Source: Octopus vulgaris
Lineage: Eukaryota
Length of the DNA stretch: 64,000 nt
NCBI GenBank assembly: GCA_951406725.2
Contig: OX597837.1
Span: 13,392,001-13,456,000 of the forward strand
Direction: 5' to 3'
Below the pieces are notes generated by a model. It saw nothing but the letters and a program-made list of their open reading frames with translations. It searched no databases and was not told the origin of the DNA. Shown piece after piece: positions 1 to 64,000 of this stretch; positions within the stretch are counted from its first letter, which is position 1, and each line of letters opens with the position of its first letter. The position numbers were made by a program, and so were the translations under genes.

Positions 1-1754
1 CTTGCCGTGTGTGTGTGTGTGTTACCTATGTGGGTGGTTTTGATGTAAAAGTCAACGACTTAGGAACAATCTCTTCATGCTGCCTTCAGCAAAATCCGTA
101 GGTTTCGTGTAAACTTGTAGCTGTGTTCTGTATTGGCAAATAGTTAATGCAGAAGTTCAAAGCATGTGGTACAATGTTCATGCAGTGAGCAAGAAGTTTA
201 ACATTTCAGGTAGATCCTTTCTTTGGAGAGAAAGAGAGATTAGACAGAGGTGTTATTATTGTGTTGCAGGATAGACTAGAAGTTGTGAGAGTGAAAGCAA
301 ACATTGTTATATTCTGGTGGGGAGGGAACATAATTATTATCCAATTATTATAATAGTGAAAAATAAGGATGGATGATGACGGAGGAGGATAAATGTTGTT
401 GTGGAGGCGTGTAAATGGGGTCAACTGTCAAAAGTAAGGAGAAAATTACGCCAGCAGATGTGAAAAACAGTTGCCCGGAGGCGGTAAAATGGAAAAGAAT
501 CATACATCGCCACATACAGGCATTCGCATGTATACATAGTTCCTAATTTAAGCACAAGGCCTGGAATTTTGAGAGGAGGGGTTAGTCGACACCATCGCCC
601 CCCAGTAATTGACTGGTACTTTATTTGATGGAACCCGAAAGGAGGAAAGTCAAAGATGGTCCCGGCGGAAATTTGAACTCAGAACGTAAAAAGCTGGAAC
701 GTTCTTTTCCGACGCTTTGACGATTCTGCCAAACCATTGCCCTTGCTCATAGAAATGCGTCGTGGCACTCCGTCGGTTGCGACGACGAGTGTTCCAGTTG
801 ATCCGATCAGCGGAACAGCCAGCTCATGAAATTAACGTGTAAGTGGCTGAGCACTCCACAGACATGCATACCCTTAATGTAGTTCTCGGGGAGATTCAGT
901 GTGACACAGAGTGTGACAAGGCTGGCCCTTTGAAATACAGGTACGACAGAAACAGGAAGAAAGAGTGAGAGAAAGTTGTGGTGAAAGAGTACAGCAGGGT
1001 TCGCCACCACACCCTGCCGGAGCCTCGTTGAACCTTAACTGTTTTTGCCCAATAAACACTCATAACGCCCGGTCTGGAAATCGAAACCGCGATCCTACGA
1101 CCGCAAGTCGGCTGCCCTAACCACTGGACCATTGCACCTCCACTATAAATGCATACATATACATACAAAAACATGCACACATACACACTGTAACCACACA
1201 TATTTTCCAAGTCATTATCATATGGACACACAAATACGTTTGGTGAAACAAACAGGAGAAATAGGATTGAATATATTAGTGTATATATTTTTATATTTAG
1301 CCGTAAAGTTTCATAAGTAACCGAAGGGCCAAGAGTTTCGTTCTATTCGCTGTACTTATTAAACTATTTTTTAATAAGTGCCGTGCACAAACCTCTTCAC
1401 TCTTGAGGGAGAAGAAATGTCTTGTGTTGGTGGATAGATTGGGAGTCGCGAGAGGGAAAATATTGTTATATAATAATGGTGTAAAATAAGGGAGGGAGGA
1501 TGTCGATGGAGAGGTTTCTAGGAAAACAAATGTCAGTGTGGAAGTATGGTTTTGGTTGGTGGTGGTGGGGGTCAGTAGTTTATGGTAGAAGTAAATTACG
1601 CTTATTGATTTTTTAAAAAAGTTGATGGGAGGCGGTGAGAACAAGGAAAAAATCGGTAATATTTCAGTTGAGGATGTTTAAAATAGTAAATAAAAATGAA
1701 AGGGGAAGTAACAGGGGTGGGGTGGGGGGTTAATAAGTCAAGTGTTAAGCAACG

Positions 1755-2090
1755 TGGCCCTGGGCTATAAGTCACCAAAAAGTGAACGAAAGGCTTTTTT
1801 TTTTTTTTTTTCTTGGAACAGAATTCCTGCATAATGAATTCGTGTAAATATGACACAAATAAATTGTCCCACATTCCAAATTGTCGCCGTAATTTTCTTT
1901 TCACTCGCTTTCACATATTCTCCCCATTTCGCGTGTGGACCTCCTCGTTTTTGGGATCCACAAAGTTCTCCTGGTGCGCAAATCCCTTCGTGAGTGTAGG
2001 TTCCGTCATTTAAGCCTCATTTTTATTTACTTTTTGTAAACACCATAAACTGAAAGATTATCAAAAAAGAATCATCGATTGCCTCACATA
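1755..2090 (-). mobile_element. Merlin/IS1595-like transposase C-terminal relic
   Basis: Minus-strand translation ...HQENFVDPKNEEVHTRNGENM*KRVKRKLRRQFGMWDNLFVSYLHEF resembles the Merlin motif NHSENFVDP..GxHTQxIExxW..xK...F.SYLxEF. In-frame stop. Confidence 0.65.
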
Positions 2091-2582
2091 CTTATGTATA
2101 TATATGTGTGCCAATGTATGTATATAGTCGGTTCTTAATTTAGGCACAAGGCCAGAAATTTTGCGAGGAGGGGTTAGTTGACATCATTGCTTCCAGTAAT
2201 TGACTGGAGCTTTATTTTATTAATTCCGAAAAGATGAAGGGCAAAGTTCACCTTGGCTGGGTTTAAACTCGGAACATAAAGAGCTGGAATGTTCTTTTCT
2301 GACACTTCAACGATTCTGCCAAACCACTGCTCTTGCACATATAAATTCATACATGTTCATACAAAGACACAAATACATTCTTATCTAACCACGTATATCT
2401 TCCAACTTACCTCCATATCACACACACACACACACATTAACATTTTTCTGCCTTAAAGTTACATAAGTAACTGAAGGGTCGAGAGTTTCGTTCCGTTCAG
2501 TTGTACTTAGACAACTTGATAAGTACAGGGTACAACCCTCTTGACCCTTGAATCGCTTACGTAACTTTACAACTGAAATATA

Positions 2583-2618
<36 letters not shown>

Positions 2619-2869
2619 AAAAACACTGTGTGACACAATTTTTGTCCTTGGGTGGCAACTGTTATCTCCTATTTGCCGACCCCTAGAAAGTATGAAAAAT
2701 GGCTAGTATTTCCTTCAAACTTTGTTTTTGCTATTTATTCAAACCGCAAAGAATCCCTCTCAACACATGGCTATGTTGCTCCCTCACCACTTCTGCTCGT
2801 GATCAGAGATTCACGTATTCTCTCAACACATTTACCCTTTGTCGTACATGTTCACTGATATTGCACATC

Positions 2870-3190
2870 CAGTGGAACGTGCATTCACATCTCATCTGCT
2901 GTCACAGCCCACATTTCACTACCATGTAGCATTGGGTTTGAGAGAAGAGCTATGCATAGGAGGAACCATTTGCAGTGTGCAAGAGGGCCAACTGCGCTGG
3001 TTCAGTCATGTAACGCATATGGATGAGGACATCTGCTTAAAGTGCTGGTTGCTTAAAGCGGATGGAACTTGTGGCAGAAGGAAGACCCAAGGAGACATGG
3101 GGTAAAGAAGTGAAGGATGACCTCATGATGCTGAACCTCACAGAAGAGATGATAAAAGATGAAGATGATTGGCAATTTTCAGTGATCTCT
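2870..3190 (+). mobile_element. RTE-clade LINE 3' fragment
   Basis: VQEGQLRWFSHVTHMDEDICLKCWLLKADGTCGRRK.. and GRPKETW..VKDDL; same family as 50534-51396. Confidence 0.7.
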
Positions 3191-4199
3191 CTCCTCTGCC
3201 ACATTCCATTCAACTCCATCAAACATCTCACATATCAGCTTTCATCCACAGTGTACCCTCTCATACGTGCCATCACGACCCACTCACTACAGCCACCCCT
3301 GTATACCCTACTTTTCCCTCCTTTCCACTTTTACATCTTGCACATCACCGCCACCCCAACTTCCTGATCTGTCCTTCTTGAGCCACTTCTGTTTCCCACT
3401 CTACCCAGGAATTTCTTGTCAACTGCATCTTTTCTACCCCATCTCTAACCATCAGTTTCTCTCCCCTCACACGATCATAAAAGAACTCCCTCTCCTGATC
3501 CATTGTCCATATCCTCTCATACTCAGCTTCCTGTACATTGAGAGCTTGCTATGGCCTTGCATCACTATCATCTTTATCCCCTCTCAACTACTCCTAACCA
3601 CCTTCTATATAATGTGTGGTAGCCATGTATCCTCTCTAGCAAAACACAGATGCTTCTCTTTCTCTCTCTCTTAGCTTCAATATGAAGCCACCTCCCCACC
3701 ACCTAGTTTGGATATTTGTCTCCTAGTAGTAGGACCTTTTTCTCAGTTCTCTCTCTCTGTCTTGCAAATTACTTGGCAACCTCACTGGTGCTGGTGGCAT
3801 GAAAAAAAGCACCCAGCACACACTGTACAGTGGTTGGCCTTAGGGAGGGCATCCAGCCATAGCAACCCTGCCAAGGCTGACACAGGAGCTCAGCAAAGCC
3901 TTGCGGTTCACTATATCCTGTCAAACTGTCCAACCCATGCCAGCCTTGAAAACACATTAAACAATGATGATGATGATTTCACACAGACAGACACAGCATA
4001 AATAAAGTGACCTTGACCTCTGAAACTCATGAGGGAAGCAAAACAAATATTCAGGAACAAAATAGAAACGGTAAAAAAAATATTGAAAAACATTTTACTT
4101 ATTGTTTGATTTGTTAATAAAAAAAAAGCTTTTTTTATCTCATTTTGCTTTTTTATTTTTAGCTTCAAGTGTGGCACTTAATGTACTCACAGCAATATA

Positions 4200-4235
<36 letters not shown>

Positions 4236-4499
4236 TTATTTAATATCTACTCATACATATACACACACACAAGCATATTTAAAAATTATATATATTGCTT
4301 AGTCAAAGGAGGAAGCTCTCTCTCTCCCCCTCTCTTATATATCATCATCATCATTTAACTTCCATTTTCAATACTGGCATGGGTTAGAGGTGTTGCACAG
4401 AACTCCAGCATCAGCTTTTGGATGGTTTCTGTGGCCAGATGCCCTTCCTATATGTGTGTATGCGAGGAAAAAGTGGTACATTTCAATATCGTTTTTTTT

Positions 4500-5060
4500 T
4501 TGTTCTGGACTGTGTAATCTTTGGGTAGTTTGTGGTAAAAATCTGCATTGCTAAGCTGCAGGAGAGCTTCTGGTAGAGGTCAAACAACTGACCACCAGAA
4601 GCACAGCCCCTTGTTAACCAATTCAATTGTGACATTTCTGTGGTCTTGGAGGTGTTGAAGTGAATGCATGGAGTTCACGAATGGTGGTCTTTAAGGGTTT
4701 GACTTTTTTTGTCTTTTTAATTGAATTAGATCCAAATCATGATGACACTTTTTCGCAAATAGGTCAATGGAGCTGAACTCTCTCAAGTCAAGTGTTTATG
4801 CAGAACTAGTGTTGTCTAAACTCACTTGAGTCAGGGATGTACAGGGGTACAGGGTTACCAAAAAGAAGCAACCAGATGGAGGAAGTACTTGGTATCCTCG
4901 TGTTGGCCAAACTCATTTCACTTACTGCTGAGTAGTAGATGGGCATCAAGTATAAAAGTCATCAACTGTGATATATTTTGGATATTGTTTACAATAGTTC
5001 TTCTCCCCTTCTTTCTTTCCTTTCCAGTGTAGGAGTGTTTGCAGCAATCTTGGTTCTTCT
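4500..5060 (-). mobile_element. Degenerate Penelope-like retroelement fragment
   Basis: Minus-strand pieces LQHLQDHRNVTIELVNKG and EALLQLSNADFYHKLPKDYT resemble the PLE 'DKG' region (I.I.PADKG..VV...Y..EA..QL.D..FY). Frameshifted; extent approximate. Confidence 0.45.
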
Positions 5061-5796
5061 ATAAATAGTTTCAGGAATTTTTGATTAAAAAACAAAAAAA
5101 AAAAACTTATTTTTTTAAAATTAATTTCTTGCATTGGTTTAACACTTTCGATGCCTGAGACTGGCCCCTGCTATGATACAAACTTCTTGTGTTTTAAAGT
5201 GATCCATCAAAATATCATTTTACTTTGTTTCTAACAAACTCTATAACGATGTAGGTTTAATCTTGTAAAATGGAGTGGACTAGGTTTCATTCCTAGAAAG
5301 AACATACGTTTTTGACCGTTGACTAATTAGTATTTTACCTCGTTAGGTTTCGTTCAGCTTCAATGCAGTTTCGACTACACAAATTACGTCAGTCAAACTG
5401 TGTCATATTTTTGTGTAATTAGCCATAATTAATCATTCACTGATGAGGAAAATTACATAGAACATCAGAGAGTTTATGAATTTAGTTTTATGTAATTAAT
5501 TCTGGGAAGTTAACCATCAGAGAGGACACACTGAATTACAATCAGGGGATTGTCAATTTAACCTAGTTTGTAATATCAGACATTGTGTAATCTGTGTCAT
5601 TGCACTTAAATGGTTCTGAACTAAAGTCGAGTATGTCCAAAGAATGCCAGCATTGCAATATTTCCTTTGTCCTTCTTAGGGGTTGCAGCCATAAACCCTC
5701 GTAAATTGTTGTCGAGCAAAACTGTACGCATATTTTCTGGGAGAATTGTTTCTTGCATTCTATGGTGGACTTAAGTAATTTCACTGCACTTTTCTG

Positions 5797-6217
5797 TAGG
5801 CACAGGCATGGCTGTGTGCTTCAGAAGCTGACTTTGCAACCACATAGTTTCAGGTTCAGTCCCACTGCATGGCGGCGCCTTTGGCAAGTGTCTTCTGCTA
5901 CAGCCCCAGGCTGACCAAAGCCTTGTGAACGAATTTGGTGGATGGAAACTGTTTGGAAGCCCATTTGTGCATGTGTGTGTACATGCATGCACGAATCTTT
6001 GTGTCTGTGCTTGTTCCCACCCACCCCACTACCTGAGCGCCAGTGTTGGTTTGTTTATGTCCTCATGACTTAGCAGTTTGGCAAAGGAGATCAATAGAGT
6101 AACTACCAGACTTTAAAAAAAATAAGTACTAGGGTTAAATTGTTTGTCCAAAACCCTTCAAGGTAGTGCCCCAGCATGGCCACAGTCCAATGAGTGAAAC
6201 AAGTAAAAGATAAAAGA
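5797..6217 (+). mobile_element. tRNA-derived SINE family 2 (representative copy)
   Basis: GGCACAGGCATGGCTGTGTG...GGTTCAGTCCCACTGC...TTGGCAAGTGTCTTCTGCTA...GAAACAAGTAAAAGATAAAAGAT. Many further copies (e.g. ~11880-12025, 19040-19200, 21720-21870, 22540-22650, 31580-31900, 48210-48500, 56430-56790). Confidence 0.85.
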
Positions 6218-7282
6218 TTTCTTTGCTTAATTCTTTGTCAATATGTCCCCATCCAAATATTTACTTTTCACAATTCAAAATAAAACATCAATTTTATTGT
6301 ATTCTATTTCCTGTTTAAACACTGCCAGGATCTTATATTCTTTTCGTGAAATCCATTCTATGACAAGTATTTGAGCAAGGGCTCTGGTCTCAGAATGTCT
6401 TCCTGTCTTCCTTCCACCATTACCATAGGTTTTTCGAAATGGTCATCAGTGTTTCCCTTCTTCCTCTGATTAAGCCACACAAATAATGGTTATAACACAA
6501 ACTCAAAGCTGTTCTTGTTTAAGCCAAAGTCAACCTTGAAGTAGCAAAAGTTTGATCAAAGACGTCCCAGCCATGTCTGATGCATTTCTTTTTTTTCCAT
6601 AAATTGCTTATTTAAGTCTACATTATCAAATATTGCCGGTTTTTTTTTCAAAGCTGATAAGATGTGACATGAGTGAAATTTTGACAGCTACTTCTAGCAT
6701 GCCAAGCAACCATGTATGAGCTCCAAATTTATGCATCTTGTTTTGAATGCAGTTTTATCTGGATGGTTGTCTTACGACCAACTGCTACATTGGGGTTTAT
6801 ATCAATAGTCGTACTAGAAGGTTCTCCTACCAATAAATATCACATCTGACGACACTCAGAAAGTATATTGATTAAAACATAATCTAACAAGAAAAAAACA
6901 AATATAGTAAACTCCCTCCTGCCCACCACAACTGGGATTGGAGGGTGGCTTTTAAGCTAGTGAATAGCTTTGACCCTGAATGGGAAGATCTGCAAACAGA
7001 TCTCTGACTTGTTTCAAAGAATTTGTTGCAATTGCTTCCTCCAGAGTCGTATCCCAATGATGACCATATTCGTTGTGAAAAAATATGTAAGAAAAAAAAA
7101 ACTGCTGAAAACAATCGCAGTAATGAAACATAGGAATCCAAAATTTCAGGATTTTTTCTGGGTGCCAGTTGCTTGAGAGTTCTGGTTATTTGAATCTTGG
7201 ATAAGAGTTTATTGTATATGGTTCTTCCTCCAAAATACGAATCTGTAAGAAAAAAATTTAAATAATCTGTTATATTTTCCAG

Positions 7283-7392
7283 AAATGCGATGGACTTGTG
7301 CAGCCTGAATACAAGAAATTCTCCATTGATCCACAGATCACATCTTTTGAGATGTTACAAGGAATTCTGGCAAAAGCATTTAATATCAAAAG
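7283..7392 (+). CDS. TBC1D25: TBC1 domain family member 25 (OATL1), internal coding exon A
   Basis: ttttccag|AAATGC...ATCAAAAG|gtaagt. Translates KCDGLVQPEYKKFSIDPQITSFEMLQGILAKAFNIK, recognisably the TBC1D25 N-terminal segment (human KCESFLPPEFRSFAVDPQITSLDVLQ). Phase 0 in, phase 2 out. Confidence 0.9.
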
Positions 7393-8434
7393 GTAAGTAG
7401 TTACATATTTTTCTCTGTTATTTGTTTGTCATCATCTGGAGTTTTTTTTTCCCCCACCCCATCCTGGTTGGGTGATTTGCCCAGACTAATGTATATCTTT
7501 CATGCCAGATGTTCTGATCAAGTGATGTGGTGTGAACATCTGGCCTAGGCTTCAGTTCTATTGGTCTTTCACTCACTGAAATATCTCATCTGCAGATGTC
7601 ATGACTGCAGATGGTAGCCGTAGTTTGCTCATTGAACTGGTTGATCCTGGCTGTTGACAGCTTGTCCGTTCATCAACTCAGCTTCCAGTAATATTCACCA
7701 TCGATTCCAATAAGTTCATTTGCCAAAATAGTTTACATCCACCCTGCTGCATTGCATGATGTCAACATACCCTGACTCAGGTAATTACACGCTGTTTAGC
7801 CCATAGCTGCGATCCTTGAGCCAAAGTAAACCTGGTAGAGAACACTGTAGTAGAGTTAGAAGGACCATGACACAGCTCGATAGTGGACCGGTGGTTGTAA
7901 ACTTTTGGTGAGTGAAGGCACAAGCTTTCTTTAGACATTGCCTAAAGCAGGCATGAGCAACCTTTTAGGGGAAGGGCCCCACATGAGACACAACTCATCA
8001 CCAGACAGGACACACTACTAAAAACAATTTTTCCTTGGTGTTTCATTCAGATCAAGTCCCATGGGCCAGCACAGTTTAGCCATGACTGGTCTAGAGTTTG
8101 CATGTGATGGGAAAATGTTTCAAATGTGTGAGAACACTCTCATGTGATAATGTGTTTGTACTTTGAGTCAACAGCTGTTCAGAGCTATAAAAGCATGGAG
8201 TTTAGTTCTTTTTAATCATCTGCAAAATATTGATTCAGTCAACAAGTTTTCCTACTTTTGCATAAGTGGCCTTGTACTCAATTCAGAAGAGAAACCGTTA
8301 TTGTTGGGTGGAGGAGAGGAAATGGAACCAATAGAATGCTTTTGGTATTCAGCTTTCTTCTTCTTTATTTAGAGTTCAAGATCCCTTCTGGGATCAATAC
8401 AAGTTATATCCCAAGGTTGATTTACCCAATTATA

Positions 8435-8653
8435 TGAGGGGGTACTGAAAAGTCTCTGACTTTAAGGGTATCGCAAAAGGCCTGGTTGGAGGCCCAATCT
8501 TCTAAGTTCTTTTACAGGGCTTAGAAAAACTGAAGGACCAATGCAATAAGTGTGCAAATCTGAGAGAGGAATATGTTGAATAAAATCATAATTAACTCTG
8601 ATCTTCCTGTATTTTCTTTTACCCAAAACCAGGAATTTTTCAGCACTTCCTTG
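8435..8653. mobile_element. Mariner-type MITE (further copies ~43578-43690 and ~52128-52320)
   Basis: TA|TGAGGGGGTACTGAAAAGT...GGAATTTTTCAGCACTTCCTTG|TA inverted termini; the internal sequence recurs in reverse at 52128-52320. Confidence 0.7.
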
Positions 8654-11600
8654 TACATCTCCTCTAAACATTTTCAGCCTTATACACATACACTGCAAAT
8701 GAATATCATTAATATAATGATTGGAAATGGTTTTGCTGGACTAATTAGTCTCAGAATTTCAGAAAAAAATGATTGGGCGTGGCTTTTTGGATGCTGACGA
8801 TTTGGCATTGACTAACTGGACATTCAAACTACTGCTGGTGTGTTTATGTCCCCGTCATCTAGCAGTTCGGCAAAAGAGACTGATAAAATAACTAGGCTTA
8901 CAATGAATAAGTCCTGGGGTCGGTTTGTTCGACTAAAGGTGGTGCTCCAGCATGGCCAGACAAATGACTGAAACACGTAAAAGAATGACGACGATGATGA
9001 TGATGATGGAGCTGTCCGTGTAGATTTATGTAGAGTTACATAACAACAGCAACACAAAAAAAGAAACAAGCAAATTTATTAACAGACTTCGTTAATGGCC
9101 ATTACAAAATAATGTGTATTTCTGAAATTTCATTTAATTTCTGCCACCTTTCACCCATCCATTAAAATTTGGTTTGTAGCCTGACATACTAATTGACCAA
9201 CTATTTATATCAATTTGTTAAAAGCATCAACAACTCGGTGGGAATGTATTTGTAGTTTCAATTTAAAGAACTTTTGAATAGATTTGGGAAGAATGCATGG
9301 AAGACGAAAAAAAGCAAAAGCATTTTGTCCAATGTCTTTCATCGCAATTATTCTAAATATATATTTTTTTGATTTTTGCTTTGTTTCATGTTTGTCTCCA
9401 TTGGCTGTTGACAATTTTCTGTCTAAACTGACTGTTGCTTTTGTACTCAGCCAAATTCAAAACAAACCATCCAGTGTTATTGGGGATGGTATTTGTTATG
9501 ATGTTGCTTCGACATCGTGACAATGTTCGCAAATTCATTCCCGTTCAAGCAGCAGCAAATGCAATCTAACCAAAGCTGACTTCACATCGCATAAACAGAA
9601 TTTCAAAGTTTGCATTTTTTTCCATCAATATATCGTGTAGAATTTAGAATTTACAACAAATTGTTTAACTCGCATTTGTATTAGACCCGAAATGTCATCA
9701 TCTTAAGATCAAGAACAGTTGGACTGAAAATTCCGTTGTCATTCTAACCGATTCTAAAAACACAGAAGCTCAATGAAAAGTTGTTTCTTTAAAATCTTTT
9801 TAACACTTTCTTACCAAGCATTTACGGACCATATTTTCATATGTAAGAGTTTTACATGAAGAGTTTTCACTTAATTCCAGGTATGATTTCTATGTAAATA
9901 TATTTCTGTATATGTGTACATATATATATATCTGCTTATTTTGATTGTCTAACAAGTGATTTGATCCTGAGACTTTCTGTTGAAACTGAAGTAACTACAT
10001 TGTACTTTTAATAATTTACAAGTTTAAATTTATTATTTTTGGTGACATATAAGATAATTACTATTTTTAACTCTCACAATGAGAGATATTCAGCAACAGT
10101 ACTTTTGGAGTAAAGAGTATTTGCCAACATAACATGGCTGTCCTGGTTTAGGACTAGTTGTCACTTTGAAAACTAAATATTTTGAATGGGAATTTGGCAG
10201 CGCCACCTCTAGCCGAACAATTATTCTGTGCTGATGAAGGGAAATAACCTGGAAATCGTGGTACACAGATATTGTTTTGAGCTGAGAGGGGGTGCTAGAT
10301 TCCCTTGTTTGAAAATATAAGGACACAGATCGTGTTGTATAGGGGCTAAATTACAGCAACATTCAACCTAAACCAGGGCTATAGAAGAAGCCATTTACTT
10401 AAGGTGCCAGGTAGTGGGACTGAACCTAAGGCCACACAGTTGGGAAGCAAGCTCCTTAACCACACAGCCATACATATGCCTTATAGTTTATGAAAATGTT
10501 AGATTCATTCAATGAAACAGGATCTGAAAAATACATTCTTAGAAATGAAAGTATTAGGGAACAACATTCAATTTACCCCTCATGACTAATTTTTATCCTA
10601 ATTTGAAGAACAAAGTGAGTCAGGAAACATCATTAGTGCAACCTAATTAATAAAAGTTGCAATTATCTAAAAGGGGGTTAGCTGGCAGAATTGTTAGCAC
10701 ACCAAGCAAAATGCTTCGTGGTGTTTCATGTCTTTATGATCTGAGTTCAAATTCCACTGAGGTTGGTTTTGCCTTTTGTACTTATAGGAGCTGATAAGAT
10801 AAGTACCAGTTGGGTACTGGGGTTGATGTAAAGACAGATAATTAATATAGTAAATTAAAGATATTACTAAAGATTTGTATGATAATACCTTTATTTAAAT
10901 TATTTTCTGTGATTTTATAATTTCACAAATCCATAAGCTCAGAATTACAATTAAAACCTTTCTTTACTGAAGTCAATTCATTCAACTAAAAATTCTTCAA
11001 GGCAGTGCCCCATCATGGCCACAGTCTAATGACTGAAACAAGTAAAAGATAAAAGATTAAAGCTTATGGTAGACAGAACTTCACATCCAGGACTCAGGGT
11101 GATTTTTCACTGAGACATTTCTCCGAAAAAATTAAGTGCCTCTTTTATGTCACCAAATGCAGTAACTAAAATTTCCTGTCTCATGACATAAAGTTTATTA
11201 GAACCCATTTTACTATTTGTTTCCCGTGCAGATGTCTTCCCTGGGTATTCCCCACATTCCACCACCATCAGTTATTCAGTATTTCATGTGTGTTTTGCTA
11301 CGTAATCTGTTGATATTTGACAGAAGGCCTTAGCAAGGTAGAATGCCATTTGAGGAGGATCCAACCATTGTGCAGAGCCTCAATTCCTTTCAGTTGGTCG
11401 AAGGAATTTGAGAGCCTAGCAGAGCGTTTGATCGACAATTTATTCATTGTCCTTACAAATACAATGGAAATTTCTTTGTGCTTCTAATCACATTAATAAC
11501 AATTAATATATTTCAAACAGTACGATGACAATGACACACACAATAATAATTGCAATAATAACTCATAATTTATATCTCACAATACATGTACAATAACAAT

Positions 11601-11774
11601 ATTCTCATAATGGTCCTAATGTAATAAAGCATTACATAATAATAATCAGGTATTGTGTGTGAAGTTTGGCAAAAACCATTGGAGATATTTTGTGGTTTTC
11701 GTCTTGTTTTAACCGAATACAGGAAATAGTGTGTGTGTGTGTAGGCTGCTTACTACAATATGTATTTGTTTGTC

Positions 11775-11805
<31 letters not shown>

Positions 11806-12234
11806 TGTATATATATTTCCCTCTCTCTCTTTCGGAGAGGCACAAGCACCTACACACACAAATACACACATGACAGTAACTTCCGCCTACCGAATTCAAT
11901 CACAAAGCTTCAGTCAGCCCGGGGCTATAGCAGAAGACACTTGCCCAGAGTGCCACGCGGTGGGACTGAACCTGAAACCATGTAGTTAGGAAGCAAGCTC
12001 CCTAACCACACAGCCATGCCCGTGCCTACTAAAATGCATGTACATATGCGCAGCACTATGTGTGTGTGGCAAGCTTTCTACGGCCAGATGCTCTTCCTGA
12101 CGCCAACCCCCACCTGTTTGTCCAACATGGCAGCAGAAAGGAAATACAACGGCATTAATATGTTTGTCTTGTTAAATTTCAAAGACTCTAATCACTCAAT
12201 TATTCTGTGTTTAATTATTGAATTCTTCTTTCAG

Positions 12235-12383
12235 TGATTTTTCTACCAGTTACTTGGCTAAAGCTTCTGATGGCCAGAAAATTTATCTCAGCATGTTGTC
12301 TGACTGGGATATGGATGCGGCCTGCCAGTGTGCTTCGGAACCGTATCTTAAGCTTAAAGTTGATCTGAAGCCGTTTGAGGAAG
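12235..12383 (+). CDS. TBC1D25: TBC1D25 internal coding exon B
   Basis: ttctttcag|TGATTTT...GAGGAAG|gtatgt. Translates DFSTSYLAKASDGQKIYLSMLSDWDMDAACQCASEPYLKLKVDLKPFEE. Phase 2 in, phase 1 out, compatible with both neighbours. Confidence 0.92.
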
Positions 12384-12513
12384 GTATGTCAAAATCTCTT
12401 CTTAGCCTCTTAAACAATAACAACAACAGCAAAAAAAAAAAAAAAAGTTAAAGTTAACTGTCTTTTTTTTTTTAACTAAAGTCGATGAACAATCTTTTAT
12501 GGATGTGCTTTAA

Positions 12514-13127
12514 CCCTTTAGCTTTCAGATTACTTTTGTCAAATGTAATGCATTTTATTCACATTATTTTGATTAATCGTGCATCTTTCGTGTCCGATGG
12601 CATCACTTTGTCTCCAACAATTCGGTGCGACACCAGTGCAGAATCACCTCCCTCCGACAAGTCATCCTAACGAGACGTCTGCGTTGGCTGGGTCATGCCC
12701 TCCGTCGTCAACCCGGAGAATTCATCTATGAAGCAATTACCCCAGCTCCCCTTCAGGGTTGGCGAAAGTGATGTGGTGGACAATGAAAAACCTGGCTGAT
12801 GACAGTCACGGCTAATCTGGAGCCCAACCTAGGCCCCCATATCTATGGTGTTCGCCGTTGGAGATCACGCAGTCATTAGCCTCAAATCGCCAGGCCTGGT
12901 CGGCGTTTGTGAGAGATGCAGCACTGAGGATCAATGAAGCCAGCTCGATCCACCCTGGGTGAATGCTGTCTTGAAAGACAAGAAGATGAAGAATCATGCA
13001 TTATCTTATATCTTTGAGATTTCAATAGTGTAATTTTTAAATATTTTTTAGGATAGGTGTGAGAGACTCGATTTGGCCAGTTTGAACATAAAACGGGTGG
13101 AATATGGCCTGTTTAAATGCTAAGGGA
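12514..13127. mobile_element. piggyBac-type MITE with nested RTE 3' fragment (12585-12991)
   Basis: TTAA|CCCTTTAGC...GCTAAGGGA|TTAA. The insert translates RRLRWLGHALRR..GWRK*..GGQ*KTW and is flanked by AATCGTGCAT/AATCATGCAT (10-bp TSD, 1 mismatch). Confidence 0.7.
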
Positions 13128-13489
13128 TTAAAAAGAGTGTATATGTGTATATGTGGAGTGTGAATGTGTTACAGCTGAATGGTAAATGAAATAAACTCTA
13201 TATGTTCATTTGAAGATATTCACCCCATACAATTCCAATTAAATCTGGCAATTTCTGCTTTCGTTTTTGAATTTTGTGGTTGAAATAGAAGGTTCAGGCT
13301 CCCATTATATTTAACAGAATATGTTTTTGTAGTTTTGGCCCTTTGCTATTTAAATTGGCCATATGGGGCTATAATATTTTATCTGTTTTATGATCAGATC
13401 CAACCTCTCACACCAACCCTACATTGTCAGTCTCAAAATAAACTATCACATCACCAAAATGTCAAAGGTACAAAAAAATGCATGATTAA

Positions 13490-13711
13490 TCCTTTCGTTA
13501 CTGTATTTATTTTGAGATGCTTTGTGTTTCTTTCAATTAATTTTAAATATAACTGAGAATTTAGTAAAATGACTTAGTTATCATTAAACTGGTTTTAGGA
13601 ACATAAATTGCGACTAAGGTTCGGTGGAAGATTTTAATCCAAAACTTTTGAAAACAAGACATTTGTACTACAGAGCCAGAGGCGGTTTCAGCCGGGTTGG
13701 TATCGAAAGGG
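13490..13711. mobile_element. piggyBac-type MITE nested in another MITE
   Basis: TTAA|TCCTTTCGTTAC...GTATCGAAAGGG|TTAA. Confidence 0.7.
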
Positions 13712-14411
13712 TTAAATCAATACAATGTGAATAAATAAGCAGTACATATTTGACAGAGTAATTTAGTAATTTGAATGCTAGAGTTAACATTTTTGGGATT
13801 AGTACTTGAGTGTGTGTGTATTCTTCTAGTAGTGTATATACAGAAACTAAGTACGTCTCATTGTTTGTGTTTCTGTGTTGGCCTTTTTTAAATTTCTGTC
13901 TTCAAATTTGATTTTTGGTTGAATGGCTCTCTTCAATATAGAAGATTGCTGACATGGGGTACATCTGATCGGAACTCACCCCAGCAGAATTCAAACTCAG
14001 ATGTGAAACCTGTAGACCAGTGTTTGGTCCCAGCCCCCCTCCAATCACATGAAACCAAAAAGGTCACAGCTTTTGTTGGTTGCCCTCAATTAATGCATCC
14101 CAGAGTCAGCTCCTTTTCTTGCCAAACGTTTCACATACTCCGCCCACTGTGCTAACTACTATGTCTAATTCACAAGGAGAAACAACCTCTTTGACCCCCA
14201 CCTACTTATTGTTCTCATTATTTTGACATTTCAAATATTATGTAAACAGCCATTTAATAATAACTGTTTCCTTCAACAATTTGAGTCCCTTTCCCTCCAG
14301 TACAGTTGAACCAGATCTGCTGATGACCTAATCTCTTGTCTTACTCACCATCAAGAAATATTGTTACATTGTTTACATTTGATGGATATTTGTTCTCATC
14401 TTGTTTGTTAG

Positions 14412-14455
14412 TAACAGCGTTTCGGCTGATAACCCTCCAGCCTTCATCAGGTGTC
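14412..14455 (-). ncRNA. Minimal hammerhead-ribozyme-like motif (Penelope/retrozyme type), probably degenerate
   Basis: Minus strand GACAC-CTGATGA-A-GGCTG-GAGGGTTAT-CAGCC-GAAAC-GCTGTT: both core boxes flank a 5-bp stem II. Stem I/III pairing is imperfect in this copy. Confidence 0.5.
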
Positions 14456-14752
14456 TTGGCGAAATTTTGAACCTAAAGTATTTTTCAATGTTGTTGTTAT
14501 TATTATTATCATTACTATCATTATTATTATTATTATTCAGGTCACTGCCTGGAATCAAGCTCGGAATCTTGGGGTTAGTAGCCCACGCTCTTAATCACTA
14601 TGCCATTGGCATAGTGATTAAGAGTGCAGGCTACTAACCCCAAGATTCTGAGTTTGATCCCAGGCAGTGACCTGAATAATAATGATAATAATAATAATAA
14701 TATCATCGAAAAATACCTTAGGAATGAGAACCCAGGTTTGAAATTTCTCCAA
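14455..14752. repeat. ~300-bp palindrome of two head-to-head tRNA-derived SINE heads
   Basis: Centre ...CACTATGCCA T TGGCATAGTG... at 14606. Each arm has A-box-like TGGCATAGTG, B-box-like GAGTTTGATCC and an (AAT)n tract. Confidence 0.85.
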
Positions 14753-15014
14753 TGTGTGATCTTCAGATGGATAATTTTTTTGTTCTTACATCATAAATAT
14801 TAATTATGATGTAAGAAAGAAAAATTGAAAAACATGTATTGAAAATAACTTTAATAAAAATCAGTAAAAACAAAGTCAACTCTGTGACTGCGTTTGTGAA
14901 GATTCTTCAGGTCTTGTGTTGTGGCTAATCTTCTTTAACTGATGCCAAAGAGTAATGACCAAAAACAAAACAAGTTAAAAGAAAAGAAAAATATATCTTT
15001 TAAAATTATTTCAG

Positions 15015-15167
15015 GTCTTGAAGATTGGGACATCATAACCCCAGGGGACATCCCTCAGCTGAAAGTGACAGCAAGCATGTTTGAGAAGAATTCCTTCCTT
15101 GGTGCCTTGACTGGTAGCATCACAAGCCACGTGGAGAAGACTTTATCGCAGGTTCAAAAAGTCATGG
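15015..15167 (+). CDS. TBC1D25: TBC1D25 internal coding exon C (LIR motif EDWDII)
   Basis: atttcag|GTCTTGAAGATTGGGACATCATA...GTCATGG|gtatgt. LEDWDIITP matches the Atg8/LC3-interacting motif of OATL1. Phase 1 in, phase 1 out. Confidence 0.92.
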
Positions 15168-15617
15168 GTATGTATTAGTCGGAATATACTTTGAAATGTA
15201 CCATGCACTGATGAAGTTTATGAAATAATTACTTAATGAATTTTACATCCTTAAACATCTCTGTGTTTCCATCTTCTGTCCAGGTTTTCTGTTTCTAGCA
15301 CTGGAGTAAGTATTTTTATTTAACTGGATGTAATTTTAAATGACAATACTTTATTCTAACAAGGACAAACGGATTAAGTCGATTATATCGACCCCAGTGC
15401 ATAACTGGTACTTTAACAGTGTACTTTATCATTGTGTCTAGTTTCTCGCTAAGCAGTCCAAAGTTTCACTAGAGATGCACTACAAGATTTTTGGTAAGCT
15501 TTGACCTCTGCATAAATGCTAGCTCAATGTTTGACAATTTCTAACCAAATAATATAAAGTATTGTCTGTATTACTTAAGGAAATCTTTGACGTTCTCTCT
15601 TTTCTGTTTTCCCTCAG

Positions 15618-17992
15618 GTTTTAAATCTTACGAAGATAATGCTGTGAAAGCCTTAAAACCAGCCATGACTGATATGGAGTTTCACAACTACTTAGACGTT
15701 GATGGACATCTCATCAGACCCCAGGAACTCCGACTGAGTATTTACCAAGGTGGTATTGAACCGTCACTGCGTAAAGTGGTCTGGCGGCATCTTCTAAATA
15801 TTTTCCCTGATAACATGTCGGGGAAGGAGCGTTACGACTACTTGAAACGAAAGGAGCAGGAGTACTACAAGGTGCGGAAGCAGTGGAAGGCACATTTAGA
15901 GACGGACACTGCTTCCGACGAAATCAAGAACATCATTTCAGTGGTCAAGAAGGATGTGTTAAGAACAGACCGGACTTATAAGTTTTATGCTGGGTCAGAC
16001 GATAGCAACAATATTCTGTCATTAATTCACATCTTAGTAACCTATGCAGTCACACATCCTGATATCTCCTACTGTCAAGGCATGAGTGATTTAGCCTCAC
16101 CTTTACTAGTCGTTCAGAAAGACGAGTCTCACGCCTATCTCTGCTTTTGTGGCTTGATGAAACATATGAAGATCAACTTTCATCCAAGCGGTCAAGCAAT
16201 GAAGATCAAACTACAGCATCTGTCACTGCTTCTCCAACTCTACGATCCTGTATTCTACACTTACCTCTGTGAAAGCAGCCCAAACCACCTTTTCTGCTTC
16301 CGATGGCTTCTTCTGGAACTGAAGCGTGAATTTCCTTTGGACGATGCTCTTTATATGCTGGAGGTGATGTGGAGTACGCTGCCTCCAGACCCGCCTGCTG
16401 TTGAACTCGAACTGACCGACCCGCATTATTCCCCCAGTTTAATTTCCTCTTCACCTTCATCCCCAACACTAAATTTCCCCCAGAGCATGTACGCCAATTT
16501 CCTTGCACTTCGCCTAAAAGACGCTGCCAAAGCGCGAAACGTAGCCCATTCGAATAGTTACGATTCCGACAAGATGACCAATGCGGAGTCAAACGGGAGA
16601 CTGAACGGAGTGAAGAAATCTTCGAATTGCATTAACATCCAAATTAATCAGCATGATGTCTCACCTATGGAAGAAAGTTACTCCGGTGGAGATTTCCCAG
16701 CCATGGAGGATGCTACAGCCAAGATGATGCAGGCTCGTTCTTCAAGCATCGATAAGTCGTTGTGCAGTTCCCCTCCCCCTCAGTTGCTCAGTGGTAGTGA
16801 TGAGGATGTGTTTGCATTTGAAAGTTCTTCTTGCTCATCAGGTAAAAGCAAGTTAAGTGTCGGAAGCATCAATTCGTGTCCCAAAACAGACTCGGAAGAG
16901 ACGAGAGACAACGGTTCTTACGAAGACACTCAGTTTCATTTATCTCTTGAGAACGTAGAGAAATTTCAAACCACGGAACCATCCAGTTCATTTCATTCCC
17001 CAGACTCTGAAGTTCCAAAGACCAAAACAAAAGTAAAGCACAAACCGGCTCAGCTGTCTCTGACCGTGTCGTCCAAACCGATGGTCACTCTGACTTCTCC
17101 AAACTGTGATAAAAGTCACACTGACGATGCTGACTATGTTGACGCCACTGATAGTGAGAACGTGACCCCGACATCCTACGGCCAACAATGCCCACAGTTT
17201 AGGTCAGCTGTTAAGACCCCGTCTCCAGGCAACCTGCCTCCCCTCCCCCTATCACTTCCACTAACACTCCCACCACCCCCACTGCCGCTACCATCACAAA
17301 TGAAAAAAGTGCACACTAACGACTCCAGTCTATCTACTTCTTCTTCGTCTGTGGCATCGTCTCAGATGGTAACCCCAAGCGAGTCCCCCGCCAGTGGCGA
17401 CCCCTCCCATCTGCCTACGGTCCCTTGTTCCTTGCAATCATCGCAACATCCGGACATACCTCCACTTCCGTTGCCGCCTTCCAATATTTCAACATCGTCA
17501 TCTTCACTGTCATCTCCTCCTTACCCTCCCCCGGCAGACTCTGCCTCGACCCATTCCTCCTTTGATGCCAGCTCCCCAACCCAGCTCACTGTAAATGGTT
17601 CCACTGGTGTGACCACCACCACCATGTCTAATCCTGCTTCTTCGCCAACCAACATCACCAACACCATCACTACTGCTAATACTACTACTACTCCTGTAAA
17701 TGATAATGCCACACTGGACCGGTCGCAGAAACTGCCTCCACCACAGGACTTTGGCGCCGGAAACCCATTCCTCATGTTCCTTTGCCTCACTATCCTCCTG
17801 CAACACCGAGATTTAATTATTAACAAGAAACTGGAATGTGAAGAGATAGATATGTATTTCCAGAGATTAACTCGCAAACAAAATGTTCACAAAGTCCTTC
17901 ACCAAGCCAGGACTCTCTACACGGAGTACCTTCGCAATCAGCAGAAACTCGATGAAGAATTCAAATCCATTGAAGACAGTTTAAGTATCTGA
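15618..17992 (+). CDS. TBC1D25: TBC1D25 last coding exon: Rab-GAP TBC domain with a long Ser/Pro/Thr-rich insert
   Basis: ccctcag|GTTTTAAA acceptor inside the 801-aa ORF. TBC motifs GGIEPSLRKVVW, KKDVLRTDR (Arg finger), YCQGMSDL (Gln finger), FRWLLLELKREF and C-terminal FGAGNPFLMFLCL. Stop TGA at 17990-17992. Confidence 0.96.
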
Positions 17993-20234
17993 GACCCATT
18001 CTTAATGATTTCATTTGTTGGTAAGCGAAAGGAGAGGCAAACAAACCAGAAAAGCTAAGGAACTGTGATCACGTTTTGTCGGTGTGTTCACCATATGATG
18101 TTGTGTATGATTGCGCCATTTCACAGTGTACCATTATGGTCGAACCATTTGGGACCCATCTCTACAGACCCACAACTTCCCCTTATTTAATATTTCACCC
18201 TAAAATAAACCTTGTAAAATTTTGTATATTTACGAAAGTGCACATAGAAAAAAAAAAATTGCACATGCATACACACACACACACATATACATACATATAT
18301 GCACTCACCAACACATATATAGACATTGCAATCTGTGACCTTTACTATTCTGTCAACTTGTATACAACTATTTTTTGTTGTATGTGTGTTGGTGTACAAC
18401 ACAAGCTTGACAAAGTGCAACGGTGTGCAATGCAACACCAGCATATTAATAATGCTTTAATGAATTAATTATTTAAAAAAAAAAAACATTCTCGTTAATG
18501 TTTTTCAACCATTGTCCTGCAGATTTATCTCATTGCAGAAGTTTGTTCCAAAAAGTTAAATTCATTATATGTAAATAAATTTTAAAATATTGAAATTTTT
18601 TTCTTTGTTTGAAGAAAAATAATGTTGCATGGTTGGAGACATTTGCTCTTGATATGGTGTAAAGGTTATCAACTATTTCTAATTATTTATTTATAATTAT
18701 TTATTGTTAACGATATGAAGGGTGATAAACAAACTTAAATAGATCATGATATGATAACACATTTCTATTAATTCTTTTAAGTGCTTTAGAAGCTGGACAC
18801 ACACACACATTTATTTCATCATCATGTAACACCCACTTTTCCACGCTTGCAAGGGTCTGACAGAATTTGTTGAGGCAAATTTTCTATGGCCGGATGCCTT
18901 TCCTGTCACCAACTCTCACCTGTTTCCTAGCAAAGGTAATATTTCCCCAAAGCCAGAGATATTTATCATGGAAGACTGAGAATGAACAACCTAGATGTCA
19001 CGTCATGTCTAGACAAGAGTACATCCCACCCACACACACAATGGGCTTCTTTCAGTTTCCGTCTACCAAATCCACTCAAGGCTTTGGTCGGCCCAAGGCT
19101 ATAGTAGAAGACACTTGCCCAAGGTGCCACGCAGTGGGACTGAACCCGGAACCATGTGGTTGGTAAGCAAGCTACTTACTACACAGCCCCTCCTCTGCCT
19201 ATGTACATCAGAAGAAGCTGAACATAACCATCAGTCATTTCTCCTGTTAGACTTTTGGTCTCGATAAATCTTTCTCATCCGAGAACAACCAAAGCATATC
19301 ATATTCGTGAGGGTCCTTTGGCATTTGTTAAGTAACCACTTGGCACAGATCAAATGGTTTTCCTATGCCTTTGCAGATATGAGCCGGCCTATCCTCACCA
19401 CATACGACTTATATATGAACTATCAAATATCCTCATACACTTTGGTGTTCTGTGGTAATGGCTATCATTGATTTTCTGAGATCATTGATATTATGAATCT
19501 GTTGGATGAGTTGCGATCTCCTTATTGTGTCAAAGTGTTTTTGATTCCATCCAAACTTTATATACAAAATATCTTGGAACATTTAGAATTTAGTTTCTAA
19601 GTCGCTCTGTTCTGCATGTATGGCAACAACAACAGCATATCTTTTCATTTGTTGTGTCAGCATTTTATCTGCCAGCACAACAGGCTGTTCTTGTCACAAA
19701 CCAATCAGATTGCTGTTTACAAGTTCCACTCGTCACAAATCGATCAGATTGTTGCCAACAGATTCCACTCACCACTCAGCCAATCAAACTGCTGTTTACT
19801 GACTTTGCTTGTCATGAGCTGAGATTCTAGTTCCAGGCTCCACACATCACAAACCACTCAGGTTGGTGGATGTAGCAGTTTTTGAGGTTTGTTTTTTCCT
19901 TAATCCAAATTCTTTCAATTTGGACAAATCCCAAAGGTCAGTTATCCTTCTCCACTCTTTACATGAAACCCTTTGGAGACGGGGCCTTATTTGGAGTTTC
20001 AGTGCCAAGAAGATAGAGCCCTTTTCACAAGCCCTACAGAGTAATGCACTTATTTTTCAAAATAAAAAATATTAAAAAAATAAAGTACTTTACATATATA
20101 AAACTATATATATTCTTGCAGGAAATTGAATGAATTAATTCAATCTTCTTCGTCATTCGACTTTTCGGTCGCTAGATCAGCCCTGTTGTCTTCTAAGGGT
20201 CAACGTCACTAAACCACGCAACACATCTCCAAAC

Positions 20235-20720
20235 AAGACCGGCTTCACTTGAGAAGGGGAGATAATCGCATCTCAACATTGAAGAACTCTCCACAGTTTA
20301 CATGGCAACCAGCCATTTGCCTGCTCTGTGTATCGCATTGTGATGCACAGAACATATTTCCCTTGCGTCCATGCATTATATATGATGCACATTCCCCATG
20401 TTTTTTCAACCACCAGGAGTAACTCGAGGCTTATGAAAGGAAAGCTGTCATATTGCTCAGACCAAATGAGACAAATGGTTAACCAAGAGTCTGAAACGAA
20501 GCACGACAGAGCAAGCTTATGAAAATTCATTGGAGAGGCAAAGGACAAGATTATTGACTGGAAATATAAGGTTTCTTGCTCAATAGCTGGTGTCATGACA
20601 ACTGTCCAACCATATACAGAAATAGAGTAGAACACATTTACGGCCAAGATAAATTGCATAATTTAAACAAAAATTCTAGAATCTTGAGATTATCTCCCCT
20701 TTTCAGGTGAAACTAGTCTT
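20235..20720. mobile_element. Non-autonomous DNA element with ~36-bp terminal inverted repeats
   Basis: AAGACCGGCTTCACTTGAGAAGGGGAGATAATCGCA versus reverse complement of the right end AAGACTAGTTTCACCTGAAAAGGGGAGATAATCTCA. Confidence 0.55.
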
Positions 20721-23700
20721 AATCGTCATTTGGTAATTATGACATCCTCTGTAGGCAGAGATAACCTTAGTACATCAAGAATTTATACTGTATGGTGTTT
20801 GATAGACCTGTATTAGTCTATGTTGCTCACATACATGCTACTGACTAATTTTCTCTTAGCTCTCTTTTCTTAGGAAAATAGTAAGACATAGGATGGCTGA
20901 TGAAAAGGGGTCAATATCTAGGGAGATAAACACAAACAATAATAGAAACAGACACAGCTGACATGGTGAACACAACCCTATACAAATGTAAAAGCAAGCA
21001 ACGCATATCACTGGCACGCCATCAGTTATGACGATGGTCCCAGTTGATCCGGAAAAACCTACTCGTGAAATTAATGTGTACGTGGCTGAGCACTCCACAG
21101 ACACGTGTACCCTTAACGTAGTTCTCAGGGAGATTCAGTGTGACACAGCTGAGTGGAGTGGAGCCACGTGTGCTCAACGACACAGCGCATTGCCAGGAAA
21201 TGAACTCACGACCCTGCGATCACGAGCCGGATATCCTAACCACCTGCCTTCACGAACATAACGCATAATATCAACGAAGCAAGGTTGTTGTGAAAGCAGC
21301 ATGTCTGCTGCTCCATCTCCGCACACAAACCATTGGACAGGCAAAGGCAGTAATGTAGAGTGTGTAATGTTTGTAAATGGATGTAGAAAAATAAGCTGGA
21401 ATAAAACACTTACAGAAGTCGGTGAGCACAGCAGAGGTTCCTACATTGGAAATAAAGGGTTGGTCTTTAATTCTTTAGCATTTAAACCAATCGGATCGGA
21501 CTCAAATATATTCTACCTGTTAATTCTCAAAATGGCCAGATTTCGCCCCTTAAACCTATTCTACAAAGTCATTCTAAGAATTAACAATCACATCATTGAA
21601 ATCTCATCACTATGAGACACGGTAAGAGAGGTCAATTTTGCCTTTCTGTACACTGGCCTTTTCCACTACCCCCCCCACTTAGATCAGGCTATTTTCATAA
21701 CACTTTATAGATGCAGCAGATGTCACTGCACAGTTAAGAAACTTGCTTCCAAACCCCATGGTCCTGTGTTCAGTCCCACAGCGTGACACCTTGGGCCATT
21801 GACTTCTACTATAGCCCATAGCAGACCAAGGCTTTGTGAATGGATTTAGTTCACAGGACCTGAAAGACCATTGAGGATATATATATACACACACACACAA
21901 AATAGTTCAGAGGTGATCTAAATGATTAGGTACGCTAGGTAAATGCTGTAACAGATTACTAGAGCTCCAAGGTTGTAGCCGGGACGATAGTTATGGAGCC
22001 ATTGCAGATTTCCAATATGGTGGATATATAATTGTTAAAGAGGACATCCTTTGGAAATGGATGAGATAGTTTATATGACAGGGACACTTATTTTACAACT
22101 ATTACGCAAAGTCAAGACAAACACACACACACACGTGATAGGCTTCTTTCAATTTCTATCTATCGCATAATATATAGATTTGTATAAAAGGGGATTTTCA
22201 GATGCGGAGGGAAAATGGCTGAATTCCTTTAGAGTGTTGGGCCTCACAGAGGCAATGACCAAGACCTTTGGCATTATGTCATGCTTGAGAAGAAGACCCA
22301 TCAAGCTGAGCAAAATTGCAGTTGTGGCAGATACTGGTGCCATGCAAATTGGCACCCTTGCTGGTGGCACGTAAAAGCACCCAATACACTTTCAGAGTGG
22401 TTGGCATTAGGAAGGGCATCCAGCCATAGAAAACCATGCCAAATCAGACTGGAGCCTGGTGCAGCTCTCCAGCCCTGGTCAAACCATCTAAACCCATGCC
22501 AACATGGACAACAAATGGTAAATGATGATGAGGATGATTTTGGTCATCCTGGGGCTATAGTAGAAGACACTTGGCCAAGGTGTCACGCAGTGAGACTGAA
22601 CCCAGAACCATGTGGTTGGGAAGCAAGCTTCTTACCACACAGCCACACCCAAGAAAATAGAGAATGTGTTCGAAAACATGAAATAATTCAAGGAAAAGGA
22701 GAGGTTTTATAAAAGGATATTCTTGTTTGGTGAAATTAAGTGGGGGACACAGGCTCTGGAGGTCCACATATACTGTACATAAAAATGCTGCAATAACCTG
22801 AGGAAATAGAAAATGTGTATAAAAACAAGAAATGAACAATTTACAGTGATGATATCGAATACAATAGTGTGTGATATCTTTTTTATTATAACTATAAAAC
22901 GAACCATATAAACAGGGTTCATAAAACTAATATATTCAGAGTTTATATAAAATAAGTTGATAATTTTTTTTTTTTAATTTTAACAGGACATCATGAGAGA
23001 ATAGATATCAGTTGTAAATATATATATGTATGTGTGTGTGTGTGTGTGTATGTGTGTATATGTGCATGCATGGATGGATGCACACACGTGCACACATAGA
23101 CACTAACTGACAAGCTGGGAACTAAATATTGTTCTGAGAGAAGATATGCAATGATAGGGAAAAAGTTCAGTTCAAAATGAATGTTTGTAGAGCTGGGGAG
23201 TGACAGGGGGAAAGGGGGGAAGAAAACAAAAAACAAAAAAAAAAATTAGGGAACAGCAGAGAGCACGAATTGGCAACATTGGAGAATCCCCATTTTACTT
23301 TATACATGACTAATTTATCAGATAAGACAATCCACACACCACGATGTTTGCAGTGCAATCACAAGGAAGTTCCACAACCACCACCACCGCTCCCCACCTT
23401 TTTAATTATTTGGGGGGAGTGGGGGAGGGGTTAATGAATATTCCACTTTGCTCAGATGTTGTATTCTATCTTCAGGCATCATTTACTTGCATGATGCCAG
23501 AAATAAGCACAGCAAGTGCACATCTGAGATCATTTTGGCTGCTGAGAGAACCAAAGATGCAAGCGACAACACGTGGTGGTTGCCTTAACGAGGCTCCTTA
23601 GGTCGAAACCCTTTCAGCCTTCGTGTTTTGTTGATGCCAGGGGGGTGAGATGACTAGCAAATTTAACCTAAATTCTAAGGCACCAAATCTGATATCGGAA

Positions 23701-26199
23701 AGTATTCAACCCAGTATTATTATTATTATTATCCATCTATCATCATTCACTCTCTCATCCACACACGCACACGATCCAATGACAGAGCCTTTTGTGTTGC
23801 TCAACCTGCAAGAAATAACTCGTAAATCTCCCTCAGATCACAAACTTAGAAAGAACACACCGAATAATGAAGTCGCAGATACACTACGCTTGGAAATAAT
23901 AAAAAAATGGAAACTAAAGACAGGATGGTCACAGCTTTAATCATAGGTCTACTCGATCAGGACTGACCTAGGGCTAAACAATACATATGTAGCTACTGTC
24001 TAAGGGATAGGCATCAAAAAACAAGGTAGAGATGAAACAAGGACAAGTAACGTAATGAATGGAGAGATATTCTGGGATGAACGATCGTCTTACATACACA
24101 GAATTCTATTGTGTGTAGAAGACCAGGCATTCTATGTAGATAAGACAGGAATTACCAAGGAATAGGGAGAGAAAATATAAAAAAATAAAAGAAATAGTTT
24201 TAATATCACAATTTTTTTTTTCTTTTTTGCATCCTTTTATGATTGAAATCGGAATCTTAGGAGAATAAATATTAATCTGACAAATGTGGTGTGTGTGTGT
24301 TTGTATGAGAACTTTATACAAGAGTTGTTTGTTTTATTCTGCTGATCCAGATCAAAGCAAGAGATGCCAGGGAGATTAGATTCCCATGGTTGTTGGTAGA
24401 CATTGAGGACTAAAAAAAAAGAGAGAGAGAGAGAGAGAATAGCATTTCTATTAAAAAATATTTTTTACATAGGCATAAAACATCCAGGTGAAGGATAACT
24501 GGATTTTGTGACATTCATGCCTCTCCGAAAGGCATTAAACAAAGTGAGGTCGTTCCAGTCAGGAATTGGAACTGGATCATGGACTCAGTTTTGCAGAGAA
24601 TGGTTCGCCACACTATGGCACTCACAATGATTAAATAAAAAATATAAATTAAAAATAAATATGATTTTTATTTTTGGTTTTTTTCTTTAAATATTACATC
24701 CAAAGATACTCCACGGAAACTTTGGAAGTTTCCATGGCACCATTGTTTCTAGAGAGAAAGACACTTTATATGATTGTCAAAATACCGTCTGCTATGTCCA
24801 AAACTTTTAGTCACTTTGGTTGAGTCGACAAATGGCAGACGAAGTAAACGTAAGAACCGTGTAGCTTTGTGTGACTATTCGGAGGGGTGGGTGGGAGAGA
24901 GAGAGAGAGAGAGAGAGGAACTGTTGATGAGGTGGGGGAATAAAGACAACAGATATCAGTTAGGCATCAATGTAAGGGACGAGGGGGGAGGGGAATGGGT
25001 GGAATATTTGGTTTCAATGTCTTGTGTTATTCACTGAAAATTAACACAAAGGAAAAAACGAGACAAAAACATCGAATGTTAGCAGTCTCAATATATACTC
25101 TATGGATTGTAACAGGTCATCTTGTTACAGTGTAACTTCATTATATGCTGTCACACTACATCTATATTCTGAATGTAACTACAACTTTAATATAGCATTC
25201 TTAAATTTCAACCATCATGGATCTAGCAAATCTAGATCACTTTTACTCCCTTAAAATCTCTGTTACACTTAACTAAGAATATTCTAGTATATATCTATAT
25301 ATATATATAATCTAATATAAAGTATTTTCAAAGCTGTATCATTACTTTACGTCTATATAAAGGTTAATCTGTGCAACTATGAATCACTACTCACTCGACA
25401 ATGATATTTTCAAAACTGAAAATTGATAATTTAAGGATTTTGTATGGAATGGAATTCAACGTAATTTTTCTTATGAATGGTTAGTTTCAAATTACTAACT
25501 GCTCAATTTAGTTTCTCCACACACACAAACTACTAGTTCACCTTCTTAAAAGTACTACTTTGCCACAGCAAGTAGCAAATTCATTATCTAAGTAATAAGT
25601 GAAACAGCAACTTGCATATAAAAAGAAACTTTTTGCGATGTATGTTTCAATTTTCCTCACATTTTCTTATGAGGAAGAATATTTTCAGTACGACAGACAC
25701 TCAAGTGAAATACCACCCCAAAGGAAATATAAGAAAGTGGTTCTTGTAACTTACCCTTTCTGAGCAACAAAAAATATATTCGAGAATACCTAGAATCATC
25801 TACAAAGGAATAACGAAGAAACGTATGGAGATATTTGTAAGGAAATGAATGCAAAACCTTGAAGACATATTTTACTATCAGGTGAAAGCTCAGGTATTCT
25901 CTGGAGATGATCACTCATTGCTAATGTCAAATCATATACATATATATATATATATATAATCATTGTTTAACGTCCGTTTTCCATGCTAGCATGGGTTGGA
26001 CAATATATATATATATATACATACATACATACACACATATCATCATCATCATTGTTTAACGTCCACTTTCCATGCTAGCATGGGTTGGACATATGACCGA
26101 GGGCTGGCGAACCAGATGGCTGCACCAGGCTTCAATCTTGATCTGGCAGAGTTTCTACAGCTGGATGCCCTTCCTAACGCCAACCACTCCGAGAGTGTA

Positions 26200-26253
<54 letters not shown>

Positions 26254-27079
26254 AGAAATGTTTGGGTTTGCAATGGGAAGTTTTTCAGAGCCCTGACAAT
26301 ATACATAAACTGGGATGGGTGGAGATATTCAGAGCTGCCAACAACAAAAGTTTACTTCTAAGATCACTTGGTGGGAATAAAAGAAATTCTCTTTGTAAGT
26401 CACTACTGGATTGAAATTGAAGAAAATATATAACAACATAATCAGCCATTATATACGGACATATAATATTGCTGTTAAGTACACTGGTTATTGTAGTATT
26501 GCTGATGTACTTATTAAATAAAATAGATATTTTGTTTTTTTTCAGTAACACACCAAAAAGACTACATATTGCTTTCAAGATGATATATTTTTAAAGATGT
26601 ATTATGAACAAATCCTACGGAACAGATGAAAATAGTAAAATCGGGTGGTGGGGGGAAAACCATTCTGCATTCAGTCAGCGTAAAAAAACGAGCCTGTAGA
26701 TGTCTTCATACACAGTGAATAACATGCACAGAGACATGTGTACTGACGCAGGGTCTGGCCAGGCAATGGATATTTTCTTTAATTAAAATCTAAGGCAACA
26801 ATTAAGTTTTAACACTTTTGTAGACTGGCAGCACCAAACATCTTTGGAGATACTAAGCTGGTACTGACTGTTAAGACTTTCTCCTTCCTTTCACCAACGC
26901 CTATTTTTTCACCCATTCACGCACGCACGCATGCACGCGCACACTCGGACACCACATCTTTTAACTGCTAAATCACATTTTGTTGACATTACAAAGATCC
27001 CAAGAAATATTACATAATCTATAGATTGACAGAAGTAAAAAATATATTTCTGAACTTGTTTGACAAATTTCAGGCAGTG

Positions 27080-28012
27080 TCAGGATTGGTTGGACGATAA
27101 GGTATAAAGTGGGAACGTCTCTCCAGAAGAAGCTACTAAACTGACTGGATAGGGCGAAGCCCCTGTGGTGGCACAAGTAGAAATACTTTCCATTGGGGTC
27201 AACTCTATGCCTGATTCACATTTACTGGGTGTCATATAAGTTCTTGTAACCTTACTTGAAATGTGCCCTTGAGATGATCGTCTATGGGGTTCCGAGTTGG
27301 AACTGTCGTCCGTGTAACCTTTGCCACTCTGATTGATATTGGGTTTGCATTGTTTGATGTCCTCTTGCGAGAGATTGTAGTCTGTGACATCATCGTCTAA
27401 GATCTCAATTGGTTCAGTCTTGATGCCGCATTCAGAAGGAATGCCACTGACCGAACTGCTACCTTGTAGTGACATGGAAGAGGCTTGGGAAGTGGAAGGA
27501 AACTGATTTTGGTGAGAGGTTAAATAATTATGCTGCTCGTTAAGAGACTGAAGCCTCTCGTCGAGCAGCGAATTATGAACATCTTCCAGGTGAGAATGCG
27601 ACAATCCGACGTTCTGTTCTTGGTTGTCAAAAGTTACATCAGCAGGATTGGAATCGTCGCTCAATGTCAACACCACTGTTTGACGATTACTCTGTGACTT
27701 GGGAAGAGAATCTCGGTGACGGGGCGTCAACGTTGACGGGGAGCTGGTCATTTGCTTGTGTTCGTTTAGACTGGCAGCAAACTCTCGGCAGTGTTTCTGA
27801 ATTTTATCGACTTTTAAGAGATTAGATATTCGTTCGACATCCTTGTACAGATGTTCGTTAAGGTTAAGGACACCGTCGTAGAGAAAGCTGACAAAGATTT
27901 TCAGTCCGTCTTCGCTAATCCCTGGTGGAAGATTCACTTCCAAGTCAGCACCATCGGTAATATTTTTTTCCATCAAGTGAGGACTGGCAGCAAACAGAAC
28001 CAAACGATGTAA
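27080..28012 (-). CDS. BTB/POZ protein, constant exon C3 (rest of BTB domain plus disordered Ser/Gln-rich tail, stop)
   Basis: ttcttttccag|TTA CAT CGT TTG GTT = LHRLVLFAASPHL...GLKIFVSFLYDGVLNL...VERISNLLKVDKIQKHC (BTB hallmarks HRxVLxAxS, FLYxG, LxV..C). Phase 0 acceptor. No zinc fingers before the TGA. Confidence 0.9.
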   Translation of the reverse strand, partial: LHRLVLFAASPHLMEKNITDGADLEVNLPPGISEDGLKIFVSFLYDGVLNLNEHLYKDVERISNLLKVDKIQKHCREFAASLNEHKQMTSSPSTLTPRHRDSLPKSQSNRQTVVLTLSDDSNPADVTFDNQEQNVGLSHSHLEDVHNSLLDERLQSLNEQHNYLTSHQNQFPSTSQASSMSLQGSSSVSGIPSECGIKTEPIEILDDDVTDYNLSQEDIKQCKPNINQSGKGYTDDSSNSEPHRRSSQGHISSKVTRTYMTPSKCESGIELTPMESISTCATTGASPYPVSLVASSGETFPLYTLSSNQS

Positions 28013-28077
28013 CTGGAAAAGAAATTAATAACACTCCATAAGAAATACTGAAAATAATTAGTCATCTAGATCTATAG

Positions 28078-28705
28078 CAGTGGTTCTCAACTGGGGACGC
28101 TGTGTGCCTTGGGGACCCATTTAAGATTTTGTTGCTAAAAATTTATGTGCAATAAATTGGTTAGACTTCAGCAATACACAAAATATGTTGATTTTTTTTA
28201 ATACATTTTCTAATAATAATAATCATCATTTAACATCCGCTTTCCATGCTGACATGGGTTGGACAGTTTGACTGAGGACTGGTAAACCAGAAGGTTGCAC
28301 CAGGCTCCAATCTGATCCGGTAATGTTTCTACAGCTGGATGCCCTTCCTAATGCCAACCACTCAGAGTATAGTAGGTGCTTTTTACGTGCCACCAGCACA
28401 AGGGCCAATCAGGCAGCACTGGCATCGACCACACTCAAATGGTGCTTTTTACGTGCCACTGGCACCAACCACGTTCACATGGTGCATTTTATGTGCCACC
28501 GGCATGGGAGCCAGTCCAGTTGAACTGGCATCAACCACCCTCGAATGCTGCTTTTTACATGCCACTGGCATGAGAGCTTGTCATATTTAATTATAAAAAT
28601 ACAGTAAGTTTTTTTTTTTATGTACATCGAATACGTATGGGGGTCCAAGTTGAGTAAAATACGAATCAGAGGGGTCGATAAGTGAAAAATGGTTGGGAAC
28701 CACTG
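28078..28705. mobile_element. hAT-type MITE with nested SINE-like repeat, inside the intron splitting the BTB domain
   Basis: CAGTGGTTCTCAAC...GTTGGGAACCACTG with 8-bp TSD ATCTATAG/TTCTATAG. A related MITE lies at ~46765-47063. Confidence 0.75.
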
Positions 28706-28882
28706 TTCTATAGCATTTGAAATACAAATAGTAAGGCAAGCAGAGACCCCCTGAAATAATGAGTATGACCATGTGGACAGGGTTTCCAAGACAATTTTTT
28801 TTTTTTTACAAACAATAACAAAATTAAATTTCAGATAATCTTTAAAAGCAGAAAAATAATCAAATAAATAAAATATTCTTAC

Positions 28883-29033
28883 AGTCACATTTTTGTTTCC
28901 ACTACAAATTTTAGCATCACATAAACGCCGCTTCCTCCATAAACTTGCCAATGACTTCATCATCCCATCTGCGTGTTCTGGATCAACATAGGTTTTCTTG
29001 AAGACGGTTGCAGGGCGGGAAGAAGCGGAAAAG
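28883..29033 (-). CDS. BTB/POZ protein, constant exon C2 (start of BTB domain)
   Basis: tttgtatttaacag|C TTT TCC...AAT GTG ACT|gtaaga. Translates FSASSRPATVFKKTYVDPEHADGMMKSLASLWRKRRLCDAKICSGNKNVT (BTB N-terminal H...L..L.....LCD). Phase 2 in, phase 0 out. Confidence 0.88.
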
Positions 29034-29269
29034 CTGTTAAATACAAATGAGAGATTAACATGAATAGCATTGTCTATGTTTCCATCAGCACACACAGATC
29101 TCTATGTTAGTCACTGATTGTCCGTTTGTCTGTCCTTGTTTGTCCCCTCTGTGTTTAGCCCCTTGTGGGTAGTAAAGAAATATATATGTTAGTCACTGAT
29201 TTTACCTGTACTACAATGAATGCACACTTAATGCACTTGGCAATTTTGCTGCAAGTGGAACACTCAAAG

Positions 29270-29820
29270 ATTTGGAAGAGCAATACTTTGCATGGAATTC
29301 TGTTTTAAATTGAGAAAAAAATTTTATGGAGAATTTCCTAAAGCTGAAACGAGTCTACAGCAAGAATTGTTTGAAGCAGACACAGTGTCATGCGTGATGC
29401 CAGCGTTTAAAGTTGGGGAAAGCATGGACTAAAGATGACCTCAAATCTGGACAATCTTCTACAACAGACAACAATCACACTGAGAAAGTGATGAGCTGTG
29501 AAAAGTGTCACCTAACGATCCATGAGGTTTCTGAAGAAATAAGCAGCTGCAAAAATTCCAAGTTATGTGGTTTTAAAAGATGCATCTGTGTCATGTCCCC
29601 TGCCAGAGGAAGCAAAAGGAGAATTGAATCACAAGGAACTAAAAGCTGTTTGGTCCTTCAAATGTTGATGCAAGCTTTCACAAAAGCGTCATCACAAGAG
29701 AGCCTGTGGTTACAATGTCAAACTAACAAGACAAGCGATACGGTGGGGTTGGATCATCACCACAGCCAAAAAACATCATGTTGAGCTCACTCTAATATGG
29801 AAGTGGTCATGATAAGGTTT
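29270..29820 (+). pseudogene. Degenerate mariner transposase (HTH region)
   Basis: EQYFAWNSV/EFCFKL...FKVG...KDDLKSGQSSTT...CHLTIHEVSEE resembles the mariner N-terminus (EQR..IKFCFKLGK...F..G..S..DD.RSGRPSTS...RLTVRE.AEE). Stops and frameshifts. Confidence 0.65.
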
Positions 29821-30190
29821 TCGTGGGAAATACTGTGATAGGGATCACTTATACACCATGGGGAAGTGGGGAACTGGTCCTATGAGTCCTTGGACTGGAG
29901 ACATGTCCATAGGGTTGAAGATTGCTCCATCCACACAATATGGTAACGCTAGGAGACATAATAATAATCCTTTCTACTGTAGGCCTGCAATTTGTGGGGA
30001 GGGAGGAGCTAGTCGATTATACTGGCCCTGGTGAATAACTGGTACTTATTTCATTGACCCCAAAAGGATGAAACACAAAGTCAACCTTGGTGGAATTTGA
30101 ACTTAGAACATAAGGACGAAATGCCACTAAGCATTTTGCCCAGTGTGCTACCAGTTCTGCCAGTATGCTGCCTTAATAATAATAATAATA

Positions 30191-30232
<42 letters not shown>

Positions 30233-30239
30233 TTCTTAC

Positions 30240-30385
30240 CTTACAGACAAATCTTTTTCCTGATTTATTCTTATCTTGGAATTTTGGATTGTGTGCACTG
30301 GTTCTGGTTCGTAAGTCTCAACTTCAGGCTGACCAATAATAGCGCCAGTGGCTGCTGCTACAGCGGACTGAACCTCCATTGCCTC
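30240..30385 (-). CDS. BTB/POZ protein, constant exon C1 (shared phase-0 acceptor; internal ATG at 30379)
   Basis: ttgtttaatttacag|GAG GCA ATG GAG...TCT GTA AG|gtaaga. 146 nt open frame EAMEVQSAVAAATGAIIGQPEVETYEPEPVHTIQNSKIRINQEKDLSV. Its phase-2 end joins C2 (AG+C=Ser). Not in the supplied ORF track. Confidence 0.82.
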
Positions 30386-33300
30386 CTGTAAATTAAACAA
30401 ACAATCCAGTGAGAATACAGAAGAAAATCCACAAAAATAACATTGCTAAGGTCACCATCGTCCCCACGGTCATTTTCACATATTGTTGATTAGGGGTGGG
30501 CTAAGTTTGTGGTACAGCAGGACTTGATCCTTTGTTATTTCATCCAACCGATTCCATGTCAAAACTTCACATCTTGCACATTCGAGAATTTGTAGATGGC
30601 TCTGCAGTTTAAAAGCTTGCTCTAAAAACATGTGGTTTCGAGTTCAGTCCCACTGCACAGCACCTTGAACATGTGTCGTTTACTATAGCTGTAGAATGAC
30701 CAATGCCTTGTGCGTTGATTTGGTCAAGGGAAACTGTGTGGAAACCCATTGTGTATATACATGTGTGTGGTGGGGTGAGAGTGTGCTTGCCACCCTCACT
30801 GCATGACAGCTAGTGTTGGTTTGTTTACATCCCTATAACTCGGCAGTTTGGTAAAAGAGACGAACAAAAGTAAAAGACAAACGATCTAGTTGTTATCCAT
30901 CAACAGCATATGGTGGCACGTAAAAAGCACCACCTGATCGTGGCCGTTGCCAGCCTCGCCTGGCCTCCGTGCCGGTGGCACGTAAAAAGCATTATCCGAT
31001 CGTGGCCGTTTGCCAGCCTCGTCTGGCACCTGTGCCGGTGGCACGTAAAAAGCATTATCCGATCGTGGCCGTTTGCCAGCCTCGTCTGGCACCTGTGCCG
31101 GTGGCACGTAAAAAGCACCCACTACACTCACGGAGTGGTTGGCGTTAGGAAGGGCATCCAGCCGTAGAAACACTGCCAGATCAGACTGGAGCCTGGTGCA
31201 GCCTTCTGGCTTCCCAGACCCCAGTTGCACCGTCCAACCCATGCCAGCATGGGAAGCGGATGCTAAACGGTGATGATGATGATGATGTGCAGCCACCTCT
31301 CCATCAGCCAGTCCCATCATACCAAATCAGTCTTTTATGCCACAACAGATTTCCAGGCTGATCTCCCACAGTTAGAGCTCCATAAGTTTGATAAAGTAAA
31401 CAGTCAAACCATTGCAACTGCAATGAATCTGCAAATAGCTCCACACTTTTAGCAACAATCCAAAATGGCTCCAATTCCAACCAAGATATAAATAAACAAA
31501 AATATGAAAATCACAAACCTTAATACCTCAACCACCACTAATGATAACAGTAATAGAAATTTCTAACATAGGCGCACATGTGGTTTCAGGTTCAGTCCCA
31601 CACTGCAGCACCTTGGGCCAATGTCTTTTACTATAGCGCTAGGCCAACCAAAGCCATCTGAGTAGATTTGGTAGACAGAAACTGTAAGATGTGTGCTGTA
31701 CATCAGTGTGTGTGTGAGTTTGTGTCTCCTTGTTTTGACATCATATGTGAGTTGTAAACGAATGTCACTGTTATACAAGCAGTGTCATTCATTCTCAACA
31801 TTCTGCAAGAACATGTCTGGCTGTGAGGAAATCTTCCATTGCTTAAAAACAGTTGGCGGTTGGCAGCAGTTGAAAATCTGCCTCGATAAACTCTGTCCAA
31901 CCCATGCCAGCATAGAATGGTGAATGTTATGACGAACATAAATACAAACCCATCATCAAAAGGGAGGCAGGGTATAGTGAAGACGAATGATAAAACTCCC
32001 AAAAAGATATATGTGAATATGGAGAAAGCAAGAGGAAATGTCACAATACTCCTATATAATTCTGTCGTAGATATATTAAATAGGGCAATTATCCAGCCAA
32101 TTACAGAAAAATGTAATTAAAAAGTTCGACCAGCAGACAAGGTACAATCATGCTCTGTGATGTAGCAAATAGATTTGTGTACCTCCACTGGTGAAGACAA
32201 TTTGATCCTACTGAAGGGTAATATGCAGTAGTTGAATAACAACAAAAAAAAAGCAATTAAAAACATTCTGCGTCGGTTGATCTGGCTTAAAACAGGCACA
32301 GATTCCAAGGCATTGTTCTAACGAGAGTTATCTTCCCTTGCACCTAATTTGGAAAATGGTAAACACCATTGAAATTTCTTTTGTTCTTTAAATTTCTATT
32401 AAGACATCTTACCTTTTGGATCACTAAAAATCTTTTCATGGACCCTAGTCTGAGAAGCCCTTCAGCCACAAAATTGATTAACAATAAAACGTACTTTTGG
32501 CTTCCACCTTGAGAACAGACAAATGTGCTGCTTTGATTCATGGATGTCAACTTATGGTGCAAACATGGTGTTTTATATGTAAACTGATATATTATCTGCC
32601 TTATCCACAGTGAGTCATGTTTTGCTGCTTTTATTTGTTCACTAGTAATGCGGCTGATAACTTGAAGTAATTCCTAACCCTATCATCAGGTGTTAATCTA
32701 CCTGAAAACTGGTGTTAGAGGATTTAACAGTTGTGATTGTTGAGAATAAGTTCCTGACCATCAGAGAAAACAGTAGAAATAGTTACAAGTATCAGCAGAA
32801 ACAATGATTATCTGAGTGAATAGAGGAAAAGGGAATGCGTATGAGAGCTTAGTGATTTGACCATATAGGTCAATGGACTCTGCTGACCAAGTTAAAACTA
32901 TGGCTGTTGTATGAAGCACTGAGGAAACCAAACAAGAGCTTAGAGGTGGTTACATTACATGTTGTTCAGTGTATCAGAGTTTTTACTGAGGCTGATTTTC
33001 TATGGCTGGATAGCCAGCCTGTCACCAACCTTCACTTCCTTCTAAGTTAGATAATATTTACCCATGGCCAGATATGTTTTCACAGAATTTTGAGTACGAG
33101 TGGCACCGCTTGTATGACAGTGACACTCATTTACAACTAACATGCTATATCAAGACAAGGAGACACTAGCACACATACTGAATCCATTTACAAGGCATTG
33201 GTCAGTCTGTGCCTATAGCAGAAGACACTTGCTCAAGGTGCCTTACCATGGGACTGAGTCCAAGTAAAATAGCTTGGAGACCTACAAACCACAGGATCTA

Positions 33301-36282
33301 CGTAAATTTTCTGCTCTTTGTATTTTACAATAAATCTTTAAAACTAATTAACTCAGAATGTCCAAAGGTTTGTGTCACTGTAAAATTCCACACCTGAGAA
33401 ACCTTGCCCATATGCAGGTTACTAACAGAAATTCACCTATTAACAAATCATAGTATGTAATATTCTTTTCTGGCAGGAAAGAGAGATATTACTCTCAGTT
33501 CTAATATCACATTGAAATTTAGTTTGTGACATACAAAAGGTGCATATAAAGCAATTCAATGTAAAATTATGTACTACACATCACCATCAAATATTATAAA
33601 TCACAACACAAAATTTGAGGAAAGCCTTGAAAAGATAGAAGAGATGTTAATATTGGATCAACATACCCAGGTTTTAACTTTTTTGGATGGCCTCAATTGA
33701 ATTGGCAAAGGGCCAGATTCTCTCTACTGTAACAGCAAAACTAAACACAAGCAGTATCAAAAAGATGGTCCTCTTTACTAAGGGCCAACAACACAATGAA
33801 CCTCCTCTTCACAAATAATGTAGAATACATTAAAATAGCAATGACTATTCTCTACACTCTTCTCTGATCAAAACCTAGAATATGTGACCCAAAAGCTCAG
33901 CATTTCAACAACAAGCAGTCCAATTAAAAGAGGTTGTATGCAAGATAATAAAAGGATACAGATTGGAGTCTGGTGCAGCCATCTGGTTCGCCAGTCTTCA
34001 GTCAAATCGTCCAACCCATGCTTGCATGGAAAGCGGATGTTAAACGATGATGACTGAAGCATTTTATGTCATTAATGCAAGCTAAACTCATTAGATATTT
34101 CCCAAGGAGAAGAGGCAATCTTCCTAAAAATATTCCCAAAGATAGAATAACAATTTTCATACAACAAAGATGAAAATAACCTCAAATTGTTTAACCGGAT
34201 AAACTAGACAAACAAAAAGCCCTCTAACTGAAAATGAAATGAAATGCTTCCATTCAAAGGAAAAGAGTAAAAGAAACCAAAAATCTGATGAAGATTCACA
34301 AGAGACAGTTCTGGTGCATTACAAAATGAACCTTTGTTTCAAAGAAATGAACTACTCACAAGACACTCTGAAAAAGGTAAATGAAATACAAAATGAACAA
34401 TATTTTCACTATCCCACTCGTAACACGTACAAATAAACAAGCCAGATAATTTCTTCAATAATACTGTATCTCTGTATAAAGAAGTGGTAATTTTAGCAAT
34501 TTCATTGCTAAAATGAGCCTGGACCTGACAACAAGCCATTGTGGTTTTTTGGACTGCTCCATCCCACTTTCCTTGAAAGTCCTATCCATAAGGGACGAAG
34601 CAGAAATGCTAAAGGTTAAGCATATCTCACTGTCTTTAGATATCAGTAAGGAAATGTAAAGAACCACCAAAATTGAATTGATTCTATGCAAAGAAGAACC
34701 ACAATTCAGGAGAGTTTTTATCCAAATCAAAGTTACCTTTTTACACCTATTGTAGCATCATGATTCATCATCATCATCATCATCATTTAACGGCCGCTTT
34801 CCATGCTAGCATGGGTTGGACGATTTTGACTGAGGGCTGGCGAACCAGATGGCTGCAGCAGGCTTCAATCTTGATCTGGCAATATTTCTATAGCTGGATG
34901 CCCTTCCTAACGCCAACCACTCCGAGAGTGTAGTAGGTGTTTACGTGCCATCGGCACGGAGCCAGTCAAGCAGAACTGGCAACGAGCTCACTCGAATCTT
35001 TTACACATGCCACCAGCACAGGTACCAGTAAGATGATGCTGGTAACGATCACGCTCGAATGGTGTCTTTTACGTGCCACTGGCACGGAGGCCAGATACCC
35101 GCTCTGGCAATGATCACGCTCAGATGGTGCTCTTAACACCCTACTAGCACGGGCACCAGTGCCAGTAAGGCGACACTGGTAACGATCACACTCAAATGGT
35201 GCCTATTAAGTGCCACTGGCACGGAAGCCGGTTGAAAATTTTCAACCAGATGTGAACCTCCATTCCAGCAATCCAGATATTCCAAGCAGCTTCATAGGAA
35301 CACTGTGTGCTTTTGTAAGAAGTAGTTTACCATATGTGGTACAATGCTGCCTTTTGCATTTTTTTTTTATAAATGTCCAGATACTCACCAGCATGTCATC
35401 TCTATTTAGTACTCCTGTTTACTGTTTCATCATTATTATTCTGTTGCTCCACACCAGGCTCAGAGCTTTTGGTGAGTTCATTTGAGATACTCCAGGCTTC
35501 TGTATCAGTCATCTTGGTTTCGGAGAGCCAAATGGGAGGTGTGAGCAAGGGAATCATTGAAGATAAGATGCCAATCTATCCTCAATGCGTCTGAACAACA
35601 AAAGCAAGCATGGCTGTGTGGTTAAGAAGCTTGCTTCCCAACCATGTGATCTTGGGTTCAACCCCAATGCGCAGCACCTTAGGTAACTGTCTTCCACTAT
35701 AGCCCTGGGCTAACCAAAAACCTTGTGAGTGGATTTGGTGGACAGAAACTGAAAGAAACCCGTCATACATCATCATAATTTAACATCTGTGTTCAATGCT
35801 GGCATGGATTGGATGGTTTGACAGCCCAAGAAAGGCAGCGAGCTGGCAGAAACGTTAGCACGCCAGGTAAAATGCTTATTGGTATTTCGTCTGCCGTTAC
35901 GTTCTGTGTTCAAATTCCGCCGAGGTCTTCTTTGCTTTTCATCCTTTCGGGGTTGATTAAATAAGTACCAGTTTCGCACTTATAATCGACTTAATCCGTT
36001 TGTCCTTGTTTGTTCCCTCTGTGTTTAGCCCCTTTTGGGGAGTAAAGAAATAGGTTTGACAGCCCAAGAACTGCATCACCCCCCCCCCGTGTTTGCTTGC
36101 TGTGGTTTCTATGGCTGAATGCCCTTCCCAATGACAATCAGTTTACAGTGTGTACTGAGTGCTATTTTCATGCCAGCAGCACAAGTGAGGGCTGCCCTGC
36201 AGCTTGCAAGACTATGAACCGACAGAATAAGAACTGAATCCCTCTTAGGAATAAAAAGTGGGATCGATTTGATGGCCTAAAC

Positions 36283-36483
36283 CAGTGCTTTTCAAACTTT
36301 TTGCTGGAGCGGAACCCCAAGGAAACATTCCACTGGCTCGAGGAACCCCTGTGCAATAATTTAATAGTCTTATGCACACATATCTGCACAGGAGAATTAA
36401 AAACTACTGCTGATTTTAGCAGTTTTGTAACTTCTTGCGGAACCCATAGACTGTACTGGCGGAACCCTGGTTGAAAACCACTG
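36283..36483. mobile_element. hAT-type MITE
   Basis: CAGTGCTTTTCAA...TTGAAAACCACTG with perfect 8-bp TSD GCCTAAAC; inserted in a SINE. Confidence 0.85.
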
Positions 36484-37414
36484 GCCTAAACCCTTCGGGG
36501 TGATGCTCTAGCATGACCACAGCCCGCTGACTGAAACAAGTAAAAGATCTCGGAAACATTTATGACAATAAAATAAAACAATTATCTTTTTCTCATTTTT
36601 TTCTTCTTTTCCGAAACTTATTTTAAAGAAGCGTGTTGTCACACACGTACAAGCTGTTTGCGAATGTTATCAAAAGTATTTTGCCAACTTAAACACTTCA
36701 TTATCCTATCTTTAATATTTAACCCCATAAAATAAATTTCATTTATCTTTCGGGTGTGTGTTGCTTTTCATTTTTTTTTTTTTTTTTACCAACACTAGCA
36801 ACCGTTAAATTGTTGGCCCACCCCCCACAAGGCAATTCTTTCTTGATTTTGTTTCAATTTTATCTATCATCAAAATTATATATATATACCTACTGAAACA
36901 AAGAAAATTAAATAGAAGTTAGTCAAGTGAAAGCTAACATTCCCTTACTCGATCGTAAATATGATTGTACCAGCAGTTTCCTTCACCGTGTGTACATTTA
37001 AAAAAAATTATATTAGGAGTTGATTCGGCAAATATTAAAACAGCAGAGTACTGTAAAGAACCAAACATCGATGTTTTAATAATATAGATAAACCGAAAAT
37101 TAATTCCAAAAAAATCAATTAATTCCACACGTAATCAATTAACTGAGGAGGATTCAACAGTATGCCAAACTGCACCAATCTATCCGCTAGGCTTAGCCAA
37201 GTAAATAAAACTACCTGCAGTATGGAGACAAATGATGTCTAAGCAGGACATGTAGCATTTCTGTTCTCATGTAGGATCCAAAATAACGAGAAGCATGAAA
37301 GAATTTTAAAAAAAAACACCCAACATGGAAGTTGATGGACAAGATCCATCCTACCTCACACACACCACTTAGTGTTAATTATTGGAAACAGGCGACTCAA
37401 TACAATAGTAGAGA

Positions 37415-37484
<70 letters not shown>

Positions 37485-38101
37485 AATTTTGATTGAGTCA
37501 GTCCCTTCCTACTGAGTCTCGCCCGTGGGTGCACAGGGTCTTGGGGAAAATCATAGCTTGCCTGAAGAGCCTGTGTCCCTGCAGAGTAACAAGAGACCGA
37601 CTTGATCAAAATTGATATTTATATAATTCTACCCGCGGTACTTTCGCACCCGTACTCGTTATTTTCCCGTGTCTCTGTCATCTAACCGTCCTCAATTAAA
37701 TAATGGTGTTGTGTGTCGGGGATGTCGCAGTGCGGTGCCAGGTTCTCGATGAATCGAGTCGACACAAACCCAGTTTTGCTTACAAAACAGAATTGTTTCC
37801 ACTCCTTTAAAAACTGAAGCCTCAATAAACGACGATCGTTGTTTTGTATCCATTTGCACAAAATTTCAAACATTGCATAAAATGCTTTACAATAACCGAA
37901 ACCAGCTTCATTCAAACCTCGCCAGAATCGACGAGTTTTCAACTAAAGATCGATAAAACAAGAAGGATCGATTCAATAGACGTACTCCCTTTCCCTTATA
38001 AAATATAGATTTGTTTAATTAAATTTCTATCGTTAATAAACCAAGAGTTTCTGTCGGTTTAACATAAATTTGGGGGAAAAAAGGAAGTTAAAAAAACTCA
38101 C

Positions 38102-38200
38102 CTAAGTTTGGATAGACAGAGCTAGATAGACATTTTGCTCTTGTTCTATGAAAATAACACCAGGAAATCGAATTTCTGAAGGGTTCTAAGGTCAGTATTA
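38102..38200 (-). other. Candidate non-coding alternative first exon (V0) of the BTB gene
   Basis: Consensus donor CTTAG|GTGAGT at 38102/38101 in a repeat-free, CpG-containing stretch with ATCGATA (DRE-like) motifs near 37950 and 38226. The 5' boundary is a guess. Confidence 0.4.
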
Positions 38201-39363
38201 CTATATAAATCAATCATCTAAGAAGATCGATAATTGGAAATTTCTTTAGAAATCGTTAAACTACAGCATAAATATTTGAAGAACTACCTCTTAACCAAGT
38301 CGCTTTTCTATGTCAACCTCTGTTGAAATGTAAACAAAAACAGTGAAGTATGATCACATACGGCGAGTAACAGATCACCTTACATAAATACACACACACA
38401 GATCAACGATGGGGCCCTCTAAGAGAGTACTCGACCTACTAGAGATAGCAACCAAAGAAAGCTGCTTTTAAAAAAGCTGGGGAACATATTGGATGTATAG
38501 TCCGAGATACGGAATGCCCCGAGAAGACGGAATGGTCATTGCTGGAGCACCTTTGATTATAGGTCTCCTTACTACCCAGGCACTAACATTGTGTGTGTGT
38601 GGATATATAGGTAAATTTTTCGATATATATATATAACATAAAGTTAGGGGTTATGGGTGCAACCCACTAAGGGATAGCATTTATCCAATATACTGTTTGG
38701 TAAAGTACCCAAATTCTTAATACAAAAATGTTTTAAATTGCAATGCAATTAACTTATTGTATTAAACGGGTGAAGGTAAAGCAATATTTTACCGTTAATT
38801 TATAATACAAATAAGAAAATGGAGAAACATACATATATCTATATATACATATACATACATATATCTATATATACATATACATATATATATACATATCACC
38901 ATCTTACAGTTTGTTTTCTGGAACTATATAAACAAAAGGTGAACAAACTATGGAAAACGTTATCAATGCTGAGAGGCAGATTAAATATGGTATAAAATAT
39001 CAACTGCAAATTATATTAAAACCAAAACACCACATTATACAAACATATTAAACACTGCATCATATGTATTATTGAAATACAAAAGATACTTTTCCAATAA
39101 ATTTGCAATTAAGAAATATTTTGGTTGCTAAAAGAAATAACATTTTGAAATTGTATTTATATTATAAACAAAGGTACTTGTGTGTGTATATATATGTGGA
39201 CAGGAATATATAAAAGGTGCAGAGATATAAACATAGGGAGATGGGTGAAGTGTGTGTGTGCCCCACCATGGGGACACTGACAGACAACAAATCCTGCCAG
39301 GATTTTAATATTGAGGACTGGGTGTTTTAAGCGGATGATAGGAACACGAAAACACGCACTTAC

Positions 39364-40671
39364 CTGTCGGTTTAGAGCAATTTCACTCAAATTAGGCAGG
39401 TGGGGGAAAGTATTGTCAGTATCGGTCTGTACCATTGACACACGCAGGCCAGACGGGTGTGGGCTGTAATTCATAGAACCCGCATTCGTATCGTGGGTCG
39501 CCTGCATTTCGTGGGACGACAGGGTGTTTAGGCCAGATATTGAACTGATACCGGGCAAAGCGAGCGACTGAGATGGTGTCGTCAGAGAGCTGCTGGTACC
39601 TTGTTGGGGGTCGAACTGAAATGCATCGAACACCTGAAAGAGGACGAACTTGGCTGTTGCACGGATGCAGTGGTTTGTGTAGACCCGGGAGAGTTTGGCC
39701 GTAAGCGCTATCCTTTTCATCATCGTGGACAAAGCTTCTTTTCCGAGTGGAGATGCATTATACCAGATGGAGTCCTGGAAGGATGTGGTCCGAGGATGCT
39801 GGAACAGAGCTAACTCGTGCGGGTTTCGCTTCCGCAGGTAGCGCTCGAACGTGGCCACTGGGCACACGGCATTACCTGTAGCATACATTCTCGCACTGCG
39901 ACTGGAGTCTGGGGACAACGGGGAGCTGTTCGATTCGATGCTACATCCGTTGGTGTACTGAGACAATGATTTCCGTTTGTAGACGTATTTTCGACCATAT
40001 TCGTCGGTACCAAAGCCAAAATGGTGAGGGGTGAGATAGCGCTGGTTCTCCTGTCCCCGACGAAAGAAATAAAATGTAATTTCAAACCAGACCTTGTTGA
40101 GGAGGCCTTCTGGTGTGTTGGGGTTAAACACCTGACTGTGGGAATAGAGAGTAGCCATGTCAGCCTGGCTGATCGGCTCTTTGTGTTCGATCGACCCTTT
40201 GCCAGCTTCTTTCAGTCGCTTCAAAGCCACTTTAAACGACATGTTCGATTTACGGAATGCCGGGTCGTTGACGATGTTCACAGTTTTCAGGTAACGGTTT
40301 AGTCCATGGCGAAGTGCAACCAACGAGGAAAAACTATAGAACTGGCCGCCTTGTGTACGGACGTTGATGTAGAAATCAGAGAGCAGTTCATCCAACTCAC
40401 TCTTGGCCATATCTTCAATGGCAGTATTGATACCACGGCTATGGCAGAAGTCACGGAATATTTTCGCGCTGTACTTGGTGGCTTCTTTGGTTTTTTTGCT
40501 GTCATACTGATGGGGTTCTTTCGATGGTGGAGGCATGACCAATAGAGGGACATCTTCGTGAATAACTCCAGCCGATTGTAAAGGAATGTTAGTGCTAGCA
40601 AGCAGAGAGTTTGCAGTAGAAGTGCACGGCGGAGGAGTCGGCGACGACGAGTCTAGTGGATTGGAAGCCAT
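39364..40671 (-). CDS. Variable first exon V1: Crypton-derived tyrosine-recombinase-fold (DUF3504-like) domain
   Basis: ATG at 40671 (MASNPLDSS), 436 codons to AAC CGA CAG|gtaagt. Motifs FYINVRTQGGQFYSFSSLVALRHGLNRYL, TPEGLLNKVWF, FRRGQENQR, CPVATFERYL, WYNASPLGK, YTNHCIRAT are typical of Crypton/KCTD1/ZMYM/QRICH1 DUF3504. Confidence 0.85.
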
Positions 40672-40699
40672 TAGTAACCTTCTTCCGCACGGCACTACG

Positions 40700-41050
40700 T
40701 TCTAGTAGCGTGACGTCACGGCAACATAGATGCGTAGTGAGCACTACGAGAAGACATAGTGCCCCAACACTATAGAAGCCAAATAAATATTACAGATTTA
40801 TATAAAAGTTGCACGGATTTTTTCCCTCCTTGTAAATTTTTCGCACGGCTATATATTTCCGGGAATACTCTGCTTATACGTTGTTGAAAGAAAGCAAAGA
40901 AGCAAATTAATAGTCGATAGCACCTCTCCCACTATCTCTCTCAGTCTATCATACACATCACTATATCCTTATATGTTGCTGACCGCTTCACTCACAAAAG
41001 AAAAAAAATATATAAGATTAGTCCGCCGTGACGATAGAATGGCGGCCCAA
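40700..41050 (-). promoter_or_regulatory. Putative promoter of V1
   Basis: Perfect 12-bp palindrome CGTGACGTCACG (CRE core TGACGTCA) at 40709-40720, ~40 nt upstream of the ATG. YY1-like AATGGCGG at 41038-41045. Locally CpG-rich. No polypyrimidine acceptor before the ORF. Confidence 0.5.
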
Positions 41051-41329
41051 CTACAGACAATAACACAAGTCAGCTTAGTTAGTTAACTAATTAAATGTTG
41101 AGGAAGACGAAACGAAGAGGGGGGTGCGTGGATAGAAATACGTATTCCTTCAGAAGTAGGGTATATATATATTTACGGAAAATAACTGTGTTATCATAGA
41201 TTGGCGATGTAGCCCAAAAACATGAAGAAATAGTAATTATTAAATGACCATTTCAATATAATTTTACTAATTATTATTAAGCTGGTGTGGGTATATAATA
41301 TATATGTAGGAAAAAGAGATAGACAGATA

Positions 41330-41532
41330 TATGTATAAATGTGTGTGTGTGTGTGTATACATATCTATCTATACATCTATATCTATATATATATATATCT
41401 ATATATATATATGCATATCTATATATATATATGCATATCTATATATATATATATGCATATCTATATATATATGTATGCATATCTATATATATATATCTAT
41501 ACACACACATATATATCTATATCTATACACAC

Positions 41533-41563
<31 letters not shown>

Positions 41564-42604
41564 CACACATATATATAAATACACACACACACCTATATAT
41601 ATATATGTTTATGTATGCGTATGTATATATAAATGCACAGGTATACGTACGGCTCTGTGTGTGTGTGTGTGCATATATAGACAGATTAATATTGCCTCTA
41701 TATTGTGTGCGCGCGCGATTGTGTATATCACTATAGGGAAATGGTTAATTGGGACTTCGAAGCTTCGGCTTACTCATCAGATTGTCAGCCACAACTTCGA
41801 AGTTACTCTCAACATTTTCCTTCCTGAAATTAAAAATTATATATATATACATATATATATACATATATACATATACATATATATATACATATATACATAT
41901 ATATATATATACATATATATATACATATATACATATATATATATATACATATATACACATATATACATATACATATATACATATATATATATACATATAT
42001 ACATATACATATATATATATACATATACATATATATATACATATATACATATACATATATATATATACATATATACATATATACATATATATATATACAT
42101 ATATACATATATACATATATATATATACATATACATATATATATACATATATATATATATATACATATATACATATATACATATATATATATACATATAT
42201 ACATATATACATATATATATACATATATATATATACATATATATATACATATATATATATACATATACATATATACATATATATATATACATATACATAT
42301 ATATATATATACATATACATACATATACATATATATATATATACATATACATATATATATATATATACATATATACATATACATATATATATATATATAC
42401 ATATATACATATACATATATACATATATATACATACATATATATATATACATATACATATATACATATATATACATATACATATATATATATATATACAT
42501 ATATACATATATATATATATACATATATACATATATATATATACATATACATATATACATATATATATATATACATATATACATATATATATATATACAT
42601 ATAC

Positions 42605-42651
<47 letters not shown>

Positions 42652-42692
42652 CATATACATATATATATATATACATATACATATATATATAC

Positions 42693-42724
<32 letters not shown>

Positions 42725-42967
42725 ATATATACATATACATATATATATATATACATACATATATACATATATATATATACATATACATATATACATATAT
42801 ATATATACATATACATATATACATATATATATATACATATACATATATACATATATATATATACATATATATATATACATATATACATATATATATATAC
42901 ATATACATATATACATATATATATACATATACACATATACATATACATATATATATATATATATATT
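41330..42967. repeat. Compound (TA)n/(TACA)n/(CATATA)n microsatellite field
   Basis: ~1.13 kb pure tract at 41838-42967 plus a looser tract at 41330-41640; source of the spurious IY/YI ORFs. Confidence 0.97.
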
Positions 42968-43221
42968 CTTTTATTTGTTTCAATCATTTGGCTGCGGCCA
43001 TGCTGGAGCACCGCCTTTAGTCGGACAAATCGACCCCGGGACTGACTTATCCTTTGTAAGCCTAGTACTTAATGTACTGTCCTGTTTTGCCGAACTGCTA
43101 GGTTACGAGGACGTAAACACACCAACAGCGGTTGTCAAGCAGTGGTGGGGAACAAGCACAAAGACAAAACCCCACACACAACCCATACCAGCATGGACAA
43201 AAGTCGTTAAATGATGATGAT

Positions 43222-43270
<49 letters not shown>

Positions 43271-43970
43271 TTTTTGGTATCTGGCTACCAAATCCACTCG
43301 GTTTTGGACACCCAGAAGCTATAACTGGAGACACTTGATGAAGGTGCCACCCTGTGGGACTGAACTCAGAACCATGTGGTCAAGAAATATATATAAATTT
43401 AATACAAATGTATATATATATATATATATATATACATACATACATATATATATATATATACATACAAATATACCTATATGCATATACATATATATACATA
43501 TCCATATATATACATATATACACACACACACACATATATATATACACATATATATACATATATAAACACATACACACGTGGGGGGTGCTGAATAAATACT
43601 GGTTCTGGGTAAAATTTAGGAGGGTCAGTTAATAAGGTTGGGCCTCCAACCAGACACCCTGAAAGCCAGGAACTTTTCAATGTCCCCCCATATGTGTGTG
43701 TGTGTGTGTGTGTGAAAGTGCATGGCGCAGTCAGGCCCTGTGCTCATGATCACCAGACTGTAGTTTCAATTCCCAAACCAAGCGGCATCATGTCCTTCAG
43801 CAAGGTGTTTCATTTTATGTCCCTTTCACTAGGCGGAGATTAACCTTGTGATGGCCTGGCACTGCATTCACAGGTATTGCAATCCCAGGTGCAAAAATGT
43901 CATTGAAATCAAGACAGACTCTAGCCTATAGGCTGGAAAGATACACACATGTATGGACGGACACACACAC

Positions 43971-44004
<34 letters not shown>

Positions 44005-44184
44005 GCCTCAGGTGGCACATAAAAACACCCACTACACTCACGGAGTGGTTGGCGTTAGGAAAGGCATCCAGCTGTAGAAACACTGCCAGATCTGACTGGC
44101 CTGGTGCAGCCTTCGGGCTTCCCAGACCCCAGTTGAACCATCCAACCCATGCTAGAATGGAAAACGGACGTTAAACGATGATGA

Positions 44185-44236
<52 letters not shown>

Positions 44237-45507
44237 TAGTAATATTATAATAATAATAGTAGGGAATATTATATAATATTTTGGAAATATGCTGTGCTTG
44301 AGAAGACCCGGCAAGCCAAATGAGACCATAACCTGTGGCCTATGCCAGAAGCATAACCAGCCCGCTTATGCGTACCTTTTCCTTCTTTGGTCACTATGTT
44401 TGCGAAGACCTGTTGAGGCAAGTGAAATCAAAATCAAATTCGATGACTGGCATCCAATCAGGGTGCCACATAAAAAGCCCCTAGTACAGTTTGTAAAGTG
44501 GTTGGTGTTAGGAAGAGCAAATGTCTTCTGCTGTAGCCCCCAGTTGACCAATACCTTGTTAGAACTTCTATAGTTTCTATCCACCAAATTCACTCCCTCT
44601 GTATATGTGTTCATCTCTCTGAGTATGTCATTGCTGCCACCCACTAGATAAGCTATGTTGGTTTGTTTACGTCCCCATAACAGTGGTTCAGCCAAAGGAA
44701 CTGAAAGAATAGGTACCAGACTATAAAAATAAGCGTTGGGGTAGATTTGTTTGACTAAACCCGTAAAGGTGGGGCTTCATTTTGGTTGCAATCCAATGAC
44801 AGAAGCGTGGAACAACAGAATAAAGAGTTGTTATTCTTAAAATATCTATAAAGCATCTTATTTCGTTACTTTTGTCCTTTAGTGGATCAAATTATAAAAA
44901 TTCTATGGTTCAACGAGTTATTAGCTGTTTTTAGTATAACAGCGGCTGACGAGGTGAAAAGTTAGTCAAACACGCAGCTGTCCTACGAAATAGCATATGG
45001 TAAATATTCCATATTGTTCTGTGTGATACGTCTGAGGTCCGTTCGTCCCGTTTGATTATACCAGACATAAACTGGGGCACCAATTACCTGTCCGGTTAAT
45101 GTGTGTGTGTGTGCGCACGCAGCACACATACAAACCACCCCAAAATATTTATACTTAATCCATCTTGGCTGCAAACAATATTCTGTGAACCATTTATATT
45201 GGCGATTCGGTCAGGATTATAAACTTCGTGAATTATAGGAAGAATAGATTCAAGATATATATATATATATATAAAACATATACAATAAGGAAAAAAAATA
45301 AGCAAAAACCATGAATATCATAAAAAAACGTTTACTACTACTACTACTACTACTACATTAACACGTATTATGATAAACAATAAGTGAATTAGAAAAGTGA
45401 TTTCTAACTACAGTGACCTAGTTACTGATCAGCATTAGTGACCCAGGTTTGGAACACAGAGAACTGTTGAAGTTACGAAGTACCAAATACTACACAGACA
45501 CACACAC

Positions 45508-45510
<3 letters not shown>

Positions 45511-45592
<82 letters not shown>
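45511..45592. repeat. (AG)n microsatellite
   Basis: ~41 uninterrupted AG units. Confidence 0.95.
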
Positions 45593-45595
<3 letters not shown>

Positions 45596-47217
45596 TAGTG
45601 CTTCGTTGCTGGTGATATCAACAAGAAAAAGCACTCCATCCAGTGAGAGAGATAAATATTTTAATATACACAGGATTTAAATGCGAGTTACTATCAGTTT
45701 CATGTCTCTGAAAATACGAAATAACAGTGTGTGTTAGTGTAAGTGTGAGCTTACACATCTATCTAATGATGAAGACACACTGGTGCTAATCTCCACACAC
45801 ATACATACATACATACAAGAGTGGGAGAAGCGATATAGAACAGGATTTTGCTCCAACTTGTTCATCCTTAATCGAGCTCATTTGCCTGTCTCTCTCAAGC
45901 CTTGCATCCACACACAACAATAAGAGCCTGCTGATAGAATGGTAGTAGTCTTCAGTAGAAACTCCTAACTTTATATAGTGCCGCCACGCTTAGTCTCTTC
46001 TCACACCCATCGTATCACACAATCTGCATTATTATTATCATCATCATAACTAATCGATAACAGATTATTTAATCTATCACAAGACATCGAACTACTCTTG
46101 AATATTATTAGAATGTTCTTTTGTTTTTTTATCTCCTTTCTTTCTTTCTTTCCAGATTATAGTTGGACATCAAATACTACCACTGTTTTAGAACACGGAA
46201 CTATATTCGCTATTCGAAGCCTCGAGACACGAAAGCTAAATTAATCGAAACTTCGAAACCTGCATTTTCGTCTCAAGAACTATATTTTGGTTCGCTTCCT
46301 TGTAGTTTCAGTATTTTTGTTGTTATTTCAACCCCCATTCAGCACTGATCGCACACAAAAGGATTTAAACAGCTATAACCGTCTCATTCGCCCCTAATTC
46401 AGCTTATCTAGGACTACCATTATCCAGGACTATTTTATGAGTGAAGTTTTACTGCTATTTCTAGCAGGTGAAGTGCAATATTGAGACTCCCTCGTTGGCT
46501 AACTAGAAATAACAGCTAACTTAAACTCATATCACATCCCACTGCCTTTAAAACGACCAAGGAAAAGTGTTGCACAGTGTAGTCCCAAATACACTGTATC
46601 TGTCCCGGGGTAATTTTTTTTTTCTTTTTAAAGAGACGATTATCCTTAACTGAAAGGTTTTCCACCAGGCACTGGCAATCTGAAATGCCGCGCCTAACCA
46701 CAAATTACCTTCAACTTTTTTTTTTCTTTCTGTTAATAGTGTGGCCCGCCTGATAAATAATGTGTAGTGGTTCACAACCAGGGTCCATTATAAAATTTTG
46801 GGAGATCCATGCAGCAAAATACGAAATTGTACTTTAAGGGCCCTTGAAAAACATTTTGATCTAGATGTATGTATTGTTAGAGCTAGGTTCTTTCTCTACC
46901 TAGTTCAAACTACGAAATTAATGAGTGAAAAACAAAGTAGGAATTTTAAAAGAAGTTTCTATAAAACTAGTTCTTTAATCATCGGAAGGCAACGGGGGTC
47001 CACCAAAATAAAATATCAATCAAGGGGATCCATAGATTTTTAAAAAATGGTTGACAACCCTTGAGTTATGTATCTCATATGGCCCACTTCTCGAAAATGG
47101 TACCCAGTATTTTGACTGCCAGTCAATTTCACCCCCCGATGTTAGGAAAAAATAAAACGTTGAATAAAGAGATACAATAAAAAGCCAAATCGACTGAGCG
47201 ATTGGAGGGTCACTTAC

Positions 47218-47607
47218 TTTTGCTTGACGCCAGTTCCTGATATTGCGACTTACATGCGAAGAGGGAGGCATGAGAGCCATTTCCTTGTCATCAAGCTTTT
47301 CACGAATGGTCGCAATTAACGAACGGGAAGATTCCTGGGAAGCGGCTGCTTGGGCCTTCAGGTCCGCCAAAGTTTTGCGAACTTTGGGCACGGAAGCACA
47401 CGAACTATGAAGATGTTCACCAACGCGCTTCACTATGGTATAATCTTCGTCGTGTGTCATGGTGTGGACTCGGGCTTTACAGGACCTAATTTCGCATTTC
47501 CAGTAAGTCTTAGATCCATCGGAATTTTTTTTCTGTGTTTCATATATGTAATTCATGTTATCCACAAGTTTCTTCCCTCCGCGGATGCTGTTAAATACGT
47601 GAGGCAT
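47218..47607 (-). CDS. Variable first exon V2: FLYWCH zinc finger (N-terminus of a MULE-type transposase)
   Basis: gcaccATG at 47607, 130 codons to CAA GCA AAA|gtaagt. SIRGGKKLVDNMNYIY...TYWKCEIRSCKARVHT...VGEHLH is a FLYWCH pattern, followed by the helical linker (LMPPSSHVSRNIRNWR) seen in FLYWCH-MULE transposases. No DDE domain. Confidence 0.85.
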
Positions 47608-47701
47608 GGTGCGTGTGTATTTTCTCTTTAAGTAACGGATGAGGCAAGAACGGATCCCGGATAAACCTATAAACTCATGTTTTTTTTTTTTTCTAATATC
47701 A

Positions 47702-47782
47702 GGAGTGAAATTACCGGAAGTGAAACTGACTGGCAGTCAAATTACCGGAGTCAAAATACCGGAAGTGAAATTACCTAGAATC
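47702..47782 (-). repeat. 15-bp tandem subrepeats containing CCGGAAGTG; probable Mutator/Phantom-type terminal repeat serving as V2 promoter
   Basis: About five units of GGA(A)GTGAAATTACC ending ...CTAGAATCC, ~95-175 nt upstream of the V2 ATG. Two ETS-type CCGGAAGTG sites. Confidence 0.55.
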
Positions 47783-49322
47783 CTCGAAAACGTTGCTCAA
47801 TGGAACCAAACAAAAATTGGGGGGAGGGGTACTACAGACAGCTCTCTCTCTCTCTCTCTCACACACACATATATATACACGAGAAAATAAAATTTACTTA
47901 GGGTGTGTAAACCCAGGTTTAAAAATTTTTTTTTTTACAAACCTTGTTTGGAAGAGATTTGTAAAATCTTCGGGGGAGGTGCACTTGCACCAGCTGCACT
48001 CCCTATTCCCGGGCCTATAACACACACTCACGGTCCGCTCATACATTTACCCCTATTCTCAAGTAAACAACCGAGGTGTTTAACTGTTTTCTGGATGTCC
48101 ATCCACTTTGAGTTGTCAGAAACATGTGAAAGGGGTTAGAGATGATCCCTATCAACAGGGTCCTCGGACAGATTTGATTTTACTTGATATATCTTCTATG
48201 TTCCAGTCATTAGTTTGCTACTTATTCTATTAGTCTCTTTTGCTGAACTGCTAGTTCACAGGGATGTAAAACTCACCAACAGCAGTTGTCAAGTGGTAGC
48301 AGGGGACAAACAGACACGAAGACACACACATACAGATATAAATATATACAATGGGCTTCATACAGTTTCCGCCTGCCAAATCCACTCACAAGGCTTTGGT
48401 CAGCCCAACATTATAGTAGAAGACAGTTGGCCAATATGCTACACAGTGGGACTGAACCAGGAACGTTGTGGTTGGGACGCAAGCTTCTTACCACACAGCC
48501 ATTTATTCCTAAATTAAAGCAAAGAACCCCAAAGCATACAAATGTAAAGGTTTTGCCTAAATTTTTGTTTCTTTTCCTTTTTTCTTTGGTATGAGACTGA
48601 TGTTGCCTAATTAATTTGAATAACGATGAAGAAGACTACGTGGAGTTGATTACATTTGTTTGTTGATTGTTTTTAAGCCCTACTAACTGGTATTCAGCGA
48701 ATTCTGAATTCTGTCAATTTGGTAAATAATAAAAGAATTATTTCTATCTACAGAAACAGTGGAATCCCTTATACACTTTTAGCCAATCATATTAAGAGCC
48801 CCTATGAAGGGGCTCTTAATGTAATCAAACCAACCATTTCTGACCAAAATATAGTACCCGTTTTATGGTCAAACTGACTAGAATTGGCCTAACCTACAGT
48901 GTTATTCCAAAATTATATAATCACATCATTGAAACCTCAAAGCTACGAGATAATGAAGGATTAACTCAAAATGATGTGAATAAAAAAACATTTGACAAAA
49001 TAATCTGAAAGCCAAAGGGATAAGGACAGTGAAACACTAATGATGGCTGGCATTATGAAGATTGGGGAAAGAAGTGACATAGCTGAGTGTGCTGTCCAAG
49101 GCAACCCTTGTGTTTGCCAAAGCATGCTTATACAGCAGACCCAAGGGTGCTGCCCTGATAAAAGCATTGGATGGGGCAGGCTGTCCCTTCGTCCCTAGCT
49201 ATGTAATTGGGGAAGCTAAGTAAAAGCATGGTCTTACTTAGTCTTTGCACACTGGCTAGTCCCTTGCAACCCTCTCCAGCTGAGCATCTCTAATCTTGGG
49301 AGCTCATAAGTGCTGGTGCCAT

Positions 49323-49652
49323 GTATATAATAATGAAATTATTGTATAAAGTGCTCAGGTGCACCACAACTTGTCAAAAGTGCGTATAAAGCATATACAG
49401 TAATGTACAAATGTCTGGGAAGTGAACAGTGTATGAGTCAGATACATGCTTGTGTGTGAATGAAGGGGAGAAAATCAGGTGTAGTGTTGGCGAATCTCAG
49501 GAAGAATGGAGGTTTTGAAGGATGCAGTGCTCCGATAACTAACAACTGATGCCGGCAGTTTGTTCCGTACTTCAGCAACTCTTAGCGTGAAAAAAATTTT
49601 CTGAAAGTCATGGGAGCTGTGCTGTTTTCTGACTTTGTAAACATGTCCACAG
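49323..49652 (-). mobile_element. CR1/L2-group LINE 3' end
   Basis: TCGHVYKVRKQHSSHDFQKIFFTLRVAEVRNKLPASVVSYRSTASFK matches the TRGH..K...FF..RV...WN.LP..VV...S...FK terminus. Confidence 0.75.
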
Positions 49653-50456
49653 GTGCTGCGTAAAAGCATCAAGTACACATGGTAAAGGGGTTGGTGTTAG
49701 GAAGGGCACCCAGCCGTAGAAACCACGTCAAAATAGACATGGAACCAGAACAGTATTTCAGCTGGCCAGCTTCAGTCACGCAATCCAGCCCATGCCATCA
49801 CGGAAAACAGATATTAGATGATGTATACAATAGTTGTAACTGTAGTATCATGCATAAATCTGTAAAACAAAAACAATCTCAAAACCAATTTCATTCATTT
49901 ACAATGGTTACTGGTTCAATCCCACCGGTTGACACCTTGGGTAAATAAATATCTTCCACTATAGTTCTAGGGCAACCAATGCATTATGGAGGAAACTATG
50001 TAGAAGCCTGTTGTACATCCTCATCATCATTTAACATTCGTTTCCCATACTGGCATGGGTTGAATCGCTTGGCAGGAACGGGCAAGCCAGAGGACTGCAC
50101 CAAGATCTACTGTCTGCTGTTGCATGGTTTCTACAGTTGGATAGCTTTTTTAGCGCCAACTACTTTCCAGAGTGTAGTGGATGTTTTTTACAAGGCACCA
50201 GCAAGGTCACCAAGTAACTTGCAATACAAAGATCCCAAAATACCTGTTACATGGTAGCAGGGCATTCAAAAAATAGCAGCCAAATCTTTCCTTTTTCTGG
50301 GGAAGGGAGCCGTTTACACATGATTTCGATGTCACATTTGTTGAAAGCATGCGAAATAACCTGGAAAAGAAAAAAATCCACAAAACAAAACACTGTTGCT
50401 GGGAAACTCCCAGTTTCCTGGTGACCCAATGGGTCACAGGTTGTCTAGTATGTATA

Positions 50457-50532
<76 letters not shown>

Positions 50533-50533
50533 G

Positions 50534-51396
50534 AGTCAATCTAGCTAAAACTAAAGTCGTAATAAGTAGGAAGGTAGACAAATCACAAACGCCTTCAGGT
50601 AGATGGCCCTGCTCGATCTGTAGAAAAGGTGTAGGTAGAAACTCTATAAGATGCACCAAGTGTAAGCTATGGACACATAAGAGGTGCAGCAATGTCATAG
50701 GAAGGCTAACTAGGAAGATGGTTTTTGTATGTGGCAGATGCTCGGGAGCATTAACCTCTGAAAATCTGCAGAAAACAACTTCCGTCACTTTCCAGGGGGA
50801 AAAACTAGAAGAAGTTGATAGCTTCCATTATCTTGGTGACCAAGTCAGTAGTGGGGGGTGGGTGTGCTGAAAGTGTAACGGCTAGAGTAAGAATAGCCTG
50901 GGAAAAGTTTAGGGAGCTCTTACCTCTGTTGGTGACTAAAGGCCTCTCGCTCAGAGTAAAAGGCAGACTGTATGATGCATGTGTACGAACAGCCATGCTA
51001 CATGGCAGTGAAACATGGGCCGTGACTGCTGAGGACATGCGTAAGCTCGCAAGAAATGAAGCTAGTATGCTCCGTTGGATGTGTAATGTCAGTGTTCATA
51101 GTCGACAGAGTGTAAGTACCTTGAGAGAAAAGTTGGACCTAAGAGGCATCAGATGTTGAGTGCAAGAGAGACGATTGCGCTGGTATGGTCATGTGGCGAG
51201 AATGGATGAAGATAGGTGTGTGAAAAAGTGCCACACCCTAGCAGTTGAGGGGACCTGTGGAAGAGGTAGACCCAGGAAAACCTGGGTCGAGGTGGTGAAG
51301 CATGACCTTCGAACTCTAGGTCTCACCAAGGAAATGACCAGAGACCGAGACCTATGGAAGTATGCTGTGCGTCAGAAGACCCGGCAAGACCAGTGA
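50534..51396 (+). mobile_element. 5'-truncated RTE-clade LINE (RT C-terminus with PHD-like Cys/His finger)
   Basis: RVNLAKTKV...WPCSICRKGVGRNSIRCTKCKLWTHKRCS...CGRC...FHYLGD, then ARVRIAWEKF...MLHGSETW...RRLRWYGHVARM...RGRPRKTW. One frameshift (~50860) and a stop at 51157-51159. Confidence 0.9.
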
Positions 51397-51439
51397 GAAC
51401 AATCAAAATCAAATCATATATCAGAAAGCAGGGGTTAAG

Positions 51440-52100
51440 TGACCCATCCGTTCGTGTCCACTGCCAGCCTCGTCTGGCACCCGTGTCGGTGATAAGTAAA
51501 AGCACCATTCGCTCGTGGCCGTTTGCCAGCTCTGTCTGGCCCCGTGTCGGTGGCACATAAAAGCACCATCCGTTCGTGTTCGTTGCCAGCCTCGGCTGGC
51601 CCCCATGCCGGTGACACGTAAAAGTACCGTCCGTTCGTGGCCGTTTGCCAGCTCTCTCTGGCCCTGTGTCGGTGGCACGTAAAAGCACCATCCGTTCGTG
51701 TCCGTTGCCAGCCTCGGCTGGCCCCCGTGCCGGTGACACGTAAAAGCACTGTCCGTTCGTGGCCGTTTGCCAGCTCTGTCTGGCCCCGTGTCGGTGGCAC
51801 GTAAAAGCACCATCCGTTCGTGTCCGTTGCCAGCATCGCCTGGCCCCGTGCCGGTGATACGTAAAATCACCATCCGTTCGTGGCCGTTTGCCAGCTCTGT
51901 CTGGCACCTGTGCAGGTGGCACGTAAAAAACACCCACTACACTCGCGGAGTGGTTGGCGTTAGGAAGGGCATCCAGCCGTAGAAACACTGCCAGATCTGA
52001 CTGGGCCTGACGAAGCCTTCCAGCTCCACAGACCCCAGTTGACCCGTCCAACCCATGCTAGCATGGAAAGCGGACGCTAAATGATGATGATGATGATGAT
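51440..52100 (+). repeat. ~61-bp minisatellite (about 8 units) followed by a SINE/LINE-type 3' tail ending in (GAT)n; related copies at ~30910-31287, 28225-28570 (-), 34765-35225 (-)
   Basis: Unit ~GTGGCACGTAAAAGCACCATCCGTTCGTGGCCGTTTGCCAGCTCTGTCTGGCCCCGTGTCG, followed by GAGTGGTTGGCGTTAGGAAGGGCATCCAGC...AACCCATGCTAGCATGGAAAGCGGACGCTAAATGATGATG. Confidence 0.9.
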
Positions 52101-52839
52101 ATATGCGTGTATGTGTGTATGTATGTATGAAAGAGTGCAGAAAAGTTCCTGGCTTTGAGTAAAAGAAAATAGAGGAGGATCAGTTAATTATGATTTTATT
52201 CAATATATTCCCTCTAAGATTAACACACTTATTGCAGTAATCCTTCAGTTTTTCTAAGCCCTGTAAAAGAACTCAGAAGGCCTTCAACCAGGCCTTTCGC
52301 CCTTACAGCACCTCCTTGCATATATACATACATGTATGCACATTCAGCCTTAACTAGCTTAACTTTCCCTAATCATACATCATCGACCTGCAAACTAAAC
52401 CCCACACGTCAAACTTGCATTGATTCCATAAAGGGGGACATTGAGCACATCCTTGAGTGGGGCCATGCCAACTTTGTCCCTTAATAGCACAAACACTCAA
52501 GCACAACTCATATCAAGAAAACACCATCATGCTACACTCCCGCTAAACATAAGTGGAACTCAGAACCCTTAGGGTCGGTCCAAATGCTGGTCCTCAATAT
52601 CACTGAGGATCTATCCTAGCAAAAGCTAGCAGACACTCCACAAGACCAGAGAGCAGCCCACAGAGGAATGCTGCCCCTATATTTGAGACAGTGATGCTGT
52701 TTCACAGACATCCTAGATCAGAGCCAAAGAAGAGCCACTCGCATCCACTCACTGTGATGGACACATACTCCAACATCAGACTCACAGGCATACTGCCTCC
52801 TTTTCCTCGATTTCTTTATTACTACTATAATAGCCTCTG

Positions 52840-53063
52840 AGCTGGCAGACGCGTTAGCACGCCGGGCGAAATGCTTAACTGTATTTCGTCTGCCGTTACG
52901 TTCTGAGTTCAAATTCTGCCGAGGTCGACTTTACTTTTCATCCTTTCGGGGTCGATAAATTAAGTACCAGTTGCGCACTGGGGTCGAGGTAATCGACTTA
53001 ATACCTTTGTCTGTCCTTGTTTGTCTCCTCTATGTTTAGCCCCTTGTGGGTAGTAAAGAAATA
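52840..53063 (+). mobile_element. tRNA-derived SINE with 14-bp target-site duplication, inserted in an old LINE relic (~52380-53280)
   Basis: TATAATAGCCTCTG at 52826-52839 and 53064-53077. Body AGCTGGCAGA...GAGTTCAAATTCTGCCGAGGTCGACTT...GGGGTCGATAAATTAAGTACCAG recurs at ~540-745(-), 2130-2335(-), 10680-10830, 29965-30175(-), 35835-36052, 56070-56250(-), 60955-61145. Confidence 0.85.
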
Positions 53064-54013
53064 TATAATAGCCTCTGCCCTTTGGAAACAACTGGCTATG
53101 TACCGCCATCACTCGAGCACCCTTCACCCACTCATTATCTTAGTTGCATCTACCCCTACCTCCACTAACCACTATTTCTAGTCCTTTCTTCCTAAAACAT
53201 TACCCCTCAAGAATCTCTTTTCCAGCTCATGTCCTCCTTGCTGGAACAGACCATGTGCTGTTCTCACAAGCCATATATTTACTCTTTGGTCATTGGTCTG
53301 CTGTGACGGGGGCTGACTAATGGGTAACCGAACCCGCTGACTACGAAATAGTTCCCTACATAATAAATACGTCACAATTGTAGGTTTAAAAAATTACAAA
53401 CACAGCCTTATACGAAAATCAGTGTTTTATGTTATATTTGATGTTCACTTCAAAACCTGGGGTGCGGCTTGTACACGGGACAAAGCTAAAACTATGAATG
53501 GAAGAATTTTGTGCCGTGATTTAATACTGAATTTGTTACGCGACTTATACCCGAATAGATACGGTGCATAGTTTCGAAGCTGAGTGCAACCTGTAAGGTA
53601 AATTATTTATGTCAGTGCATAAAAATGAAACCTCGTGTCACCATTTCCAAGACAAGTGTTACCACGCTGTTTTGAAACGATAACCCCCAGAAAATCCCTG
53701 GCCTCTTCTACAAAACAATGCCTATAAATACTTCAAAGAAATAAAAATTACAAACTCGGCCTTATATGAAATGACAGTCTCTATGTTGAGTGAAACAGGT
53801 TACGAAAATTATTCATGTCAGAGTATGAAGCGAAACTTCGATTGATTGGCGAGGAGTGAGGGTCACCATTCCCAAGACATGTGCAACCACGCTGTTTTGA
53901 AATGATAATAATAATATCCAAGAACATCGCTGGCCTCCACTGCAAAATATAACGACGTTGTTTTGAAAGTAATGTAAAATGCAAATATGATAAACAATTT
54001 TATCCAGACATAC

Positions 54014-54574
54014 CTTCCCATACTTGATATCAGCGATAGTCGCGATTTGTTGACTGGCATCCCAGTTAATTCCAGGTAGGTAGGACGAAGATTCATAGGC
54101 GGAGATTAAGTTAGCGGCAACAACTTCTGTCTTGATGGCATGTTCCAACTGTAGAGACGTGCTGCTGGTAAGGGCACTTTGCTGGTCATCTTGGAATTTT
54201 AACGGAAGCCCGTCAATGTTCGGGGCTTTCAGTAAACGCCTCGCGGGTTTCGGTAATCTCTTCAAAGAACTCGCCGTCGACCTGTTACGTATGGAAGGCC
54301 GATCGTTGCTGTGATTGTGGTTCTCCCTAAACGATATTAGCTCTTGTTTGTTCGACATGACAGCGCTAGAGAGACAGCCCAGTGTTTTACACTTCCAGTA
54401 AATTCTGTCTTTGCGTTTATAGTTAAGACGAAAGAGATAGCCATTTAAGGCCAAGAGTTGTCCGCCTCTCGTCGTCACGACCAGTTCGTACTCCGGCTGG
54501 CGCGGTTTGAATGTCTGCCTTTTTTTATTTAGCTTATAATCGTGGTTAACATTGAGAAACGAATCGTTCGCCAT
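54014..54574 (-). CDS. Variable first exon V3: FLYWCH zinc finger plus linker
   Basis: attATGG at 54574, 187 codons to TAT GGG AAG|gtatgt. TTRGGQLLALNGYLFRLNYKRKDRIYWKCKTLGCLSSAV...ENHNH is a FLYWCH pattern. The ORF becomes intron-like immediately after the donor. Confidence 0.85.
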
Positions 54575-56290
54575 AATGACAACACCTCTGTAGCAAATGC
54601 TTCGGCAGAGATGTAAATAAACTAAATATATATTCTCCTGTGCTGTATATTCAACGACAGTATACGCAAGACACTGATACGTTACGCAAATCGAGCAGAC
54701 ATTCGAAACAAGTAAAACTTGAAGGCGAATAAGGCAAAATTAGGACAAGGCGAAAAACAACAAAAAGCAGGCGAAACGACTAGCTTTGCTGAAATGTTAA
54801 TGGAAAAAAATGTACTTTTACCAGATAAATTCAAACTGATATATTACAAACTATCAGCCTTAGTTTCCTATTTGTCAACAACAAATACAAACAGCGAGCA
54901 TCAATTTATTTCTATGCTGCATAATGATTTATACGGAGTTTTATGAAACTACCATAGTACAGTTATGTTAATCTGTAAAGGCACTACAAAAGTAAGACTG
55001 GGCAAGACGGAACGAAACTTAATTTTTATATCTCTGTTTTTTTCGTTTTTGCTGCAGCATACCTACACAAGTGTGCCCCCTTCCTCACGATATTGTTTCT
55101 CCCATAACTTTTAGAAAAGTGAATGGATTTTAATGAAATTTTCAACAGATATCTTACAGATGGTGCATATTACGATTATATCAGAATTTAAAGGGAAAAA
55201 GAATGCTGGGCGCACACACACAAACATGCTAACACATCACATCTATCTTCAAAATAAAATTTGAAAAAAGTATGTGGTGCGTGTGAACACTGTACGTACG
55301 TACGCCCATCCTTATTTTTATTAATTTTTTTTTTTTTACACATTAAACTCCAATATAATTGGTATCAACACTGTCTGAAAGATATCTGTAGAAAATCTCA
55401 TTTAAAAATATCAATTTCTCTGAAAGTTATAAAGAAACAAAGTCGTGGAAAGCACACTTGTTTCGTATGTCGCTTTTTCTATGGTTTATGCGAGAGCGTT
55501 CTTACGATCTAGGTTTCCATTGCAGTTATTTCGGTAAAGTTCATTAATGCTTCGGGGAAGGGATGATTTCCAAATACATTATGTTCCCTACATCCCTGCT
55601 AATGCTATGAGGATAGCATTTAATTGATAATTTTAATACAGAACGGTTGAGCCATTGTTTTGTTACACTAGTAATTCAAATAAAATTATTAAGTTTTATT
55701 AACTCTGAAAGGCACAAAAAGAAAATGACTCTCCCCAGACACAACAGAATATGCTTCAACACACGAACTCACATAAAGAATCTTGCAAACCAAATCCAAA
55801 AACGAAATATTATTACTAGAATGTACGGATTTCCTTTTTAAATATGCAAGATAAAACAAAAAAATAATAAAGAAACTATAGAACAAAAAATTTAGTTTAA
55901 AAATCGAATTTTAAAAAAGAAATTTTCACCTGGTGTCTGAATGGAACAGAAGTTTGGTTGGGTTCTTGTTTCACAACTGCTTCAAGCTACAAAGAGAAAA
56001 AATTTGAACAAAAATTCATTTGAACAATAGGAGATCAGCATTTAGTAAGAATATAATATAAAATATTGATTTCAAAATTTTGGCACAAGGCCAGCAATTT
56101 CCGGGGATTACATCGACCTTAGTTCTCAACTGGTATTTATTTTATCGATCCTGAAGGATGAAAGGCAAAGTGGAACTCAGAATGTAAAATCGGAAGGAAT
56201 GCTGCTAAGAATTTTGTCCGGCGCGGTAACGGTTCTGCCAGCTCGCCGACTTGAAGTACAATATGAAATATTGATTTTGAGGTAGAGATA

Positions 56291-57805
56291 TAGGTTGAAA
56301 TCCCTTATCCGAAATTCCTAAAGATTTCGGAATATTTTTATACTTGCATCCATGAAATAGGACACCTTGGGGGATGGGACCCAAGTCTAAACACAATATC
56401 CACTTACATCTTATATTATATATATATTTTTTTATCCTTTTGCTTGTTTCAGTCATATGACTGCAACCAGGACTTTTTTTTTCAAACTCTAGTACTTATT
56501 CTATTGCTCTCCTTTGCCGAATTGCTAGGTTACGAGGATGTAAACACACCAGCACCGGTTGTCAAGCGGTGGTAGGGGACAAATACAAACACAATGACGT
56601 GCACACACACACATATATATATATACACACACACACAATGAGCCTCTTTCAGTTTCCGTCTACCAAGTCCTCTCACAAGGCTTTGGTCGGCCCGAAGCTA
56701 TAGTAGAAGGTACTAGCCAAAGGTACCGCGCAGTGGGACTGAACCCGGAACCATGTGGTTGGGAAGTAGGCTTCTTACCACACCCCCACGCTTAACACTA
56801 GAACAGTAAGATATCCGTTTCGATGTCATGTTTTGATTAAAAGATTACACTACATGTACGCCATTTGTATTTCATTCTTTGCTCTACGGATATTGGGTTT
56901 AATGTAAGATATAAACATTTTTAAAAAGCCAAAGCATTGAACATGATTACAGGTAAATAAAATGAAAACTGAAAAAGTCAACATAGCATTTTAAAAAAAA
57001 GCAATGTACAAATAACGATGTTAGTCATGTTATACTTATACACGGATGTGAAATTCGGGTCTAAAATAAGAATCACATTTTGGGCTTACTGTTTTTAAAG
57101 ATTTAATGCCGTGCCTTTTCCTAAATTTTTGCAACCAGTCTGCAGAATATTCACAGCTACCCCCAATTTTCAGTTTGTTATGATAGATTTTTGCCTGTTT
57201 CGTGATCAGCAATGCATTAAGCGGGATGTGTTTACTCTGGCACTGACGAATCCATTCCATTAGAACACGATCGTGATTTTCAGTTTTCGCTCTATGTAAT
57301 TTTTTCCTGTACTTCATCAAGCTTTGATCATCGCTTTCTTCATAGAACTGTCTTTTCAGGTCGTAGACAGTCGTTGTTCCGACACCAAACTCCTCCGCCA
57401 GTTGCTTCACACTTACACCGCTCTCAAGTTTTTTCAACAACTTAACTTTCTGCATTATAGTTAGACATAGATGTTTTCTCTTTTCACGATTACCCATGTG
57501 GGTATTTCCAGGCCTTTTCGACATTTCCGACATCTTCTTCTCGTCACAGGGCACAAAACAGGCGGCAATCACAAGTAACGAGCGAAGGTGTCACTCTGAT
57601 GGCTGCTAACAAACTTCCAACTGAACTTTGGACGATAAAACTGCACCCAGGGTAGGTGAGGTCACATACGATAACGGCACACAACATCTGCACTTGGTGG
57701 AACTTTCCTAGCACTTTGTAGAATATTCTATTTGAGGTATGTCATGTTAGAATCCACAAAAAAACTTTCGGATTTGGGAATTTCGGATAAAGGATTTTCA
57801 GCATG
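56291..57805 (-). mobile_element. Internally deleted Tigger/pogo (Tigger4/Zombi, Jerky-like) DNA transposon carrying V4; SINE nested at ~56430-56790
   Basis: TA|TAGGTTGAAATCCCTTATCCGAAATTCC at 56291 and its inverse GGAATTTCGGATAAAGGATTTTCAGCATG|TA ending at 57805. Internal GGGGATGGGACCCAAGTCTAAACAC resembles Tigger4-type subterminal sequence (from memory). DDE region absent. Confidence 0.75.
57090..57533 (-). CDS. Variable first exon V4: CENP-B N-terminal HTH (psq-type) + HTH_Tnp_Tc5, Jerky/TIGD-like
   Basis: ATG at 57533 (second ATG 57524), 148 codons to TTA AAA ACA|gtaagc. KRKHLCLTIMQKVKLLKKLESGVSVKQLAEEFGVGTTTVYDLK...SADWLQKFRKRHGIK. The donor falls right after the second HTH. Confidence 0.8.
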
Positions 57806-59354
57806 TATAGTCGATTAAATTGACCCCAGTAGTATGTAGTAGAATTTCAACGTCCACGATGCTTTCGCCGTGGGAGGTAGACAGTAATACCTTTATTTCT
57901 TGGATACTACAATAAATCAAACGAAATGTGTTGACATACAAGTTGTCTTGGTCTGTGATATAAATTACATTGTTAGAGAAGGGCTTCTAGAACTGAGTGC
58001 CCATAGTAACATCAACCATACAGTTACTAAGGCAGGTAAAGATGTGTGGAGATGTGAACTGTAATATATTCCACATCTCTATATTTCAGCCGCCTAAAAT
58101 CTTCAACGTCACTTTCCAAGTTTTTCTCACGAACACAACTTCGGCAAGTTTTCACTTATTATAGAAGAAATACAAGTAAAGTTTGCTATTTTATTTGAAG
58201 GTATTTTTTTAAAATGCAGTAAAAACTATCATCGCATCTCTTTCGATTAACTCCTCATTAACTCTCAGTCCAAGACAAAATAAAAGCTTGAAGGGTAACA
58301 CAGGAGATTTTACTCTGAAATATATTTTAGCCGAGATGTGTGCCTTGCCGATGGAAGTTTGGGGCGAATAACGAACCATGTTAGAAAGAGAACATCTCAA
58401 ATTTTTATCATTCCCCCCCCCCCTTTTTTACTAATTAAGACTATGAGTTTTATTTCACCCCAATTATCATAGCATAACTGAAGTGAAATACCTTTCTTAC
58501 AATGCTATAACCATGCAGCATTATAATTCGAATTATGTACATAACAATTTTATAACAGTCCCCAAAACTACCACAATATTAAATAATACCCTTTATCAAT
58601 ACTTTAAATTTCAGCAGGCAACCATCCACCCTCTGCCATATAGACAATTTTTTTGTGTGTATTGTTACAATACCCGCGTTCAACAGTGTTAAATAAAGTT
58701 AGTTTTACATTCGTTTAGCGTTGCAATGTCAGAATTAGATTAAAATCTATGTGCAATGGTGTTAAATATATATATAAAAAAAGACAATTACAGTTGTTTG
58801 TTATTGTGATGCCCCTTACCAGATTAGAACCCACGATCAATGATGTTAAAGTTAAGATGCATCCGTTTATATTTACAGTACCCCTATATATATACACACA
58901 CAATGGGCTTCTTTCAGTTTCCGTCTACCAAGTCCTCTCACAAGGCTTTGGTCGGCCCGAAGCTATAGTATAAGGTACTAGCCAAAGGTACCGCGCAGTG
59001 GGATTGAACCCGGAACCATGTGGTTGGGAAGTAGGCTTCTTACCACACCCCCACGCTTAACATTAGAACAGTAAGATATCCGTTTCGATGTCATGTTTTG
59101 ATTAAAAGATAACACTACATGTACGCCATTTGTATTTCATTCTTTGCTCTACGGATATTGGGTTTAATGTAAGATATAAACATTTTTAAAAAGCCAAAGC
59201 ATTGAACATGATTACAGGTAAATAAAATGAAAACTGAAAAAGTCAACATAGCATTTTAAAAAAAAGCAATGTACAAATAACGATGTTAGTCATGTTATAC
59301 TTATACACGGATGTGAAATTCGGGTCTAAAATAAGAATCACATTTTGGGCTTAC

Positions 59355-59813
59355 TGTTTTCAAAGATTTAATGCCGTGCCTTTTCCTAAATTTTTGCAAC
59401 CAGCCTGCAGAATATTCACAGCTACCCCTAATTTTCAGTTTGTTATGATAGATTTTTGCCTGTTTCGTGATCAGCAATGCATTAAGCGGGATGTGTTTAC
59501 TCTGGCACTGACGAATCCATTCCATTAGAACACGATCGTGATCTTCATTTTTCGTTCTATGTAATTTTTTCCTGTACTTCATCAAGCTTTGGTCATCGCT
59601 TTCTTCATAGAACTTCAACAGTTTGTCCTTTTGTTTCTTCAGGTCGTAGACAGTCGTTGTTCCCACACCAAACTCCTCGGTCAATTGCTTCACACTTACA
59701 CCGCTCTCAAGTTTTTTCAACAACTTAACTTTCTGCGTTATAGTTAGACATAGATGTTTTCTCTTTTTCCTTTCACGATTACCCATGTGGGTATTTCCAG
59801 GCCTTTTCGGCAT
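59355..59813 (-). CDS. Variable first exon V5: paralogue of V4 (CENP-B/Jerky-like double HTH)
   Basis: gaaATG at 59813, 153 codons to TTG AAA ACA|gtaagc. Same domain as V4, with intact KKQKDKLLKFY and SAGWLQKFRKRHGIK. Confidence 0.82.
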
Positions 59814-62289
59814 TTCCGACAATATCTTCTTCACGTCACAGGGCACAAAACAGGCGGCAATCACAAGTAACGAGCGAAGGTGTCACTGTGATGGCTGCTA
59901 ACAAACTGCCGTCAAACGGGCAACTGATGACGGGAAAACTACGCCCGAGGTAAGTGATGTCACGTGCCATAACGGCACACAACATCTGCACTTGGTGGAA
60001 TTTTCCTAGCACTCTGTAGAATATTCTATTTGAGGTATGTCTTGTTAACATTCACACAAAAAACTTTCGGATTTGGGGTGTTTTCGGATTTGGGAATTTC
60101 GGATAAAGGATTTTCAGCATGTATAGTCGATTAAATCGACCCCAGTAGTATGTGACTGATACTCCCTAATCAAGGAAGATGAAAAGTAAAGGCACTTTCG
60201 GTAGAATATAAATTTTTAAAGATACTTTTACTACAGCAATGTACTTCCGTCCGCCACTCTACCAATCCAAAAGTTAGGATTATTTCAGGTTGTTGGTAGA
60301 ATGAAAAACAGAGTTTTTTCAAGAAAATGCAGTTTTATGAAAATGTTTGGCCCGAGGTTTGGAAAGTGAAAAAAAAAAATCGTGAACACTCGAGGTCGCT
60401 ACAACAGCTAAATTTCCCGTTACTGAGGATCTCTCTTAATAATCCCACATACTTAATACACCAAAGACTACAGAACAAAAAATATCCTTTCCCTTTAGGG
60501 CCCGAAAATACTCGAGTCCCCAACAACTAACTTTCTACGAGGCCCGTGTGAGATCCAGAATGAAGTACCGCATTAAAAAAAAAAAGGCCACTCGACAAAA
60601 CCTGATATGAATTCGCTCATCATCTCTCCAAACTTCGGTGTCAAAGCATGTTGCCTCCTCTCAGTCATTTCTACTATTAGAGAGGCTTCTGCTTCTTTGA
60701 ATAAGTTGGTTTTGTGTCACTTCTACTCCAACACCATAGATTCGTCCATTCTCCCTCACGCCACCGCAGGCCAGTACGATCTTAGGAGCATTTATCGGGC
60801 CCGGGAAAATCAATGCACAGCTGTGAGCACTGAGTGACAGCATACAAGCGAGGTTTAAACTATTGGGGGATCGTAATAAATCTAGATAACCACAAATTCA
60901 ATAATTTTATCAAACGCAAACAACTCATGAGACCTATACTTCAAAATGTTTCAGTATATACACGGTATTTTGTCCGCCGTTATATTCTAAGTTCAAATTC
61001 TGCCGATGTCGACTTTGCCTTTCATCGTTTCGGGGTCGATAAATTTAGTACCAGTTACGCACAAGGGTCGATGTAATCGACTTAATCCCTTTGTATGCCC
61101 TTATTTGTCCCCTCTATGTTTAGCTCCCTGTGGGCAATAAAGAAATATATATATATATACACTTAACCTATTCGAATATATTCGGGATATTCGATTTAAA
61201 TCCTAAACCAACGTCACCTCCATCTTCTCAAAAGACTGCAGACTCAGGAAACTCTCTCTCCTCCCTTTCTATGTTCCTACAATGCATTAACCTCCCAAAT
61301 TTCAACGTCCACGATGCTTTCGCCGTGGGAGGTAGACAGTAATACCTTTATTTCTTGGATACTACAATAAATCAAACGAAATGTGTTGACATACAAGTTG
61401 TCTTGGTCTGTGATATAAATTACATTGTTAGAGAAGGGCTTCTAGAACTGAGTGCCCATAGTAACATCAACCATACAGTTACTAAGGCAGGTAAAGATGT
61501 GTGGAGATGTGAACTGTAATATATTCCACATCTCTATATTTCAGCCGCCTAAAATCTTCAATGTGACTTTCCAAGTTTTTCTTCGGCAAGTTTTCACTTA
61601 TTATAGAAGAAATACAAGTAAAGTTTGCTATTTTATTTGAAGGTATTTTTTTAAAATGCAATAAAAACTATCATCGTATCTCTTTACATTAACAGTCTCA
61701 GGCCAAGACAAAATAAAAGCTTGAAATAAAAGATTTTACTCTGAAATATATTTTAGCCGAGATGTGTGCCTTGCCGATGGAAGTTTGGGGCGAATAACGA
61801 ACCATGTTAGAAAGAGAACATCTCAAATTTTTATAACTTTTTCCTTTTTACTAATTAACACCATGACTTTTATTTCACAACATAGCATAACTTAAGTGAA
61901 ATACCTTTCTTACAATGCTATAACCATGCAGCATTATAATTCGAATTATGTACATAACAATTTTATAACAGTCCCCAAAACTACCACAATATTAAATAAT
62001 ACCCTTTATCAATACTTTAAATTTCAGCAGGCAACCATCTACCCTCTGCCATATAGACAATTTTTTTGTGTGTATTGTTACAATACCCGCGTTCAACAGT
62101 GTTAAATAAAGTTAGTTTTACATTCGTTTAGCGTTGCAATGTCAGAATTATGTTAGAATCTATGTGCAATGGTGTTAAATATATATATAAAAAAAGACAA
62201 TTACAGTTGTTTGTTATTGTGATGCCCCTTACCAGATTAGAACCCTCGATCAATGATGTGAAAGTTAGATGCACCCGTTTATATCTACA

Positions 62290-62646
62290 GTACCCCTATT
62301 CGTGTTAATCCATGTTTAATAGCGTTAAATAAGTTATATATATATTTGTTTAATGTTAGACTGACCCCAGTCGGATTAGAACCGACGTTTAATGGTGTTA
62401 AAATTTTTTTTAAATGTAATATACATTTGGTTATCGTTACAGTGTACCCCATTCGGGGTGGACCCCACGTTTAATAGCGTTAAATAAATAAAGTTATATA
62501 TATTTATTTAACGTTACACTGACCCCAGCCGGATTAGAACCGACGTTTAATGGTGTTAAATTTTTTTTTTAATGTAATATACATCTGGTTATCGGTGCAA
62601 TGTGCCCCATTCGGGGTGGGCCCCGCGTTTAATGGTGTTAAATAAA
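62290..62646. repeat. ~157-bp tandem repeat (about 2.3 units) built from GGATTAGAACC / CCCCATTCGGGG subunits
   Basis: Units start near 62290, 62444 and 62602; related degenerate subunits at 62140-62270. Confidence 0.75.
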
Positions 62647-62693
62647 GAGCAGAACAGAAAGAGAGTCCAGGGGAGACAAATATATAAACTTAC

Positions 62694-63278
62694 ATTTTCC
62701 ATCACCAAGTCCTCACTTTTCAATATCCTCAACATAAACAAATCCGACTGCGACTGGTCATTCTTGTCGTTCCATCGACCCGTCGCCGGATTTGCTGACT
62801 TCACTGGACTCTTGTTGAATCTGGCCTTACTACAATGGTTCTTGTAATTTCCATGTCTGCGACTACTGCACCTCGGACACAGAGAAATATAGATTTTTAT
62901 GGCTTCGGCCGTCACATTGGCATATAATTGACGGGTGATGTTCTGCATTCTGTTGATACCAGCATGGGAATGAGTTAAGTGAACAGCTTTCAGGGCTCGG
63001 AATAAATCCTCGTCGGCGATGTAAGGACGAACGGATTCCGAGTCTCTTCGTCTTCTTCTCTTAATTAGTTTGGTTCCTTGATCATTGGTGACCAAATCAA
63101 AACGGCGAGTTACATTGTATTCTTCCCCAGTCCAAGCGGTTTTCTTGTCCCAAGCCCCTTTCAAAATGAGCAGGTATTTGTTGTATTGTTCCTTTGTCAT
63201 GCTAACTACATTTTTACCTATTTTCTCATTTTTCTTCACTCTCCACGTTCTCAAGAATTCTTCTTCGGACGTCAACAT
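62694..63278 (-). CDS. Variable first exon V6: Ginger/KRBA2/SCAND3-like N-terminal region with integrase H2C2 zinc-binding motif
   Basis: atcATG at 63278, 195 codons to ATG GAA AAT|gtaagt. YIADEDLFRALKAVHLTHSHAGINRMQNITRQLYANVTAEAIKIYISLCPRC has the H-x4-H...C-x2-C pattern of KRBA2-like integrases. The rve catalytic core is absent. Confidence 0.8.
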
Positions 63279-64000
63279 GATGAGACAAGTTGTATTTACC
63301 TCATGTGTTTTTTCCTTACCCCTGGGCCGTTATCAAACGAGCAGGTTGGTGTTGGTCAGTTAGTTTCAAGTTGAGATACACGGACCAAATTTGATGTTTA
63401 TTTTATACACTATTTCCATGTACACTCCTTTCGGACGTGAGCTATTTATTATTTAAATTCAATTTTCTTTTTTAAATCCCCTTCCCGTGTTAGAAAAATA
63501 GACGAGGTATAAATACCGAATTAATCTTGTTCCACTGGTTTCAGATGTCTATATAAAGTGGTGATATTTGAAGATATTATTGATCGTAATATGCCTATTT
63601 TTAACAAAAATCCCATCTATGAAGAGATATATTTATATGTGTTATCCGGATGGTTAACTCGCGATCCAAATATATCAGACTTATCCACAGATGTAATTTG
63701 CTATCCAGGGAAAAGATGTTAAAAAGAGATCTACAAAGAAAAATGTCCAGAGTGAAAAAATAGGCAAAAATATGCCAGTTGGGCGGGAAATAAAGTTTTA
63801 TCAGTTGATATAAATGGATTAGATTAAATAAATTGGAAACTATATCATAACGAAAAACATAGAATTCATTGCGATAATAAGGCAAATGTTGGATCGTAGA
63901 GCGAGTGGTATATTACAAATCATATATAGTTTATGCAGTCTCAAAATAGATAAATGCACGATGCTTAAAAATGACAAAGACGTAAAACGAACAGCTTTAA

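Follow-up and report, generated by a model that had tools for sequence, protein, structure and literature searches.

Transposon-derived exons as probable alternative N-termini of a BTB gene in Octopus vulgaris

In the octopus genome, a constant three-exon BTB region is preceded on the same strand by six open reading frames (V1 to V6) with domains of transposon type, and two of these, V1 and V6, are joined to the constant region in database proteins. Our preferred explanation, to which we give a probability of about 0.7, is a single gene whose alternative 5' ends are nested, and in which each transposon-derived V exon would splice to whichever constant exon comes next. The core idea of the initial annotation, that transposon-derived N-termini are spliced to one constant BTB region, is supported by the V1 and V6 proteins and by isoform sequences from a sister locus. 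Its view of the layout as a one-off must be revised, since sister loci share it and this locus is a small one within that family. The features below lie in the window, by which we mean the whole stretch of 64,000 nucleotides that was analysed.

27080..28012, minus strand: constant exon C3, 933 nt; C-terminal part of the BTB domain, low-complexity tail and stop
28883..29033, minus strand: constant exon C2, 151 nt; BTB N-terminal extension and first helices
30240..30385, minus strand: constant exon C1, 146 nt; phase-0 acceptor, starts E-A-M
39364..40671, minus strand: V1 coding exon, 436 aa; Crypton-derived DUF3504, weak QRICH1 match
40672..40769, minus strand: V1 leader; palindrome GTGACGTCAC at 40719, candidate acceptor at 40769
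47218..47607, minus strand: V2 coding exon, 130 aa; FLYWCH, internally deleted Mutator-type element
47085..47767, no strand: V2 inverted-repeat arms (47085-47132 and 47720-47767), 75% complementary
54014..54574, minus strand: V3 coding exon, 187 aa; FLYWCH, single copy in the genome
55930..55986, minus strand: linker exon L, phase 0/0 and 57 nt long; follows V6 and precedes C1 in RefSeq isoform X2
57090..57533, minus strand: V4, duplicate of V5 and likewise a fragment of pogo/CENP-B type; 6 nt and 18 nt lost in two in-frame deletions
59355..59813, minus strand: V5 coding exon, 153 aa; CENP-B_N and HTH_Tnp_Tc5
56620..62299, no strand: local duplication, 56620-57837 with 58885-60153 (92%, contains V4/V5) and 57843-58887 with 61298-62299 (93%)
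62694..63278, minus strand: V6 coding exon, 195 aa; Integrase_H2C2-type zinc-binding domain, single copy

The constant region and its spliced N-termini

The phase-0 acceptor at 30385 and the in-frame joining of C1, C2 and C3 (146 + 151 + 933 nt) into 409 aa were both reproduced. C3 has a BTB match in Pfam; its translation agrees at 100% with XP_029650370.1 over residues 314-623 and with the end of XP_029650369.1. Within the 623-aa isoform the BTB domain occupies residues 294-392, C-terminal to the variable part, and PF00651 is the only BTB family that matches (E ≤ 0.01), the T1/KCTD type giving no match at this threshold. The best solved relatives are gigaxonin, BACH1 and BCL6. No BACK or Kelch domain was found in this isoform with Pfam, so that it lacks the BACK domain which follows BTB in KLHL/Cul3 adaptors, and the FxLRWN motif of TTK-type BTB domains is absent from the C1–C3 translation when this is read directly. 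A homodimer model of the BTB domain scored 0.84 (best of three controls, 0.00) with contacts agreeing to at least 94% and a pLDDT of 88, passing a mark that is also passed by 21 of 30 solved pairs (7 of 16 from animals) and by 0 of 23 single chains; this pass may reflect memory of solved BTB dimers.

Database proteins from octopus, argonaut and cuttlefish have V1 joined to C1, with 81-98% identity among them in V1 itself. The 845-aa V1-C product is identical to XP_029650369.1/CAI9739953.1 and is found also in O. bimaculoides, Argonauta and Sepia, while a single 862-aa V1-C form occurs on 36 Logan contigs, each of at most 4.5 kb and so too short to include introns. The translated V1 leader, whose palindrome we take to be CRE-like, matches the upstream extension of the Sepia model and is interrupted by a stop in the octopus version. 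V6 had been proposed to splice directly to C1. This does not hold, since the 57-nt exon L intervenes: V6-L-C1-C2-C3 is XP_029650370.1 (O. sinensis RefSeq X2, 623 aa), and V6 is joined to L identically in CAI9739955.1, a model from O. vulgaris. The product lengths predicted earlier (845, 539, 596, 557, 562 and 604 aa) could be recomputed exactly, but V6 gives 623 aa and V4 and V5, which probably also splice through L, would give 576 and 581 aa. A third N-terminus of 21 aa is carried on C1 by Logan protein P0029. These records support V1 and V6 as spliced N-termini of BTB proteins, and their domains are predicted to bind DNA. For V6, the ESM Atlas gives Integrase_H2C2 clusters at 0.91 in which 14-33% of members have the family, a result taken as a lead only.

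Six ORFs, five captures

The description of six domain-bearing minus-strand ORFs with phase-0 donors upstream of three BTB exons proved accurate, in that all six donor contexts were reproduced, and the domains were recovered with Pfam: DUF3504 in V1 (7e-11), FLYWCH in V2 (1e-7) and V3 (7e-12), CENP-B_N with HTH_Tnp_Tc5 in both V4 and V5, and Integrase_H2C2 in V6 at 0.0014, below the Pfam cut-off. The number of captures falls from six to five, V4 and V5 being a local tandem duplicate with 92% DNA identity over 1.27 kb. Among control ORFs between 30.4 and 64 kb (Met-started, ≥60 aa; 17 on each strand; one short stretch between V3 and V4 omitted), one of 34 has a Pfam match, a PHD domain in a plus-strand ORF beside a LINE-like fragment. 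In the 80 kb further upstream, none of 38 minus-strand ORFs matches Pfam, and no further V exon was seen among ORFs of at least 130 aa in 200 kb upstream. The probability that chance would place a donor-like hexamer in phase 0 behind the domain in all five independent ORFs is about 1e-4 (3e-6 when strand is included), for a hexamer set picked after the data were seen; without V2, left out because its donor is inherited from its transposon family, the figure is about 5e-4. An exact look-up of the six V translations in the protein collection returned none of them.

Identity to orthologues falls at the donors, from 0.98 before to 0.38 after in V1, 0.91 to 0.48 in V2, 0.93 to 0.68 in V3, 0.85 to 0.47 in V5 and 0.91 to 0.53 in V6, the later values being depressed also by frameshifts. 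That conservation stops at the donors and not at the stop codons speaks against an alternative in which a BTB gene further upstream would have the V ORFs as variable terminal exons at its 3' end, so that a lola-like locus has been misread. Related proteins of other species (11 groups) do have a constant N-terminal BTB and variable C-termini. However, a genome-wide BTB search places no BTB within megabases upstream on the same contig (C24), there is no BTB-like long ORF in the 200 kb beyond the window, and in the database proteins V precedes BTB. The V1-C and V6-L-C proteins largely refute this alternative, which we consider extremely improbable.

Judged from their sequences, V2 and V5 are of transposon origin. 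The homology of V2 to dispersed copies breaks 33 nt past the donor and resumes at the right-hand repeat arm, and the donor itself was supplied by the transposon: its position is the same in all five family copies compared (GTAA in 5/5, GTAAG in 3/5). Being inherited, this donor cannot be taken as a mark of selection, and a second one in phase 0, at 47254, scores above that at 47218. An inverted-repeat search gave no convincing pair around V1, V3, V5 or V6. The homology of V5 to dispersed pogo fossils stops 2 nt short of its donor, which like that of V4 is weak (score 1.5). Both frames are open at the locus, whereas stops occur in six of the seven best V2 relatives and six of the eight best V5 relatives outside it.

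The status of V2 to V5 is where a second alternative has to be weighed, namely that use is confined to V1 and V6, perhaps with V3, and that V2, V4 and V5 have their sense orientation by chance, as transposon relics in introns or as parts of transcripts that are nonsense or stand alone. Database searches with C3 and V queries, and cluster members, yielded no V2-, V3-, V4- or V5-BTB protein, and the V2, V3 and V5 orthologues found are unspliced read-through forms, that of V2 in O. bimaculoides being annotated as a read-through gene. The sole model with the V2 donor, CAI9739954.1 of O. vulgaris, joins it to the acceptor at 40769 and reaches a stop before V1, a dead end that speaks against V2-to-C1 splicing. 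V2 moreover retains both inverted repeats with its inherited donor, and V4, with its deletions, is possibly decaying. Set against this, V2, V3 and V5 are intact in other octopods (orthologues at 91% in O. bimaculoides for V2, 93% overall for V3 and 85% for V5) with identity dropping past the donor, and family homology ends at or shortly after the V5 and V2 donors as described. V3 is single copy and has kept about 100 residues past its FLYWCH domain, and the sister locus uses such ORFs by the dozen. A look-up of sequencing runs listed no RNA sample for the V3 stretch, a result that counts neither for nor against its use. We regard this alternative as unlikely, and we infer that V2, V3 and V5 splice to the constant exons.

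The sister locus and the choice of 5' ends

On contig C3 a sister locus holds 24 such ORFs upstream of one BTB, over about 178 kb and with three linker exons. Such domains are found there in 24 of 27 minus-strand ORFs, which were picked by hand, and in 0 of 27 plus-strand ORFs. The phase of the best donor equals that of the next constant acceptor in 22 of 24 cases, and phase-1 donors make up four of the five before the phase-1 acceptor vs one of 19 elsewhere (Fisher p=0.002). One stored isoform maps over the 178 kb via all three linkers, and RefSeq isoforms of the O. bimaculoides orthologue (LOC106877732) confirm splicing at that locus. In the supplement of PMC10027918, where 23 of 30 BTB places were covered, at least 11 RefSeq accessions have THAP, Psq or CENP-B N-termini with one common BTB C-terminus, and the isoforms are given as separate factors from a 'BTB/POZ transposon'; the main text of PMC10027918 is without the words 'isoform', 'alternative' or 'promoter'. 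LOC106877732 has the architecture and BTB subfamily of the present locus, but is far larger, with 24 or more variable ORFs.

The family extends further: of 31 THAP matches in the genome, 15 have a BTB of the same subfamily downstream of them and share its strand. The closest paralogue, on C11 (70% BTB identity), has eight exons and no V array in an ORF listing of the 80 kb upstream; a copy on C10 matches in the last exon only and contains a stop; and a paralogue at 25.66 Mb on C24 is a single THAP-C2H2-BTB gene with no array in about 50 kb. A BTB tree (quick method, 121 columns) leaves the deep forks unsettled and gives no order for the two orientations, and the protein P0140 falls only in low-score BTB clusters of the ESM Atlas.

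A third alternative accepts the isoforms as real and has them chosen by splicing: mutually exclusive V exons would be fed from a single non-coding leader further upstream, or by trans-splicing of the kind seen in mod(mdg4) and lola. Candidate acceptors do precede V1 (at 40769, a site that one model uses) and V3 (at 54788); those of V4 and V5 lie at a greater distance. No acceptor passes near V2 or V6, however, in a scan whose sensitivity is low, since it failed to recover the true C1 acceptor; cis-splicing is enough, given that every part lies in order on a single strand; donors are matched to the nearest downstream constant exon, as nested promoters predict; and the cDNA starts of sister-locus isoforms, read by eye, differ from each other. 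We give this alternative little credence. At the V starts CpG observed/expected is 0.82-1.33, where the median is 0.43, and ranks at the 85th-99th percentile among 527 windows, but large coding exons are similar (C3 at the 88th and the TBC exon at the 83rd percentile), which makes CpG weak evidence for promoters. A separate promoter for each V exon would be expected from nested 5' ends.

Under that preferred reading, DNA transposons would have landed in the sense orientation either ahead of a BTB gene or within its first intron. Each would have lost its catalytic part and retained a start codon, a phase-0 donor and the N-terminal domain that binds DNA or zinc. With transcription beginning at or near each remnant, the first constant exon to follow would be the splice partner: C1 for V1, V2 and V3, and L, leading on to C1, for V4, V5 and V6. 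The products would have in common a dimerising BTB and a disordered tail, would differ in their targeting domain, and probably act as homo- or heterodimeric regulators of transcription or chromatin, with heterodimers, DNA binding and repression as the predicted activities.

Comparison with known systems and significance

No description of this architecture was found in the literature searched. The initial annotation had called it an inverted mod(mdg4)/lola, an analogy that is apt for how the locus works but not for membership of that family, given that BTB is not N-terminal and FxLRWN is absent. According to the available text of PMC11426971, Drosophila mod(mdg4) and lola combine one constant BTB with many alternative DNA-binding exons, FLYWCH among them. 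The octopus locus is alike in having several alternative domains for one BTB, with two N-termini in RefSeq (at least 11 at the sister locus) and DNA binding as a prediction; it differs in its inverted order (variable 5', constant 3'), its internal BTB, the origin of its variable exons from unrelated transposon families and in not requiring trans-splicing.

The nearest vertebrate precedent, as given in the available text of PMC3212892, is KCTD1 isoform b, in which a Crypton inserted upstream of a BTB gene and provided a single-exon N-terminal DUF3504 with a C-terminal BTB. This is the layout of V1-C with one captured exon. The BTB of KCTD1 is of the T1/KCTD type. Since the octopus BTB matches PF00651, gigaxonin, BACH1 and BCL6, the likeness is convergent and the 'KCTD1_15' label on the Sepia protein misleading. 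In host-transposase fusions, transposase DNA-binding domains are captured via transposon-supplied splice sites and fused to a regulatory domain; the acceptor lay upstream of the transposase in eight of nine traced cases, and 'BTB' is absent from the main text as available (Cosby et al., bioRxiv 10.1101/2020.05.07.082677). The octopus locus likewise has transposase-derived domains in frame with a host domain (DUF3504 with BTB, and Integrase_H2C2, below cut-off, with BTB), but compared with the fusions in that text the transposon would give the start and the donor, and one host gene has captured from five to more than 20 elements. In the vertebrate protocadherin alpha/gamma and UGT1A clusters, many variable first exons, which are tandem paralogues, splice to common constant 3' exons. 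The octopus locus resembles these in its several 5' coding exons for common constant exons (V1 and V6 by database models, V2-V5 by our inference), whereas its variable exons are unrelated insertions of different Pfam families, V4/V5 alone being duplicates, with nested linker exons.

If true, this would be an undescribed route to a larger transcription-factor repertoire, in which one host domain is serially given unrelated transposon DNA-binding exons, and would be a case of convergence with arthropod lola and mod(mdg4) in the opposite orientation. Such factors would be concealed in annotations as isoforms of an 'uncharacterized protein', and, given the 15 THAP matches upstream of same-strand BTB domains, gene-level counts and expression tables may merge dozens of factors into a few genes. 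A broader proposal, which we offer as possible rather than probable, is that there are 'transposon-trap' BTB loci in cephalopods, perhaps also in other lineages, at which a constant BTB keeps recruiting the promoter and DNA-binding exon of arriving DNA transposons and so could form a renewable combinatorial library of heterodimers chosen by promoter. The young V2 and V5 might then turn BTB on the ends of their own families, in parallel to KRAB zinc-finger repression, and cell-specific promoter choice could diversify cells as protocadherin promoters do. Captures of different ages stand together at the locus, V1 shared with cuttlefish, V2 still with its inverted repeats and V4/V5 recently duplicated, which would allow the origin of transcription factors from transposons to be put to a direct test.

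Variable exons and spliced products of the window locus

The cassette architecture at this locus is real. Six variable 5' coding ORFs (V1-V6), each carrying a donor, lie on the minus strand upstream of the shared constant BTB exons C1, C2 and C3, within the following interval of the genome.

G000:C24:13392001-13456000, window locus, in a 2.8-Gb genome

All coordinates of the initial annotation were reproduced exactly from the sequence, among them the six donors and the phase-0 acceptor at 30385, as were the length of the constant region (409 aa) and the six predicted product lengths. Pfam matches were obtained for V1 (DUF3504), V2 and V3 (each FLYWCH), V4 and V5 (each CENP-B_N plus HTH_Tnp_Tc5) and, below threshold, V6 (Integrase_H2C2), while constant exon C3 matches BTB. 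Only one of 34 control ORFs from the V region of the window has a Pfam match (PHD, plus strand), and the adjoining 80 kb gave none among 38 minus-strand ORFs. By a rough estimate the donors and shared strand would arise by chance with a probability of ~3e-6, a figure flattered by a donor motif set post hoc and by the inheritance of the V2 donor. The CpG observed/expected ratio at the V starts lies in the 85th-99th percentile, with large coding exons similarly high.

Direct joining of the V exons to C1, as originally proposed, holds for V1 but not for V6. XP_029650369.1 is V1-C1-C2-C3 (845 aa); Octopus vulgaris and O. sinensis both have an annotated V1-BTB protein, and inspection of other cephalopods found the same arrangement in O. 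bimaculoides, Argonauta and Sepia. Complete V1-C ORFs occur on contigs of at most 4.5 kb in Logan, an assembled contig collection, one form being present on 36 contigs. Isoform X2 (XP_029650370.1, 623 aa) consists of V6, 19 residues and C1-C3, the 19 residues mapping to a 57-nt phase-0/0 linker exon (L, 55986-55930) with a pyrimidine-rich acceptor. The O. vulgaris gene model CAI9739955.1 has an identical V6-L joint; in UniRef the V6-L model goes under the name 'KRAB-A domain-containing protein 2-like'. The V6 isoform is therefore longer than predicted and, with V4 and V5 both situated in the interval from V6 to the linker, they would probably give proteins of 576 and 581 aa. The Logan protein P0029 has a further 21-aa N-terminus on C1. 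Database protein searches found no V2-, V3-, V4- or V5-BTB protein, and the single model using the V2 donor (CAI9739954.1) splices from there to 40769, on the upstream side of V1, before coming to a stop. On the sequence records, V1-BTB and V6-BTB are two well-supported isoforms, and another three probably exist.

Other features in and around the window are as follows.

15545-17992, plus strand, RabGAP-TBC terminal exon, converging on the 3' end of the BTB gene
37480-38050, part of the V1-C1 intron, CpG-rich and largely single-copy, without a Pfam-positive ORF; a BTB-only isoform beginning at the Met in C1 could have its promoter here
40672-40720, non-coding, preceding the V1 ATG and conserved with Sepia; holds the palindrome GTGACGTCAC
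41838-42966, 1.1-kb TA-rich microsatellite in the V1-V2 interval, a source of spurious long ORFs
L016, plus strand, upstream neighbouring ORF lying ~141 kb from where the window begins, which we take to resemble a PP6 regulatory subunit

Probable transposon origin of the variable exons

V2 is flanked by inverted repeats. Compared with five family copies, its homology breaks off 33 nt past the donor and picks up again at the right end, pointing to an internally deleted element that has lost its catalytic domain. All five family copies have GTAA at the donor; the V2 donor is thus ancestral and no longer counts as evidence of selection. This is consistent with the rule of transposon-supplied splice sites of Cosby et al. 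(bioRxiv 2020.05.07.082677). Homology of V5 to its family ends 2 nt short of the donor, a point reached by 6/8 copies compared, and V4 is a duplicate of V5 (92% identical) with two in-frame deletions. The V2 and V5 families number at least 100 and at least 126 matches, respectively, with stops in the closest outside relatives (6/7 and 6/8). V3 and V6, the latter presumably of Ginger/GIN type, are single copy in the genome.

V2, V3 and V5 are backed indirectly by an intact orthologue of each in another octopod (91%, 93% and 85% identical). Past the donor, each of the five V/orthologue pairs shows lower identity (Fisher p 4e-9 to 1e-3), a drop that comes partly from frameshifts in the tails. V5 also shows ~70% identity to a lemur 'jerky homolog' and to pogo-type fragments fused in rodent models that bear the name 'small integral membrane protein 8 isoform X1' (database proteins P0033-P0045); its pogo family is widely spread, and rodents too have captured it as a 5' exon.

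V1 has an A where an H-x-x-R motif would precede more catalytic sequence, and since the correspondence is only loose we make no catalytic claim for it. DUF3504 proteins are described in PMC3212892 as having lost the recombinase catalytic tyrosine. V1 and V6 are regarded as putative DNA-binding domains only.

A sister array and other BTB loci

Further loci with BTB exons of this kind are found elsewhere in the genome.

G000:C3:149171539-149350349 (L060-L078), minus strand, sister cassette with 24+ variable ORFs of transposon origin, three nested linkers and one BTB
G000:C3:148983332-149172606, minus strand, eleven tandem BTB exons from the BTB family search
G000:C2:173.12-173.16 Mb (L093-L097), BTB locus with an upstream DUF3504 ORF (514 aa) and a THAP ORF, all on the same strand
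G000:C3:151.25-151.38 Mb, plus strand, three BTB exons with THAP (three) and CENP-B-like (one) matches close by

At the sister locus, 200 kb were examined and 54 minus-strand ORFs listed, of which 27 upstream of the last BTB were chosen by hand; 24 of these match Pfam. The domains are THAP (10), DUF3504, CENP-B and Tc1/mariner-type HTH (3 each), BrkDBD (2), and Psq, FLYWCH and zf-C17orf113 (1 each). Such domains occur in 0/27 plus-strand ORFs, two of which match helicase or RT. Three linker exons divide the array, and the best donor past the domain agrees in phase with the constant acceptor that follows in 22/24 ORFs (strictly 21/24, one match depending on a domain end placed 6 residues early), as scored with an approximate matrix that gave several weak best scores. 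Phase-1 donors occur in 4/5 ORFs preceding the phase-1 linker versus 1/19 elsewhere (p=0.002). The database protein P0168 maps from 149350349 via all three linkers to the BTB. Some THAP exons stop just short of the last histidine, which a linker exon starting H-F-V-G-G provides, and at least one downstream BTB copy is preceded by a FLYWCH 5' exon of its own (149160713, P0143). Isoforms of this locus are already in RefSeq: PMC10027918 supplement 3 includes at least 11 O. bimaculoides accessions with different N-termini and the C-terminus of this locus, listed there without remark on a common gene. This larger locus is a better study object than the window locus.

The C2 locus has an intron inside the BTB at the same place as the window gene; no clear donor was found past its DUF3504. 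The 151.25-151.38 Mb group is probably a second cluster. Genome-wide, 15/31 THAP matches have a BTB of this subfamily downstream in the same orientation, a count that includes the 151.3 Mb group by position and strand alone. A copy of the C11 paralogue's last exon alone, with a stop codon, lies at G000:C10:34401995-34403023.

Comparison of 147 BTB relatives gave four pairs with a common C-terminus and different N-termini, and 11 groups with a common N-terminal BTB and different C-termini (P0074-P0128 and related); the subfamily is therefore used in both orientations, for which the BTB tree gives no order. The C-termini scanned in the 11 groups include CENP-B, DDE and zf-Tnp, and these groups look like lola-like loci with a BTB that is not TTK-looking. 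In P0140 and P0141, a THAP and a FLYWCH N-terminus share one BTB C-terminus, which is only 28% identical to the window orthologue and has an H-F-V-G-G linker like that of the sister locus. Judged from these two sequences, the cassette layout may be older than cephalopods.

The shared BTB, known systems and a possible mechanism

The BTB of the window locus resembles those of gigaxonin, BACH1 and BCL6, and a Pfam search of the 623-aa isoform found neither BACK nor zinc finger behind it. A homodimer model of residues 72-212 of the orthologue P0029 scored 0.84 against 0.00 for the best control, with contacts agreeing to at least 94% and a pLDDT of 88; residues 80-87, which form the N-terminal strand, are part of the modelled interface. 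The dimer mark was reached by 21/30 solved pairs (animals 7/16) and 0/23 single chains, and the pass possibly reflects the model's memory of solved structures.

The window locus works like lola/mod(mdg4) with the order turned round, arises like host-transposase fusions, and has a layout like that of Pcdh/UGT1A. By the defining features of lola/mod(mdg4), Pcdh/UGT1A and KCTD1 it belongs to none of the three. A full-text literature search, with most subscription papers outside its reach, returned no description of the cassette architecture, and PMC12111275 contains nothing on such a layout.

We propose that a DNA transposon landing in sense orientation upstream of the BTB exons would bring in a cryptic donor together with a start and an N-terminal binding domain; with its catalytic part lost, the cassette would be spliced to the nearest constant exon, and would persist only if in frame with it. 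The common BTB would then allow isoforms to heterodimerise, pairing two targeting domains.

What the first reader, a model, noticed from the sequence alone, without database searches (positions are those of the whole stretch)
39364..63278. Every captured transposon module keeps DNA binding and drops catalysis: a possible transposon trap
Seen: V2 and V3 stop before any MULE DDE core, V4 and V5 are cut right after the second HTH, V6 ends before the integrase rve core, and V1 lacks the distal catalytic His/Tyr. Known: host-transposase fusions typically retain the DBD, and KRAB-transposase fusions in tetrapods act as sequence-specific repressors. Inference: a DNA transposon landing in sense upstream of C1 brings its own promoter and DBD and needs only a phase-0 donor to become a BTB fusion that could bind the termini of its parent family. 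The locus could act as a protein-level transposon memory or silencing system, or a generator of new regulators acting at dispersed MITEs.
Basis: inference. Interest (0 to 1): 0.85.

Follow-up and report, generated by a model that had tools for sequence, protein, structure and literature searches.

The report
Octopus gene collects transposon DNA-binding heads
This octopus gene carries six alternative front ends taken from jumping DNA ahead of one shared protein-pairing (BTB) tail, and it likely uses them to build new gene regulators rather than to remember and silence transposons.

Summary
The architecture is real. Six sense-strand exons with transposon-type binding domains (Crypton, FLYWCH x2, Tigger HTH x2, integrase HHCC) lie ahead of a constant BTB module. 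V2, V4, V5 and V6 never join C1 directly (0 of 4).

Catalysis is absent in all six. For DDE families this is largely geometry, because the binding domain comes first. It is informative for V1 only.

Capture is recurrent: V1 and V6 are old, while V2, V4 and V5 sit inside dead MULE and Tigger copies. The memory or silencing idea is weak. V1, V3 and V6 have no cognate family in the genome, V1 is 90-99% conserved to cuttlefish, its best fold match is the co-regulator QRICH1, and few cognate ends survive.

Paralogues repeat the design (33 of 82 sense ORFs carry such domains, 0 of 45 antisense). It works like a mirror-image mod(mdg4). This scan already noted the family on other DNA; my four literature searches found no description of the cassette.

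The parts
27080..28012 (-). C3: last constant exon, C-terminal part of BTB plus low-complexity tail and stop
   Evidence: Pfam BTB; exon model; part of RefSeq-type protein P0001
28883..29033 (-). C2: constant exon, N-terminal part of BTB
   Evidence: C1-C2 join in 4 of 4 runs
30240..30385 (-). C1: first constant exon with the shared phase-0 acceptor
   Evidence: contigs cover exactly this exon and branch at its acceptor
39364..40671 (-). V1: Crypton-derived dead tyrosine recombinase (DUF3504), 436 aa, old and strongly conserved
   Evidence: joined to C1 in 3 of 4 runs; fold like QRICH1 and Cre
47085..47767 (-). Internally deleted MULE copy that holds V2; inverted ends at 47085-47132 and 47720-47767
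47218..47607 (-). V2: FLYWCH head, 130 aa, intact; splicing to C1 not seen
   Evidence: 0 of 4 runs
54014..54574 (-). V3: single-copy FLYWCH head, 187 aa
   Evidence: joined to C1 in 2 of 4 runs; relative P0111 173 of 187 identical
55930..55986 (-). X: 57-nt phase 0/0 adaptor exon with a SUMO-type consensus; has at least two upstream partners
   Evidence: joined to C1 in 3 of 4 runs; contig equals the exon exactly in 2 runs; X-like tail on Argonauta V6 model
56298..56322 (.). 3' terminal inverted repeat core of the Tigger/JRK-like element
   Evidence: 92% complementary to both 5' copies
57090..57533 (-). V4: CENP-B-type double HTH, duplicate of V5 with 6-nt and 18-nt in-frame deletions
57773..57797 (.). 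5' TIR core upstream of V4
59355..59813 (-). V5: CENP-B-type double HTH, 153 aa, intact; likely joins through X (not shown)
   Evidence: relative P0112 85% identical with the same deletion junction
60089..60113 (.). 5' TIR core upstream of V5
62694..63278 (-). V6: single-copy integrase-type HHCC zinc-binding head, 195 aa; likely joins through X
   Evidence: Argonauta relative 76% identical with X-like tail

Best explanation
The locus is a cassette gene in which alternative first exons taken from transposon 5' ends are spliced, directly or through adaptor exon X, onto one constant BTB module, and the products likely act as host chromatin or transcription regulators rather than as a silencing memory. 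SHOWN: V1, V3 and X join C1 in RNA contigs; V2 and V4/V5 sit in sense-oriented, internally deleted DNA transposons; V1 and the BTB are under strong constraint. INFERRED: a transposon that lands in sense upstream of C1 supplies a start codon, an N-terminal binding domain and probably a promoter; a pre-existing or deletion-made phase-0 donor cuts it before the catalytic core; the now intronic core is free to be deleted; useful heads are kept and copied between paralogues long after the parent family has died; isoforms would pair through the shared BTB and so combine different heads. Any binding to parent-family ends would be the starting state of young heads, not the lasting function.
For: Splice joins. 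V1-BTB fusion in Octopus vulgaris, O. bimaculoides, Argonauta and cuttlefish, with the recombinase region 90-99% and BTB 95-99% identical against 56-84% in linkers of the three distant species. V2 intact with pN/pS 0.40 while 9 of 9 dispersed copies are broken (0.51-1.74; pooled p 0.049). The 7 closest of 16 genomic relatives of V1 are heads at paralogous BTB loci, which points to inheritance and duplication. Paralogue LOC115220336 has RefSeq isoforms with three different FLYWCH heads and one CENP-B-type head on one BTB body. At paralogous loci 33 of 82 sense and 0 of 45 antisense ORFs carry such domains, and 31 of 36 best donors are phase 0. The BTB matches dimeric kelch, BACH and BCL6 types. 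Precedents: KCTD1 isoform b (PMC3212892), ZBTB11 (PMC5384227), mod(mdg4) (PMC5666082).
Against: No binding, localisation or regulatory data. V2, V4, V5 and V6 fusions were not observed, and no V3-BTB full-length protein was found (weak test). V5 constraint is not significant (p 0.14). V5 carries 10 derived changes against 4 in P0112 (p 0.18), and V4 versus V5 shows 9 non-synonymous to 5 synonymous changes. The cuttlefish-linked V6 model P0128 breaks off before the CxxC. A comparable captured HTH in nematode F-box genes did not bind DNA or regulate transcription (PMC12062965 section 8).
Confidence: 0.6

Rival explanations
1. Protein-level transposon memory. Each captured head targets the BTB module to the ends of its parent family and represses it, so the locus is an adaptive anti-transposon archive, comparable in purpose to piRNA clusters.
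For: Heads come from many superfamilies and of different ages. V2 and V4/V5 have dispersed relatives at about 80% and 70% DNA identity. KRAB-transposase fusions repress cognate TIR reporters (10.1101/2020.05.07.082677, passages). SUMO-type consensus sites lie in V3, V6, X and C3 (link to repression recalled).
Against: V6 has 0 and V3 only 3 weak (27-34%) other genomic matches. The genome's catalytically complete Crypton family is about 28% identical to V1 and in a separate clade (100/100), so it is not V1's parent. The Tigger TIR core has only 18 genome-wide matches at 2 mismatches, 3 of them here. 0 of 65 other V2-like hits have an open frame over 277 aa. The 2 of 19 V5-like hits with long frames are 35-46% identical and share no TIR. 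V1 shows stasis, not arms-race turnover. These genome counts are lower bounds.
Confidence: 0.13
2. The heads work mainly as protein-interaction or co-regulator modules. They dock on other DNA-bound factors (for example C2H2 zinc-finger proteins) or on other partners and bring the BTB with them.
For: The top structural match of the V1 model is a chain of Zincore (SEPHS1:QRICH1) bound to ZFP91 on DNA (9hjt, E 2.4e-7). Mod(mdg4) variable ends interact with proteins and its FLYWCH aids recruitment to Su(Hw) sites (PMC5666082, passages). F-box A2 HTH domains do not bind ancestral TIRs (PMC12062965 section 8). Integrase HHCC domains aid multimerisation (PMC5384227, passage).
Against: FLYWCH and CENP-B-type HTH are established DNA-binding folds. 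V1 keeps both recombinase domains with a Cre-like fold. No partner was tested.
Confidence: 0.19
3. Only the old heads are functional; the young ones are tolerated passengers whose donors are accidents, and the apparent rule is an ascertainment effect of looking for in-frame first exons.
For: V2's donor is inherited coding sequence and no V2 join was seen. V4/V5 donors score weakly (1.5 against 5.3-8.9 for the other heads, with a recalled weight matrix). V4 is eroding.
Against: V2 and V5 are intact where 9 of 9 and 4 of 4 family copies are broken. Both V4 deletions keep the frame. The V5 junction is shared with another protein record (P0112). Antisense copies of such domains are absent at paralogues. 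As an account of the whole locus it fails on V1, V3 and V6; for V2/V4/V5 alone I would give it about 0.3.
Confidence: 0.08

Closest known systems
Drosophila mod(mdg4) (PMC5666082, passages read; PMC1702500, passages read); lola seen only as a reference title in PMC11426971
   Same: One constant BTB part combined by splicing with many alternative exons, many of them FLYWCH or other transposase-type domains.
   Different: Order is reversed here (variable first exons, constant BTB last). Heads come from unrelated superfamilies and include still recognisable insertions. The TTK-type BTB is reported absent from Mollusca (PMC11426971, passages). Trans-splicing is untested.
Vertebrate KCTD1 isoform b (PMC3212892, passages read)
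   Same: A Crypton copy inserted upstream of a BTB gene forms a single-exon, catalytically dead DUF3504 head on an alternative isoform.
   Different: One head only. The octopus BTB matches kelch/BACH/BCL6-type structures and no KCTD entry is among the 50 hits, so the fusion looks independent.
Vertebrate ZBTB11 (PMC5384227, passages read)
   Same: N-terminal integrase-like HHCC finger followed by BTB, the architecture predicted for V6-X-C; acts as a host repressor.
   Different: ZBTB11 has C-terminal zinc fingers and a fixed head. The V6 fusion is not yet observed in RNA.
Tetrapod host-transposase fusions such as KRABINER (10.1101/2020.05.07.082677, passages read)
   Same: Capture by splicing; binding domains predominate (76.5% of transposon-derived domains).
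   Different: One capture per gene, host domain usually first, KRABINER keeps a full-length transposase, and repression of cognate TIRs was shown there but is untested here.
QRICH1 in the Zincore complex (PDB 9hjt; paper seen only as a citation and one sentence in PMC13538652)
   Same: Domesticated DUF3504 fold; best structural match of V1.
   Different: 17% identity, no BTB; a partner for V1 was not tested.
Caenorhabditis F-box A2 genes (PMC12062965, section 8 and passages read)
   Same: Transposase HTH captured at the N-terminus of a protein-interaction module.
   Different: Single capture then expansion; shown not to bind ancestral repeats or affect transposons, which is a caution for the trap idea.

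Membership tests
mod(mdg4)/lola-type variable-exon BTB locus | Constant BTB region shared by alternative exons | tested here: met
   three different upstream exons join C1
mod(mdg4)/lola-type variable-exon BTB locus | BTB at the N-terminus, variable exons at the 3' end | tested here: not met
   variable exons are 5', BTB is in the last two exons
mod(mdg4)/lola-type variable-exon BTB locus | TTK-type multimerising BTB | tested here: inconclusive
   best solved matches are gigaxonin, BACH1, BCL6; PMC11426971 found no ttk motif in Mollusca; no direct motif test run
mod(mdg4)/lola-type variable-exon BTB locus | Trans-splicing | not testable with these tools
   all exons are colinear on one strand; allele-resolved long reads needed
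Host-transposase fusion gene | Transposase-derived exon spliced in frame to a host domain | tested here: met
   V1 and V3 joins; V1-BTB proteins in four named species
Host-transposase fusion gene | Purifying selection on the captured domain | tested here: met
   V1 90-99%, V3 FLYWCH 54 of 55, V6 70-76%; V2 p 0.049, V5 p 0.14, V4 not constrained
KRAB-transposase-type repressor of cognate elements | Cognate family with termini present in the genome | tested here: not met
   not met for V1, V3, V6; only dead, diverged families for V2, V4, V5
KRAB-transposase-type repressor of cognate elements | Sequence-specific binding to and repression at the TIR | not testable with these tools
   needs EMSA, CUT&Tag, reporter assays
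DUF3504 domesticated Crypton genes | Tyrosine-recombinase fold without the complete R-H-R-Y set | tested here: met
   Pfam DUF3504 E 7e-11; distal His and Tyr absent; Cre/QRICH1-like fold, model pLDDT 82.6
KCTD1/KCTD15 | KCTD-type BTB | tested here: not met
   Pfam BTB PF00651; 0 of 50 solved-structure hits are KCTD proteins, although the cuttlefish record is labelled KCTD1_15
Cullin-3 adaptor BTB proteins | BACK/kelch or other substrate module after the BTB; Cul3 binding | tested here: inconclusive
   no BACK or kelch family in C3; Cul3 binding not tested

The most novel reading that the evidence does not exclude
Coleoid cephalopods run an adaptive, protein-based transposon trap: a family of BTB cassette loci samples the DNA-binding heads of each invading DNA-transposon family, uses the fresh fusion to occupy and silence that family's ends, and later recycles the head as a transcription factor for the sites the family scattered. 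The largest locus adds about 11 tandem BTB tails behind some 25-30 heads, allowing head-by-tail combinations.
Probability: 0.13. Interest if true: 0.9.

Novelty: new variant of a known kind. Interest (0 to 1): 0.62.

Why it matters
One gene that has gained heads from at least four unrelated transposon groups, at different times, holds several stages of transcription-factor birth side by side: old and frozen (V1, V6), intermediate (V3), young (V2, V5) and eroding (V4). That makes a standing question directly testable in one locus: do captured transposase domains first police their parent family, or go straight to host work? It also adds a hidden source of regulator diversity in cephalopods that gene counts miss, and shows convergence on the Crypton-BTB (KCTD1b) and HHCC-BTB (ZBTB11) designs of vertebrates.

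Tried and rejected
More heads upstream: none among 77 ORFs listed in the next 200 kb and 0 of 56 scanned.

Exact look-up of 8 unspliced head ORFs: 0 of 8 in the collection. Search for long V3 fusions: 0 of 880 candidates (weak). The run index listed no holder on record as RNA; the exon-exon joins show the four laid runs are spliced RNA.

Full-length fold of V1-BTB failed (pLDDT 28.6) and was not used. V6 had no solved relative by sequence. No complex prediction was run, since a BTB homodimer is the textbook case.

Rejected: that these exons are 3' variable exons of a gene further upstream (each has its own ATG and a donor, and joins run V to C); that V1 derives from the currently complete Crypton family; that the locus is KCTD1. 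The C11 paralogue shows a single multi-exon head in 100 kb fetched, and the C10 copy is a broken last exon.

PMC12111275 (oyster BTB clusters, passages read) does not describe this cassette. Supplements of PMC10027918 were not read and may list these octopus genes.
Full report
IDENTITY. The window is G000:C24:13392001-13456000 of a 2.8-Gb genome. Its V1-C1-C2-C3 product matches P0001, labelled LOC115223832 isoform X1 of Octopus vulgaris/sinensis. The gene lies on the minus strand: six candidate first exons V6 to V1, a 57-nt exon X, and three constant exons encoding a linker, a BTB domain and a low-complexity tail. All six heads end at phase-0 donors and read through without stops, with or without X.

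OBSERVATION. Pfam confirms the domain types and finds no catalytic transposase family. V1 keeps the first Arg and H-x-x-R but not the distal His and Tyr; the genome's free Cryptons keep both (3 of 3 aligned copies). A model of the V1 core (pLDDT 82.6) matches QRICH1 in Zincore first and Cre recombinase next. V6 keeps an intact HHCC pattern, and its look-alikes are Integrase_H2C2 clusters; its superfamily was not determined.

SPLICING. Contigs from four runs of four studies were laid on C1. All four join C1 to C2. Loose ends at the acceptor match the ends of V1 (3 of 4 runs), V3 (2 of 4) and X (3 of 4); the fourth run's contig starts at the acceptor. In two runs the X contig is exactly the 57-nt exon, so X has at least two predecessors that differ at their last base: V4/V5, V6 or unspliced RNA. 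No direct join of V2, V4, V5 or V6 was seen (0 of 4), though contigs drop rare forms. An Argonauta gene model joins its V6 relative to an X-like peptide and is two accession numbers from its V1-BTB model. So V6-X-C is likely, V4/V5-X-C plausible and V2-C unproven.

AGE CLASSES. Old: V1's recombinase region is 99% identical in O. bimaculoides, 97% in Argonauta and 90-93% in a cuttlefish-cluster protein and one further unnamed record, against 56-84% in the linkers of the last three; the octopus-cuttlefish split is roughly 270 million years old (recalled). V6 is 76% identical in Argonauta and 70% in a record sharing a contig length with a cuttlefish-cluster V1, though that model breaks before the CxxC. 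V3 has one unnamed relative at 173 of 187. V3 and V6 are single-copy here.

Young: V2 lies in a 680-bp MULE remnant with inverted ends whose family is about 80% identical. V4 and V5 lie in a Tigger/JRK-like element within a tandem duplication of about 2.3 kb, family about 70% identical.

WHY CATALYSIS IS MISSING. In MULE and pogo transposases the binding domain is N-terminal (PMC1702500 passages for MULE; pogo recalled), so any first-exon capture keeps it and any early donor drops the core. V2's donor is inherited coding sequence (GT in 8 of 9 copies examined); the core was deleted 33 nt downstream, whereas the 9 copies run on into transposase sequence. The V4/V5 donor arose at a deletion joining the second HTH to the element's 3' end. 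The bias is also known: 76.5% of captured domains in tetrapod fusions are binding domains (10.1101/2020.05.07.082677, passages). The non-trivial case is Crypton, where the whole fold is kept and only catalytic residues go: 0 of 8 Crypton heads at BTB loci keep the full set (read by eye). That shows selection against cutting, as in all DUF3504 genes (PMC3212892, passages), not a trap.

SELECTION ON YOUNG HEADS. V2 has no stop or frameshift and pN/pS 0.40 against the family majority, while 9 of 9 copies are broken with 0.51-1.74 (pooled p 0.049). Frameshifts were scored relative to V2, and a distinct subfamily origin could mimic this. V5 is intact (0.38) and 4 of 4 copies covering the region, of 8 fetched, are broken (p 0.14). 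Against this, V5 has 10 derived changes to 4 in P0112 (p 0.18). V4 differs from V5 by 9 non-synonymous and 5 synonymous codons and two in-frame deletions, with 15 of 435 exon against 8 of 465 flank substitutions.

TEST OF THE MEMORY IDEA. A memory needs targets. V6 has no other match and V3 three weak ones. V1's 7 closest of 16 relatives are heads at other BTB loci, and the complete Crypton family is about 28% identical and split off at 100/100 (long branches, midpoint root). The Tigger TIR core has 18 matches at up to 2 mismatches, 3 in this locus, control 0. No V2-like hit among 65 has a frame over 277 aa. The two long-frame V5-like genes among 19 are 35-46% identical and lack the TIR. These counts are lower bounds. 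The best-kept heads thus have nothing cognate to silence, and the genome's one complete family related to a head is not that head's parent. A transient silencing phase right after capture is not excluded.

THE FAMILY. LOC115220336 (C15) has RefSeq isoforms with three FLYWCH heads and a CENP-B-type head on one BTB body, plus two Crypton ORFs. LOC115209932 maps to C3:148.96-149.36 Mb, where about 11 tandem BTB modules lie behind 23 Pfam-positive heads (THAP, CENP-B, Brinker, psq, Tc1, FLYWCH, DUF3504). Over 49 fetched loci, 33 of 82 filtered sense ORFs (85 less 3 BTB exons) and 0 of 45 antisense ORFs carry such domains (p 3e-8); none of the sense set has a catalytic transposase family; 11 further loci were not scanned. 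Background is 0 of 56. Best donors are phase 0 in 31 of 36 heads (30 of the 33, three THAP-like by eye, three from C23 and C2; recalled weight matrix). These loci were chosen for their architecture, so the bias is conditional on that. Abalone has a THAP-BTB protein, and scallop relatives have the reverse order with many different C-terminal domains.

MECHANISM. Shown: three joins, the inherited or deletion-made donors, constraint on old heads. Inferred: element-borne promoters, BTB pairing of isoforms (BTB resembles dimeric kelch/BACH/BCL6 types), nuclear regulatory action. I give 0.60 to host regulators built by recurrent capture, 0.19 to adaptor or co-regulator heads, 0.13 to silencing memory and 0.08 to passengers.

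NOVELTY. Each ingredient is known: mod(mdg4) (PMC5666082, PMC1702500, passages), KCTD1b (PMC3212892), ZBTB11 (PMC5384227, passages) and host-transposase fusions. PMC10027918 (section 5 and passages read, supplements not read) notes that most Octopus CENPB and THAP factors carry BTB but treats BTB as transposon-derived and describes no cassette. Four searches found no description of variable first exons on a mollusc BTB gene; the library lacks most subscription papers. Verdict: real locus, new variant of a known kind, trap-as-capture supported, trap-as-memory unlikely; interest 0.62.

Noticed in passing
G000:C3:148.96-149.36 Mb (L091-L130): About 11 tandem BTB constant modules lie behind an array of at least 23 transposon-type heads, with further heads between the modules; head-by-tail combination is possible but untested.
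   Followed up: partly
L095:876-1124, L095:3111-3353, L095:4623-4865, L096:6932-7168; L093:7375-7473: Four half-THAP exons end at phase-0 donors after the third Cys; a downstream exon starting with His could complete the zinc site.
   Followed up: partly
window 59355-59813 against P0114, P0116, P0121: The octopus Tigger head is 71-72% identical to mammalian-type Tigger proteins, some annotated as SMIM8 isoform fusions in rodents; horizontal transfer and a parallel fusion are possible.
   Followed up: no
P0021-P0065; L005 (G000:C5:47.68 Mb): Related mollusc proteins carry BTB first and varied C-terminal domains (DUF3504, BEN, psq, Ets, C2H2, CENP-B, zf-Tnp_2): a true mod(mdg4)-order locus, with an octopus member on C5.
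   Followed up: partly
window 27140-27170 region of C3 and paralogues: A short Tyr/Phe-Pro-Val/Ile-Gly/Ser-Leu motif is kept in the otherwise divergent tails of 12 family proteins; a candidate cofactor-binding site.
   Followed up: no
L131, L133, L136, L137 (G000:C4, C5, C17, C10): A young, near-identical Crypton family with complete catalytic residues in 2 of 3 aligned copies exists in this genome.
   Followed up: partly
window 15545-17992 (+): Single long ORF with a RabGAP-TBC domain, convergent with the BTB gene.
   Followed up: no
window 40700-40720 and 41040-41060 (-): A CRE-like palindrome and a YY1-like motif (both recalled consensus) lie near the presumed V1 start.
   Followed up: no
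L037 (G000:C10:34.40 Mb): Broken copy of the last exon of the C11 paralogue, with no other exons matched in 100 kb.
   Followed up: partly

Follow-up and report, generated by a model that had tools for sequence, protein, structure and literature searches.

Sequence evidence for an old Crypton domestication in a BTB gene of octopuses and cuttlefish

Comparison of genome and protein sequences indicates that Octopus vulgaris carries a real, old and unannotated Crypton domestication, common to octopuses and cuttlefish, in which a DUF3504 exon stands as the upstream first coding exon of a host BTB gene. The encoded head is likely a catalytically dead tyrosine recombinase, and the gene appears to be one of several in a BTB family that took in Crypton domains more than once. 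The gene lies on the minus strand of the 64,000-nucleotide stretch analysed here, called the window (contig OX597837.1, positions 13,392,001 to 13,456,000), and positions below are those of the window.

A spliced DUF3504-BTB gene

The features of the gene are as follows.

40672..40740, minus strand: conserved leader 5' of the ATG, with an in-frame stop and a TGACGTCA palindrome
39364..40671, minus strand: DUF3504 head exon, 436 codons from the ATG to a phase-0 donor, equal to residues 1-436 of XP_029650369.1
39616..40506, minus strand: tyrosine-recombinase fold core, residues 56-352, with core-binding and catalytic-type domains
40059-40057, 39672-39670 and 39663-39661, minus strand: kept catalytic codons of Arg205, His334 and Arg337
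39403..39615, minus strand: replaced tail, residues 353-423, of low complexity, where intact Cryptons have Gly-His...Tyr
39364..39402, minus strand: first half of a 26-residue junction peptide (residues 424-449) that spans the splice junction
30240..30385, minus strand: first constant exon, with a phase-0 acceptor and its own Met as third codon
28883..29033, minus strand: second constant exon, with an N-terminal extension and the start of the long-form BTB; placed by eye
27080..28012, minus strand: third constant exon, with the BTB remainder, a disordered tail, a conserved C-terminal motif and the stop

The frame of the head exon is open from the ATG at 40671 to a CAG/GTAAGT donor at 39364, in phase 0, and residues 179-322 match Pfam DUF3504 (E 5e-11, above the cut-off). 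Joined to the three BTB exons, it yields an 845-aa product identical to the Octopus record XP_029650369.1, which agrees letter for letter with a join of 39364 to 30385. Named records of O. bimaculoides, Argonauta and Sepia carry the same fusion at full length, and so do unnamed proteins of 813-862 aa whose contigs measure 4.5 kb or less, one such protein being found on 36 contigs. Since the octopus gene spans 13.6 kb, and since the sequence of record P0015 (221-kb contig) continues into the intron at the junction residue of the spliced records, we infer that the short contigs are spliced transcripts. Five other records (P0008 and P0011-P0014) also read into the intron, and the entry of P0015 at the equivalent residue shows that the intron position is common to the records. 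These protein records, among which gene-model records are not independent of the genome, give indirect evidence that the DUF3504 exon is expressed and spliced into the host BTB gene. The spliced fusion put forward in the original prediction is thus borne out by Octopus, Argonauta, Sepia and short-contig sequences.

The 26-residue junction peptide was invariant in 6/6 aligned orthologues, in a region picked after the sequences had been seen. Translation of the leader matched, by eye, most residues of the N-terminal extension in Sepia record P0009, and its TGACGTCA palindrome is presumably CRE-like. An AF2 model of the full-length protein, built on a 13-row alignment, was uninformative (mean pLDDT 28.7). 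The last 25 residues of the protein (27083-27160, minus strand) are identical at 23-25 of 25 positions across orthologues, and a similar Pro-aromatic-Pro-Val-x-Leu motif ends paralogous BTB proteins. Convergent with the BTB gene is a RabGAP-TBC gene, with a long last exon at 15545-17992 on the plus strand.

We used region-by-region protein identity as a proxy for selection. Against two Sepia-like records, the recombinase core was identical at 269-278 of 297 positions (91-94%) and the BTB at 129-134 of 136, while the replaced tail matched at 38-42 of 71 and the C-terminal disordered region at 105-114 of 200; across Sepia-like records the tail ranged over 38-44 of 71 (54-62%). By protein identity the gene therefore has conserved orthologues across species, as a domesticated gene does. 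The DNA of the head exon matched the genome once, in a search that skips common words, and the next protein match was 42% identical; the many near-identical copies that would mark a recent Crypton were not seen. With a single copy and 91-94% core identity across coleoids, we reject a recent insertion. A search for terminal repeats around the head exon returned nothing beyond AT microsatellites; animal Cryptons carry no terminal repeats in any case. The genome also holds a recent multi-copy Crypton-like family of about 2.4 kb (contigs C4, C12, C5 and C18; four copies, 95-97% identical), in which some copies keep their frames open and the Gly-His...Tyr tail intact. Identity between this family and the head is only about 30%.

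The recombinase head and its likeness to KCTD1

Both motifs through which the recombinase fold had been predicted to be intact are present, RRGQENQR at residues 204-211 and YTNHCIRAT, with its HxxR, at 331-339, and the AF2 model of the head has pLDDT mostly above 90 from 61 to 340, with dips in loops. The confident part of the model stops at a terminal helix, residues 333-352, and pLDDT falls below 50 from residue 365. Past Arg337, the next His (387) and the sole Tyr (402) both lie inside the low-confidence tail. The loss of Gly-His...Tyr to low-complexity sequence that had been proposed is therefore upheld, but this sequence does not follow directly on HxxR, since an invariant hydrophobic helix, residues 333-352, stands between them.

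The best fold match of the head model was Cre (Z 15.0, rmsd 3.5, 257 residues aligned), tied with QRICH1 in the Zincore-DNA entry (Z 14.4, rmsd 17.0 Å, 249 aligned, 16% identity), and Xer and integrase structures came next. QRICH1, from the Zincore-ZFP91-DNA entry, was also the best PDB sequence match of the head profile (E 1e-4). Among 62 relatives with an intact Gly-His...Tyr tail, 67 columns were conserved, and the head keeps 57 of them. Arg205, His334 and Arg337 fall in columns 97-100% conserved in that set, where 100% columns are partly fixed by selection of tail-intact sequences; the tail Gly, His and Tyr are among the columns lost. The Lys column (97% in the 62 relatives) corresponds to about Tyr239, in a loop where the alignment is uncertain, suggesting that the catalytic Lys has probably been lost too. 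A recombinase fold with an incomplete tetrad is characteristic of domesticated DUF3504 domains, and from sequence and model we consider the head likely to be a catalytically dead Crypton-type tyrosine recombinase that would not cut DNA. Passages of Kojima and Jurka (PMC3212892) describe all human DUF3504 genes as being without the Tyr and the second Arg; the octopus head, in contrast, keeps the second Arg.

The closest solved structural and profile relative, the dead recombinase fold of the QRICH1/ZMYM2-4/WOC proteins (Zincore, PDB 9HJT), is like the octopus head in its loss of activity. It nevertheless represents a separate, older and intron-containing domestication, in which DUF3504 is C-terminal, there is no BTB, and the His and the second Arg are lost.

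A closer parallel in layout is the long isoform of vertebrate KCTD1 (KCTD1b), which, like the octopus gene, has a single-exon Crypton DUF3504 as the upstream first exon of a host BTB gene; in both, the catalytic Tyr is lost and conservation is high. In similarity search the head was 43-45% identical to KCTD1 records (P0043, 45%; P0076, 43%). The long isoform and the KCTD1 pentamer are described in 10.1101/2024.06.14.599007. The two genes differ in that KCTD1 has a T1-type BTB (PF02214) and its own C-terminal domain, and forms pentamers, whereas the octopus BTB is long-form (PF00651) and the C-terminal domain is absent. In addition, KCTD1 is without the second Arg; Arg-His-Arg is complete in the octopus head, from which the Lys appears to be missing.

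Pfam assigned the octopus BTB to PF00651 rather than PF02214 and found only DUF3504 and BTB in the protein, with no C-terminal C2H2 array and no BACK or Kelch repeats. In the PDB, the BTB matched gigaxonin (top), BACH1, BCL6, and ZBTB and KLHL proteins, all in keeping with the ZBTB/Kelch-type BTB that had been predicted; KCTD proteins were absent from the 50 distinct sequences matched to E 0.1, and the BTB gave no alignment with two KCTD1 records (E 1.1). PF20871, the C-terminal domain of KCTD1/15, is likewise absent from the fusion protein by Pfam. The genome has a single copy of it, on contig C1, accompanied by BTB exons of its own; a scan of 100 kb there, in which the part upstream of the first KCTD BTB exon came to just about 9 kb, turned up no DUF3504. 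Because its BTB is long-form and the real KCTD1/15 lies on another contig, the octopus gene is not KCTD1, and the BTB does not group with KCTD1/15 as orthology would have it. The BTB type, the lack of PF20871 and the separate KCTD1/15 on contig C1 together argue that the fusion arose independently of KCTD1b.

The DUF3504 side is less decisive. For our trees, 7 of 160 proteins without a long domain match were dropped, and a careful version used 51 of 156 rows, picked by hand. In the careful tree the window group fell in a 13-row branch with tail-intact relatives (support 88/92, not starred) and KCTD1 was unplaced, so that the two were not sisters when the tree was unconstrained. Constraining the window head and KCTD1 to one clade cost 4.3 log units (AU p 0.34). 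The case for an independent fusion consequently rests on the BTB side, since the DUF3504 tree does not separate the head from that of KCTD1, and one Crypton lineage may have been captured twice, by the octopus gene and by KCTD1. Of the independent fusion originally proposed, the unlikeness of the BTB to that of KCTD1 holds, but a joint DUF3504 lineage is not rejected. The BTB tree has only 91 columns, too few for a firm root of the family; among 10 sequences compared, a scallop BTB was the best non-cephalopod match (96.8 bits).

A BTB family with many heads

Seven further single-copy DUF3504 exons were found in the genome (G000), on contigs C2 (1), C3 (3), C15 (2) and C23 (1). All 8 of the 8 single-copy exons examined, the window exon included, sit 4-58 kb upstream of a same-strand long-form BTB exon, making 8 exons at 5 octopus loci, and the BTB exons downstream of the other seven have a phase-0 acceptor before a common His-Lys/Arg motif. 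The genome gave 17 protein matches to the head, of which 8 were checked for a downstream BTB and 4 belong to one repeated family. Protein records contain the fusion for C15 (XP_029646297.1) and for an orthologue of C23 (927 aa, on 103 short contigs). Grouping all eight heads in one clade was rejected (202 log units, AU p 3.6e-6), and at least four origins are likely because starred branches place three head groups among different tail-intact relatives. It is therefore likely that this octopus BTB family took in Crypton domains several separate times.

Four of the eight heads keep Arg-His-Arg and one keeps the Tyr. The last is the C23 head (L056:3582-4793, plus strand; C23, 26.79 Mb), which has the Arg, His-x-x-Arg and a full-length tail with Tyr, and is thus the only one of the eight with the whole tetrad; its second His is replaced by Gln, and its Lys column is replaced as well. 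A head of this type is conserved in a Sepia-clustered BTB fusion of 926 aa.

Heads of other kinds stand beside the DUF3504 exons. The C3 locus (L042-L054, 149.11-149.24 Mb, minus strand) has THAP, CENP-B, HTH, FLYWCH, zinc-finger and DUF3504 exons; its heads, among them five THAP, CENP-B, HTH and three DUF3504, occupy 60 kb ahead of the first of three tandem BTB genes. At the C15 locus (L030-L037, 71.43-71.50 Mb, plus strand), two FLYWCH, one CENP-B and two DUF3504 exons lie upstream of one BTB. The closest paralogue of the window BTB, on C11, is 63-69% identical and carries two different heads on short contigs (P0218 and P0219). At the C11 locus itself (L014, 20.86 Mb) there is one multi-exon head, the second head being found in the short-contig records, and no DUF3504 was found in 60 kb of it. 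A copy of this paralogue on C10 (L015, 34.40 Mb) has one stop in its BTB exon.

Upstream of the constant exons in the window there are five more exons that run from an ATG to a phase-0 donor, which we list as candidate heads.

47218..47607, minus strand: candidate FLYWCH head, ATG to phase-0 GT
54014..54574, minus strand: candidate FLYWCH head, ATG to phase-0 GT; no fused protein found
57090..57533, minus strand: candidate CENP-B/Tc5 HTH head, a recent duplicate of 59355..59813
59355..59813, minus strand: candidate CENP-B/Tc5 HTH head
62694..63278, minus strand: candidate head with weak integrase-H2C2 similarity (E 0.0014, below the cut-off)

The CENP-B/Tc5 HTH pair (57090-59813) is identical at 999 of 1038 aligned bases, as in a recent tandem duplicate, unlike the old DUF3504 head. 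The integrase-H2C2 candidate, if joined to the BTB, would echo the integrase-BTB order of ZBTB11. In protein records of 464-2000 aa, only the DUF3504 head occurs on the window BTB (4/4 clusters); a weak search found no fused forms with a FLYWCH head, and by eye no further heads stood out in the 80 kb upstream of the window. Cassette behaviour at the window locus is accordingly putative, since the records show only the DUF3504 head on its BTB.

In Drosophila, mod(mdg4) and lola each have one BTB common to many alternative DNA-binding exons, an arrangement resembling that of the octopus sister loci. The order is reversed, in that the variable heads of octopus come first and the BTB after, and the window locus documents a DUF3504 head only.

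DUF3504 is also joined to a BTB outside cephalopods. Among the 39 longer of 150 representatives scanned with Pfam, all database models, and with profile matches to DUF3504 counted as well, a Branchiostoma protein (P0097) has DUF3504 first and then a long-form BTB (Pfam E 0.0096, search E 6e-43), and an Owenia protein (P0073) has the long-form BTB first and DUF3504 after it, as does the scallop Mizuhopecten (P0082; hhalign E 9e-42). The scallop record is labelled 'isoform X4', which hints at a lola-like locus with variable C-termini. Other DUF3504 partners among the 39 were KRAB (three proteins: P0089, P0108 and P0110), SCAN (P0164), GTF2I (P0145) and ATF7IP; P0110 and P0164 keep an intact Gly-His...Tyr tail. 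Since records from amphioxus, an annelid and a scallop show the pairing too, the resemblance to KCTD1 is real in domain order and becomes one case of recurrent capture. The convergence originally proposed thus holds for domain order but is not special to octopus and vertebrates, as it recurs at five octopus loci and in other animals.

We found no literature report of a cephalopod DUF3504-BTB gene in main texts, although the supplements of PMC3212892 and PMC10027918 may list mollusc relatives. In PMC3212892, Kojima and Jurka place Crypton-derived animal genes in four phylogenetic clusters, none of them cephalopod-specific, and sections of PMC13465315 state that most animal genomes, those of molluscs included, hold several DUF3504 genes, many of them inactive. 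PMC10027918 has already described octopus THAP-BTB and CENPB-BTB proteins, and it treats the BTB itself as transposon-derived; Crypton or DUF3504 appears 0 times in its main text. An integrase-BTB precedent, ZBTB11, is given in part of PMC12062965. Host-transposase fusions formed by exon capture, in which a mobile-element domain is spliced to a host effector domain, are described in 10.1101/2020.05.07.082677. The octopus gene has the same exon-capture layout, with a tyrosine recombinase as donor.

Possible function and significance

We favour, as reasonably probable on sequence and predicted structure, a dimeric transcription or chromatin regulator that grips DNA with its dead recombinase head. 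Before the split of octopods from cuttlefish, a Crypton would have inserted on the 5' side of a host BTB gene and come to serve as that gene's main first coding exon. Thereafter its tail would have decayed, whereas the need to grip DNA would have preserved the two-domain clamp and the Arg-His-Arg phosphate pocket. Long-form BTBs dimerise, and the BTB may pair two clamps, and a dimer so formed would bind two half-sites or loop the DNA. Cofactors would be recruited by the disordered C-terminus, which has conserved IKTEP, taken here to be a SUMO-type motif, and acidic hydrophobic motifs, presumably SIM-like. The gene would be one member of an octopus BTB family with Crypton, THAP, CENP-B, FLYWCH and HTH heads.

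Much less probable, but the strongest of the alternatives, is a Zincore-like co-regulator, in which the dead head would bind DNA only together with a zinc-finger factor and lock it there, with the BTB adding dimerisation. QRICH1-SEPHS1 reportedly locks a zinc-finger factor on DNA, and C2H2 genes are expanded in octopus, which would suit such a role, as would the rank of QRICH1 as best PDB sequence match (E 1e-4) and tied best fold match. The example of QRICH1 shows, by analogy, that a dead DUF3504 can act as a partner of other factors rather than as a sequence reader. However, identity to QRICH1 is only 16%, at an rmsd of 17 Å, and, according to PMC3212892, QRICH1 is a separate domestication that lost the His and second Arg, both kept in the octopus head.

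We think it improbable that the protein is a scaffold or Cul3-type adaptor without a DNA role, its DUF3504 serving as a substrate or partner module. Gigaxonin, the top PDB match of the BTB, is a Kelch-type adaptor, and protein binding is named as a possible DUF3504 role in passages of Kojima and Jurka (PMC3212892), but the protein has no BACK or Kelch domain, the sibling heads are of DNA-binding types (THAP, CENP-B, HTH and FLYWCH), and the head keeps Arg-His-Arg. More improbable still is a host repressor of Cryptons, whose dead head would bind or poison active elements. The recent intact-tail family in the genome offers a target for it; yet that family is distant from the head in the tree as well as in identity, and a sequence nearly invariant across coleoids suits a fixed host target more than an arms race.

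Flp assembles its active site in trans, and BTB pairing of the tyrosine-less head with the C23 head could conceivably give a joint active site, and with it a host-encoded enzyme, made from domesticated Cryptons, that nicks or rearranges DNA. The C23 head keeps Arg-His-Arg and the tail Tyr in octopus and in the Sepia-clustered record, but the catalytic Lys appears to be missing from both heads and Gln replaces the second His in C23, so we give this idea very little credence. A KCTD1 orthologue, or a recent selfish insertion spliced by chance, is the least credible reading: DUF3504 sisterhood with KCTD1 is unrejected and one Sepia record is auto-labelled KCTD1_15, but the BTB type, the location of PF20871, the single copy and the conservation largely refute both.

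If the head is indeed a dead recombinase fold that grips DNA, the graded catalytic decay of the eight octopus heads would offer a natural series on what such a fold does on DNA, a question that bears on human KCTD1b and KIAA1958 as well. The octopus genes would add tyrosine recombinases to the DDE transposases known from exon capture, and they suggest that the KCTD1 layout reflects a general affinity of the recombinase fold for effector domains rather than a one-off event. The main value of the finding lies, more than in the parallel with KCTD1, in the repeated capture of Cryptons by one BTB family: beyond the four clusters of Kojima and Jurka, a single octopus family seems to hold four or more further captures, whose age makes them common to cuttlefish.
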